From positions 2,005,243 through 2,069,242 of the forward strand of contig NC_057753.1 of assembly GCF_004010195.1 (NCBI RefSeq): 64,000 nucleotides of DNA, read 5' to 3'. The position numbers were made by a program, and so were the translations under genes. The notes under the pieces are model-generated. The model did no database searches, had not been told where the DNA came from, and saw only the letters and a list, made by a program, of their open reading frames with translations. This document shows positions 1-64,000 of the stretch, piece by piece (position 1 is the stretch's first letter; each line of letters begins with the position of its first letter). Origin of the DNA: Chiloscyllium plagiosum (Eukaryota).

Positions 1-19
1 AATAATAGACTTCTGAATT

Positions 20-1093
20 TAGTTGAAAATGTGTTGCTGGAAAAGCGCAGCAGGTCAGGCAGCATACAAGGAACAGGAGAATCGACGTTTCGGGCATAAG
101 CCCTTCTTCAGGAATTAGGAAAGTGTGTCCAGCAGGCTAAAAGGTAGGGAGGAGGGACTTGGGGGAAGGGCTTTGGAAATACGATAGGTGGAGGGAGGTC
201 AAGGTGAGGGTGATAGGCCGGAGTGGGGTGGGGGTGGAGAGGTCAGGAAGAAGATTGCAAGTTAGGAAGGCGGTGCTGAGTTCAAGGGATTTGACTGAGA
301 CAATGTGGGGGGAGGGGAAATGAGGAACCTGGAGAAATCTGAGTTCATCCCTTGTGGTTGGGGGGTTCCCAAGCAGAAGATGAGGCGCTCTTCCTCCAAC
401 CGTCGTGTTGCCATGGTCTGGCGATGGAGGAGTCCAAGGACCTGCATGTCTTTGGTGGAGTGGGAGGGCGAGTTAAAGTGTTGGGCTACGAGGTGGTTGG
501 ATTGGTTGGTCCGGGTGTCCCAGAGGTGTTCTCTGAAACGTTCCGCAAGTAGTTGGCCTGTCTCCCCAATATAGAGGAGGCCACATCAGGTGCAGCGGAT
601 GCAATAGATGATGTGTGTGGAGGTGCAGGTGAATTTGTGGCGGATATGGAAGTGTCCCTTGGGACCTTGGAGGTAAGTAAGGGGGGAAGTGTGTGCGCAA
701 GTTTTGCATTTCTTGCGGTTGCAGGGGAAGGCGCCGGGAGTGGAGGTTGGGTTGGTGGGGTGTGTGGACCTGACGAGGGAGTCACGGAGGGAGTGGTCTT
801 TTCGGAATACTGATAGGGGAGGGGAGGGAAATATATCCCTGGTGGTGGGGTCCGTTTGGAGGTGACGGAAATGATGGCGGATGATACGTTGTATACATGA
901 GGTTGGTGGGTTGGAAGGTAAGGATCAGTGGGGTTCTGTCCTGGTGGCGGTTGGAGGGGCGGGTCTCAAGGGCAGATGAGCGGGAAGTGATAGAGATGCG
1001 GTGGAGGGCATCGTCGACTACGTCTGGCGGGAAATTGCGGTCCTTGAAGAAGGAGGCCATCTGGATGCCTTCCACCGCATCTCTTCCACTTCC
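20..1093 (-). mobile_element. 5'-truncated Penelope-like element (RT thumb + GIY-YIG endonuclease + 3' terminal repeat)
   Basis: The minus strand encodes MASFFKDRNFPPDVVDDALHRIS...QDRTPLILTF, then HIIYCIRCT*CGLLYIGETGQLLAERFREH (GIY-YIG) and MQVLGLLHRQTMATRRLEEERLIFCLGT. It ends in a repeat with ctgaagaagggcttatgcccgaaacgtc. Same family as 22502-23511. Confidence 0.9.
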
Positions 1094-1450
1094 ACAATGC
1101 AAGGCACAGAAATTGATAAATTGCAGGATATATTTTGTGTGTAGTGAGTTCCACTTGACTATTGAGGATCTTTGATGGTCTGGATAATTTTTAATAAATT
1201 AAGATATTTTCACCAAAAAAAAAGAACAACATGAAAACATTGCAAAGTTTCCATTGAGTTTATTTGGCAATCTGCTACAGAAAACGTATCTTTAAGTTTA
1301 CTCTACATACAATAGTATTCACATAATGTTCAAAAACGTTTAATTTGTCACCTTCACCGTGAAAAACGAGTCCTTGATATTGAAGTAAAAACATCATTAA
1401 TACTGTTTTAACTGTTGATGGTCAGTTGATGTGAACTGCACACTATGCTG

Positions 1451-1897
1451 TAAACTGACAGTGACAGTTCTGATCCAAAAGAGTCAGTCCGAGACAGGTG
1501 CACTTCGGATTCTAATGATAGGTTATCTTCTCCAACTGATTCCGAAAGTGAAAGACAAAGGACAAAAGTAAAGTGATTTCGAGGAAGATACTTCAGCTGG
1601 AAGTTACACACTGCTGCCACTGCATATTCACTTCCTAATTTCATTTCATGATGAAATCATCAAAATGATAAAATATTTTGATTAAAATCGAAATTGACAT
1701 GAAAATATTTTAATGTGAAACATGAAACGTTAAGGTGGTTACTTGTGCGCCCATGTAACTTAAGCTGGCAGAAGACATGAAGGAAACATTTAGTGGAAAA
1801 CAATTAGGAGCAAAATTGTTTCAAAAATCTTTGAAGATTTAGCGATTGTGTCGGATTTGGAACCTGAACAACAACCATTTTGACTGTTTCACGAGCG
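1451..1897. repeat. Duplicated non-coding block, homologous to 33271-33718
   Basis: Colinear matches such as gtgacag..tccaaaagagtcagt..agacaggt, aagtgatttcg, gaaattgacat, taatgtgaaa and taaggtggt..ttgtgcgccca. Confidence 0.85.
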
Positions 1898-1909
1898 GAA
1901 GAGATGCCT

Positions 1910-4150
1910 TTGCAGCTCCAGGGTTGTTATTCTTCGGGGTTCACTCCATATTCTCAAGCTGCTATCTTTGCATCGAGGGATCACAGTGCGTGCTCAGCTG
2001 TCTTGGTTACTGATCTATAAATTGTTCTCCTCATTGTAATTTACAAAACATTTCCAAGCTTCTGGAAATGTTGAAATGCTGCGTTGTTCATCAAAATCTA
2101 AGTTCTAAATGATTTTCAGTAATAACGCATGAACCCCTGCGGAATGATCAAATTAAGCCTAATCGATTCCAAAACATAACATGACAACAATTCCATGTCA
2201 ATCAGGAAAATTTATATCCATATCGTTACTGTCACTTTTAATTCATTAACTCGAGTGATATTCTCACCAGACTGTTAGGGAGCATTTATTCAATCATTTT
2301 CTCTATGCTCATCACACCAATTATACTACCATCATCATCATTTTGGCACCTTATCAAAAAATGCAGAGAAAATCTTGGGATATGACTTTCCCTCGACAAA
2401 GCAGTGCAAGCTTTTGATTAGATTAGATTCCCTAAAGTATGGAAACAGATCCTTCTGCCCAAGTCCACACCGACCCTCCAAAGAGTAACTCACCCAGACC
2501 CATTTCCATCTGATTAATGTACCTAACACTATGGGTGATTTAGCATGGCCAATTCAGCTGACCTGTAAATCTTTGGACCGTGGGAGGAAACCCACGCAGA
2601 CACGGGGTGGGGGGTAGGTTGGAGGATGCGAAAGCTCCACTCAAGCAGTTGCCCGAAGCTGGAATCGAACCTGGGTCCTTGGCGCTGTGAGGCAGCAGTG
2701 CTAACCACTGAGCCACCGTAACCAACATTGCTTTAATCGCTGCTAACTGTTTACCAAATGATCATTTCCAAATCGTTTCCTGTCACCGAAGTTTGTCGAA
2801 TCAGAACCTTTAGCTGCTGTTGAGCTTTCATTGAACATGAGCGATGATTTAATATTATTTGCAAGGATCTGTGATGAAAATGAGTGAAGTGATTAAATTT
2901 CAATTGAAAGTACATGATACTCGATAATGATCTCAATAATTCATGACGTCTCTCAAGACCTAAATGACCAATCACAAATGGAGTTTTATAAGTGAGTTAC
3001 GAATGAAGACCAGTCAGTCAGTTTGTATTGTAGAAATGAAAACACAATTTAAAACACGATCAGAAAATACTGGAGAAGCTCAAAATCTTCGGTGGATTCA
3101 GAGGAGACAGAAATTGACTTTCGTTTCAGGTCTTTGAGCAAGGGACAGACAGTGAGTGTATGTGGGGTAGAGGTGGGAAGACAAACAAAATGAGAAGTAT
3201 ACAGTAGTGTAGATGTTGGAGAAATTAAGTGATGTAAAGTTTCAAATTGTGAAACTGATGGGAAAGGTCAAAACGCAAATGATGTCTCTGCATGAGGTGT
3301 GAATGGATATCTTCAATGCAATGAAACTCATAGAAGAACCTGAACAGAAAACAAAGTCAGAGAGAAAAAACAAATAAAAAAGAGGAAACAAATCATAGAA
3401 GTTTTGAATGTCGACACCTCCAGGATGAAAATTGCTTCGGGTTGTGCCCCATTTATAATGAGAGATCGCAGACCTGCTAACTTTATTTATTCCCTCTCCA
3501 GAAGAAAAGCCCAGGGGAAAGGTCACTTGCTTTCACTTCCCTCCCTGGCTGCACAGCGATTGACATTGGAATGTAACACCTTGAGCAAGCACCGAGGAAA
3601 GAGTTAGGAAGCCCCCAGCTGGCAGGTTGTCAGTTTCAACTCATCCATTACTGGATAACAAATAATCTGGGTTTCATTTGACTTCGAAGTTCTGGCATTC
3701 ACAGATACCTGTAATGCTTGGTCATCTGCATGTTCGAGGTAAACATTTGGGAACAATGCCTAAATCTGCTCCAGTTATAGACATATTAAATCGTTCATCT
3801 GTACCTCTCTCAGCTGTCCATCGCCTTCCGTTATTTTCAAGTGCTGACTGGTTCAGCACTGAAGGACAGTAATGAAGTCAATTGTCACATAATGAAAATC
3901 CAGCAGTTTTTATGGTTATTTTGTTCCTCTCGTATCAGCTGTACACATTAGCAAATTAATTCCCTCAATTTCACAATTCGTCTCTATTCAAGTGGATTAT
4001 CTGTCACTAATTTTTGTTTTTTTTTCTGTTGTAATTCAGGTTTACAGGAAATACGAGAGGGCGTATTTTCCGTCAGGTAAACTCGATGTGAATGTTGTGC
4101 GACAGCAGAAGCACTGGTAAACACTCTCTTTCTTTGGAGGAAAATGTTGG
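1910..4150. repeat. GPCR 3'-flank module copy A (no receptor attached)
   Basis: Colinear with ~13045-14280 and ~57035-59250, e.g. cctgctaactttatttattc, aatccagcagtttt, gtcaggtaaactcgatgtg and aaaatgttggaat. Confidence 0.85.
2416..2719 (-). mobile_element. V-SINE (HE1-like, tRNA-derived)
   Basis: Minus-strand A box tggctcagtgg and B box ggttcgattcc, V-core gtgtctgcgtgggtttcctccc, and a (aatct)n tail. Confidence 0.9.
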
Positions 4151-4442
4151 AATGTCTAAAATGAAATCAGAAACTGTGATGCCATTGTTCAAGGAAGAAT
4201 TTAGATAAAAAATGCGTAATTATAGACCCGTTAGGATAAATTCTGAAATGGGGAAAATGCGTGAATACATAATCAAGGAAGAAACAGCGAGTCTTCTGAG
4301 TAGAAATTGGCCATTCGGGCAGATGGAGCATGGATTCATGAAAGGTAGGTATTGTTTAACTAATTTACTGGAATTATTTAACCATATTAGGAGCACGGTA
4401 GACGACGGTGAATCCGTGGATGTGGTGCATCTGGATGCCCAG
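4150..4442 (+). mobile_element. Old CR1 LINE RT fragment
   Basis: NYRPVRINSEMGKMREYIIKE...QMEHGFMKGRYCLTNLLELF...VDVVHLD, matching CR1 RT motifs NYRPVSL, QHGF and VDVVYLD. Confidence 0.85.
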
Positions 4443-7400
4443 TGTTAAAATTTTTCAAGAAGGTAGCCTAATCCCTAAATTTTCTTGTAGTTTTAAGCTG
4501 GTGTAAATTTGATTTTCCAGGAGGGATGCAGCGGTCCCAACTACTCAGTAATAAACAAAGTCATATTTATCCACACATGAACAAAAAGAAATGGAATTTA
4601 GAACAATATAAGTATTTACAAACCCAATCGACACTTTCACAAATTAAAAATGCTGTTCCAAATACTTGCAACATCGTCATAACCATACCCTTGGCAAAAA
4701 GAAACGTAAAATCCCTGAACGTTGCCACCCAGGTGGATAGTGCTGTTAAGAAGGCATACGGTGTGTTAGGTTTCATTTGTAGAGTGATTGAGTTCCAGAG
4801 CCGCAATATCATGCTGCAACTATACAAAACGTTGGTGCGGCCACACTTGGAATATTGTGCACAGTTCTGGTTCCCATATTTCGGGAAGGATGTGGAAGAA
4901 TTGGAAAAGGTGCAGAAGAGATTTACCAGGATGTTGCCTGGTCTGGAGGGAAGTTCTTATGAGGAAAGGCTGAGAGACTTGAACCTGTTCTCATTGGTAA
5001 AAGAAGGCTTAGAGAGGATTTGATAGAGACCTACAAGATGATCAGAGGATTAGATAGGGTAGACAGTGAAAGTCTTTTTCCTAGGATGGTGACGTCAGTG
5101 TGTATGAGGGGGCATAACTATAAATTGAAGGGTGTTAGATTTAAGACAGATGTCAGAGGCAGGTTCTTTATGCAGAGAGTGGTAATGGCGTGGAATGCAC
5201 TACTTGCCAATGTAGTCAAGTCAGCCACATTAGGGAGATTTAAACAATCCTTAGATAAGCACATGGATGATTTTTGGAGAGTGTAGGAGGACGAGCTGAG
5301 CATAGTTCACAAGTCGGTGCAACATCGAGGGCCGAAGGGCCTGTTCTGCGCTGCATTGTTCTATGTTCTATCTTCTAAAATCAATCACAGGTTCTTGCAG
5401 GAGAGATGTCAGTGAAATTTAGCATGGAACCTCCTCCCAATGCATTCCTCAGGCTAAACTGATCAGCAGTTCTGAAGAGGCAGAGGAAAACAAACCAGGG
5501 TAAAGCTCAGCTGGGAGAACTGGCCACTCCCCTTATATTGCACATTTTTAAAACTTGAAACCATTTTGCCTGAGCCGGTATCTGTTAGTTATAATAAAAT
5601 TAGCCCCAAAACCCATACAAACCAGATGTATTGCAATCTGTACATGTGCAGAGCTTGGAAAGAAAGTGAAAGAGAAGTTAAACCCTGTAAAATGAGCAGC
5701 ATCGTCAGACCTACGCCCTTAAAGAAAATGAACCATCCATATCCAAAAACGGCTTCATTTTAAAATCCCTTAATCTCACACTTTTAGTGTACTACACTAC
5801 CCATATTGACTCAACATCAGCATCAAGCTCAACGTCAACACCAAGTTTCCTTCTCAACTGTCAAATATTTCTGCTGACCCAGCTTTCAGGCTTTCAAATG
5901 CCTTTTGCCAATTCGCTGTCCACTGAAACCTCTTGGCTTTCTTTATCAATCCCGTGAGTGGAGCATCCATTCTGCAGAGGCTTGGTATGGATTTCCGATT
6001 TTTAAAAAAACTCAACCTCAGGAATTCGAAGACTACTCTTTTCTGTCGATCGTATGGGAAACTCCTCCGATTACCTTGGCTTTTGCTTTTCGTGGGGCCA
6101 TGTGTCCATGTCCAATAAAATTTGCACAAGAAGTTGACTTGGGCTTTGCAAATTCAATTTTATCCAGGTTTATCACCAAGCCTACCTCTCGAAGACAATT
6201 GATCAATTCTGATATATGTTGCAAATGTTACTTCCAACAAACCTGGAAGTGTTTGACTGAAAATAACCTGGGCATCAATACAAACTACACAATTGATAAT
6301 GGGGAAATGATCTTATTGGTTAGTCTCTGAAATTTGGCTGGCACATTTTTCATACCAAACACCATGACTTATAACTGACTCAATCGATTCGGCATTATGA
6401 AAGCAGAAATTGTCTTCACTCTTTCGGATAAACGTACCCTGGCAGTATCCTTTGAGCAAGTCAAGAGCTTGCATGTCCCACCTTTTCAACAGTCTTCCAA
6501 ACGTGAAATCGGATATGCATCAGTCTTCTTAGCTGCATTGACTTTGCGTTGGTCTATTCACAACCGTTGTATGCTGTGGGTTTTTGGCCTTATTATGGGA
6601 GAACCCCAGTCACTATAACTCACTTCAATTATCTCCTCCTGGAGCATGCGTTAATCTCCGTTTGAACCTGTGCCAACTTTAGAGGGTTATGCCTTTCAGG
6701 GTATTGCTTTATCAGAACAGCATTTCCTATGTCTACACGACGCACCATTAGGTTTTTACTTTCCAGCTTATTTCCACATGGGATAATATTAATCTTTCAG
6801 GTCATTTGCCTCTGGAAGTTAAGTCAATAATTTATCCGAATTTTCGACAACTTCCTCGTTTTCCAATTTAATTTGAAGAATTTCCAATTCAGAAACCTCT
6901 GAATTTCAAGCTTTATGTTGTACTAATGCAGTCTACTTTTACTTTCATTGCTTGTCAAAACATCTTTTGAGCATTTTCACATGTTCCACTCTGTAAGATT
7001 GCTTTCTATCTGGAGTCTCTATCAAATAGTTAACCTCACTCAATCTCCTTTCGACTCGATAACGTCCACTAAACCGCATTTTTAAAGTTTCACCTTACAC
7101 TGGAAGTAACATTAACAACTTATCACCAAAAGAAAAATTGTAAGATTTTGATTTCTTGTTTGCTTCCTGTTTCATTGTTTGCTCTCATACTGTTAAATAC
7201 TATCTAGCCAATTTCACTGCTGTGTTCAATCGTTCCCTAAAATCTGAAACATCGTTGAAATATGTGGTAGCTGAATTCTGACTAAAACATATTTTTTTCT
7301 GAATCAATTTTAACGATCCTTTCACTTCATGCACAAAAACTAATTCAAGTGGACTGAATTTGATCGAGTCATTTGTTGCACCTCTTAAGGCAACAAGTAG

Positions 7401-10400
7401 GAACGGAATTCGTTTATCCCAACCTTACAGAGTGTGAATATGCTTAAAAGCTGTTTTGACAAGTAATGAAAGTAAAAGTAGACTGCATTAGTACAACATA
7501 AAAAAATGAAATTCAGATGTTTCTGAATTGGACATTCTTTACTATCAGCCCTTTGCATGGTCTTTAATGCCTGATACGACCTTTCTGCCGCTCTCTGAGA
7601 TTATGATGACATGCAGTAGATTTTTTTTTAATTCCTAAGCTGCACATGCCTTCCTTGAATAATTTTGAAATGAAAATTTAACCCTTGATCTGATATTATC
7701 TCTGTGTGTAGTTCGCATCTTGTAGGAAATTTGAGTAAGTCCTCTACAATCCTTTTATCTGTGGTGTTGCGAAATGGAACGTCCTCTGGAATCTACTGGA
7801 GTCACACAATCAATTAAGACATGTAAAAAAGGTTCCTCAAATGTTGTATTAGTTGTGAAAAGTACGGGTTTCATCTCTACCTGTGGTTTTCCAATTATCT
7901 GACACATGGACATGCCTGACAAAGTTCAACAACGTCGTTGTGCAGTCCAGGCCAGTACAAATGTTTCTGCTTTTTAGTTAGAGTATTTCTTTCCCCTAAA
8001 TGGCCTCATCTTTACTCTTCATTTGCTACCTGCAATACCTTATTTCCATAACCCACTGGAAATATGATTTGATAAACTTCGGCCCATTTTTCTTCTGCCT
8101 GAGCATATGCTGGTCTCAATTTCATCATTGAGACATAATTTTAAGGTCGTAGCACACCAGCATGCCTCTAATTCTTCTTCTGTATATGCTGTTGATACAG
8201 TTGTTTTAGTTTATTTTTGCTGTAAGTTATTTAATTTCTCTAAACTAAATTTCTCTACTTTGTCATCCATTTACTCCTGTTCTGTGTCAATTATTTGATC
8301 AAGCAGGGGTTTTGCTAATTCTACTTCACCTTGCCTATCGGCACTTTCTGATCTCTCCTGTTTCAACTGGTGACTTTGTGACCACGTTACCACACTGTTC
8401 AGAATAGTCCCAGGATATGATTCTTTTTGATACTTAAGTTGCCCGACTTACCAGTAGCTTTTCAAACACAATAAGCAGCACTTGTAACTGTGGAAAAGCT
8501 ATAACGTTAGCACGAACTAATCGTATTCCTGGAGTTTGTCCAGTACTCCTAATACGACTTCTCCCCTCTTCACTGGACTCTCTAACCTCACTCTACATAA
8601 GTACGACTTTCTTGTCTCACTGTGAATTCCCAATCCTAGCACTTTTGTGGCAATGCTCCCTCAGAGGTGCATATCTCCTCGTCCTTTTGCATCAAAGGTT
8701 GAGAGGATCCTGTATATCTTAATATTGCTATCTCTTTACCTGCTGTTCCTGGCCTATGGCAGTAGACTTGACCTACACAGGTATATGGCTTAAGAAGATC
8801 TGACACTTCCTACTTATCTTGCATCCGACCAGGTTGTACGCTCTGGTGCAGCGTTTAGTCTACAAAGTGATTTCTGTTACCACTCCATCAAAATTCACTG
8901 GCTTATCATGTTTTCCTATATCTGGAATCCCAGTGCTTTTTCTATTCCGCCAACACGGTGATTTCACGTGGCCTACTTTATTGCAGTGAAAATACTGGAG
9001 GGTTTTACGTTCTCTTTCCCCTTCAAGGATTTCCTTTAAACCCTGTGCTAATAATTCCTATGACCTTCACCAAGATTTACTTTTCCCTTTCCAAGTGAGA
9101 ATTTCTCATTATCTCTACTTCTAAGTCTCAAAGTTGGAAGCCAAACTTTGATTTAGGAACTAACTCATAATCATGAGCCGTTTCAACAGCTAAACTTGCC
9201 GTTTTAAATTTATGCTCTTCCACATGCGTTCTCAGTAACGCCTCCAAAATAATCGTCTCTCTCAAAGCATCGTTGCTTTGCTTTGTTTTTAATGCCCCTA
9301 TCCTCCTATCAAAATGGATTCTTTCAACCTAATATATATTTGACCTGGGTCCCTCCTTGTAATCCTGAAATGTTATCTGTAGGCTTCTGGCACAAGCTGT
9401 TAAAATTGCTTCCTTCACCTTCTCATACGCTCGAGATATCTCCTCTGTTAGTGCTGCAAATACCTCACTACCTCTTCCAGCAAGTGATGTTTCAATCAAC
9501 AAAACCCATATAATTTCTGGCCACTTCATTTGTTTAGCCGCATTCTCAAATAAAATGAAAAAAAATCTTTTCCATCCTTCTCATTAAATGTAGGCAATGC
9601 TTGAATATATTTAAACAGATTTTCTCCAGGCATTTGAAACCATGGATTTGCTCACCCTTACTCTTTTCCTCACCAAGCTGATCTTCAGCTTGCATTTCCA
9701 TCCGATTAAGCTGATCTTCATTTCAAAGTGTCAATTTCTTTAGTTCAAACTCCCTCGCATTCTTTATTTCTTCTTCTTCTCTTTCTCTGTCTTCCCTTTG
9801 TTCTGCTAAAGCAATTCGTTCTTTTTTCTTTTTCCCTGCTTTTAACCGTAATTGAACCAGTTTCATTTCTTTTCTCTTACCTTTTACATTGGGTTCAAAC
9901 GTAAGCTGCTTCAGTTTGCGTTGAATTTTAGTCAGTTGCAAAATTTCTGATGGTGTTTCCAGCAAATCTAAATGTTGAGATATTGCTGTAATTATCTCTC
10001 CTTTTCTCACGGAAGGAAACAGATTCAACTCTACCGTAACTATCAATACCAGCAGGATTTCTTGTTTATTTAGTAAAGCCCCCAAAGTTAGTCATTCCAC
10101 CCCCATAAAAATCGTAGTGACTGAAAGAGCCATTAAGCACTGCTTAATCCAATCGAATTTTCAACACCCGGAACAAAAGACATTAACACTTTTCAATCAC
10201 AGCCTTTGAGTCCAGCAACACTAATCACAAATAGGAACTAAAATAAAATTCGCGCAGAACAGCCCCAGTCTGTTGCAGACAATGCCAGCTTCCTGAAAAT
10301 AATTCAAGAAGCTCGCCCAGACGCGAACGTTTTTAATGGTTTTTAGCAAATGTATGGTGGATACCGCAGGAGTGATGCAGTTGCCAAACAACTTCGTTTC

Positions 10401-10918
10401 AAATAAAATAGAATTTATTTGCAAGATTAGCGAATGGAACACAAAAGAAGAACAGAATATAGAGTAACTTAACTATTTAAAAACCCAATCGACCCTATCA
10501 CAACTTAATGAGGCAGTTCCAAATAATTGCAACATTCCCCATAAACACCCCGTTCACAAAACGTAAAATAAAAAAAACAGGTACTTACAGGAGAGAGGGA
10601 GATGACAGAGAGATTTAGCATGGAACCTCCTTCCTCTCTCGCTCTTCTTTGGATTCCCCAGTTTAAACTGACCAGTAACTGACAACCAGACTGCTGAAAA
10701 CAATACAAACGGGAGAAAAGCAGAGATAAGAGTACTGACCACTCCCCTTTCATTGTGCAAGTGATTTTTGTTTAACTCGAAAACCTTCTGCCTGAGCCAG
10801 CGTCTTTTAGGTATAATCAAACTGGCACTAAAACTCAACCAAAACTAAGGCAAATCATAACTTCTACATTTACAAACCGTCTCCGAAAAAAGAGCATGGA
10901 TGGAATAACCTTGTCATC
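4443..10918 (-). mobile_element. Decayed Gypsy LTR retrotransposon, Gmr1-like (gag-PR-IN-RT)
   Basis: Related LTRs at ~4443-5709 and ~10271-10918. PBS-like ctggggctgttc next to the 5' LTR and PPT-like aagggcgtagg. Gag knuckle YFHCNKVGHVKSPCW (~8950-8995), protease ILRYTGSS (~8700-8725), integrase HLYWPGLHNDV..C..C, PFLHVLIDCV, SDQG and FSGRY (~7960-7020), RT IDQRKVNA..KTDAYPI, FGMKNVPAKFQR and CIDA (~6570-6100). Many stops and frameshifts. Confidence 0.9.
4714..5375 (+). mobile_element. CR1 LINE 3' fragment inserted in the LTR
   Basis: LYKTLVRPHLEYCAQFWFPY...ERL and RGHNYKL..RFKTDVRGRFF..RVV..WN. Ends in gggccgaagggcctgt..(ttctat)n. TSD taaaatc at 4707-4713 and 5376-5382. Confidence 0.92.
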
Positions 10919-10919
10919 G

Positions 10920-11520
10920 TCGCTTGAGGAAATATGATTCAGAACAACGTAGTTCAGAAGGGGAAGAAAATGGGGAATGAAGACCTGGGAGTCCTGGACC
11001 AGTTGGAGATTTGTGGAGAGGATATAATAACACGAGGTAAAAACTCCAGGATTTTTTTCTTTCCCCCAACAATCATTCCTGGTACTTGGCTGCCAATTCT
11101 CCTCCACAAAGATCACAATACCTGCCTAACTCTATTGGTCAATGATCCTTTTTCTGTTCTCCTCATCAAAACTCACGAAAAGCCTTGCATGCTTCTGAAA
11201 ATGTTGCTTTGTTCAACAAAGTCGAGGTCGTTAATATATACCCGGAACAACAGTTGAACTCTTGTGGAACTTCAGCAGTAACCTTCCTCCAGTCCAGAAG
11301 ATAACTGTTAATTACGACTCCACTATGATATTCAGACAATTTCGTAAAAACATGCCAATGCCACTTCTATTTAATTAACTCAAATGATTTGCTCACCAGA
11401 AACTAATGGAATACATCATTATATCATTTTCTCCATGTTCATCAAATCAGTTACATTAATTATGTTATCTCAACAAAAATAGACACGAAAAATCTTGAAA
11501 AAATAAATGAAACGTAAAAT
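10920..11520. repeat. Partial GPCR 3'-flank module copy A'
   Basis: Degenerate colinear match to ~12890-13500 and ~56885-57820, e.g. tagttcaga, ctcctcatca, ttctgaaaatgttg, ctcaccaga and tcattttctccatgttcatca. Confidence 0.7.
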
Positions 11521-11653
11521 CATAAGATAATAAACGACAACCTAAATGGCTTTGTGAAAGACAAAACCTGGCAAGCATGATAGAATTTATGAAATTAAAT
11601 TAATGGAAACGGTAGTGTTGTTGATAATATATATGCAAAATTAATGAGATTTT

Positions 11654-11766
11654 TGATAAAGGGCTTATGCCCGAAACGTCGATTCTCCTGCTCCTCGAAT
11701 GCTGCCGAACCTGCTGTGCTTCTCTCAACTCTGATCTCCAGCATTTTCAATCCTCACTTCCTCCCT
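11654..11766 (+). mobile_element. Penelope-like terminal repeat fragment
   Basis: aagggcttatgcccgaaacgtcgattctcctgctcctc...ctctgatctccagca; same repeat as at 23420-23511. Confidence 0.85.
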
Positions 11767-12002
11767 GCTTTAATAAGATACACAATATTAGCCTTACATA
11801 TTAGCAAAATTTAAATCATTGGATTAACAAGCCCTAGAAGTTACACTGTTCATGCAAAATTGACTATGGGAGATAACACAGGAAATGGTGGTGAATGGAA
11901 TTTTTTTTACAGATTTAATGGACTGAGATTGAGGTATATTTAGGTATCCATTAGTGTGTGCACGACACACAAGTTTAAAATATAGTAAACGTGAGAAAGA
12001 CA

Positions 12003-12502
12003 NNNNNNNNNNNNNNNNNNNNNNNNNNNNNNNNNNNNNNNNNNNNNNNNNNNNNNNNNNNNNNNNNNNNNNNNNNNNNNNNNNNNNNNNNNNNNNNNNN
12101 NNNNNNNNNNNNNNNNNNNNNNNNNNNNNNNNNNNNNNNNNNNNNNNNNNNNNNNNNNNNNNNNNNNNNNNNNNNNNNNNNNNNNNNNNNNNNNNNNNNN
12201 NNNNNNNNNNNNNNNNNNNNNNNNNNNNNNNNNNNNNNNNNNNNNNNNNNNNNNNNNNNNNNNNNNNNNNNNNNNNNNNNNNNNNNNNNNNNNNNNNNNN
12301 NNNNNNNNNNNNNNNNNNNNNNNNNNNNNNNNNNNNNNNNNNNNNNNNNNNNNNNNNNNNNNNNNNNNNNNNNNNNNNNNNNNNNNNNNNNNNNNNNNNN
12401 NNNNNNNNNNNNNNNNNNNNNNNNNNNNNNNNNNNNNNNNNNNNNNNNNNNNNNNNNNNNNNNNNNNNNNNNNNNNNNNNNNNNNNNNNNNNNNNNNNNN
12501 NN
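12003..12502. other. Assembly gap (500 N)
   Basis: Run of exactly 500 n. Confidence 1.
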
Positions 12503-14679
12503 GGTCCAATCTCCTAATCGTCTCTGTATAACTCAAAGTCTACAACTCTGGCAATATCATTGTAAATCTTTTCGGCAATCTTTCGAATTTTCCATCATGT
12601 TTCTCAAAGTAGGGAGATTTAAATGCTGTATTCCAAAAGGGGCCTAACCAATCTTGTTGAATGGCTGAGCAGACTGAAAGATCTGAAATGCATTTCCCTT
12701 AGCATTTTGATGCGTTCATAGGCATAGTCATATTGAACCTCTCCACTTGGGACATTTTTTAGATATTTAATAAAACATTAAGTATAGGCTTTGACTTTGC
12801 ATTGAATGCCTATGACCTCTGCTCGGAAAAAAATGTTACTAAAACTTTGTTTGCATGGATATCAGCGCCAGCAAGACAATCAGAGGATAAGTGAGAAGAG
12901 CGATTGCAATCAACTTAGTTCAGCGAGGGAGAGAAACGATCAACAAAGTTCTGGGAGATCGGGCAAAACTCGAAAGGAGTGGGGAGGATCTGGTAACACT
13001 GGTTTAGACTGCAAACATCAAATAAATACTCCCTGCTCCTATATTTGCAGCTCCAGTACTTTTACTTCATTGGGATCATTCCAAGTTCTCGGCCGTCATT
13101 TTTGCTCCATAGGGATGTCTCTGCATTCCAAACTGCCTTGGTTATGGATCTGTGCCTTGTTTCTCTCATCATAACCACATGAAAAAGTTTCAAGGTTTTG
13201 GAAATGTTGAACTTATTAATCAAAGTTTCACATGTTAATGTATATCATGGAAAACCTAACAACCCCTGCGAAACACTGTGGAAATCCTGACATAACCCTC
13301 CTCCAATGCAAACTATAATCGTTATTGATGACTTTTTCATTTCAGTTTTGTTACTGTAACTTTTATTTCATTAAGTCCATTAATTTTCTCACCAGACCCT
13401 TATGAAGCAATTTATTAAATCACCTTTTCCATGTTTGCACAATAATTTGTGTTACCATACTCGACATACTGTTACCTCAACTAAACAAGGCATGGAAAAT
13501 GTTCATACACAATGTCAGAGAGAAGCAACAAAATAAAATGGGACATAAACCAATTCACACAATTCTTGAACTTCGACACATCAATGCTGAAAGTTGCCTC
13601 AGATTACTACCCGTTCAGAGGAATTTTTACAGGCCTGCTATCTTTATTCATTCTCTCTGCAGTAGTAGAGCTCAGCTGATGAGTTTACTTCCCACCACAT
13701 ATCTCCCTGGCTGCACACAGACTGACATGGGACTGTCCTTTATCTGGGCCACTCTGGGTAAAGGGCCAGTAAGCTGCTCGTTGGTAAGTTGTAAGCTTCG
13801 ACTAACTCTTTGTTACAAAACAGACAAATCAGGCAGTCATGAAATTTGATGTTTGGGATTCACTTGTACCTGGATTGCTTGTCGTTCTACATGGTGGTAG
13901 GTACCGAACTCTGATCCAGTTATTGACATATCAAAGTTTTTATCTCTGCCTCTCTTACGTCTTCTTCTGTTCTTTAAAAGTAGTGACATGTTTCTTTCCC
14001 TGAAGGACATCAGTGAACCAATTTAGTTTTAATGACAATCCAGCAGTTTTCAAGGTAAAATTGTTCCCCTAAGCGTCAGCTTCACAGAATGCTAGATTCA
14101 TTACTTCGATTTCAAAACTTGTCTGTGTTTTAATGGATTCTCTGTCACTATTTTTTCTGAGTTAATCAGGTTCACGGGAAATTGTAGAGTTTGATTTTCA
14201 GTCAGGAAACTCGATGTAAATATTATGACAGCAGAATCACTGGCATACTCTCTCCTTAATGCGGCAAAATGTTGGAATAAAGGAAGCAGCGTAGAGCCAG
14301 AATAGTCTGCAAACTGGCGTTATATTGTAGGAGAGTAGAACTTGTTTTCATGACATTGAGTGTCATTGATAGCTTCAGGAAGTTTCGCAATGTCCTGGTT
14401 TATGCAGTTCTCATATCCCAGATCATCATACTATTTTGAAGTGAGATTAATTAGAAGATCGAAGTGACAAAACCAGACAGTATCTTCCTTTTTTCCACGT
14501 TTTCCTACTTGAATTACTTCTTTCCCCGTTAATTACTTCTGTTCATACGCACAAGCCTAGCGTATCTCCAAGGACTGCTGATCACATTGCAGGAGATAAA
14601 GCATGAGAATTCACGAGCACAGCCTATTCAAGGTGATATGTGTAAATGAACATATAAAGCAGTAAATAGTCTATTATGT
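12503..14679. repeat. GPCR 3'-flank module copy B (downstream of gene 1)
   Basis: Colinear with 56511-59250 plus 61054-61499, e.g. cctaaccaatcttgttgaatggct and tctcatatcccaga. Confidence 0.85.
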
Positions 14680-15626
14680 TTAACTCAAATTGCATTTTTT
14701 CATGATTTTAATTTGATCATTTTGAGAACATTTAAATAATTTTGTTATGGGAAATTTCAAAAGTTTCTTTAACTCCATCCTGAATTCACTTTGGGTGCCT
14801 GCATAGATAAATGGGTTAATGCAGGAACTCAAAAGCTGAAGCATAAAACCCCCTTCTAACAGAATGAAATTTGATTCATTGTAATTTGAACCTATGAAAT
14901 AGCTGAAGTTCGGAAATTGAACATGGAAGAATGTCAGGAAAACCAATAAATATGACAGGAGGAAATTGCCTGAGATGGCAAAGAGTAAAACCATGGACTT
15001 CTTCCGTTTTTCCATCTCTGGGTCGCTGTCATTCTCTCTATTGTTTCGTGTCTGAAGTCTCCAGCGGGTTCTACTGACCAAAAGAATGTGCCTGACAGTG
15101 AAGACATTGAGCAGTAAAATCAGAATGAATGGAAGGCAGGGGTTTAAAATTGTTATTATCCAGTCAAATGCAATCCAACTGGGTGACGTATAATATATTG
15201 GTTTGGTGCGGCAATACCAAGGTACACTGTTAGTTATAAATGAAGGCTCATACGCAAAATAAAATGGGATGTTTCTGATACAGTTCAGAATGCAGGTAGT
15301 TGCTATAACCACAGTTGCTACTCTCTCAGTACAATATTTCATTTTGAACTTCTGGCAACAAATGGAAATGAAGCGATCAAAGGTGAAAGTGACAGTTACC
15401 CAGACAGAGGAATCTCTGACTCCATAAAGTAACACAAGACTGGCACTGCAGACTGGGGTGATGGACATGAATATCATTTTGAAATAAATACCCACAATCC
15501 GGTTAAATATCACAGCTGTGATAATGACTAGGATATCCGTCACCACCATGGAAACCAGGTAACATGCAATGCATTTGGAAATACGGCATCTATTTCGTGA
15601 CAGGATAAAAAATATTGAAAGGTTTG
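14680..15626 (-). CDS. GPR139-like class A GPCR, gene 1, coding exon 2 (join with 17081-17150; 338 aa total)
   Basis: Acceptor ttgtttttcatag|CA AAC (phase 1, A-N-L-S). Motifs: TM2 MVVTDIL, TM3 SVWVTVTFTFDRF, PWYC, TM5 PCLPF, TM7 NPFIY. Open reading to TAA. 70+947 = 1017 nt. Confidence 0.93.
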
Positions 15627-16119
15627 CTATGAAAAACAAATAGAACAAGTGAATTGATGAAAATGACAAATGTAGATCTATCCACAGCAAGAAACAAACA
15701 GGCATTTGGGAATTCTCAAATTTCTGGAAGCAATTTCAAAGACAGAGAAGATTCCATATTTTGCACTGGAAATATTTACGTCCAACCACAGAAAAAAATC
15801 TTTAATTAGCAGCGAACTCTCAGCAGTATGTAACAGTGGCAAAAGGGATATAATCCAGATTTTGACGTTCTTTCTTTACCATGAAGTTGCAGGAAATTCA
15901 TTCTACTGCGCCCTTGGGAAATTTCTAAAGCAGAACAAAAGGAAACATTGTATGAAAAATTAGTAATTGGAAGTGATAATATCATATTGAAGAAGGAAAT
16001 GACCTTAAGGGAGCAGACAAAACTGACTGTAATGAAACGAGTTGAAAGTGAAGACTTGAGATGCTGGAGAGTCATAGTCGAATAGTTTTTAAAGTGACAA
16101 AGAGGAATGTTGAGGGAAA

Positions 16120-16380
16120 AGTGGAGGACTTGAGCTATGTGGAGTCTAATATTGTGGCGCTGGAAATACACAACACATCAGGCAGCATCCGAGAGGCAGG
16201 AGAGTCACCTCTTAAGGCATTATCCCTTCATCAGGAATGTTGGGGGCGGGCGGGGTTGCTGAACAGGGTGAGAGTTAAATCGGAGGGTGGGAGTGGGGCT
16301 GAATGCATGTAGCTGAGATGGCGATATGTCAACGCAGATGGGGGTGTTATTGTGAAAGGTCAGTGGGATCAGTGAATTGT
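16120..16380 (-). mobile_element. Degenerate Penelope-like terminal repeat in the gene 1 intron
   Basis: gctggaaatacacaac..tcaggcagcatccgag..gcaggagagtc..cccttcatcaggaat followed by a G-rich tract, as at 30-260. Confidence 0.75.
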
Positions 16381-17080
16381 AAAGAAATCCTCAGAATTTC
16401 ACACTGAAGCAGATATTCAGGAAGGGATCACTTCATGAGAAAAGAAATTAAATAGTCACTTCAATAAGTTACTTCATGTACAGTAATGCCGTTAGGAACA
16501 CAACAATGCAACATTTCTGACTTAAACCATAAAACGGGGCAAAATCATATTGTTATACTTTACAACATAAAGAAGTGATGCAACTGGAAAGGAGAAATGA
16601 CATTGTTAAGATGAAGAATATAAGATAAAAAGTCGTTGAAAATACCTTGTTTGGAAATGGGATATTAATGTCCTTGAAATGAAGGTGAGACAATAAAGGT
16701 CAAGTTGCCAACCACTTGCTGGACCATTGGGCTGCTCTTTCATTAGACACAGACTACTTGTTCACGTCTAAACTTAAGACACTTTGCTACAGGTGACGTG
16801 AGAGTGTGAAATGGAAACTCCTGCATGGTAACATCAGCCAATGCAACAATTGAATCAAAAGCCTATCACCCAGACAACTGAGCTAACTGACCCCTTGAAA
16901 ATTGCGTACCCCACTCGAAACTCTCGTTGAATTTGACCAAGTTGCCGGACTGAATACCAAAACGACTACGAGTTTCCTGGACACAGTATTGATAACTCGC
17001 AGAACGGGCAAACCGAGATGTTAAAATTATAGAAGACATTAAAAATCATTTCTATATAATAATTACCGAATATCCTTTAC

Positions 17081-17150
17081 CTGGAAACCCAATCGTTGCT
17101 AGGATTGGATAGTAAATCGCAAACAAGAGCCCTTTTGTTAATTCATGCAT
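17081..17150 (-). CDS. GPR139-like gene 1, coding exon 1 (MHELTKGLLFAIYYPILATIGFP)
   Basis: ATG at 17150, 23 codons + 1 nt, donor CCA G|gtaaag. The YYP..A.IG.P start of TM1 joins exon 2 in frame and parallels the other two genes. Confidence 0.9.
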
Positions 17151-17687
17151 TTCTGTCTTAAGCTGAGTTTGTGTTTGGCATGACAATGGATGTTAGCCAC
17201 ATTTGTACCTGACGCCAGGCTCCAGGGACGTAATTAAATGCGTTGTGCCTTAACAGCAACTACTCTAGTTGAAACCAGCAGATTAGGAATTCTTCCTGCC
17301 TGCTCGTCTTCAATGTTGATGGAATAGAATTTTATTCCTGGAAATTGGCACTGTTCCAAAGTGAAGTATTGCAGGGTACAGTCTCCCTGATTAAAAACAA
17401 AAGAAATATGAAACAGACCAGTGCAAATAACCGCAATACTTTTTGCATGATATACACTTGTCTGTGATAAAGGTATTTTAGATCTAACGTATTCTATTCT
17501 GTGGGGCAAGCGACCATATTTCCTCTCCTGAGAAATATTCAGTCTATGTGATCCAAGGTGGGTTCCATTTTATTGGAAACCGCATATCTACTTTAAAACT
17601 ACAGCCTGTGCACGGATTGTGGGGATGTTTCATTCAGTATGGCCAAGATGTGTAAGTGCCGGTGTTGTACATTGTTCAACAAATTTA

Positions 17688-17785
17688 GAAGTCTCACCAG
17701 GTTGTATTCCAAAATTATTATTTGAAATCATAACCTTTCAGAGGGCTGCTCCTTCGTCAGATTATAACCTGTCGACGTGTGACTT
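17688..17785 (-). mobile_element. Penelope-like terminal repeat of a second family (degenerate)
   Basis: Minus strand ctgacgaaggagcagccctctgaaagg...tacaacctggtgag; resembles the end of the element at ~33200-33270. Confidence 0.6.
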
Positions 17786-18109
17786 CTAATATTCAGTGTA
17801 CACAGGGTCAACTGAGGATACTTACCTCCGTTGTGCCGTGTCCAAGTCGCCAGCGTGACCTTCGGCGTTTGACCAAAACTATAACACTTTGAGGAGCAGA
17901 TTTCGATAAATGAAGCGGAATCTGATAAAATGGCAAGGATTGCATTTCCTGCATTTGTAAGAGATTGTCGTAAAGGAAGCTTTTTTCATGTGAGTGCTTG
18001 AAGTGCACATGGAAAAGTCTGAGGAGAGACTCTTGGAAGAACTGAAGAAAAATGATATTCTATACTAATACCATGTGAGTGTTCCATTATTTAATGAAAT
18101 TGTAGCTGA

Positions 18110-20245
18110 TGTGACAATCCTCAACTCAATTTTCCTGATTTTCGCCTTGAAACCTTGATTCTCTTATTGATTCAAAATCTATTTATTTCACCGTTGAATA
18201 TATTTTGTGACATAGCCTCTGCAGCTCTCGGTAGGAATGAACTCCACAAAGTTACGATCAGAAGAAATTCTTATTTGTTTCTGTATTAAATGTGAAAACT
18301 TGTATTCTGAAGTTTTATCCTCTCATCCTAGACATTTGCACAAATCGAAACAACGTCTCAGAATCTGACCCATCAAACCCTCTACGAAGTATATATGTTT
18401 CAGTAAGTTCGTTTCTCTTTCCCCTAAACTCTGACATGCACAACTCAACCTACTTGACCTTTACTCATGAGAAAATTCCTCCATGTCTGGATTCAGTGAT
18501 TCTTCTCTAGTTTGCATCGAATACCATTAGTTCTTACATGAGCCTCAAGGACTAAAACTGTTCACATTAGGCTCAGTGTGGTCTAAGTGGTGTTTTGTGT
18601 AGCTTCCACAAGACTTCATTATATATGTATTCCATTCCATTGGACAAATACTAATATTCCTGTTACCATTCATATTTTATGTTGTGTGCACATTCATTTT
18701 GTGAGATATGCACGATGAACCTCAAATGTGGTTGTGCTGTAGTTTTTGTAGATATATCGCCTCTATTCTTTGCAAAACCCTTTTTTCCACTTCAAATTCC
18801 ATCTGTCAAATAATTGACAATCATACAGTCAAACAGTGCTACAGCAGGGATATAGGCCATTTGGCCCCAAGTGGTCCTTGCCAACCAACATAGCAGTCCA
18901 TACTAACACCATTTCCTTACACTTGGCCAACACACTTCTAATAATTTCCTATCCATATACTTGTCCAAATTACTTTTAAAAGTTGTTTGTGCATCTGCCT
19001 CAACTATTTTGGCTGGCAGCTTATTCCATATACGTTTTGCCATCTGTGTAAAAAAGTTGCCCCATAATTTCCCATTTATTCTTTCTCCGTGAACCTTAAA
19101 CTGATGCCCTTTAGCCCTCGATTCCCCAACCTTGGGAAAAAGACTGAATACATTCACCCTCTCCATGCCGCTCATGATCAGAAACACCTCTATAAGTCTT
19201 GCCAACCCCCAGTCTCCTACGCACTAAAGAAAAAAGTCTTAGCTTGTCAAGCCTCTCCCAGTATAACTGACAACTGAGATCAGGCAACATCCGTATAAAC
19301 GTCTGCTCATTTCCAGTTTAATAACATCCATCCTATAACAAGGTGACCAAAACTGAACGCAATACTCCAAATACAGCTTCAACAGCAACATCGAGTCTCA
19401 ACTTCTATAGTCAATGCCCCGAATAATGAAGAAGGGCCTGTTTCCACACGGTAAGTAATCTAGGTAATCTAATTCTAAAACTGAACGCAATACTCCAAAT
19501 ACAGCTTCAACAGCAACATCGAGTCTCAACTTCTATAGTCAATGCCCCGAATAATGAAGGCCAGTGTGCCCAAATCGTACTTCACTGCGCTGTATACCAG
19601 TGACTCCACTTTCAGAAAACTGTGAACCTGAACTCCAAGATCCTTCTGTTCACTTAAGGCCCTGACTTTCACCATGCAACTACCAGCTTGATTTGATTTT
19701 CCAAAATGCAAGATCTGACTGCTATATATATTAATCTCCATTTGCCATTTCTCGACCGACATCCCCAGCTGATCAAGGTCCTGCTGTAATTTCCAATAAC
19801 CTTGCCCACTGGATAGGATAACACATACTTTATGTTATTCAGTGAAGTTAGTAATTATGCATTGTATATTCTCATCTCATTCATTTATATAGACAATAAG
19901 AGTAATTGAGCCCAGCATCGACACCAGAGACACCCCACTGACCAGAGACCTCAAGTCCATCAAGCATCCACAGAATATCATCCTCTGCTTCCGACAATCA
20001 AGCCAATTTTGCATCCAATTTGCCAGCTCACCGTGGAGTCCATGCGATCTCACTTTCCAGAGCAGCCTAACATGTGGATCCTTATCAAATGCCTTACTGA
20101 AATCCATATAGATTACATCTACCTTTCTGTTCTTGTCAACCTTTCAGGTCACTTCATCAAAGAACTCTGACAAAAAAAAAATTCTAAAGCATGATCTCTC
20201 AAACTCAGGTCCATGCTGAGTACTCCGAATCAAATCCTGTCTTCA
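18110..20245 (-). mobile_element. Adjacent CR1 LINE fragments (RT and 3' ends)
   Basis: MDFSKAFDKDPHVRLLWKVRSHG..NWLDCRKQR, WQMEIN..LHFGKSN..EQKDLGVQVH, and SRAKGHQFKV..NFFTQ..WN. Confidence 0.88.
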
Positions 20246-20390
20246 AAGTTTGTGAGAAGATTTGTAGCTCGGGTGCTCGTTGTTGTGGTTCTGTTCACGG
20301 AGCTGGGAATTTGTGTTGCAGACGTTTCGTCCCCTGTCTAGGCGACATCCACAGTGCTTGGGAGCCTCCTGTGAAGCGCTTCTGTGAGGG
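20245..20390 (-). mobile_element. Penelope-like solo terminal repeat (third family)
   Basis: Reverse complement of the 24174-24325 repeat (gaagcgctt..aggaggctcccaagcactg..gaaacgtctgcaac..gagctacaaatctt). Confidence 0.85.
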
Positions 20391-21497
20391 ATGCTTCACT
20401 CACCAAAGTAATTTTGCTTCATAAAAATTTCCTGTTCTTTACGACTGCTGTCGGAGCAACAATGGAAATACATTCCCCAGCTGGAAATTGCACTGGCGCA
20501 TCGTGGTGAAAGGGTGTAATTCTAAACACGAGAACTTCAAATAAATTGGCTCTGCACAAATATACTTTGCTTATCAAAGCTACGTGTGAATTGTGGGCGT
20601 ATCTCGCCTGCGTTGGAGGCTACATTGCACCATTTCCTTTTGTTCCTTTTGCAGTGTGAATGCTGACTTTAAAAATTCAGAAGAGATGGGGAATACTCAG
20701 CAAAAAGGTGTGGACAGATAAATAGACTCGATGATTTATCTCGATGACATGTGTTACCCACCCAAGATATACCAAACAATTAAAGAATTTGATGGGTGGG
20801 CAGTGAGAATATGTACTGGTATAATTTATTTTTGACCCAGGTAGATAGAGTACCTTGGGGAGAATGTTGGAGATAGTGCTCCTGACGAAATGACAATGGA
20901 AGCTAAATTATACCATGCAGAGCTTTTTTTTGTTCAAACTGTGAAAGAAAATCATAAAACTCATTAAAAAACTGACAGATTTTCTTTTGAGATGAGGGTT
21001 TAAAGATTTGCAGAATCAGTCTAAATCAATGAAGTGTGGATGCAGAGTTAATTTTGTTTCATAAAACCTAAAAAAAAGTTTGTGGAGAGTATTTCAGGGT
21101 CATGAGATTATGTTTGAGATCTCCCTGTCGATACCTTGCTATCATTCCGTTTCAGAATCTCCTTCAAATCGAAAATTCTGTTGCCGTAACTGTAAGAGGG
21201 TTAGGCAATCAGTGGTGGTAATAGAAGGCCAACAAATTAGAAAGAAGGAAATTCCAAGGAGGAAGAATGGAAAACGTCACACAAGAAGTGAAAGATTTGA
21301 GAGAAGAAGAGTGATTTACTGTGATCGACTATGTTGAAAGGTTATTATTTAGAAATAATTTGATGGCTATTTTGCAGATAATGTTTATATCCTTATTAAC
21401 TATGATATCCAAACTTCATATTGGTGCCTTTGTCTCCCGACATTCTACCAACTTGAATAGTTTCTTTCCAGCAATTCTAACTCAACTACTACTGACG

Positions 21498-21805
21498 TTA
21501 GATTAGATTAGATTATTTACAGTGTGGAAACAGGCCCTTCGGCCCACAACGCCAACCTGACTCTCCGAAGAGGAACCGACCCAGACCCATTTCCCTCTGA
21601 CTAATGCACGTAACACAATGGGCAATTTAGCATGACCAATTCACTTGCACTGCGCATTTTGGACTGTGGGAGGAAACCAGAGCACCCAGAGGAAACCCAT
21701 TCAGACACGGGAGAATGTACAAACGCCCCACAGACAGTCACCCGAGGCTGGAATAGAACCTGGGATCCTGGTGCTGTGAGGCAGCAGTGCTCGCCACTGA
21801 GCCAT
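21498..21805 (-). mobile_element. V-SINE (HE1-like)
   Basis: V-core and (aatct)n tail, with A and B boxes on the minus strand. Confidence 0.9.
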
Positions 21806-22501
21806 GTTGAACACTTCTATCTAATCCCTCCAACACTTCTTCCCTCAGTAAAACAGCCTCATATTCTCCAAGATCTCTTCTTAATCTAAGTCAGTCATCA
21901 ACGGAATAATTTTTGCAAACGATTTGTGCATATTGTCTAACGTTTTCACATCCATAAAAAATCATGTTACCGGGTGTTTAAGAGTCCAGGAAATCTTACA
22001 TTGTGTTTATCGTTCAAACAAGCACCTATGGATAAGGTTCTGGATCTAGCAAATCTGTCCTATCGCATTTATGTATTTCGTACATATTCTCCGTGGTGGC
22101 ATATTCCCCTTAGCGTAATAGAGCCTTTCGCTCCCCGCCATGCCACTTTGTTGCAGGCAAAGTGTTCCTTTCTGCATGTCAGTGTTTCGTATTCTAGCTA
22201 CACAAATGTGCTACTCAAGACAAGCAAGGATTGAACAGACAGAGACACGTAAATAAACACACTGCAAGATATCACCAGGATAGATAACAAAAGATGCTCA
22301 GCAATCCAGATGCTGAGATGACGAGGTTGATCAGTTATGGGTTAGTTGGTTAAACACTTTCTGAATGACCATGTGACACTCACATGTCAGCCCAGCTTGA
22401 AGTTCCATGAGTTGTTTGATTTAATCCAGCAACATAAAACGGGCATCTGCAGTTTTTTTTGTCTCTAATCAAGGATACAAGACTGGCTGTTTAAAAATTT
22501 T

Positions 22502-23511
22502 CTATTTCTATCTCAGGCGACCGAATCAACACGGACATCTACTACAAACCGACCGACTCCCACAGCTACCTGGACTACACCTCCTCCCATCCTGCCCCCT
22601 GTAAAAACGCCATCCCATTCTCCCAATTCCTTCGACTCCGCCGCATCTGCTCCCAGGAGGACCAGTTCCAAAAATGCACATCCCAGATGGCCTCCTTCTT
22701 CAAGGACCGCAATTTCCCCCCCAACGTGGTCGACAATGCCCTCCACAGCATCTCCTCCACTTCCCGCTCCTCCGCCCTTGAGCCCCGCCCCTCCAACCGC
22801 CACCAGGACAGAACCCCACTGGTCCTCACCTACCACCCCACCAATCTCCATGTACAGCGCATCATCCGCCGTCACTTCCGCCACCTCCAAACAGACCCAG
22901 CACCAAGGATATATTTCCCTCCCCACCCCTATCAGCTTTCCGTAGAGACCACTCCCTCCGCCACTCCCTTGTCAGATCCACACCCCCCACCGACCCAACC
23001 ACCACTCCCGGCACCTTCCCTTGCAACCGCAGGAGGTGCAACACTTGCGCCCACACCTCCCCCCTCACCTCCCTCCAAGGCCCCAAAGGAAACTTCCATA
23101 TCCGCCACAGATTCACCTGCACCTCCACCCACATCATCTACTGCATCCGCTGCAGCCGGTGTGGCCTCCTCTATATTGGGGAGACAGGCCGCCTACTAGC
23201 GGAGCGATTCAGAGAGCACCTCTGGGCCACCCGGACGAACCAACCCAACCAACCTGTGGCACAGCATTTCAACTCCCCCTCCCACTCCACCGAGGATATG
23301 CAGGTCATTGGACTCATCCACCGCCAAACCACAACAACCCGACGGTCGGAGGAGGAGCGTCTTACCTTCCGACTGGGAACCCCCCAACCTTATCTTAGCC
23401 TGCTGGACCAACTTTCCTCATTCCTGAAGAAGGGCTAATGCCCGAAACGTCGATTCTCCTGTTCCCTAGATGCTGCCTGACCTGCTGCGCTTTTCCAGCA
23501 ACACATTTCCA
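22502..23511 (+). mobile_element. 5'-truncated Penelope-like element with a 14-bp TSD
   Basis: TDIYYKPTDSHSYLDYTSSHP..KNAIPFSQFLRLRRICS (RT thumb) and FTCTSTHIIYCIRCSRCGLLYIGETGRLLAERFREH (GIY-YIG). TSD tgtttaaaaatttt at 22488-22501 and 23512-23525. Confidence 0.93.
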
Positions 23512-24173
23512 TGTTTAAAAATTTTACCTTAGTTGACCAGGTTTATTGCAAGCCTTGAGGTGATTAAAGTAGCGCAGTCAATAAGACATTCATATACGAC
23601 TGGATATGTGTGGTATATGGAGGTTATGAATTCAATTTCTACCGTGAAACGCTTTTATTATTGTGGATCAGCGAGGATAAGAACATCGATTGTACTATAA
23701 GATAATAAGCAATCTTGACAAATAACTGTCTTAATTTGAAAGGACCAATTTATGTCGAAAGATCAGTAATTTGTTTCGAGAGAATGTCACAAGAATCCTG
23801 CACTCGTTAAGTTCTGGAAAAGACGTTTAAGCTTGTTTCACATTCTTAATTTTCTGCGGAATCGCAAATGAAATGAAAACATCTAAACATACGAAATTTA
23901 ACCGATATTAAAATTTTATAAACAGAAATTGCAAGAAGGATAGAAATCTTGCAAGAAGAGCCTGGGACTATTACAATATTTTTAATACGTATTGGTGTGA
24001 ACTGATATATTTTCTGGTGAAAATGATAGGAGATTGCATGTCCCTTAATTTGTAGGACTGGATCGACGTCAAAGGTAACTCACAGTGTCGGTACGCAGAA
24101 AATAGAAACACAGCTATCATAAGAAAGAGAATGAAGCATTGGTGTTAATTCTAATTGGATTGAACGGAAAAGC

Positions 24174-24325
24174 CGGAGGAAACATCAAAGAAGCGCTTCG
24201 CAGGAGGCTCCCAAGCACTGATGATGTCACCGAGCCAGGGGATGAAACGTTTGCAACAAAAACTTCCAGCTCGGCGAACAGAACCACAGCAACGAGCACC
24301 CGAGCTACAAATCTTCGCACAAACT
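24174..24325 (+). mobile_element. Penelope-like solo terminal repeat with hammerhead-like motif and 14-bp TSD
   Basis: TSD ttgaacggaaaagc at 24160-24173 and 24326-24339. Absent from duplicate copy 2. Contains gca-ctgatga-tgtcacc..ggggat-gaaa-cgtt-tgc. Confidence 0.88.
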
Positions 24326-24417
24326 TTGAACGGAAAAGCTGTGTTTTACATTATTCTTTTCCTGGACAGTATTAGAATATATTGCTGCTTTGTAGCTTGT
24401 TTGAGTTAGCATTTTAC

Positions 24418-24640
24418 AGCTGAAAATGTGTTGCTGGAAAAGCGCAGCAGGTCAGGCAGCATCCAAGGAACAGGAGAATCGACGTTACGGGCATAAGCCC
24501 TTCTTCAGGAAATTCAATTTCGGGCTTATGCCCGAAACGTCGATTCTCCTGTTCCTTGGATGCTGCCTGACCTGCTGCGCTTTTCCAGCAACACATTTTC
24601 AGCTCTGATCTCCAGCATCTGCAGCCCTCACTTTCTCCCC
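24418..24640. mobile_element. Fold-back (inverted pair) Penelope-like terminal repeat insertion
   Basis: 83-bp arms at 24418-24500 and 24522-24604 with one mismatch. TSD ttagcattttac(a) at 24406-24417 and 24641-24652. Confidence 0.92.
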
Positions 24641-26914
24641 TTAGCATTTTACACCCATGTTTTGCTTGTATTACCAGAGCTGTAAGTTTATACCCTTCAG
24701 AAATAATAAGTCAGAGCTGTCTTTCCACATTTATGCATTGTTTTACATATTCTCCATGGTGTCACGTCCACCTCAGCGTGATAGAGCCTTCAGCTCCCTG
24801 CTGTGCCACTCTGTTGCAGGTAAACTGTTCCTTTCTGCATGTTAATGTTCTTATTCCAGTTACACAACTGTGCTACTCAAGACAAGGAATAGACGGAGAC
24901 ATGCAAACAAACAAGCCACGGAATATCGCCAGGATAGATAACAAAAGGTGCTCAGCAATCCTGACGCTGGGATGACATGGTTGATCAGTTATTGGTTAGT
25001 TGGTTAAAGCACCTTCAAAAAGAACATATGATGCTTACATGTCAGCACAGCGCTACGTTCCAAGAGTATTTTGATTTAGACCAGCAACATTGAATGGGCA
25101 TCTGCAGTTTTTTTGTCACCAATCAAGGTTACAAGAATGGCTGCTTAAAATATTTCCCTTACTTAACGAAGTCTATTGCAAGCCTTGAGGTGCTCAGAGT
25201 AGCGCAGTCAATAAGACATCCTTCTTTGACTGGATGTATCTGGTATATGGAGGGTATGAATTCAATTTTTACCGTGAAAAACTTCTTTAATGTGGATCAG
25301 CGAGGATCGGAACATCTGTTGCATTACAGGATAATAAACAATCTTGAAAAATAACTGTCTTAATTTGAAGAGACCAGTTCATGTCAGAAAATGAATGATT
25401 TGTTCCGAGAGAATGTCACAAGGATCCTGCATTCGTTAAGTTCTGGAAAAGACTTTTAAGCTTGTTTCACATTTTCAAATTCCTTCAGGATCACAATGGA
25501 AATGAAAACGTCTAAACGTATAACATTTAACCGACATTATCATGTTATGGACACAAATTGCAAGAAGGAAAGAAATCTTGCAGGAAGAGCGAGGACCTTT
25601 ACAATATTTTCAAAATATATTTATGTGAACTGACCTATTTTCTGGTGAAAATGTTAGTTGATTGCATATCCCTTGATTTGTAGGACTGGAACGACGACAA
25701 AGATAACTCACAGCGTGGGTACACAGAAAGTAGAAATACTGCTATCATAAGAAAGAGAATGAAGCATTGGTATTAATTCTAATTGGAATAAATGGAAAAG
25801 CTGTGTTTTAATATATTATTTTCCTGGACAGTATTAGAATATATTGCTGCTTTGTAATTGTTTGGGTTGGCATTTGACACCCATGTTTTGCTTGTATTAC
25901 CAGAGTTTCAAGTTTATACCCTTCAGAAGTAATGAGTCAGAACCGAACCCTTCACTTGAGAAGAGAAGAGCATTTGCCTGATGATATCCTTTCGAGTCTG
26001 ACACAAATTTCCAAAAGCGATACTTGAGAGGATAAAATCTAAAAGAACTGCGGATGTTGTAAATCAGGAAACAAAATAAAGGTAGAGTCACTCGACCCAA
26101 AATGTTAAATCTGATTTCTCTGCACAAATGCTACCAGACCTGCTGACTTCCACAACAATTTCTGTTTTTGTTTCACTATTTGGGAAACATGTCGAAGTGA
26201 TAGGATAAATATCAGGATAGCTGACGGGGTATGACAGCTGATCCCCATTATCACAAACTAACCTTTTTGAGCTAAGTAGCCTGATTCAGCCTTTGCATGT
26301 GTTAGTATTCTAGAAAATGCAGCATTTGACCCCAAATCCAAAGCATTTTAGGCGGGAGAATGCTGTCAATTGCAAGTTTGGTTTTCTAAATTTCCATCCA
26401 AAACAGCTCTGCTCCTCAGGATATTGTTTCGTCGACATTATTACTTCAGTGATTTGGCTGTCAGCACTCCGAAACAAAGAAGGTCTTTGGTGCACATTAC
26501 ATTGGGTTCAATCAAGCGCTGCAGATAGTGCCGTGATGGAATTTTATGTACCTGCATTTTGACTTACACCACTTGACATCTCTGAATTTGGACTCTGGAA
26601 TTGCTCGTTTATTGCTGGTTAGAGATTCAAGGTGAATACCTGCATATTTTCTGAGAGTTCCACTAAATGTGCCTCATTTTTAGTCCATTAAATTGAGCTA
26701 CAAGTTTTTTTTTTCTGCTATGCTTACTGTCTCTCCTCTTACTTCTGCTTACGCTAATGCAATCAAAAGCGTAGAATTGGATATATGTTTCTCCGTTCCT
26801 TACTGCAAGTTATTCATAGATTTTGGAACAAGATATGTTTACTCATTGAGGACAGCACAATATAAGGGAAAGTTAATGTGTTTGTGGCTGTCCGTTCATA
26901 AATTTTAAACAGTT

Positions 26915-27600
26915 ACATAGTCATAGTCATAGAGCCACCGAGTCAAAACAACATTTTGGTGCAATCAGTCCATGCAGACCATAATGCCAAACTGAAATAG
27001 TTCCACCTGCCCATGCGTGGCCCATGTCCTTCCAAACATTTCTGATTTATGCACTTCGCTGAATATCTTTTAAACGTTGTCACTATCCACCATTTCCTCT
27101 GTATGATCATTCCACACAGAAACCACTCTCTGTGTAAACAAAATTGTCCCCATGACCCTTTTAAGATACGTCCCCGAGTCCAGGGAAAAGACAGCTGCCA
27201 TTTATTTAATAAACCCTTCTGCGTGCTACATTCCAGTGCAAAAATGATCCCAAACTATCCAGCCTCTTCTTATAACTGAAACCCTCCATTCCTGGCAAAT
27301 CTCTTCTGAACCCCATACAACTACGTAATATAAATCGTAAAGTCAGCACAACGTCCCAACTCCTGTCCTCAACGGTCTAAGCATAGAAAACAAGCGTGCA
27401 AACGGCTTCTTAACCCCTCCTATCTAAATGTGATGCCAAATTCGAAATACTATGCATCTGAAACTTGAGGTCCATCTTTTCTACAACACTACCCAAAGCT
27501 CTACATTAAATTGCAAATGTCTTGCCTTTATTTGTTTTATTAAAATGCAATACTTCTCATTTATCCAAATTAAACTCTACCTGCAGTCTTCAGCCCCTCT
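26915..27600 (-). mobile_element. Degraded CR1 LINE 3' part
   Basis: (catagt)n tail; resembles the minus-strand CR1 at 45590-46400, e.g. aaaatgcaatac..catttatcca..ttaaactc. Confidence 0.75.
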
Positions 27601-28629
27601 CATAAAGTTGACAGGAATGGGTTAAAAAAACTTAATATCCATCGGAAATATAATTATGCCTTGTCAGTTACCGCCATTTTCAAAGCAGATTGAAGTATTA
27701 TAGTAGGCTGACTGAATTCGATATCTGTGAAATTGACACAGCAGAGAAATGCTTCCTGATTCACCAATGTAAACAAAATCTACAACACAGTTCTGCTTAG
27801 TTATAATAATATTGCTATCACTTGCGTCAGTTTCATCACTTAAGAAAAGGGGCAAAGCTTTCAACGTTGATGAAATAATAAGAAGCTCACAGGTTACTGA
27901 CAGCAGTGCAACAGTCAAAGCTTACAATGTTTTCAGAATAAGCAATACTTTGAAACTAATAATTGTCGAATATCTGTTAAAATCAACAATTGCTAGTAGC
28001 GAATTGGTTGTTTCGATGAAAATATTCCCACTGACCTGGAAATATTGCACAAGCAATAACACAGTATAATTTTCCTTTTTGAATATTTGGTTAAAGACGG
28101 TTTCGGGCTATTATGCAGAAAGGACTCATCTTGTCGACATAGGAGCAATAATTTTCTATGTATCTAAAACAATAAATGTATTGTTTTATATAACGACGAT
28201 TCCACATATAACATATAGCGTTACTTCTCGTTAATACAATATTATGGACAATGTGGGATTGGATTCTGTCATTGTTAGTTACTCGTAACCCAATGTGTCA
28301 TGAATGGTATTCCACACGTAAAGGAATGCCAGCATAGTCTTTTAACATAAGGGCACATTACTTATTCATGAAAACCAGGCACAATACATGCCTTATTTAA
28401 AGACATATATTATGTCCTTAATATTCTGTTTAAACTAATGAAAAAGGGACTTGCACACGATCAGCAGACAGATAATCTAGATCGGGAGCAATGTTAATTT
28501 TTTTTTTAAATACCTGCCATGTTAACAAATTGATTGACACATTAGCGAAGAGACACAGTGCCATTCATGATCTATCGATGCATTTTCAGGAAAATGATAT
28601 TATTTTTCAATTATGTATAGCTGGAATCG

Positions 28630-28924
28630 CACAACAACAGGGATCCCGGTTCAATGCCCACTGTCTGAGCAGAGATTGCACGTGCTCACTGTGAGTGCAT
28701 GGGTTTTGTTCGGTTGGTCCAGTTTTGTCCTAGCCTGGAAAGATGTGCAAGTCAGGTGTAACAGCCATGTTAAATGACCGGGGATGTGTGGTCTAGGTCG
28801 ATTAGCCATGGAAAATGCGGGATTGAGAGTCTAAGTCAGGGAACAGTGTTGGGGGGATGTTCATGAGAGGTTCTTGATGGGCCGAAGGGCCTCTTTCCTT
28901 GCTGTAGAGTTTCTATGATTCTAT
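28630..28924 (+). mobile_element. Degenerate V-SINE
   Basis: ggatcccggttcaatgcc, gcatgggtttt, aaagatgtgca..tcaggtg, and gggccgaagggcct..ttctatgattctat. Confidence 0.75.
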
Positions 28925-30659
28925 ATGGCTTTGTCATAGAAACGCTTGCTAATTAGTTGCCGGAAACCTTCTAATATTTAACATTTTATTAGATCAAATT
29001 CATTATTGCTGTAAATAAATCCCGAGATTAATCGACTAATTGTGGCATGTGAGAAAACGAACCATTGTGAATGCTATAATGCCTGTACAAGAATAACGTA
29101 TTCCACCTTCTTTATGTCAGGCTTGAGGTTTATTAACTTGTAGAAAAAAAGTGGACTTTCTGCGGGACACATGAGACAGTGGGAATTTCTCGCTGTCCAC
29201 ATAGGACAAAACAGCAGTGGGGTTGCAGGCCATAATATGGAAGCATATCGAGATTCTAAAATGTGCTTAGGATTTAGACAATAATAGACAGTCGAACTTA
29301 ATTGCCAAATGATGCTGATTTTGGTAGAAAAAATGGCTGGAAGCGTTTCTCTGGAAGTGTTTGAAAGTTACATTTTAGTACGCAGTATGAATAAATTGTG
29401 CACTTTGAAAGTGTGATAAGAGCAACTGCGTCAATATTTACATAAATATTTGAAGAAGGCATCGTATATTGAGAAGGCAGCTTAAAACCCCGTGGAATAA
29501 TTGCGTTCGAGATAGAGGGCTAGTATACAGGATTGAAGGATATATGGTACACATTGTCAAATGATGTGTTTTGCATTTAATTGAGATTATTATGGAACGC
29601 AGACAGAATGGCTGATTGCCAATTTACAGCATAGATGATGAGAAATGTTTACAGTCTAAAGATTCATTAATAATTGGAATTATCTAGAGTAAAGTAAACG
29701 TGTGGTTCAATTAAAACTAAAAGAAAGAGATCATTAAGTTATCATGAAACCAAAAGGTGGAAACATTGTGAAGGAAAGCATTATTTCTGATTAATGTTGA
29801 CCTTGATTTAATCGAATGACACAACGGTTTTCAGGGACAGAATCTCCTAGTTTGCTCATGTTTCACGTTTGTCTCGCCTTTATGGTCGGATGTAAAATAA
29901 CTTTGTTTTCATCATTTACAGTAGAACATATTTGGCGATGTTCTGTATAAAGCATTTTGTGAAAAACGTCACTCATGAAATGTATCAATGCTAGTGGGTT
30001 TTTTTTTATCGCTAATCTTAAATTGCAAATTTAATGCAGCAAAATTAATATGGCACAAACATATTTATTCATACTCACAGATACTTGTAATAATTAGAAA
30101 CCCAATGGTTATAATAATTGCAAACAAAACCTTTTTCAAATTCATAAATTTATTAGTTAGGTGTAATTTGTAATAGTCTCTGTTTCAGATACTGAGAAGA
30201 TTTGACGTATTCTTGCACCATTGAGAACTGTTTCCTTTCAGTAACCACGCTTATCTATGGCACTATTCAAGTCATTCTCCTGCCAGAGATAAATGTAATT
30301 GTATAATCGCACCAAATGTAAACAAAGACGTGCAGAAAGATACTGAAGTTTAGTCAGGTGAAGAAAATATTTGTATGATACCTTAACTCTTTTTAAAAGA
30401 ACGTGTTTTCAACTGAAAGTAACTGCGAGCTTACCATAATTAATACCACTGCTTTAAAATATACATTTTTAAGTTCAAAAAGTTCCCTATAATGTATTGG
30501 AGGGATGACCTACAAAGTAGAAATGGATAAATGAAGGGATCCATAGAGGAGTGACCAAACAAAGACTCAGTTGGAACACCTGCGGATGGCCGCTGCCCTG
30601 TGCTTTATATGTATGCTCAAACCATCAGGGGAAGCGTAAATTCCAGGTTCAACAGGGCA

Positions 30660-33270
30660 CGACAAGGTAAGTAAAACATTACCATATCACAATAGAACAC
30701 ATCAATGCTCTCAAAACCAATCGCATCGTTGTTATCGAACCAGCAGATAAAGCAGGGGCCATCGTCATTCAGAATAGAACAGAATACTACAAGGAAGAGT
30801 ACTGACAAATGAACAGCAAGTAAAAGGATAGGGAACTACCGGCTGATCCAACCAAAGAACACATCCGTGTAATAAACACATTGATCAAGACTTTTGATCC
30901 AGTCAGAGTTCCCTACGTGCTCTCATCCAGGGGACTTTTACTGACTGATGAAGATACAACAAGGCAACACACCGGAACATCCCATCGTATCCGGCAACGG
31001 GACCTTGAGTGAGAATCTCTCTAGTTGTGTCTAAGGCATCTTGAAACCCATTGTACAGGGGACCCCCAGCTACTGTCGCAAAACTACAAATTTCTTACGA
31101 AACTCAGCACCCACGGACCAGTCGAACTGGGAACATTCCTCGCCGCAATTGATGCTTCTGCATCCCCCACGATGACGGCATCGCTGCAACAGCCTAGTAC
31201 TCAATACCAACAACTGTCAATCTCTGAGCACAATTCTACAACTCTTCCGCTTCACCCTCGACAACAACATTTTCACTTTTGACAGCCAGTTCTTCATCCA
31301 AACAAACTGAATTGCCATGGGGACCAAATTCTCACCCAATATTCCTACATTTTCATGCACAAGTTCGAACAAGACTGTTTTGCTACACTGGAAGTCCAAC
31401 CATCACTACACAGCAGATACACTGATGACATTTTCTTCCTCTGGACCAATGGCGAGGAGTCACTGAAACAACTACACAGTGATACCAAGGAGTTTCATCC
31501 CAACATCAGACTATTCATTCGCCTCTGTCTCATTCTTGAAAACATGCATCTCCATAAGGGTAGACACCTCACTATACTGCAAACCCACGGATAATCTCAA
31601 AATGCTACACTTCTCCAGCTTCTACCCTAAACATATCAGGACAATCAACCCCTACAGACAAACTCTATGCATACACAGAATGTGTTAAGTTGTGGAGGAA
31701 CATGACAGACACCTGATGGTTCTCAAGGATATCCTCATAAGAATAGGGTACGATGCTCAACTCATCAATCGTCAGTTCTGACGTGCCACAGAAACCGAAA
31801 TAACCTCCTCAGGAGACAGACACGTGTTGTAACCTATAGGATACCCTTCATTGTCCAGTACTTCCCGGGAGCTGAAAACTACTTCAAACTCATCGTATTT
31901 TGTGACCGATTTATTATGATCGATTGGGATAAGCACATTGTCAAGATCTTCCCTACGGCTCCTCTTCTCACCTGTAATCAACCAGCAAATCATAAACAGA
32001 TCGTTGTTCGTAGCAAACTGCGCACCCTTGAGGACAACATCAACCACAACACTTTACAATCTGTCATAACAACCACAGAAAAACTTGTCCGAGTATCGAC
32101 ATGGATATTACCATTACATGTGGGGACACCACCCATCATGTACGCAGCAGGTACTCATGTGACTCGGTCAACGTTGTCTATTTCATATGCTGCAGGCAAG
32201 GATGGCCCAAGGCGTAGGGCATCGGCCACACTAAGCAGGTGCTCCGAAAATGGATGAATGGACACTGCACAACAAGCACCAGAGGGGGTATTCCCTCTCA
32301 GTCCAGGAACACTTCATTGGTCAGGGACATTGAGTCTCGGATCTTGAGGTGACCATCCTCCAAGGCAGACTTCGATACAGGCAACATCACAAAGCGGCTA
32401 AGCAGAAGCTGATAGCCAAGTTTGGTATCTATGAGGAAGGCCTCAACATCGACTCTGGATTCACGTCACATTGCAGGTGACCCCACAACTCTATGCACTC
32501 GCGCTCTCATACACACACACACAAGCACACATACACACACACACTCATATACTCACGTACTCATGTGTACCCTCTCTCATACACACTCTCTCTCTCATAC
32601 ACAAACACCCCACCCACACTCACACCCATTCACGCACCCTCTCACAGGCTTAGACCGCATCACACTCACGCACACACTTTACCAAGCTTGCACACACGCA
32701 CACACACACGTATGTGTTCTCACATGCACATACTCAAATGCACGCACTCACTCTCTCTCTCCCTCTACTGCACGCGCACACACATAAACGTCTAGGGGCA
32801 GAATTGCACTTGCAGATACATTGTATTTTGCACAAAAATGCGCAATCTGTATGCAGTCAATGTAGGTAGTCATTCCATGTCATATTTTGAGAATTCCCCT
32901 TTGCAAATGGAACCAGCCTGACTCAAGATTCGGATACAGACGGATTCTTACTTCACATCTTTGATGCATTGTCTGAGCTGAGGTGTCACTTCCTTTAATA
33001 TAACCTTACGTAATCTTGAGAATTTGTCTTTAATGAAGCTCTGGGATTGACAAGTTAATGAACTAAACTTAAAACCAAATATATAAGATGAAAGACTTAA
33101 AAACAATGTCGGTTTGTTCAATGTATCATTTCAATTGCCTAACACTGTAATTTTTCTTTGCTAATACATTCAGTGTCCTATGGTCACGCTCCACAACTAC
33201 CTAATGAAGAAGCAGTGCACGGAAGCTAATGACTCCATATGAACCTGTTGGGCTATAATCCACCGTGGTG
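30660..33270 (+). mobile_element. Long decayed Penelope-like element (RT + GIY-YIG + CA-rich 3' UTR + terminal repeat)
   Basis: VIEPADKAGAIVIQNRTEY, IAMGTKFSP, SRYTDDIFFLW, LYCKPTD..LHFSSFYPKH and YSCDSVNVVYFICCR..GIGHTKQ.LRKWMNGH. Multiple frameshifts. Confidence 0.9.
32500..32790. repeat. Imperfect (CA)/(CT) microsatellite inside the Penelope-like 3' UTR
   Basis: Directly visible acacacac and ctctctct runs. Confidence 0.9.
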
Positions 33271-33718
33271 TAAACTCTCAGTGACAGTCATGGTCCAAAA
33301 GAGTCAGTACAAGACAGGTCTACTTTCATAGTCTAACGGTAGTTCTTTTCTTCTCAGATTCCTAATGTGAAAAACAAAGGACACGGATAAAGTGATTTCG
33401 TGGATGATATTTCAGCACCTGCACACACTGCTGAAGAAGCATATTCACTCTAAAATTTCATTTCATTTCACAGTGAAAACATCAAAATAATAACTTCATT
33501 CAATTGAAATGGAAATTGACATGGAAAGAGTTTAATGTGAAATCTAAACTCTAAGGTGGTCATTTGTGCGCCCAAATAACTTATGCTGACATAGGACATG
33601 AAGAAAACATTTCGAGGAAAATCTTTAAGAGCAAAACGTTTACAAAAATAAACTTTGATAATTTAGTCATTGTGTAGTATTTGGAACTTGAAACAACATT
33701 TTAACCGTTTCACAACGG
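33271..33718. repeat. Duplicated non-coding block, homologous to 1451-1897
   Basis: See 1451-1897. Confidence 0.85.
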
Positions 33719-34824
33719 CCCACAACGATTTTCAGTATTAAAAATGTTAAAACAACAAACTATAAAAGAATAAATTGAACAAAAACAGATACTCTCTTGT
33801 GGTAGTTTTGGTCGTAGGGAAAATATTGGCTACTGAGCAGGGCTCTTCTGTACTTCAACTTACGTTTGGAATATTCAACATCCACCTGCACATTAAGAAT
33901 GTTCCTCGGTTTGACATTTCATTCAACAGAAAACACCTTGAATATTTCAACACCAACTATTGATATTTTAGCTTCAATATCCATGTGCTTGTCCGGGAAT
34001 GCGAGTTCATTCCATGTGCAGTTGTCACACTGTGCCACTCTCTGCGAGATCAACTATTGGTGGAATGAGATATATTGGCAGGATTCTCTTCATCTGGGTG
34101 CATTTAGAAGAAGAGTCCTAAAAGGAAAATGCAGATGTGGAGACCACATGATTTGTGGAGAGAATCCAAAGGTTATGAGCACAATGGCAAAAAATTACTG
34201 CAACTAATTTAATTCATGAGGAGAAGGGATTTTGGGGATTTTTGAATGGTGTTGAAGTGCAGACTTAGGGAGCGATGATATCATGGAGTGATTTGATAAA
34301 ATAAATAAATTGATGTGGATTCTAAATTATTGGCGTGTCTTAGTTAGAATAAACCAAGGCTGAGAGAATGAGGCTCAGGGTGAACTTATGATCCTGAAAA
34401 TTGACAGAAACTCTCTGATGTACTCAAGTTTATCATATCTAGTGAATGGAACAACAATCAGGTCCAGACATGGTGAACACAATGGCAATGATTTTAGAAG
34501 TGCAAGATTAGGGAGAACACTGTTACACTGATGCAGTATACATGGAATGTTAAAGAGGTTATGACATGACCATCCTTTGAATACTGTCTCCTCGTTTCCC
34601 TTCAATTTAATATTCAATTTATACCGTTAGAGAAAATGCACTCGATTTTAAATTGGATGGAAACAGAGATTGATTTGGTAGAACGTGCATCTTTCCTCTC
34701 AGAAACTGAGTGTGATGGCAAGGCACAGATATGTGGCACGGCGTTGAAACTGTCGAAGAATATCACAAGAATCAGGTAACAAATCAGAAAGAGTGTATAT
34801 TTGTTCATTCCATAATGTGAGCGA

Positions 34825-37363
34825 CCGGTGAGATCCTGCATTTCTCAAAAGTGTAACTTCTTGTCCTTCTTCCCTGTTTTTTTTCTGAGTAAACTTTATT
34901 CACAAAGGGAAATTCTTTGTAGAGATCAGGTACTAACTTCATACCCAACCCATGCCTAGGCTGTGCACTCTCCTGTGGCTCGTCAGCATCTTCTTTACTA
35001 CCTTCACTGATCCCACTGGCTTAGATTCTTTTACCAGTCCTTTTCCACATTGCCTTTCTGTAACGACCAGCACTGTGACTTTACGTGTCCCACTTCAGCA
35101 CAGTGGAAAGACATAAGGCCGTTGAGCTTTTTCCCACCCTCTTGGACATGTCTTAAACCTGTGTTAATCTTTAACCAGTGTTCTCTACTCTTGGTTTAGT
35201 AGTGTAGGGTCTCCCCTTTGCCCAACGTTCATATCTCTCTAGTCGAAATTCTGGCTGGAAGCTTGTCTTTTGTACCAACACGCATTCATCTGCTAAATCT
35301 GCTGTCTTTCTTAATTCCTGAACTGTCCCCATGAATTCTTATCATCTCTGGACATGGGTTTTCATCTCCTCCTGCAGAATAATTGCTCTAAGAGCCACGA
35401 AGATCCTTTTTATTTGCAAAGCATGCACACCTAAGTGTCAAAATGACTCTGATTAATTCTTTCGAACCCTACATACGTCTGTACTAGTTCCTTATTTTTG
35501 TTGCTGGGCCTATGTCCATATGCTTCTGGTACCAATTCATAAACACTTAAAATAGGCGGTTTGACCTCTTTGTAATCTCTTGAACCCCTCATCTGACAGC
35601 GAGGCAAATATCTCACTTGCTCTGCCTACCAGTTTAGTCTGAAATAGCATTACCAATAAATCCTTGGACCACTCCATCTGCGTAGCCAATTTTTCACATG
35701 AAATAAAGAAGGTCTTATATCTTTCTCATCAGTGTTGCAGAAATTTAACATATATGTATGAATCACTACCTTGTCTTTTAATCTCCATCCTGTTTACTTA
35801 ACTTTGCGGACTAAGTTGCAACTTCTCACCTTCACATTCTCTCATTTTGTTCAGCTAAGAACATTCTCCCTCTTTTCCCCTTCTCTCTCTTTCTGTCTCA
35901 AGTTCTTCTCTCTCTCTTTTCTCAGCTAAGTAACAATTCTCTCTTCTCTTTATCTCTCTCTCTCTCGCTCTTTGTTTGTCTTCTAATTCAATTTTCCTTA
36001 ATGGTAATGGAAGTTTTTCTACCTCGACTGCACTTGTCTGTTTCTCTGACACACCTCAGTGCTTGTATAATATCCCTACAATTTCAGCTTTACGTTTGAT
36101 CTTGGTTAAATCCAAATCTCACTTCTTTGCTACTTCTAAAAGTATGGCCTTTTTCTCCATTGTGAACTTGCTTGGCAAATTTGAGAATCATCTTAAAATC
36201 CCAGAAACTATTCAACACTTTTAAGAACCATTTCTCTCACTTTTAATTCAATCAAATACTAGTCACAGAAGTTAAACAAATTATCTCATTGATGATTTAT
36301 TTAAAGGTCTTGGACACCAGCAATGCAGTGTTGGAATCTGCTGAGATTTGTCGTACTTAATTCTATTCAAATTTGTCTAAACCTGTTCAAATCACGAAAC
36401 TGTGACACAGGTTGTTCAAATCCCGTCCATAAGCCCACAGTCTGCTACGACACGGGTGAACCCCCCTGCTTAATGAAAGCCAGCAGCACAGAAAAGATTT
36501 ATCCGATGCAGCAATCTGTGAATGCTTCGACAGGCCAAAGACTATTTAAAGTAAAAATTAGCATTTGTATTTCTTAAAGGATAACAGAGGATAATTAACG
36601 AACAACTATCTACAACTCTGCCCCAAAAGGCTGTGGAGGCCAAGTCCCTAGGCACTTTCAAGAAAGAGTTGGATCGAGCTCTTCAGGATAGTGGAATCAA
36701 GGGTTATGGGGATAAGACAGGAACAGGATACTGATTGAGGATGATCAGCCATGATCAAAATGAAGGTGGTGCTGGCTCGAAGGGCGGAATGGCCTAGTCC
36801 TCCACCTATTGTCTATTGTCTGTAACCCCTTCCTCTAATCTATCATTTACTTTTCCTTCTATATCGCAAGTCAAATAAAACCCCCATTTAAGATTTACCG
36901 AAAAATTCGAATTTCAAAACCAGCCAGTTGTCGCAGCTATGTGTCTTCCTCTAGATTTTCCCTCCAGGTCTGTGTCGATGTTTTTCCTTTGTGCAAACTC
37001 CTTCTCTCGACTGGTACCTCTCAGATAGTTCTCTCCAGCAGCCTACATTTGTTGGTCTTTACGCAGTACTCCGTTAACTGTTTACGTTTTCCTGGTCTTA
37101 TATCCCCAAGCATCGGATTATGTCTTTGGTTTTTAATATTGTCAATATACTAAATTCAAATTTGATTGGAGTTTGCTTTTATTTTGTTGGTATAATTTAT
37201 ACTGGTTGGCCTAATTCGAATTCGTTTTTGTCTCCAGGCAACCACCTTTACTAGCTGCTGGACCAGGGTTGCATTGTATCTTGTTCAGAAAACATTGTGC
37301 TCTCAGACAGTCTGCGAGAGTTTAACTTTCTTAAAGGTACAGTACACCCAAAGCATCGCAACA
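34825..37363 (-). mobile_element. Truncated Gypsy LTR element (5' LTR 36443-37363, PBS, gag, start of protease)
   Basis: LTR tgctacga...tcgcaaca. PBS-like ctgtgggcttatggacgggat (resembles the tRNA-Pro PBS). E/R-rich coiled coil, knuckle FHCAEVGHVKSQCW (~35066-35110) and protease-like LLRNAGS (~34830-34855). The gag resembles that of 4443-10918. Confidence 0.85.
36617..36820 (+). mobile_element. CR1 3'-end fragment nested in the LTR
   Basis: ctgccccaaaaggctgtggaggccaagtc...ggctcgaagggcggaatggcct, ending in (tattgtc)n. Confidence 0.8.
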
Positions 37364-38316
37364 GTACTGCTTTCTGTTGTGGTATCTCATGATGTCTCTG
37401 ATGTTGATCAGCTTGGAAATAAGGGAGTATTTCTGTATTTACAGAAATGACACAAGCACTTATCATTTGGTAGTTACAATTAATTAAGAGCAAACTCTCT
37501 TGCTTTATTTATGCTGGTGGATTTGAATCAACAAAAAATCGAATGAATATTCGTTGAGTCTATGCATGTAATTGCCTCACTCTCTGGATCTCTTTATATG
37601 CTCTTGTTGCATCATTATTTACAAATCACAAACGAATACGATTTCCATAGCCACTGCAATAATCTCCGATCTAAATTGTGCACGCAATTATTTCTGCTGA
37701 GACCCTATATAATCAGTAAATAAGATCTCACCAACATACTATGTCCATATAACAATTACGAACTATTGCCATCTCCTTGCAGATTCACTATATCTTTATT
37801 CACCATTCAAACTACGTTAATCTTGCTGCTCACGATAACACCGGTTTTTAATCATAGTTGCATCCTTCCACATGCTCTTTAATTGAAAGCATGATAACCT
37901 CTATGGTAGAGTAACTAGAAATAACACTATTATTTCCAAGTTGATCCAAATCAGAGACATTTTGATGTATCACAACATAAAATAGTACTAAAGCATTGGA
38001 ATATGCAGCACCTGAAAGGAAACATGGGATAAAATGACCCACAAAAATAAAATGTGGATAGTGATGAGAAAAGACAGAGCTACTGGTGCTCAGAATCAAA
38101 TTAATGTGAAATCCTTTGCTATTGCGTGGAGTACTATGATTGAAGGTTTATGCCTCAGGAAAGGGTAACGTATCACAGAAACAATGAGGAAAACTTGCGG
38201 TTAATTGACGTATTTCTGCCCATAAGATATTCACTACATAGTTTATTTGGTCGTTTGCCTATTGTATAAGGAGGGTATCTGACAATACATGTTTGCCTCA
38301 ATGACACAGCAAGTTT

Positions 38317-38437
38317 TGAAGGGCTTTTTCCCGAAACGACGATTTCGAAGCTCCTTGGATGCTGCCTGAACTGCTGTGCTCTTCCAGCACCACTAATCCA
38401 GAATCTGGTTTCCAGCATCTGCAGTCATTGTTTTTAC
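38317..38437 (+). mobile_element. Penelope-like terminal repeat fragment just downstream of gene 2
   Basis: tgaagggctttttcccgaaacgac..ctccttggatgctgcctgaactgctg..ccagcatctgcag. TSD caagttt at 38310-38316 and 38438-38444. Confidence 0.8.
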
Positions 38438-38700
38438 CAAGTTTACAAATCAGTCGAATACAATCTGCTTCGAATACAAAAGATACAGGAATGTTTTCGT
38501 TCATAAAGAGAATGTAACACCATATTAATCCCATTACACAACGGTAAGGCAGACGTTCAATAACCATAAATTCATTCGCATGTCAGTGAAAGTATGCTTT
38601 TTTTAACTGTCCACAAAACGGACTAAATTTACAAAAATGGTATAAACGATATTTCCTACGTATAACACGGGGTTACAGAAAGAATAATAGAAGTTTGGTT

Positions 38701-39605
38701 TTATTTTTTGTACAATTTTGAGATTAGACTCAAAGGACATACCACCATAATATATAACTGCTGTCTGAACTTGCGTTGTGTTACTGCATAAATAAATGAG
38801 TTTGTGCAGCAGCTTAAAAGCTGAAGCATATTTCCACTTTCCTTAAGAACAAATTTGGGGTCGTTAAAACCATTAATGGCATAATTCTTTGCAAATCTAT
38901 ACCAAAGAAACTCCACAACATATGTCATCCACAACAATATGAAAGTGCCAGATATCGCAAATAATAAGATGATAGACTTTCTTCGGCTCTCCATCTCTTG
39001 ATCACTCTTATTTTCTCCATTGCTTTTGGCATGGAATCTCTTACAGGCTCTACTTGCCACCAGAATGTGTCGAACGGTCATGGCATTAAACAAAACAATC
39101 AGAAAGAACGGGAGACAAGGAGTTACAACCCGGTCAAACCAATCAAATGTTGTCCATAGAGGTGAAGTATAGCGTATACTCTTCTGTCTACAATACCACG
39201 GCATGTTATCAATCATGTAAATTGGTTCATGCATGAAATACCAAGGGATATTAATTGAGAAAGCTAGCACACAGACAATTCCTATTACAACAGATGCTGT
39301 TCTTTCAGTGCAATATTTTGTTTTCAGTTTCTGACAACAAATGGCCACAAGTCTATCAAATGTGAAAGTCACAGTTAACCATATAGAGCTGTCTCTGCAT
39401 GCATAAATTAATGCAATACTGAAACTGCACACTGGAGTAATGAACATGAAACTACCTGGGAAATAAATAGCCGGAATTCGATTTAACATCACTGCAGTGA
39501 TAATGACCAAGAGATCCGTCACTGCCATAAACACGAGGTATCTAGTGATACATTTGGAGAGTCCACACCTTCCTCTTGACAGGATTATAATCGCCACTAA
39601 ATTAA
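38701..39605 (-). CDS. GPR139-like class A GPCR, gene 2, coding exon 2 (join with 43725-43794; 324 aa total)
   Basis: Acceptor tttcattctctttcag|TT AAT (V-N-L). Motifs MAVTDLL, SIWLTVTFTFDRL, PWYC, PCLPF and NSFIY. Open to TAA. 70+905 = 975 nt. Confidence 0.93.
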
Positions 39606-39714
39606 CTGAAAGAGAATGAAACCATGTTGCACATATTTTATTTACAGCCAACGAAATATGCTAAGTAAACCGAGCAAAGATTCACTTTGATTTAATTAGA
39701 AATATATTTGGAGA

Positions 39715-40130
39715 ATGACAGTCATGCAGCACAGAAACTGACTCCATGATCCCACATGTCTAGACTGACTATGTTCCCAACTAAATTATTACTCCGGGCC
39801 TGCACTTCGCCCATATCACTCAAAACGTTTCCTACTCCTGAACATATCTCGTCTTTTAACTCTATACACACTTTCTCTAGCAGTTGATTCCACACACATT
39901 GCCTCTCATTTTCATTTTCGATCTTTCTCCTCTCACCAGAAAATATGCCCCCATAGAATTGAAAAAAACCATGTTAGGAAGAAAAGACTTGTAATTCACT
40001 TTACCTCTGCCCCTCATGATTTCATAAGCCTCCATAAATTCACCCCTATATCTCCTGCACTCTAATGGAACATTCCCAGCCTTTACAGTCCATTTTTGTA
40101 ACTGAAACCCTGCATTCTCAGCAATGAATA
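39715..40130 (-). mobile_element. Degraded CR1 3' fragment in the gene 2 intron
   Basis: LECRRYRGEFMEAYEIMRGRGKVN (CR1 RRLRGDLIE.YKIM.G motif). Confidence 0.75.
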
Positions 40131-43100
40131 TCATAGCATACTATTAGAGAGTAAGGATATGCACTGTAACTCAGATCAAATGTCAAAACTTTGCTACTTG
40201 ACATGATAGAAACAGATGCCCCCCATTACGTATAGCTGACACTCTCCCCAGGCATCTGGAGAACGGATGACATTGATAAAATAGAAATACATCACAAAAA
40301 CTGAGAGGGAAAGAAAGGCAATTAAAATCAACTAACATTTCCAAGTTATTGAAAGAGCTGACCGCGCATTTTTAAATTATATACATCGTCATAATTTCCT
40401 GAAAAATCAAGGTAATGAATTGAAATAGAAACAAAGCAACTATACATTTGTTGAGCAAAAAAATAAACCTAATTACAAACCACACCAGAATTAACGTTAT
40501 GAACAATTTCACTGTTGTTTTCCAGTCTCTGACTGCTTTTCAATATGTTAGAAAAATATTAAGCTAACAGATCCAACAGGTTGTAAGTATAATACAGATT
40601 TCAATGTAAAATAGAAACATATAATTTAATTTTGACTGAACAGGAATAGTTACACGAATACCATAAACTAATTACCTTAAATAGTTTATTTAAACTCGTT
40701 TGGATTTCTGCCATTGATGTTTCTCATTCCATGTAATTTCCTAACGTGGAATTCTATCTCAAATAAGCTGTCTGCCATTTCAATTACTTTTTAAAAATGT
40801 GTTTCATTCTTGTACAACCCTCAGACTTTAGTCAATCAACACATTGGCACCACACCATTGTTCTAAATACCTTACAAAATATTCAGTTGTAATATATATT
40901 TAAGAGTCAATGTGTGATATTGTAAATCTATTTAGTTAATGCCTTAGATTTTAGTAAAGTAATATGCAGTTGCTGCATTCCAGGGGTTGGAAATGACAAT
41001 GAATGTTGGAGTGGATTTTAACGCACAGATGTTTTGGACTATGTATCCAGAATAGCACGATCTGAACTCAGGTCATAAGAAATGCTATATATAGTAAATG
41101 GAAGAGCAGATCAAAAAACATTGAAGTTTTCTGAACAATCAGCAATGGAATCGCAGTTCGGCAGCCAATTCAAACCATTAAATTGTGTTCTGCTTTGCAG
41201 TCCCAAATGATTGAATGAAGCTGAGCCTTTGTCAATATGAAATAAAAAGTGGACCTCGCATACATATGCGAAATCCAAAGGTCAGTTTTCTTGCTTGTGC
41301 CAACTCACATCAACACAGTGATCGGCTCTAGATTCAGAAGAAACATTAAAGGTCATTGCAGTTTTGAGCAGCAAGACTGGGCAGGCCTATCTTGTGGTGA
41401 TTAGTGAGAAAATTGCCAAATGTGCAGGAAAAGTGCGACATCAAGTAAATGAATACGGGCAACGATGGGGATGAGCCGAATGGATACGAATTAACACAGG
41501 TTAACACAACAAAAGGAAGAACTGAAGAAATTGCTGGAGAACATCATTTGTCTGCTAGCATATGTTAACAAAAAAAGTTAAAGTTTTGAGTTATAGACGC
41601 TTCGTCAGAACTGAAGAAGGGAAGAACCTATGAGATACATTTTGTAACATGGATTTCGCAGCTTGCTATGAACGGTGATGTGTTGTGAGTTATATGCTAT
41701 TGCAGTTTTTAAATTATGGTTTTGCTTCAAATCAAACCACTGCATGTTTATGTTTGACGTCTTTTCATCAATTTCGGCATCAGTGGAAATCAACAATGTC
41801 GTTATTAATTATTCAATCATAAAAGTTAACAAATCAGAACCTGAGCTAGGAGGGGCATAATTCTGCAATTCAGTCGATCCACTAAATATAGCACTTAACT
41901 CTTGAGGAAAATAAATCATTCTGAAAAGTTGGAAAAATACCATTCTCAAACAAATGTCTGTCGAAGGCAGATTTCGTTTTAGTTTCTGATGATTTCAATT
42001 CTGAGTTAGTCAGAGTCTCCCATCCATATACGTGATTTTATCTCGCTTTATTTGGCGGTTCTTACATATGGTGTTAGATTGGTTTCAGAAATGTCCTGCA
42101 TTCAATATGTCATAGCGATAATTCCGCTATAAACACAATATACTGAATAAGATTAAAGGAAATGGAAGGACCATTAGGAATATTCGAAGAAGAGTAGTGC
42201 AATCAACTTCTCGCACCTCTCAAACAGTGTGGTTATGGCTAGTTTGTGGTCAACCTCCATGTACCCGCTTTTGGCCGTTATCCCTTAATAACTTCTCTCA
42301 ACAAGTAAAAATATGTCCCAGGTTTAAAATTAATAACGGATCCAGCATACATTTTCTTTTTAGGATATATTCCAAACACTGACTACCTTCTGCTTCCAAA
42401 CGCTTCTTCTGAACAGTGTGAGCCTAATTTACAGACTATGTTCACAAGTTGTAAAATCCCCAAACAGTGCAAATATTCAATGTTTACGTAACCTGCACTT
42501 TCTTCCAAGGACTTTATGCTTTGCAATTTGGTCACATCTAACATGCACATTCACACTATCGATATCCCTCCATTCATGAACACTGACCAATTGTTGAGCA
42601 AAAAAAAAACAAAAATATTATTTATGTGCAGAAGTAGGTCACGTCTGAAGTGTATTCGACATTTCAAGAAGTATGTGATTTATTTGTTTGAGTTTCGAAT
42701 TCCCACGTGCACTCTGCGATCTCACCATCTAAAGAGAATCTGAGTAATTGATGCTTCAATATTCGCAAATCAAAAGTTTTTTTTGGTATCATTTGAGCTT
42801 AAAATATTATGGAACAGAAGAGATTAATGATCACAACGAATTAGTGCTGGCAGAACTCAAGACAAAAAGAACATTCAAACTCAAAATTTGGAACACTTAA
42901 TCTGTCAATCCAAATACTTTTTCTAAATTTTTTGGAGTATTGAGTCTTTGCAACCCTTTCAGACAGGACACTATCAAATTGCTTTCACTCTCGGTTGAAC
43001 ATTTTTTCTTTCTTCTCAATTCCACTCCGAAATTTCATTCAAATACCTTACCAATAAGCATTATCCTCTTTTAAGGGAATATGTCATTGTTATGCATCCC

Positions 43101-43724
43101 ATTCCAGCTTGACAATATTGAGTACCTCTAAATTAAATCTTCATTCAGTTCGCTGGTTCAATTCACCCGTATATTCAATGCTACCATGAAGATTTTTGTG
43201 AAAACATTCTTATTGTATTATCCCTAATGATACTTGTTCGATTACATTTTTCTGCATCCACTGAAATGTGCTACGATGACAGAGAATATAATAGCAACAT
43301 TAAATCCTTTCAGTACTTGTACCTCAATCGTTTGAATGAAGTAATTAATTGACTGTCTTTCTTCCATGGATTCATTCCTCCTTATTTTCTCGCGCCATAT
43401 TCTTATACAGTAAACACTACAATTCTGGTAAATTTGTGGTCATGTTGAATAAAACATAATCCGAAAACAACAGTTTTCGGGAATTACACAGCGGAAAGAT
43501 AAATGTAACGTCGAGTTTGATCAGCGTTTTGTTTGCAACCATAGTATTACAGAAATACAAACATATAAACCTGGATGACATCAGTCGGTCTGGTATCACT
43601 TTTGGAGAAAGAAACACTGAACGCGGTGTTGCTCCTCATCAGAACCCTGACATTTACGTTGCTTTTTTAAATATAATCCTTTACCCAATTACATCATGAA
43701 TCATTTTTTTTTCCATTACTTTAC

Positions 43725-43794
43725 CTGGAATAGCGATAACTGCAAGTGCAGTATAGTAAATGGCATAAGCAGGACCTCTTGGTGGGGCATGCAT
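43725..43794 (-). CDS. GPR139-like gene 2, coding exon 1 (MHAPPRGPAYAIYYTALAVIAIP)
   Basis: ATG at 43794, 23 codons + 1 nt, donor CCA G|gtaaag. Same length and phase as gene 1 exon 1. Intron is 39606-43724. Confidence 0.88.
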
Positions 43795-45067
43795 CTTCTT
43801 TGTGAACCGGTTAAAGTTTCTGATGTGTTCAATTCAATTTATCAACAGATCCTATTATACCTTAGGCGAGCACACCTGAGTCACATGAGATAAAATCACT
43901 ATCGCCGTTAATTACAGTCATAGGGGAATTTTTAAAAAATGAATTAATCATCATCACATTTACTTGCAGTCATAAATAGTTAGATTTTATTATACCAATG
44001 TGAATAGTGATTACAATTGTTGAACAAATAAAATGGCTTACATAATTAATAAAGTGAAGTTGGCTACATTCACGATTGCAGTCTCCCCCTTTCTTTTAGC
44101 TTTCGAGAAATAAAATAGAGAAAAGGAGATTTTAAGGACAGTTAATGTTTTCTGTATTCAAGCGTTAAACGAGGCTTCATCTCCCCTTTTTACCTATGTA
44201 TGACGCTAATCGCCTGTGAAATGTTTTCTGTTGCTCACTGTCTGAAGCGGGCAAGCAGCCCAATAAATCTTCTCTAGTAGGAAGTAAGGAAGTGAAAGAT
44301 CCACATAATAGGCATGCAATCTGCACTAGCCAACCCTGGGAGTTAAACAGCGTGTTCCTTTGAGGATTCATGACAAGGGTTAGAAGTTTGTCTTTCAGAT
44401 TTATTCAGCAGCAACCTTATACATAACTTATGCTGAATGATACTTCTTAGTTTACGCTGCAACAGATACCATTATGTAGATTTGACTGATAGAGTATGAA
44501 GAACAAAAATGAAATGGCAGTGTTTTAATAAATGCCTGTCAGTAGGTACAGTGTGGATCTGTTATTAACAGTGATGTTGTGCGCCATGCACGTTCATGGA
44601 TTAGAGACCAGAGATGGCAAGGAGAACAATTAATTCCTAATTATTACTAAATAATTTGCCAACTCCTGATGAGATCAAACGATCAGAATATAAACTGAAT
44701 GTGAAACTTCGTTGGACAATTGAACATCAGTGCTGAGTCCGAGTTACAAAGCGGTCAGTCTGAGCTTGCATAAGTTCACAAGAGGATGAAATGACTTGCC
44801 CAACTATTCAACAAAATGCCTGTCAAAGCTGCATGCGTGCATGACGGCATCAAGACCAATTTCAGCACAAAGTCATTATGGAATTTAATGCACGTTGTCA
44901 CAGTAAGGTATTAAAAATTATGTAATGAAAGATCAGCAAGGAGCGGGCAGAAGAAATCGAGGTCAAGCGATTAGACCTGAACATTCAAGATGTGCTTCGA
45001 TTTGAGAAGAACTGTCCAATCCTTCACCTCATTCTTCATCAATTCTCTTACTCCGTTATCAGCAGGA

Positions 45068-45362
45068 CTTAGAAATAGAATCCTGCAGTGGGGAAACTAG
45101 CCCTTCAGCTCAAAACTTCCACACAGACCCTCTGAACAGTTGCCCACCCAGACCCATTCCCCTACACTATACTTACCCCTGACTGATAATCTATACCATG
45201 GGCAATTCACCTAACTTGCACATATTTGGACTGTGGGAGGAAACCGGAGCAAACCCACACAAAGAATGTCCAAATTCCACATAGATTGTCATCTGATGCT
45301 AGAATCGAACCCAGGTCCCTCGCAGTGTGAGATAGCAGTGTTAACCACGGAGCTGCCATGCC
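45068..45362 (-). mobile_element. V-SINE (HE1-like)
   Basis: ttggactgtgggaggaaaccggagc..acccac, aatcgaacc and cagtgttaaccac. Confidence 0.85.
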
Positions 45363-45589
45363 AGATAACTGGCCATGTAAACGAATTTGCTTCGACAAGG
45401 ACCATAGGAAAACATGCTGAGGTGAAAACAATGCATGGAAAGTTTGAAGCTGTGACTACAATACCAGAGGAGTACGAAGAGTTTGAGGTATTGACTTGCA
45501 TTAGCGTTTACTTGTGACTCACATCTTTGCACATTCAGTAACAAGATATCTTTCGTCAACTGTCAGTGTTCATTTTGAGAAAAGAAAGT

Positions 45590-47800
45590 TAGAACATAGA
45601 AAATAGAACAGTACAGCACAGACCAAGCCCTTCATCCCACGATGTTGTGTCGACCATTGATCCTCATGTATGCACCCTCAAATGTCTGTGACCATATGCA
45701 TGTCCAGCAGTCTCTTAAATGTCCCCAATGACCTTGCTTCCACAACTGCTGCTGGCAACGCATTCCATGCTCTCACGATTCTGTGTAAATAACACGCCTC
45801 TGACATCCCCTCTATACTTTCCTCCAACCAGCTTAAAACTATGACCCCTCGTGTTAGTCATTTATGCCCTGGGAAATAGTCTCTGGCTATCGACTTTATC
45901 TATGCCTCTCATTATCTTGTGTACATCAATTAGGTCCCCACTCCTCCTCCTTTTCTCCAATGAAAAAAGTCCAAGCTCAGTCAACCTCTCTTCAAATGAT
46001 AAGCCCTCCAGTCCAGGCAGCATCCTGGTAAACATCCTCTGAACCCTCTCTAAAGCATCCACATCTTTCCTATAATAGCGCGACCAGAACTGGACACAGT
46101 ATTCCAAGTGTGGTCCAACCAAATTTTTATAGAGCTGCAACAAGATCTCACAACTCCTTAACTCAATCCCCCGTTAATGAAAGCAAAAACACCATATGCT
46201 TTCTTAACAACCCTGTCCACTTGGGTGGCCATTTTAAGGGATCTATGTACCTGCACACCAAGATCCCTCTGTTCCTCCACACTGCCAAGAACCCTATCCT
46301 TAATCCTGTACGCAGCTTTCAAATTCGACTTTCTAAAATGCATTACCTCGCATTTATCCAGGTTGAACTCCATCTGCCACCTCTCAGGCCATCTGTGCAT
46401 TCTGCTAATGCCCCGCTGCACCCTACAACAGCCCTCTATACTGCAAACGACACCTCCAACCTTTGTGTCGTCTGCAAACTTACTGACCCATCTTTCAATC
46501 CCCTCATCCAAGTCATTAATAAAAAATACAAACAGTAGAAGTCCAAGGACAGAGTCCTGTGGAACACCCCACTACTGACTTCCAGGCAACATATTTTCCT
46601 TCTACTACTACTCGCTGATTTCTGTTGGCGAGCCAATTCTGCATCCAGAGAGCTAAGTTCCCCTGTATCCCGTTCCTCCTGACCTTCTGAATGAGCCTAC
46701 CATGGGGAACCTTATCAAATGCCTTGCTGAAGTCCATATACAGCACATCCACAGCTCGACCCTCATCAACTTTTTCAGTCATATCCTCAAAGAACCCGAT
46801 AAAGTTTGTGAGGCATGACCTGCCCCTCACAACGCCGTGTTGGCTTCATTTAATAAAACCATGCTCTTCCAGATGGTCATAAATCCTATCCCTTAGAATC
46901 CTTTCTTACACCTTGCAGACGACAGACGCGAGACTAACTGGTCTGTAATTGCCGGGGATTTACCTATTTCCTTTCTTGAAGAGAGGAATTACATTTGCCT
47001 CTCTCCAGTCCTCAGGTACCACTCCAGCGGAGAGCGAGGATGCAAAGATCTTCGCAAGTGGCGAAGCAATTGCATTTCTCATTTCCCAAAGCAGCTGAGG
47101 ACAAATCTGGTCCGGGCCTGGCGACTTGTCAACCTTAATGTTTGACAAAATTTTCAGCACATCAGCTTCCTCTCTCTCTATCCATTCCAGCATGCACACC
47201 TACTCTTCAAAGGCTTCATTCACTACAAAGTTCGTTTCTTTCGTAAATACAGAAGCAAAAAACTCATTTAGGGTTTCCCCTCCCTCCTCAGACTCCACAT
47301 ACAAGTTCCCTATGCTATCCCTGATCGGTCCTACTCTTTCTTTAACCATTCTCTTATTCCTCACGTAAGTATAAAATGCCTTTGTGTTCTCCCTAATCAG
47401 TTCTGCCAAGGCTTTCTCGTGCCCGCTCCTCGCTCTCCTCAGACCATTTTTGAGCTTCTTCCTCGCCTGCTTGTAATCCTCTAGAGCTGAGCATGACATA
47501 TCTTCCTCCACCTTATGTAAGCTGCCTTCTTCCTTTTGATGAGAAGTTCCACCGCTCTCTCCATCCAAGGTTCCTTTATCTTACCCCTTCTTGCCTGTCT
47601 CAGTGGAACATATTTATTCATCACTTGCAACAACTATTCCTTAAACAGTCTCCACATGTCTATAGTGCCTTTACCATGCAACAATTGCTCCCAGTCCATG
47701 CTTCCTAAGTCATGTCTAATCGCATCATAGTTTCCTCTTCCCCAATTAAATATCCTCCCATTTTGCCTAATTCTCTCCTTCTCTATAGTTATGTAGAATG
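45590..47800 (-). mobile_element. CR1 LINE ORF2 (RT), 5'-truncated and frameshifted
   Basis: KSPGPDQI.P..GVVPEDWREANVIPLFKKG, GRSCLTN..YMDFSKAFDKVPH, SKFADDTKVGG, WQMEFN.DKC and PHLEYCVQFWS; (ttctat)n tail at ~45590-45610. Confidence 0.95.
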
Positions 47801-48983
47801 TGAGAATGTGAGGAGCGATTTCAATTCACACTTGTCACCTTCCAGACTCAGCATGAAGATTAGAGTTTCTGCACCACAGGGCAGTTGTCAAGATCTGGAA
47901 CACTTGCACTGAAAGGTGTTGGAATCTGAGGCTATGCTTCTGCTGTGCATGTTCATCCTTCGTTACCCACTCAATGCAAATAGTTCCTATTTCCCTCGCC
48001 TCAGTCACCAATCAATCTCAAAATTCTTAATCAAAACCAGCACTTCTTTAATTCTAGGCAATATCTCCTTAATAACATAGTGACGTATTTTGTCAGAAGG
48101 AATGGAGAATAGTAATACCTAATTTGGCGTGGACTTCTGAAGAGTAGGCAGAGATGAACGGGGTTTCTGTTTAATGTGCACGCATGGTTGAAGCTAGTGG
48201 GAAACATTCATCATTAACCAAAGCAAATAGGAACTCGAGCTTCATAAAAATTTGTAATGAGAACGAAACGGAGACAAGTAATGTTGTACATTTATAAGTC
48301 TCCCGTTAGGCCACAATCCTTCTTCTGTGTGCACATCTGGTCAACACCTCTAATAAAGGTAGTGAGGGTCGTTGTGATTTTGCAGAGGTGCTTTATCAGA
48401 ATGGGATTCAGCAAAGTAGGTTTAGAAAATATTTGATTGAATTACAAAATTTACAAAAGATTTAAATTTCATAGAGAAAAGCAATATATTCACATTAGCT
48501 GACTGCGTACAGATAAGGGACAGATTGACGTTTCTCAGAAAAAAACAAAAGGAGATGTATTAAAATTGTTGTAGACAGTAAACCTGGCCTCCATAGGCTG
48601 GATGGCCCGCTCTGTTGCTTCAGGACTCCGACTCTTTGTTGTAGTGTCGTCTTGCATTGTCAAGCTTGGAATTCAGTTGTCACTCTTTACAAGGCTATTA
48701 GATCATTCGTATGGGTACTGTACAGAATTGAATACAAAACCCCAAGCGGAATATAAGTGCAGTTTCGTAATCTCAGTGCATTGCCAGTCTCACTGATGAT
48801 CATGTTATTCAGGCCCTGATTAATCGAGTACTTTGTTCAGATCTTGATGTAGTGTTTGATTTGAGTTTCCTCTCTGTCAGTAGTCTGCTCTAACTGTTCA
48901 AAAGGTTGAGAAACTCAATCACTGTCAATCGGGACAGAAATTCCGAAAAAAAAGTTTCTCCTAGCTTGAGCACGCTGAATATG

Positions 48984-49298
48984 TGGGCTGCACGGTGGCA
49001 CAGTGGTTAGCACTGCTGCCTCACAGCGCCAGAGACCCGGGTTCAATTCCCGCCTCAGGCGACTGACTGTGTGGAGTTTGTACATTCTCCCCGTGTCTGC
49101 GTGGGTTTCCTCCGGGTGCTCCGGTTTCCTCCCACAGTCCAAAGATGTGCAGGTTAGGTGAATTGGCCATGTTAAATTGTCCGTAGTGTTAGGTAAGGGG
49201 TAAATGTAGGGGTATGGGTGGTTTGCGCTTCACCGGGTCGGTGTGGACTTGTTGGGCCGAAGGGCCTGTTTCCACACTGTAAAGTAATCTAATCTAAT
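48984..49298 (+). mobile_element. V-SINE (HE1-like), near intact
   Basis: A box tggcacagtgg, B box ggttcaattcc, V-core, and CR1-like tail gggccgaagggcctgtttcc..aatctaatct. Confidence 0.95.
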
Positions 49299-50939
49299 AT
49301 CCTCCGTTTAATGCTCTGAGAAAGGAAAGTAACGAACGTACCCTGCTGCATCTTTCCCGCATTATGTTCAAATGTCTCGCAGAATGTTTTCCCCAATACT
49401 TTGGCAGCAGTGAAATGGGCTCTACCGAAGAAAATAACTATCAGGTCTTGTGGACTGTTCGCTGCAGTTATAGGATCAGTTGTTTCGATTTTGGAATCTT
49501 CTTTTATTCTCGGTTTTTATGAGGATTCTTTGCCCATTTTTGCTGACTTCCCACTCACTCAGTTTCTCATGAAGTCACTCATTCCACTTTTCATTATGTG
49601 CAATTGGGTTCATGTGACAATAAATCTATTTCTAATTCTAATTCATAAGTAAGCTTGCTTGGTCAGGAAGAACATGACACAGCTGTGAGCATATACTTCA
49701 GGGGATTTGGAGGCAATGTGGGTACAGAATGCAGAGGGGAAGAGTGACTTCTTGCTTGCTGTGGTTGGCTCATAGTTGTAAGGTTCTGCAACTGAATAAA
49801 CTAAAGCCCAGTTATCGGTGTCTCAGCACAAATGAGCGAAGTCACTGATCACTCATAATTTTATTGTTTGGTGACAGCTACTAAATTGATTATACAGAAT
49901 AGGTTGCTTTCATATTGAAGGTAAAACAAGGAAATATTTGTACGATACTTCTGAAATTCCAAGTAAGAACAATGTAAGTAAAAGAGAGATGACAAGCCGT
50001 GTGGTATGTTGTAACCGCATGGTGCTCGATTTGGTGCACACCATTCTCGTTCATAGTGACCACAGCTGTAGCAAGCAAAAATGAAAGACAGGTGTTGTTG
50101 TCAATCATGCAGAAAAACAGAAATTTCTGGAAAATCTCAGAAGGTCTAGCAGCATCTGGGGAGAGAAATCAGAGTTAATGTCTCACATCCATTAAACCTT
50201 GCTCTGAAGAAACACAAACTTTGATTTCTAAACACAGCTTCTACCAGAGCTGTTGAACTTCTGTAGCAATTGTTGGTTTTTTGAGGCACTCCGGCTCAGA
50301 GTTTATGATTTGGAGTCTTAATTCTGAACTTTGCGACACATCAAGAGATTGACTTGAATGCTGAGTTTCAGAAGGTCGTCATACTCCTTAGATTGACTAC
50401 ATTGCATTTGGTCAGTGACAGCAGTGTGTGATTACGAAGGATCTGGAAGGTGGTCCGGAAGGAAACAAAACCCATGTGTTTCTCGCTTATTCTGGGGTCT
50501 CAAAATCTTCTTTTGCTGAGGTCGACATTTTGAGCACTCTCCAGTGAACAAAGGCAGGTGCCGTCAAAGCTGAAAAAAACAGTGCTGGAATATGCCAACT
50601 TCTATGGAGGGACAAAACTATTTTACATGATGTGATATCGTTGTTTCAGTACAATGAGCTGAAACTTTTACTCTGTTTATAACACAAAAATATTAGGACT
50701 CGTGTTTACAGGTGAGGAGACTGAAAATAATGCTTACAGTGAAACTAAAGTTCTGACTCATAGTTTAAATATTGAGGTGCTCCCATTCAAGATGCAGAAA
50801 TAAGTAAAAAAGTTGAGGCAGGATCAGTGGGTATCTGTTTATGATACAGATTCGTATGTTCCTGGTTAACAAGGAAGTCAACAATTGTGTCGGCATGAAT
50901 ATGAAGTTGATGTTGTATTCAGGTCAGTCAACATCTTAG

Positions 50940-51356
50940 AGCCATAAAGTAGCACAGCACACAAATAGACAATTCTATCCAACTCATCCATTACGAACAG
51001 ATCTCTTAAGTTAATCGGTCCCATTTACCAGCATTTGGCCGACGTAACTCGAAAACCCTACCTATTCAAACACCTATCAAGATGATTTTTTATTTTTGGG
51101 ATTGTTCCAGCCTGCACCACTTCCTCTGGCAGGTCATTCTATACACTTGACCTCTGTATGAAAACGTTGCCCTTCAATTGCCTTTTAAATCTTATCTCAC
51201 TCACATTAGAACTATGCCCTTTAGTTTTGTAATACCTACTACTGGAAAATGTGCTTGGCTGTTCAAACTATTCATGCCTCAAGTGACATTATAAACCACT
51301 AGAAGGTTACCCCTCAGCGTCTGAAGCTCCAGGGAAAATAGCCCCAGCCTATTCAG
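50940..51356 (-). mobile_element. CR1 3' fragment, continued at 56511-56660 after later insertions
   Basis: Ends ...gccccagcctattcag. CR1 sequence resumes at 56511 with ...ctcccaatagctcaaaacctccaactctg. Confidence 0.75.
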
Positions 51357-53393
51357 AACGCAGCATTGATTGCATCTCAATTGAAAGGAGACTAATATAC
51401 TGTCGGGGACATTTCCTGGAGCTGCATGGGAGGATTTAAACGAGTAAAATGGGGCGTGAATATCGGCAGATAGTGAGGAAAGATATCAATATGGTATTGG
51501 TCCAGTTGGGAAAAGAAGCAAGTCAAACAGTCAGGGCAGGTAGGGATAAAGCAGACGACAAGCTAGGACGGATAAATTAAACTGGGTTTGCTTCAATACA
51601 AGAGGCCTAACAGGGAAGGCAGATAAACTCACAGCATGGTTAGGTACATGGTATTGGGATATCAGAGAAATTACAGAAACGTGGCTCAGTGATGGACAGG
51701 ACTGGCAAGTTAATGTTCCAGGATATAAATGCTGCAGGAAAGATAGAAAGGGAAGCAAGAGAGGAGGAGGAGTGGCGTTTTTGAGAAGGGATAGCATTAC
51801 AGCTGTACGTAGGGTTATTCCTGGGTATGCATACAGGTAAGTTATTTGTTTGGAGCATCGAAATAAGAAAGAGATGATCATCTTATTGGGATTGTATTGT
51901 AGACCCCCTAATAGTCAGTGCGATGTTGAGAAACAAATTTGAAAGGAAGTTTCAGTTAGCTGTAAAAATAAAAAGGGTAGAAATCGTCGGGCGTTTAATA
52001 TCCAAACATAGACTGAGACTGCGATAGTGTTCAGAGTTCAGATGGAGAGGAATATAATAAGTGTGTACTAGAAAACTTTCTGATTCAGTACGTGGATGTA
52101 CCTACCAGAGAAGGTGCAAAACCTGACGTATTCTTGGGAAATAAGGTTGCTCAGATGACTGAGGTGTCAGTGGGGAAGCACTTGGGGGCCATTTTCCATA
52201 ATTATTTTAGCTTTAAAATGTTGAACTAAAAAGAAAGACCGGATCTAAAAGTTGAGTTTTTTACGCTGGAGGAAGGCTAATTCTGAGGGTTCAAGACAAG
52301 AAGTTTCAAATAAATGACTGGGGGCTGTTCGTAGGTCAAGGGCTGGAAAAAGGGAGGCCTTCTGAAATAAGATAACGAGAGTCCAGAGACAGTATATTCC
52401 TGTTAGGGTGAAAGGAAACGCCGGTAGGTGAATGGAATTCTGGATGACCAGAGAAATTGAGATTTTGGTTAAGAAAAAGAAGGAAGCATATGTCAGCTAT
52501 AGACAGGAGAGATCGAGTCAATACTTAGAAATGTATAAAGGCAATAGAAGTACAAGCGGGAAATCAGGAGGGCAAAATGGGACATGAGATAGCTTTGGTA
52601 AATGGGATTAAGGAGAATCGAAAGGGTGTTTAGAAATTCATTAAGGACAAAATAATAACTAGGGAGAGAATAGGGCCCCTTAAAGATCACCAATGCAACC
52701 TATGTGTGGAGCCACAAGAGATGGAGGAGATACTAAACGAGTATTTTGCATCTTTGTTTACTGTGGAGAAGGACATGGAAGATATGAAATGTGGGTAAAT
52801 GGATGGGGACATCTTCCAAAATGTCCATATTACAGAGGAGGAGGTGCTGGATGGTGTGAAACGCATAAAGATGGATAAATAGCTAGGACCCGATCAGGAG
52901 TCTAGAACTCTTTGGAATGCTAGGGACGCGATTGCTGGGCCACTTGTTGAAATATTTGCATCATTGATCGTCACAGGTAAGGTGCCGGAAGACTGGAGGT
53001 TGTACCGCTTTTTAAGAAAGATGGTAAGGCAAAGGCAGGCCGGTGAGTCTGGCGTCAGTGGTGGGCAAGTTGTTGGAGGGAATTCTGAGGGCTATGATTT
53101 TTATTTATTTGGAATGGCAAGGACGGATTAGTGATCGTCAGCATGGCTTTGTACTATGGAATCATGTTTCATGTACTTGATCGAGTTTTTTGAAGACGTA
53201 ACAAAGGGGATTGATATGGGCAGAGCAGTGAACGTGGTCTACGTCGACTTCAGTTAGGTGTTCGACAAGGTTTGTGATGGTAGACTGATTAGCAAGGTTA
53301 AATCTCGTGGAATAGAAAGAGAACTAGCCATTTGAATACAGAACTGCCTCAAGATAGAAGACAGAGGGTGGTGATGGAGGGTTGTTTTTCAGG

Positions 53394-55084
53394 ATATAAG
53401 TTTGCTCGCTGAGCGGCAAGGTTCGTTTTCAGATGTTTCATCGCCATACTAGGGAACATCATCAGTGAGTCTCTGATAAAGCAATGGTGTTAGTGACCCG
53501 TTTTCGATTGATGTGTTTAGGTTTCCTTGGTTGGGATGTAATTTCCTATGGTCGACTGGGACAACACATCCGTCCTAGGACAAACTAAACAGAGACATGC
53601 ATGAAAATTTCGAGAAGCATGGCATTCCAACTGGAACTCCACCCACAAGCACATCGACTTTTACCACGTTGTGAGGAAAAGAATAGGAAATGACATCACC
53701 ACAGGAAACAAGGTTGATTTGGTGTATATGGATTTCAGCAAAGCGTTCGATAAGGTTCTCCACAGTAGGCTATTGTACAAAATACGGAGGAATGGGATTG
53801 TGGGAGATATAGCAGTTTGGATCAGTAATTGGCTTGCTGAAAGAAGACAGAGGGTGTTGATTGACGGGAAATGTTCATCCTGGCGTCCAGTTACTAGTGG
53901 AGTACCGCAAGGGTCGGTGTTGTGTCCACTGCTGTTCGTCATTTTTATAAATGGCTTCGATGAGGGTGTAGAAGGGTGGGTTAGTAAATTTGCAGACGAC
54001 ACTAAGGTAGGTGGAGTTGTAGACAGTGACGTTGGATGTTGTAGGTTACAGAGAGACATAGATAAGCTGCAGAGCTGGGCAGAGATGTGGCAAATGGAAT
54101 TTAATGTGGATAAGTGTGAGGTGATTCACTTTGGTTGGAGAAACCGGAATGCAAAGTATTGGGCTAATGGTAAGACTCTTGATAGTATAGATGAGCAGAG
54201 AGATCTCGGTGCCCAGATACACAGATCCTTAAAAGTTGCCACGCAGGTTAACAGGGTTGTTAAGAAGGCACACAGTGTTTTAGCTTTTATTAATAGAGGG
54301 ATTGAGTTCCGGAAACATGAGGTTATGCTTCATCTCTCCGAAACTCTGGTGCGGCCGCACTTGGAGTATTGTGTACCGTTCTGGTCACCACATTATAAGA
54401 AGGATATGGAAGCTTTGGAAAGGGTGCAGAGGAGATTTACTGGATGTTGCCTGGTATGGAGGGGAGGTGTTACGAGGAAAGGCTGAGGGACTTGAGGCCG
54501 TTTTCGTTGGAGAGATGAAGGTTGAGAGGTGACTTAATAGAGACATGTAAGATAATCAGAGGGGTAGATAGTGTGGAAAGGGAGAGCCTTTTTCCAAGTA
54601 TGGTGACAGCTAACACAAGAGGGCATAGCCTTAAATTGAGGGGTGATAGATATAGGACAGATGTTAGAGGTAGTTTCTTTACTCAGAAAGTAGTAAGGGT
54701 ATGGAATGCTTTGCCTGCAACGGTAGTAGATTCGCCAACTTTAAGTGCATTTAAGTCGTCATTGGACAAGAATATGGATATACATGGAATAGTGTAGGTT
54801 AGATGGACTTCATATTGGTATGACTGGTCGGCGCAACATTGAGGGCCGAAGGGCCTGTACTGTCCTGTAATGTTCTATGTTCTATGAAACAACATCATAA
54901 CAGGAAATGACAGCACCAACCTAAGGAAACCAAGCACATAAATAGAGAGCATGTCACTAACACCAATGTTTCACCGAATGGCTCACTGATGACGTTGCAT
55001 GATGAAACGTCTGAAAATGAAACTTCCAGTTCAGCGGACAAAACATACAACCAGACCACAACCTGAGCTACAAATCTCAAAATC
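53394..55084. mobile_element. Penelope-like insertion with inverted terminal repeat, split by a younger CR1
   Basis: Minus-strand repeat at 53394-53545. Plus-strand GIY-YIG C-terminus DWDNTSVLGQTKQRHA*KFREAWHS at 53553-53704. Plus-strand repeat at 54893-55084. Confidence 0.85.
53712..54885 (+). mobile_element. Younger CR1 LINE RT/3' fragment
   Basis: VDLVYMDFSKAFDKV..GVPQGSVLCP..KFADDTKVGG..RPHLEYC. TSD gaaacaa at 53705-53711 and 54886-54892. Confidence 0.95.
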
Positions 55085-55964
55085 GACTGCTTTTCTGGCT
55101 GGAGGACTGTGACCAGTGGAATGCCACATATATCGGTGCTGTGTCCACTATTTACCGTCATGTATATAACTTATTTGGAAGGGAACATAGGAGGTATATT
55201 TACTAAGTGTACAGATGATACCATAATTGGAGGTGTCGTGGACAGCGAAGAAGGTTACATTGGCTTCCAATGGGATCTTGATCAAATCTACCAATTGGCT
55301 GAGGAGTGGCCGGTGAAGGTTAATTTAGGTAAGCAAAGGTGCTGACTTTTTGAAAAGTCTTACAAGGACTTATACACTTAATAGTAAGGTCCTAGGGAGT
55401 GTATCTGAACAAACAGACCATGGAGTGCAGGTTCATAAATCCTTGAAAGTAGAGTCAGAGGTAGATATGGTCGTGAGAAGGCGTTTGATATGCCTTATTT
55501 TGTTCGTCAGACCATTGAGTATAACAGTTCGGAGGTAATGTTGTGACTGTAAGGACATTGTTCAGACCGTTTTTGGAATGTTGCATGCTGTTCTGGTCTC
55601 CTTCCTGTTGGAAGGATGTTATGAAACTTTAAAGGATTCAGAAAATATTTACAAGCATGTTGCCAGGGTTGGAGGATTTGCGTGATAGGGAGAGGCTGAA
55701 TAGGCTGTTGCTGATGTCCCTGGAGTGTTGAAGGGAGGGGAATCCTTATAGATGTTTATAAAATCATGAGGGATATGAATGCAATAAATAGGCAAAGTAT
55801 TTTCGCTGGGGGGTGGAGTCCAGAACCAAAAGGCATAAGTTTTTATTGAGAGGGGAAAGATATAAAAGGGACCTAAAGAACAATGTTTTCATGCAGAGGT
55901 GGTGTGTGGTGGTGTGAGTAGCCAGGGAAAATAATAGAGGCTGGTACAATTGCAGCCTTTAAAA

Positions 55965-56085
55965 GGCGAGAGTGCATTGCTGGAAATGCACAGCCTCTCA
56001 GGCAACATCCGAGGAGCAGGAGAATCGATGTTTCGGATATAAGCTCGACTCTTATCACCAGCATCTACAGTCCTCACTTCCTCCT
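55965..56085. mobile_element. Small inverted Penelope-like repeat insertion
   Basis: Minus-oriented repeat part joined to the plus-oriented tail ccagcatctacagtcctcacttcctcct. TSD agcctttaaaa at 55954-55964 and 56086-56096. Confidence 0.8.
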
Positions 56086-57200
56086 AGCCTTTAAAAATAT
56101 CTGGATAGGTATATGAATAGCAAGGTTTTAGCGGGTTCTGGGCCAAGTGCTGGCAATTGGGACTCGATTGGATTTGGTTCCATGTTCGTTATGCATGAGT
56201 TGCACCAAAGTGTCTGTTTCTTTGCTATACATCAATATGACTCTATGACTGTCCCAACAGCTGTGGGGACACTTTTTTCACACAGAGGGCGGTGCGTGTA
56301 AAGAATGAACTGGCAGAGGATGTGGTGAAGTCTGTTACAATTGCAGCATTTAAATGGCATCTGGATAGGTATATGAATTGGAAGGGTTTGAAGGAATCTG
56401 CCCCAAGTGCTGGAAAATGGGACTAAATTGGGTTTTGATATCTGGTCAGTATGGACAAGTTTGACCGAAGGGACTGTTTCCATTCTGTACATCTATATGA
56501 CTCTATGACCCCAAGATTCTCCCAATAGCTCAAAACCTCCAACTCTGTTAATATCCTTGTAAATCTTTTCTGAACACTTTCAAATGTAACAACATTTTTC
56601 CTCTAGCAAGGGGACCAGAACGGGGCACAGTATTACTGAAGTGACCTAACCAATCTTGTTGAATGGCTAATCAGACTCAAAGAGTTGAATAGCACATTCC
56701 AAATACAAATTCTTATGTTCATGAGCATCACCACATTGGAGCTATCTACTCGAGTGTAAGGAGAAAAACTCGATCTTTCATTGAAAGGTTAGACATTGGA
56801 CTGAATTAAGTGAGGCTTTCGCTGAATGCATAGGAAGGCCTTATAGGGAGCTCAGGGCCAGCAAGACTTCCAGAGAATAAGCAGGGAAAGCGATTGAGTT
56901 CGACTTAGTTCAGAGAGAGAGACGTAAGTGAGGAATGAAGTCCTGGAAACTGAATAAACTGGAGACGATTGGGGAAGATGTGGTAACACAGGTTTAAACG
57001 GTAGACTGCAAATAAATCTTCCCTGGAACTGTATTTGCAACTCCAGCATTTGTTGTCTCTGGGCTCACTGCACGTTCTTAGTTACTAACTCTACTCCACA
57101 AGGATCAGAGTACATGCCCAACTCTCTTGGTTACTGATCTATACCTTGTTGTCCTCATCATAATTTATACACACGGACGCGCACGCACACACACCCACAT

Positions 57201-57501
57201 CCACAGTGGTTAGCACTGCTGCCTCACAGCGCCTGAGACCCGGGTTCAATTCCCGCCTCAGGCGACTGACTGTGTGGAGTTTGGACGTTCTCCCCGTGTC
57301 TACATGGGTTTCCTCCGGGTGCTCCGGTTTCCTCCCACATTCCAAAGATGTGCAGGTCAGGTGAATTGGCCATGCTAAATTGCCCGTAGTGTTAGGTAAG
57401 GGCAAAATGTAGGGGTATGGGTGGGTTGCGCTTCGGCGGGTCGGTGTGGACTTGTTGGGCTGAAGGACCTGTTTCCATACTGTAATGTAATCTAATCTAA
57501 T
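57201..57501 (+). mobile_element. V-SINE (HE1-like), slightly 5'-truncated
   Basis: Nearly identical to 48984-49298. Confidence 0.93.
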
Positions 57502-59249
57502 CCAACCTTCTGGAAATATTGAAAAGTTTCCTTGTTCACTAGGTTTAAGTTGTTAATAACTTTCAGGACTAAATGACAAACTCCTGTGGATTTTCCAGTC
57601 CAAAACATAACTGCAATTAATGACAACTAATTGATGTCAATCAGATACTTTTATATCAATATTGCTACTGTGACTTTTATTTCATCAACTCCAGCGTTTT
57701 TCTCACCTCGGCGTTTGGGCATAATTTATTAAATAATTTTCTCCTTATTCATCACAATAATTATATTACCGTCATCAACATTCTGGTACCTCAGCAAGAA
57801 AAAAAATGATACGGGATATCTTGGTGAAGATTTTCAAGCAATAACATTATTTGTCCTAGTGGCTATTAACTGCTTACCAAATTATTATTTCTAAAATGCT
57901 GTATGCTACCGGGTTAATCTCAGCACCCCCTGGTGCTGCTGTTAAAATTTCATTGTTGGCTAGCGAAGATTTAATATTATTTTTCGGGAACTGTGACGAA
58001 ATTGTGTGAAGTGATTAAGTTTCAAATACAATAAAATGTCAATCGATAAAGAACTGCATAACTTATGACATTTCTCAAGATATAAGTGACCAATCACAAA
58101 TGAAGGTCGACAGTGAATTACAATTGACGATCAGTCAGCCTGTTGATTTTGCAGAAAAGAAAAATACTGTTGATGTTTAAAATTTAAAATGACAGCAGGA
58201 AATGCTGCACACGCTCAATGTCGTCCTGAATTCAATGGAGACAAAATTGGTTTACGTTTCAGGTCTGTGAACAAGTCACAAGCGGCAGGGAGTGGAGGTT
58301 GGGCGGAGATTGGAAGACTGGTAGTGTAGATGACAGTTGTCACATTGTGAAAGCAATGGGAACAATCAGACACAATAGGTGTACCTGCATGAGGTGTGAA
58401 CAGATACCTTCAATGCGAAGTAAACCATAGAACAACGAGAAAAGAAAACCAAATTACAGAAACACCTATTATAATGGGAAAGAAATCAAATCACACAGTT
58501 CTTGATTGTCAACTCCTCCAGGCTGAAAATTGCCTCCTGTTACTCACTATTGCAAGTGAAACGTCATATACCTGCTAACTTTATTTATTCTCTTTCCAGG
58601 AGGACAACTCAGCTCGAAAGGTCACTTGCACTCCCCTCCCCTCCCTGGAAGCATATCGATGCACATTGGACTCTCACACCTACAGTCAGCGCGGGCAAAG
58701 TGTCAGGAAGCAGCTGGCTTTTAGATTATCTGTTTCTATTAATCCATGACTAGATGACAGAAAAAATCAGTGTATCATGTGGCTTAGAATTTCTGGCATT
58801 CACATATACCTGCAATAATTGTTCTTCTACATGTTGAAGGTATGTACTTGGGAACACTGTTTAACTTTGCTCCAGCTCTAGGCACATTAATTCCCTCAAC
58901 CTTGCCTTTCTCGTTTACCTATCTCCATCTGTTATTTGTAAGTGCTCACTGGTTCCCTTCTGTGAAGGACAGCAATGAAATATTTTATTATATAATGACA
59001 ATCCATCAGCTTTTAACGTCAATTTGTTCCTATCGTGCTAACTCCACGCATTACCAAATTCATTTCCATGGTCAAGAAACTAGTTTGCATTTAAGTGGAT
59101 TCCATGTCACTGAGTTTTACTTTCTTTTGTTATATATTAGGTTAACAGGAAATTCGAGAGGATGAATTTCAGTCAGGTAAACTGGATGTGAAAGTTATGT
59201 CACAAAGAATTATTTTAGAAACTCTCTTTTTCTTTGTGAAAATGTTAGA

Positions 59250-61053
59250 ATGGATGTAAGGAAGTCAGCAAATATGAGACTACTGATCAAGGAAGGAAGT
59301 AGACAAAAGGAGAACAAATGTAATCCTGTTAGCTTAACCTTTGTAGTGGGTGAAAATTATTGAATCTATAATCAAAAATAAACAGCGAGACATCTGGATA
59401 GAAATTGTCCCACCGACCCGACGCAACATGGCTTCATGAAAGTTAGGCCATGTTTAACTGATTTATTGGACGTCTTCGAGGACTTGGTGAGCATGGTAGG
59501 CAGTAAGGAACCGGTGGATATGGTGTATTCGGATGTCCTGAAGCTATTTGACAAGATACTACAGAAAATGCTTCTGCGTAAAATGAAGGTGAATGGTGTT
59601 ACGGGTAATGTGTCAGCAGGGATAGAACATTGTTGAATCAACAGAAGGTAAGAGTGGGGATGAACATGTCTTTTCCTGCTTGGTGATCAATGGGCAGTCG
59701 TGTTCCTCAAGAATCAGTGTTGAGACTGCAATTGTTTACTAGTTATATTAATCATTTAGAGTTTGTGAAAAAATTGCAGTGTGTTCGGTCGTACTAAAAT
59801 GAGTGGTAGATCAAAATATGCAGAGGACACCGTCATCCTGCAGGGGGATATAATGAGTGCACAAAGGCCTGGCAGATGGAGCACAATTTTATTAAATATG
59901 AGGTCAAACAGTTTGGTAGGAATAACTGAAAAATGCCCTATTATTTAAAGGGGGACAAATTGCAGCATGCTGCTATGCAGGGTCTATGGGTATGCTTGTG
60001 CACGAACCATTTTTGAAAAAAATGGTTTACCCGTGCATCTTTTATTGAAGAAGGCAAACTGAATAAGATCCTTAATTGCTGGAGGAATGGAGTTTAAAAA
60101 TGGGGAGACTATGCTGCAGCTGTTGGGGCCAATCGTAGAGCACTGTGTACACTTTGGTCTGCTTGCCTGTGAAAGTATGTGTGGCACTGAAGGGCATACA
60201 GAGAAGGTTCACTAGTTTGATTATGGAATTAAGTACATAACATGAGAAATAAGAGCAAGAGTAGGATGCCCGTCCCTTCCAGCCTGTTCCGTCAATCAAT
60301 AAGATCATGACTGATGTTTTCATGGATGCAGATTCACTTACCCGCACTATCATCATAACGCATAATTCATATATTGTTAAAAAAACATCGAACTTAGCTT
60401 GGAAAAATATTTACTGAAGTAGCGTCAACTACTTCACTGAACAAGGAATTCCATAGATTAACAACCCTCTGGGTGAAGAGGTTTCTTCCCATGTCAGTCC
60501 TAATTCTGCTCCTACTAATCTTGAGGCTACGTCCTCTTGTCCACGCGTCACCTGCCAGTGGAAACATCCTCTCTACTTGTATCTATTGTCTATTCCCTTC
60601 ATAATTTTCGATAAGATTCCTACTCATTCTTCTGAAGAAGGCTGCCTTAGGAAGCGAATTGAGTTCAATGGGACTGTAATTTAGAAGGAGGGGATCTCAC
60701 AAACAAAGACATAAAATTATGAATAGAAGAGATAAGATAGAAGCTCGGACGCTGTTTCCACTGACAAGTGAAACTAGAACTAGAAGGCTTAGCCTCGTTC
60801 GCCCAAAAGGTTGTGAACCTAGCAATTGCTGCTCAAAGAAGCATTTGACCCTATCTCGTTGAATGTTGTTAAGGCAAAGATAGAAAGATTTTTCAACAAT
60901 AAAATAATTAAGGGGTACAGTGAGCTGAAGCGTACGTTTGACTGAGTCTACGATCTGACTGGCCAAGATCTTATTGAATGGCAGAGCACAATGAGTGAGC
61001 CAGATTGCCCACTCCTGTTCCTGGTTCTTATTTTATTTTGTTCTTATGTTCTT
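59250..61053 (+). mobile_element. Old CR1 RT/3' fragment, with an inverted CR1 3' end nested at ~60235-60632
   Basis: QHGFMKVRPCLTDLL..VDMVYSD..LFDK and a (ttcttat)n tail. Host sequence resumes at agggagcagcg, compare aggaagcagcg at 14281. Confidence 0.85.
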
Positions 61054-61499
61054 CAGGGAGCAGCGCAGATCAAGCCTGGTTAACATAAAAGATGAATTGA
61101 GGGATAACAGAAACGACTTGCAAGTAATTTGATGTCACTTAGAACTTCGGGAATCGTCATAATATCCTATTTTATACAGCTCTCATATCCCAGAACATGA
61201 AAAGGTTTGATGTGAAATTATGTATAACATAATTGGCGAGACCAGACATACCTTTGTTTCAGCACATTTCCCTTCTTAAATCACTTCTTGTTCTTTTAAT
61301 TGCATATGTCTGTTTTAAAAAGTACTGGAGTATCTCCGCAGACTGCTCATTACAATACAAAATACAAAGTAAGAGATTTCAAGAACACAGTCAAAGCAAT
61401 ATGACATGCATAAACAAAAATAAAAATAAAGCAACGGATAGAATATATACTGAAGTCAAAATGCATTTTACAGTTATTTGTGTCATTTTACTGTGATCA

Positions 61500-62407
61500 T
61501 TATTTAAGCCACTGCACAACTAGTGTCAGGGGAAATCTAGCCAATTTTTTTAACTGCTCTCTGAATTTACCTTGGGTGCCTGCATAAATAAATGGGTTGA
61601 TGCAGGAACTCAAAAGCTGAAGCATAAACCCGCCTTCTTCAAGAATAAAATTTGATTCCTTGTAATTTGAACCTGAGAAATAACTCACATTTGCAAATTG
61701 AACATAGAGGAAAGTCAGTAGAACCAACAAATACGACAGGAGGAAACTGCCCGAGATAGCAAAGAGCAAAACGATTGATTTCTTCCGTTTTTCCATCTCT
61801 GGGTCACTCTGATTCTCTCTATTGCTCGAAGAAATGAGCCGCCTGCGGGCACGAGTGGCCAACAAAATGTGCCTGACGGTAAACGCATTGAGCAGCAAAA
61901 TAAGAAGGAATGGAAGGCAAGGGTTTAAAATTACGATTATCCAGTCAAATGCAATCCACGAGGGTGAGGCATAATATATTGATTTGAGGCTGCAATACCA
62001 AGGTATGTTGTTGATGATAAAAGAAGGTTCAAAAATAAAGTACAAGGGGATGTTTCTGAGACAGCTTAGAATGCAGGCTGTTGATATAATCATAGTTGCA
62101 ACTTTCTCAGTGCAATATTTCATTTTCAGCTTCTGGCAACAAATGGCAATGTATCGATCCAATGTGAAAGCGACAGTTACCCAAACAGAAGCATCTCTGA
62201 CTCCATAAATTAACATAAGACTGGCACTGCAGACTGAGGTGATAGCCAGGAACGTCATTGGGAAATAAATTCCCACAATTCGGTTTAATATCACAGCTGT
62301 GATAATGACCAGGATATCCGTGACCGCCATGGATACCAGGTAATATGTGATACACTTGGAAAGACCGCACCTCTCTCGTGACAGGATGACAATCACTGAA
62401 AGATTAG
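61500..62407 (-). CDS. GPR139-like class A GPCR, gene 3, coding exon 2 (close paralog of gene 1)
   Basis: Acceptor ctcctttttcctag|CT AAT (A-N-L-S). Motifs MAVTDIL, SVWVTVAFTLDRY, PWYC, PCLPF and NPFIY. Stops at TAA TGA. Confidence 0.93.
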
Positions 62408-63963
62408 CTAGGAAAAAGGAGACATGATGAGTGAATACATGATGAGAGCAAATAAAGAAGTAACCAAAGAAAGACTGAAAGAGACGTCTGAGCATCCTCA
62501 ACTTTCTGGAAGCAATTGCAAAGTGAGAAAAGAGTGTACATTTTGCACTAAATTATTTCTATTAAACAACATAAAAAAGGTCTCTAGTTGTCAGCATAAC
62601 CAGACAATTATGTAATAGTGGATAAAGGGATAAATTCTGGTTTCCAAATTCTTTCTTTATGACTCAGTTGCAGGAAATTCATTCTGTGGTGCTTTGTGAC
62701 AATTTCAAGCGAGGAACAAAAGCGAAAGTAGTCTGAAAGATTGATAAGTTGAAGAAGCAGCAAATTATATCGACCAAGCAAATGATCAAAAATAAGTGGA
62801 TGATGTAGAGTATAAGAAATTTTGACGATTTTCACATTTAGGTAGATGTCCAGGAAGAGATAATTTAAAAACAAAATGCATTTGTCCTCTGAAAGAAATG
62901 AAGCCTGGAATTGCATCTGATAATGATCTTAAACTAAAGCAACATTGTTTTGTGACAGAGAATAAAGTAACATAATAGCTGAAGTCCAAGTTAAGCTCTG
63001 TTGACAATGCTCTCAGTTTTGATTCCATCGATATTGGCTTCAAATCTTACTGCAAGACGTCAGTACTGACTTTGTATTGCATTGCCCAGGCTGTTGCATT
63101 CGTGCTAAAACAATAAACGGAAGATGTGAGGAATAAGACGCGAATGCAAAGACTGACTGAGCTATCAAGACGCTGCGGTTAATAGTCCATCACAAACAGC
63201 GAATAGTGTTCCATCCTCTGTCAATAGCTGTGCAGATAAAAAGTAAGTGATGCATTTGCAACGTGACAATTGTTTGACAATTGGAGGTCTCAAAACACAA
63301 TCAACGTGTAATTAAATATTCATTTTCGTGAGATGATGCACTTCCAATAATAGCGCTAAGAACACAACAGAACAGCATTTCTGACTTCTGATATCAATAA
63401 ACTAGTAGAAAAGAGGAAGAATATATTGCTCGAGGATGAACAGTGCACTAACAATATAAACAACTATTCAATTGAAAAGGAGAAATTACAGTGTTAAAGT
63501 GGAAAAAACTACATTAATTGAAAACACCTTGTTCGTAAAAATGGAACGTCATTGCCCTAAAACGGTAAGTGAAACATTCTAATCCAATGAAAGTAAAATT
63601 TTCACAATCTTGCTGAATCATAGCGTTGCACTCTCGTTAGACATAGATGACTACTGGTGGTTACTGTGCCGCAGGCGAGATGAAATCTCGAAAAAGACAG
63701 TCCTTCGTGGTAACCTCAAACAGTGCGGGAATAGAAACTAAAACCTGCTATCCAGGCGACTGAGCTAACTGACTCCTTCAAAATTACAAAGCCCAAATAG
63801 ACAATCTCGTTGAATCTGGCCATGTTGACCGACAGATTACCAAAATGATTCTGAATACATCAGGACCGCATTATTGAAAACTGAGAGACAGGGTAAACTG
63901 AAATGCGAAAATTCAAGAAGTTATTGCAATCATGACTGTTTAATAAAAAACAGTATCCTTTAC

Positions 63964-64000
63964 CCGGAACCCCAATAGCTGCTAGGATTGGATAGTAAAT
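63964..64000 (-). CDS. GPR139-like gene 3, coding exon 1, partial (..IYYPILAAIGVP); start codon beyond the window
   Basis: Donor CCG G|gtaaaggata. Homologous to 17081-17117, and the adjacent intron matches the gene 1 intron. Confidence 0.88.

Follow-up and report, generated by a model that had tools for sequence, protein, structure and literature searches.

Three receptor genes are found on the minus strand of the window, i.e. the whole 64,000-nucleotide stretch of DNA analysed, each with an open frame matching Pfam 7tm_1 above the cut-off (E values of 8e-16, 1e-20 and 2e-20). No other Pfam domain was matched by these genes, and tBLASTn revealed neither a fourth copy nor a receptor pseudogene in the 64,000 nt. 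All three are composed of two coding exons separated by a phase-1 GT..AG intron lying within TM1, have an identical donor hexamer and are free of internal stops. GPR139 likewise has two exons, with its intron in TM1. Gene 1 (17150-17081 + 15626-14680, minus strand) encodes 338 aa: its coding exon 1 (17081..17150), from the ATG to the phase-1 GT donor, carries the short N-terminus and the first half of TM1, and is followed by an intron of 1454 bases (15627..17080) and by coding exon 2 (14680..15626), which runs from the second half of TM1 to the stop. Gene 2 (43794-43725 + 39605-38701, minus strand; 324 aa) has its coding exon 1 at 43725..43794, found by a donor-and-frame scan, an intron of 4119 bases (39606..43724) and a coding exon 2 (38701..39605) holding the open frame with the 7tm_1 match. 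Gene 3 (64000-63964 + 62407-61500, minus strand; at least 314 aa) is cut by the window end, the 5' part of its coding exon 1 (63964..64000) lying outside; an intron of 1556 bases (62408..63963) precedes coding exon 2 (61500..62407), again an open frame with a 7tm_1 match. Three same-strand open-frame 7TM genes, as reported in the preliminary description of this DNA, are thus confirmed, with intact frames and splice sites amid decayed surrounding elements. Self-similar repeat DNA makes up at least 20,011 of the 52,953 intergenic bases, which is a lower bound.

A putative TATA-like element, a consensus match only, is located at 43855..43859 on the minus strand, 65 bases upstream of the gene 2 ATG, and a one-letter variant of it lies 57 bases upstream of the gene 1 ATG. 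The proximal upstream regions of genes 1 and 2 aligned no better than shuffled sequences (score of 20, shuffled mean of 21).

The proteins of genes 1 and 3 are 75.2% identical (236/314), compared to 53.1% for genes 1 and 2 (172/324) and 57.7% for genes 2 and 3 (180/312), in agreement with the earlier estimate by eye of about three-quarters identity for the first pair and a more distant gene 2. The PWYC and PCLPF motifs are present in all three genes, and the DRF, DRL and DRY readings of the DRY site were likewise recovered. The reported lack of CWxP in TM6 holds for P6.50, missing in all three genes, but not for W6.48, which gene 2 keeps; human GPR139 reads LWAP at this site, without the cysteine. 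The short N-terminus ascribed to all three genes cannot be read in the window for gene 3, where it lies beyond the end. N1.50, D2.50, R3.50, P5.50 and Y7.53 occur in each gene, while W4.50 is replaced by C. Considering the 7tm_1 domain and the seven helices, the three genes are class A (rhodopsin-like) GPCRs. The AlphaFold model of gene 2 (pLDDT 90) presents seven helices and a beta-hairpin in ECL2. A fold search with this model gave peptide receptors as top matches and GPR139 at rank 25, and therefore does not support GPR139 orthology.

Duplication and selection of the window genes

The likeness between genes 1 and 3 extends beyond their coding exons. The segment at 14356..15973 (minus strand) is 75% alike to 61129-62754, and since this similarity extends into the intron and the 3' flank, genes 1 and 3 derive from a DNA-level duplication. 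Their introns share three blocks that are 66-72% alike; for the gene 2 intron, BLAST found no similarity to either of them.

Pairwise estimates of dN/dS among the three genes range from 0.18 to 0.33 and indicate purifying selection (genes 1/3, 0.33, 95% bootstrap 0.25-0.47; genes 2/3, 0.22, 95% bootstrap 0.13-0.31); no value above 1 was shown in the pairwise gene comparisons. Gene 1 is accelerated relative to gene 3, with 42 unique changes against 14 when the sevengill shark is the outgroup (p 0.0002) and with p values of 0.03 and 0.05 for two other outgroups. It departs from 16 of 106 family-conserved columns, at the 97th percentile of 245 members, and its extra changes are 25 synonymous and 23 non-synonymous.

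In three DNA runs (X1, X2 and X4), gene 2 showed 0 differences in its exons against 14 in its intron where contigs cover it, a weak observation given the gaps in coverage. The intron is evenly covered with no spliced joint, and these runs may include the window's own source. Reads of the gene 2 exons were absent from the single-cell RNA data of run X5, of which a subsample of about 2 in 100, from an unspecified tissue, was covered.

A chondrichthyan family and its nearest relatives

A search with the gene 2 protein returned 3239 candidates, of which 2395 pass E 1e-3, and 119 of the 120 matches listed carry the name of a shark, ray or skate; the family members are labelled 'probable GPR139' by automatic annotation. 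In the horn shark, at least 105 distinct 90%-identity clusters of the family were counted, 74 of them on one 59.5-Mb sequence, such copy counts resting on the proteins of species other than the window's own. Clades of 10-11 genes, all of them from the horn shark, are supported at more than 0.9, and the sampled copy number differs widely between species, with biased sampling. Weak Srw Pfam marks were seen on look-alike clusters.

Gene 2 groups with a whale shark protein (100/99, LG+G4) to which it is 87% identical, and genes 1 and 3 group with two whale shark proteins and one zebra shark protein (100/100), a whale shark protein being 84% identical to gene 3. In these trees the window genes are nested among elasmobranch paralogues, with close orthologues in other sharks. 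They are ordinary members of a large chondrichthyan family, and it is the family that is of interest. The many-copy, clustered, birth-and-death family proposed earlier is borne out by the horn shark clusters and single-species clades, and none of the sequence-based findings named at that time as speaking against it (1:1 orthology, few copies, dN/dS near 1) was obtained. The family is, nevertheless, not the shark system then envisaged: it also occurs in rays and skates, and at least one chimaera gene is nested within it. No description of the expansion was found in the literature searched, nor any mention of the family in the 12 of 24 whale shark supplements searched; an earlier mention may lie in papers or supplements outside this coverage.

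In trees containing no true GPR139 or GPR142, the family groups with an orphan receptor of amphibians and sturgeon (100/99 with LG+G4, 92/99 with a mixture model), which would be its nearest bony-vertebrate relative and is apparently single-copy. The label GPR139-like given earlier stands only in that human GPR139 is the nearest characterised relative. As one clade, the family receives a support of 0.10 in FastTree and 86/85 in IQ-TREE and is left undecided by the mixture model, and the trees do not separate a sister position of the amphibian gene from one nested among the early branches. Orphans of coelacanth, teleosts and bichir form separate branches adjoining the family. The amphibian/sturgeon receptor ('probable GPR139', e.g. 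XP_069092602.1 of Pleurodeles waltl), also present in Xenopus tropicalis, shares with the family the short N-terminus, C3.25, the ECL2 cysteine and D at 3.49. It differs in that each named species contributes a single cluster to the 20 amphibian hits, and in a pocket that is almost invariant, 22-24 of 26 pocket positions being different from the window genes.

The short N-terminus had been put forward as pointing to a chemoreceptor repertoire. N1.50 falls at residue 23-28 in 24 of 24 Met-starting rows from amphibians, fish, coelacanth and amphioxus; the short N-terminus, common to amphioxus, coelacanth, teleost and amphibian relatives, is thus ancestral and was rejected as a sign of chemosensing, for which it provides no evidence.

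Variation of the ligand pocket

The 26 positions that we take to be the pocket follow a generic class A list rather than a structure with bound ligand. Their entropy in 105 horn shark paralogues is 1.54 bits, compared to 1.02 for the remaining TM positions of the outer half (p 0.002), whereas in 20 amphibian orthologues it is 0.04 compared to 0.39. For pairs of 70-80% identity, the share of differing positions is 45% in the pocket and 21% in the rest of the TM regions among horn shark paralogues (2464 pairs, not independent and sampled as nearest relatives of the window genes), and 1.5% and 20% among amphibian orthologues (78 pairs). The excess is absent in 25 same-species sister pairs of the tree (78/650 vs 365/3355, p 0.41) and in the window's own pairs (genes 2/3, 11/26 vs 56/136). 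Across all paralogues, though not in independent sister pairs, the variation is concentrated in the predicted ligand pocket, in line with the diversifying receptors described at the outset.

The variable pocket positions are 3.28, 3.29, 3.32, 3.36, 4.60, 5.42, 5.43, 6.51, 7.35 and 7.39, while acidic residues are shared at D3.37 (79%), D5.39 (71%) and E7.36 (80%). The signalling side is near-fixed (R3.50, N5.58, N7.49 and Y7.53 at 99-100%), C3.25 and the ECL2 cysteine occur in 98-99% of the family, and P6.50 is found in only 15% of 293 family rows. Between species, gene 3 and its whale shark counterpart differ at 0/26 pocket and 20/136 other TM positions, and gene 2 and its counterpart at 1/26 and 11/109. 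Genes 2 and 3 are, on this predicted pocket, old specificities kept in the whale shark, and gene 1 is a duplicate of gene 3 that is drifting faster and whose pocket has changed. The family is probably a functional many-ligand repertoire.

Possible roles and comparison with known receptors

We tentatively favour a chemosensory role, in which the family senses outside chemicals. This is suggested by the copy number, clustering, purifying selection, pocket variation, ECL2 hairpin and peptide-receptor fold matches; a variable pocket would be just as much in keeping with an immune or a somatosensory repertoire. On this reading, cartilaginous fishes would possess an ancient repertoire of orphan class A GPCRs from the GPR139/GPR142/MIP-FMRFamide receptor branch that has grown very large through tandem duplication of an ancestral gene, which amphibians and sturgeon appear to retain as a single copy. 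Subfamilies would differ in the small molecule or short peptide, polar or charged, that they recognise, with the shared acidic residues binding it and the variable positions tuning the specificity. The receptors would act in the nose or in cells dispersed over gill, mouth, skin or gut, and their coupling to Gq is guessed from that of GPR139. It is possible, if doubtful, that cartilaginous fishes built a separate chemosensory family of at least 100 genes from a GPR139-related peptide-receptor branch before the shark-chimaera split, bony vertebrates having kept one copy or lost it.

Section 13 of PMC11979771 lists for the catshark no more than 8 OR and OR-like genes, besides 32 V2R genes and a handful of ORA/TAAR genes, and a family of this size would therefore outnumber the known olfactory receptors. 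The catshark nose is, however, described there as V2R-dominated, which counts against the chemosensory reading. More generally, at least 105 variants in one shark under one automatic name do not fit the picture of few GPCRs and few olfactory receptors in cartilaginous fishes, as given in PMC8455134 and PMC11979771. If the chemosensory reading is true, vertebrates would have one more chemoreceptor family, and it would partly explain how sharks, with few known receptors, can detect many chemicals. The apparently single-copy relative in Xenopus tropicalis gives laboratory access to the ancestral ligand.

The next most likely role, though a somewhat unlikely one, is immune sensing, in which the receptors, on leukocytes or barrier cells, would detect peptides and metabolites arising from microbes or from damage, in the way that formyl peptide receptors and MRGPRs do in mammals. 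Pocket diversity and clustering speak for it as they do for chemosensing, as do the large, though sampling-biased, differences in copy number between species, the peptide-receptor-like fold of the gene 2 model and the lack of MAS1 and its relatives in cartilaginous fishes, stated in a passage of PMC8455134, which leaves that role open. Nevertheless, the pockets of genes 2 and 3 kept across species fit stable ligands better than an arms race, and dN/dS above 1 was not shown in the gene pairs. Internal signalling is unlikely; here the ligands would be endogenous peptides or metabolites, and the receptors would have diversified for cell-type-specific use in sensory ganglia, in the brain or in endocrine cells of the gut. 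GPR139 is a brain receptor (passage of PMC6367278), the branch holds invertebrate neuropeptide receptors (passage of PMC8514136) and the amphibian pocket is invariant, as for one endogenous ligand, but more than 100 pocket variants in one species would exceed usual endogenous needs, and most GPR139 binding residues are replaced. Genomic drift, in which a cluster prone to duplication, in repeat-rich genomes that evolve slowly, would contain many intact copies that are redundant or being lost, is very unlikely: the acceleration of gene 1 and its departures from conserved columns, the missing gene 2 exon reads in the X5 subsample and the lack of pocket excess in recent sister pairs are set against three intact frames with their splice sites, the low dN/dS, extra changes in gene 1 that are synonymous as often as not, pockets kept between species and, weakly, the exon-intron difference in the DNA runs.

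It is extremely improbable that the window genes are plain orthologues of GPR139 or GPR142, or recent duplicates, with Trp and Phe as ligands, since the database names and the best PDB sequence match (human GPR139; gene 2 E 2e-8; family profile E 2e-33, next 5e-26) are outweighed by an identity of gene 2 to human GPR139 of about 27% (own count on the HMMER match line) against 31-34% to amphibian and coelacanth orphans, by C3.25, not seen in the aligned GPR139 yet in nearly all of the family, and by the absence of R6.51 and E3.32 from all three genes. On these residues, the window genes are most probably not GPR139 or GPR142 orthologues.

Human GPR139 and GPR142 are class A orphan receptors activated by L-Trp and L-Phe (PDB 7VUG and 9M42; passages of PMC5430874, PMC12775434 and PMC6367278, the last describing human GPR139 as highly conserved). 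The GPR139 site comprises, in passages of these sources, F109, H187, W241 and N271 (PMC5430874) and R244 and E108 (PMC12775434). With the mapping read from alignments, gene 2 has Y, D, W, N and Y, I at these positions, and genes 1 and 3 have Y, I, Y, F and V, L or I. The class A fold is common to GPR139 and the family, P4.59, W5.40 and the TM7 pattern can be aligned between them, and gene 2 keeps W6.48 and the N271 equivalent. Unlike GPR139, it has many copies instead of one, a C3.25-ECL2 cysteine pair and an ECL2 hairpin; the R244 and E108 equivalents are absent in the three genes, H187 is replaced by D or I, and genes 1 and 3 exactly match none of the four mutagenesis-defined residues. As the Trp/Phe residues are mostly replaced, the amino-acid sensing suggested earlier cannot be transferred from GPR139 to the family.

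GPR210A/B (Rinne et al. 2019, PMC6504862) and 'NMOGPR' or 'Orphan 139-like' (PMC5207463) are, in the passages concerned, non-mammalian orphan clades beside GPR139/142, present in coelacanth, gar and fishes. Similar proteins from coelacanth, teleosts and bichir come next to the family in our trees, a comparison by description with gene ids unmatched. Those passages describe no expansion, and 'shark' and 'cartilag' do not occur in the PMC6504862 text available.

The vertebrate chemoreceptor repertoires (OR, TAAR, V1R/ORA and V2R) resemble the family in their tandem clusters, birth and death, variable pocket and conserved signalling side, while the ancestry of the family is different. Expansions from the peptide-receptor branch are also found in invertebrates, e.g. 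nematode srw.

Receptor genes and surrounding DNA

Three long minus-strand frames of the window match Pfam 7tm_1, each being coding exon 2 of a two-exon gene whose short exon 1 ends at a phase-1 GT donor. The spliced proteins, all without internal stops, have 338 aa for gene 1 (17150-17081 and 15626-14680), 324 aa for gene 2 (43794-43725 and 39605-38701) and at least 314 aa for gene 3 (64000-63964 and 62407-61500), the exon 1 of which extends past the window end. No further receptor copies were found in the 64-kb window by tBLASTn. Genes 1 and 3 are 75.2% identical, and gene 2 shares 53.1% and 57.7% with genes 1 and 3, respectively; the motifs and the by-eye identities of the preliminary description (genes 1 and 3 about three-quarters identical, gene 2 distant) were correct. 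As they have intron and flank sequence in common, genes 1 and 3 are products of DNA duplication. The C-terminal tail of gene 1 (14680-14720, minus strand) runs about 13 residues beyond that of gene 3, the typical family length being 323-327 aa.

By the Nei-Gojobori method, genes 1/3 have a dN/dS ratio of 0.33 (0.25-0.47); the ratios of 2/3 (0.22) and 1/2 (0.18) are from pairs close to saturation. These pairs, at 0.18-0.33, are away from the dN/dS near 1 that the preliminary description had named as speaking against its reading. Gene 1 evolves faster and deviates at 16 of 106 conserved columns, with no non-synonymous enrichment among its extra changes, and its acceleration may reflect either new function or early decay. 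Three sequencing runs with gene 2 are DNA and confirm the exons where covered, with 14 intron differences. In a single-cell RNA run of unspecified tissue (about 2/100 of the reads), no reads were found on either gene 2 exon, which is compatible with transcription or silence.

An assembly gap (500 N, 12003-12502) is located 2.2 kb downstream of gene 1. A broken element at 22495-23438 (plus strand), which matches GIY-YIG weakly (E 1e-4), resembles the tail of a Penelope-type retroelement, and an inverted copy, 86% alike, is present at 356-1064. Decayed LINE-type reverse transcriptase fragments are found at 53605-54886 (plus), 45595-46752 (minus) and 4472-5371 (plus), their longest frame matching RVT_1 with an E of 1e-19, and SINE-like repeats of about 300 bases at 2413-2719, 21497-21804, 45086-45361, 48992-49298 and 57202-57506, two of which are 94% alike in inverted orientation. 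Non-coding DNA is locally duplicated over about 1.1 kb (22055-24173 and 24717-25801, 80-84% alike) and broken by later insertions. An exact 83-base direct duplication (19349-19431 and 19477-19559), whose copies are separated by a short SINE-like piece, is either a recent event or an assembly artefact.

Size and spread of the family

The size of the family to which genes 1-3 belong was estimated from proteins of other species. The search with gene 2 gave 2395 matching proteins out of 3239 candidates, with 119 of the best 120 listed coming from sharks, rays or skates, and the search with genes 1 and 3 gave 1914 among 8000 scored; 'probable GPR139' is the automatic name of most matches. In a hand-transcribed tally of the matches listed, horn shark presents at least 105 clusters at 90% identity, 74 of them on one 59.5-Mb sequence, and whale shark at least 15, 10 of them on one 11.7-Mb sequence; the tally is a minimum because the best 120 per search were entered, and a small number of clusters may represent one gene in alternative models. 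The lineage-expanded, clustered, many-copy family proposed earlier is supported by these counts. An unindexed search (E up to 1e-30) gave 114 representatives at 50% identity, and 16 of the 18 family representatives looked up are elasmobranch and one is from the chimaera Callorhinchus milii. As this single chimaera protein is placed within the family in the tree, it suggests that the expansion started prior to the chimaera/elasmobranch split.

The window genes are 78-87% identical to whale shark and zebra shark proteins, which makes a carpet shark their most likely source. The best whale shark matches of genes 1, 2 and 3 are all on the 11.7-Mb sequence, so that the local cluster is conserved. 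Two whale shark proteins of the gene 1/3 clade are on the sequence that also carries the gene 2 match; the duplication is either shared or parallel, at tree support of 73/23 and 76/36.

The genes of the family are already in public annotations under automatic names. No published description of it was found in the largely open-access literature searched, and GPR139 does not occur in the main text of the catshark sensory genome paper (PMC11979771) or in the zebra shark preprint. The whale shark paper (PMC8455134) describes cartilaginous fishes as relatively poor in GPCRs.

Ancestry and the amphibian/sturgeon relative

The best PDB sequence match is human GPR139, though a weak one (E 2e-8 for gene 2); the family profile gave E values of 2e-33 for human GPR139 and 5e-26 for the neurotensin receptor. 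Non-mammalian orphans of salamander, coelacanth, teleosts, bichir and amphioxus are nearer than human GPR139. With a salamander protein as query, 25 matches were obtained out of 1675 candidates. Twenty are amphibian clusters, each headed by its own species; of the others, one is a sturgeon protein (46%) and four are from elasmobranchs (32-33%). Amniote, lungfish or teleost proteins were not among the 25 listed. As the search relied on shared words, the single copy of the amphibian gene is apparent only. In frogs, salamanders, caecilians and sturgeon this orphan GPCR (e.g. XP_069092602.1 of Pleurodeles waltl), apparently single-copy, has an almost invariant pocket, and the amphibian proteins carry S in position 1.50 and N in position 2.50. 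The short N-terminus is common to 24/24 Met-starting rows of amphibian, fish, coelacanth and amphioxus relatives and is therefore ancestral.

The amphibian/sturgeon gene and the family are joined at 100/99 (42 rows, LG+G4) and 92/99 (25 rows, mixture model). The family as one clade excluding the amphibian gene has a support of 0.10 and 86/85 in two trees and is undecided in the mixture-model tree. The trees were built without true GPR139 and GPR142, so it is from identity, pocket residues and closer relatives that the window genes appear not to be GPR139/GPR142 orthologues. Rinne et al. (PMC6504862) name GPR210A/B next to GPR139/142 in coelacanth, gar and fishes, sharks not included, and a table in PMC5207463 includes 'NMOGPR' and 'Orphan 139-like'.

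Ligand pocket and proposed role

Modelled with AlphaFold (pLDDT 90), the exon 2 product of gene 2 presents seven helices and an ECL2 beta-hairpin, and a fold search with this model placed peptide receptors on top and GPR139 at rank 25. Of the 293 rows of the family, all have R3.50 and N5.58, 99% have N7.49 and Y7.53, 98% have C3.25, 290 have the ECL2 cysteine and 15% have P6.50. The family is large, clustered and under selection, with a fixed signalling side.

The pocket set consisted of 26 generic class A positions, chosen ahead of computation. In the horn shark paralogues (n = 105), the mean entropy is 1.54 bits in the pocket, compared to 1.02 at the other outer-half TM positions (58; p 0.002) and 0.62 at the inner-half ones (80), while the amphibian orthologues (n = 20) gave 0.04, 0.39 and 0.48, respectively. 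At a matched identity of 70-80%, the share of differing positions is 45% in the pocket vs 21% elsewhere in the TM helices for paralogue pairs and 1.5% vs 20% for orthologue pairs, the pairs not being independent. Compared with their whale shark matches, gene 3 differs at 0/26 pocket and 20/136 other TM positions, gene 2 at 1/26 and 11/109, and gene 1 at 6/26 and 20/138. Pocket residues change from one paralogue to another and are retained in the orthologues compared. No pocket excess was found in 25 same-species sister pairs (12.0% vs 10.9%, p 0.41) or in 16 cross-species pairs (10.6% vs 13.9%, p 0.07), nor a clear one in the window's own paralogue pairs, and no dN/dS above 1 was obtained; choosing sister pairs by tree support may have biased them toward shared pocket residues.

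The members would differ in their ligands, which would be polar small molecules or short peptides, and the most likely use of the family, at a little short of even chances, is the sensing of outside chemicals. Immune sensing with the same varied pockets comes next and is a rather doubtful reading, and internal signalling, against which the number of pocket variants speaks, an unlikely one. Drift, which the sister pairs favour and the dN/dS ratios oppose, is quite improbable.

Sensing of Trp and Phe as by GPR139 is hardly credible, the site residues being mostly replaced in genes 1-3. GPR139 binds Trp and Phe via F109, H187, W241 and N271 (PMC5430874) and synthetic agonists via E108, R244 and N271 (PMC12775434). 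Mapped through the PDB sequence-match alignments, gene 2 keeps the W and N of the Trp/Phe site, with Y in place of F and D in place of H, whereas genes 1 and 3 have no exact residue match; equivalents of R244 and E108 are absent from all three genes. The family appears to belong neither to a named chemoreceptor family nor to GPR139/GPR142, and would work in the manner of a chemoreceptor repertoire.
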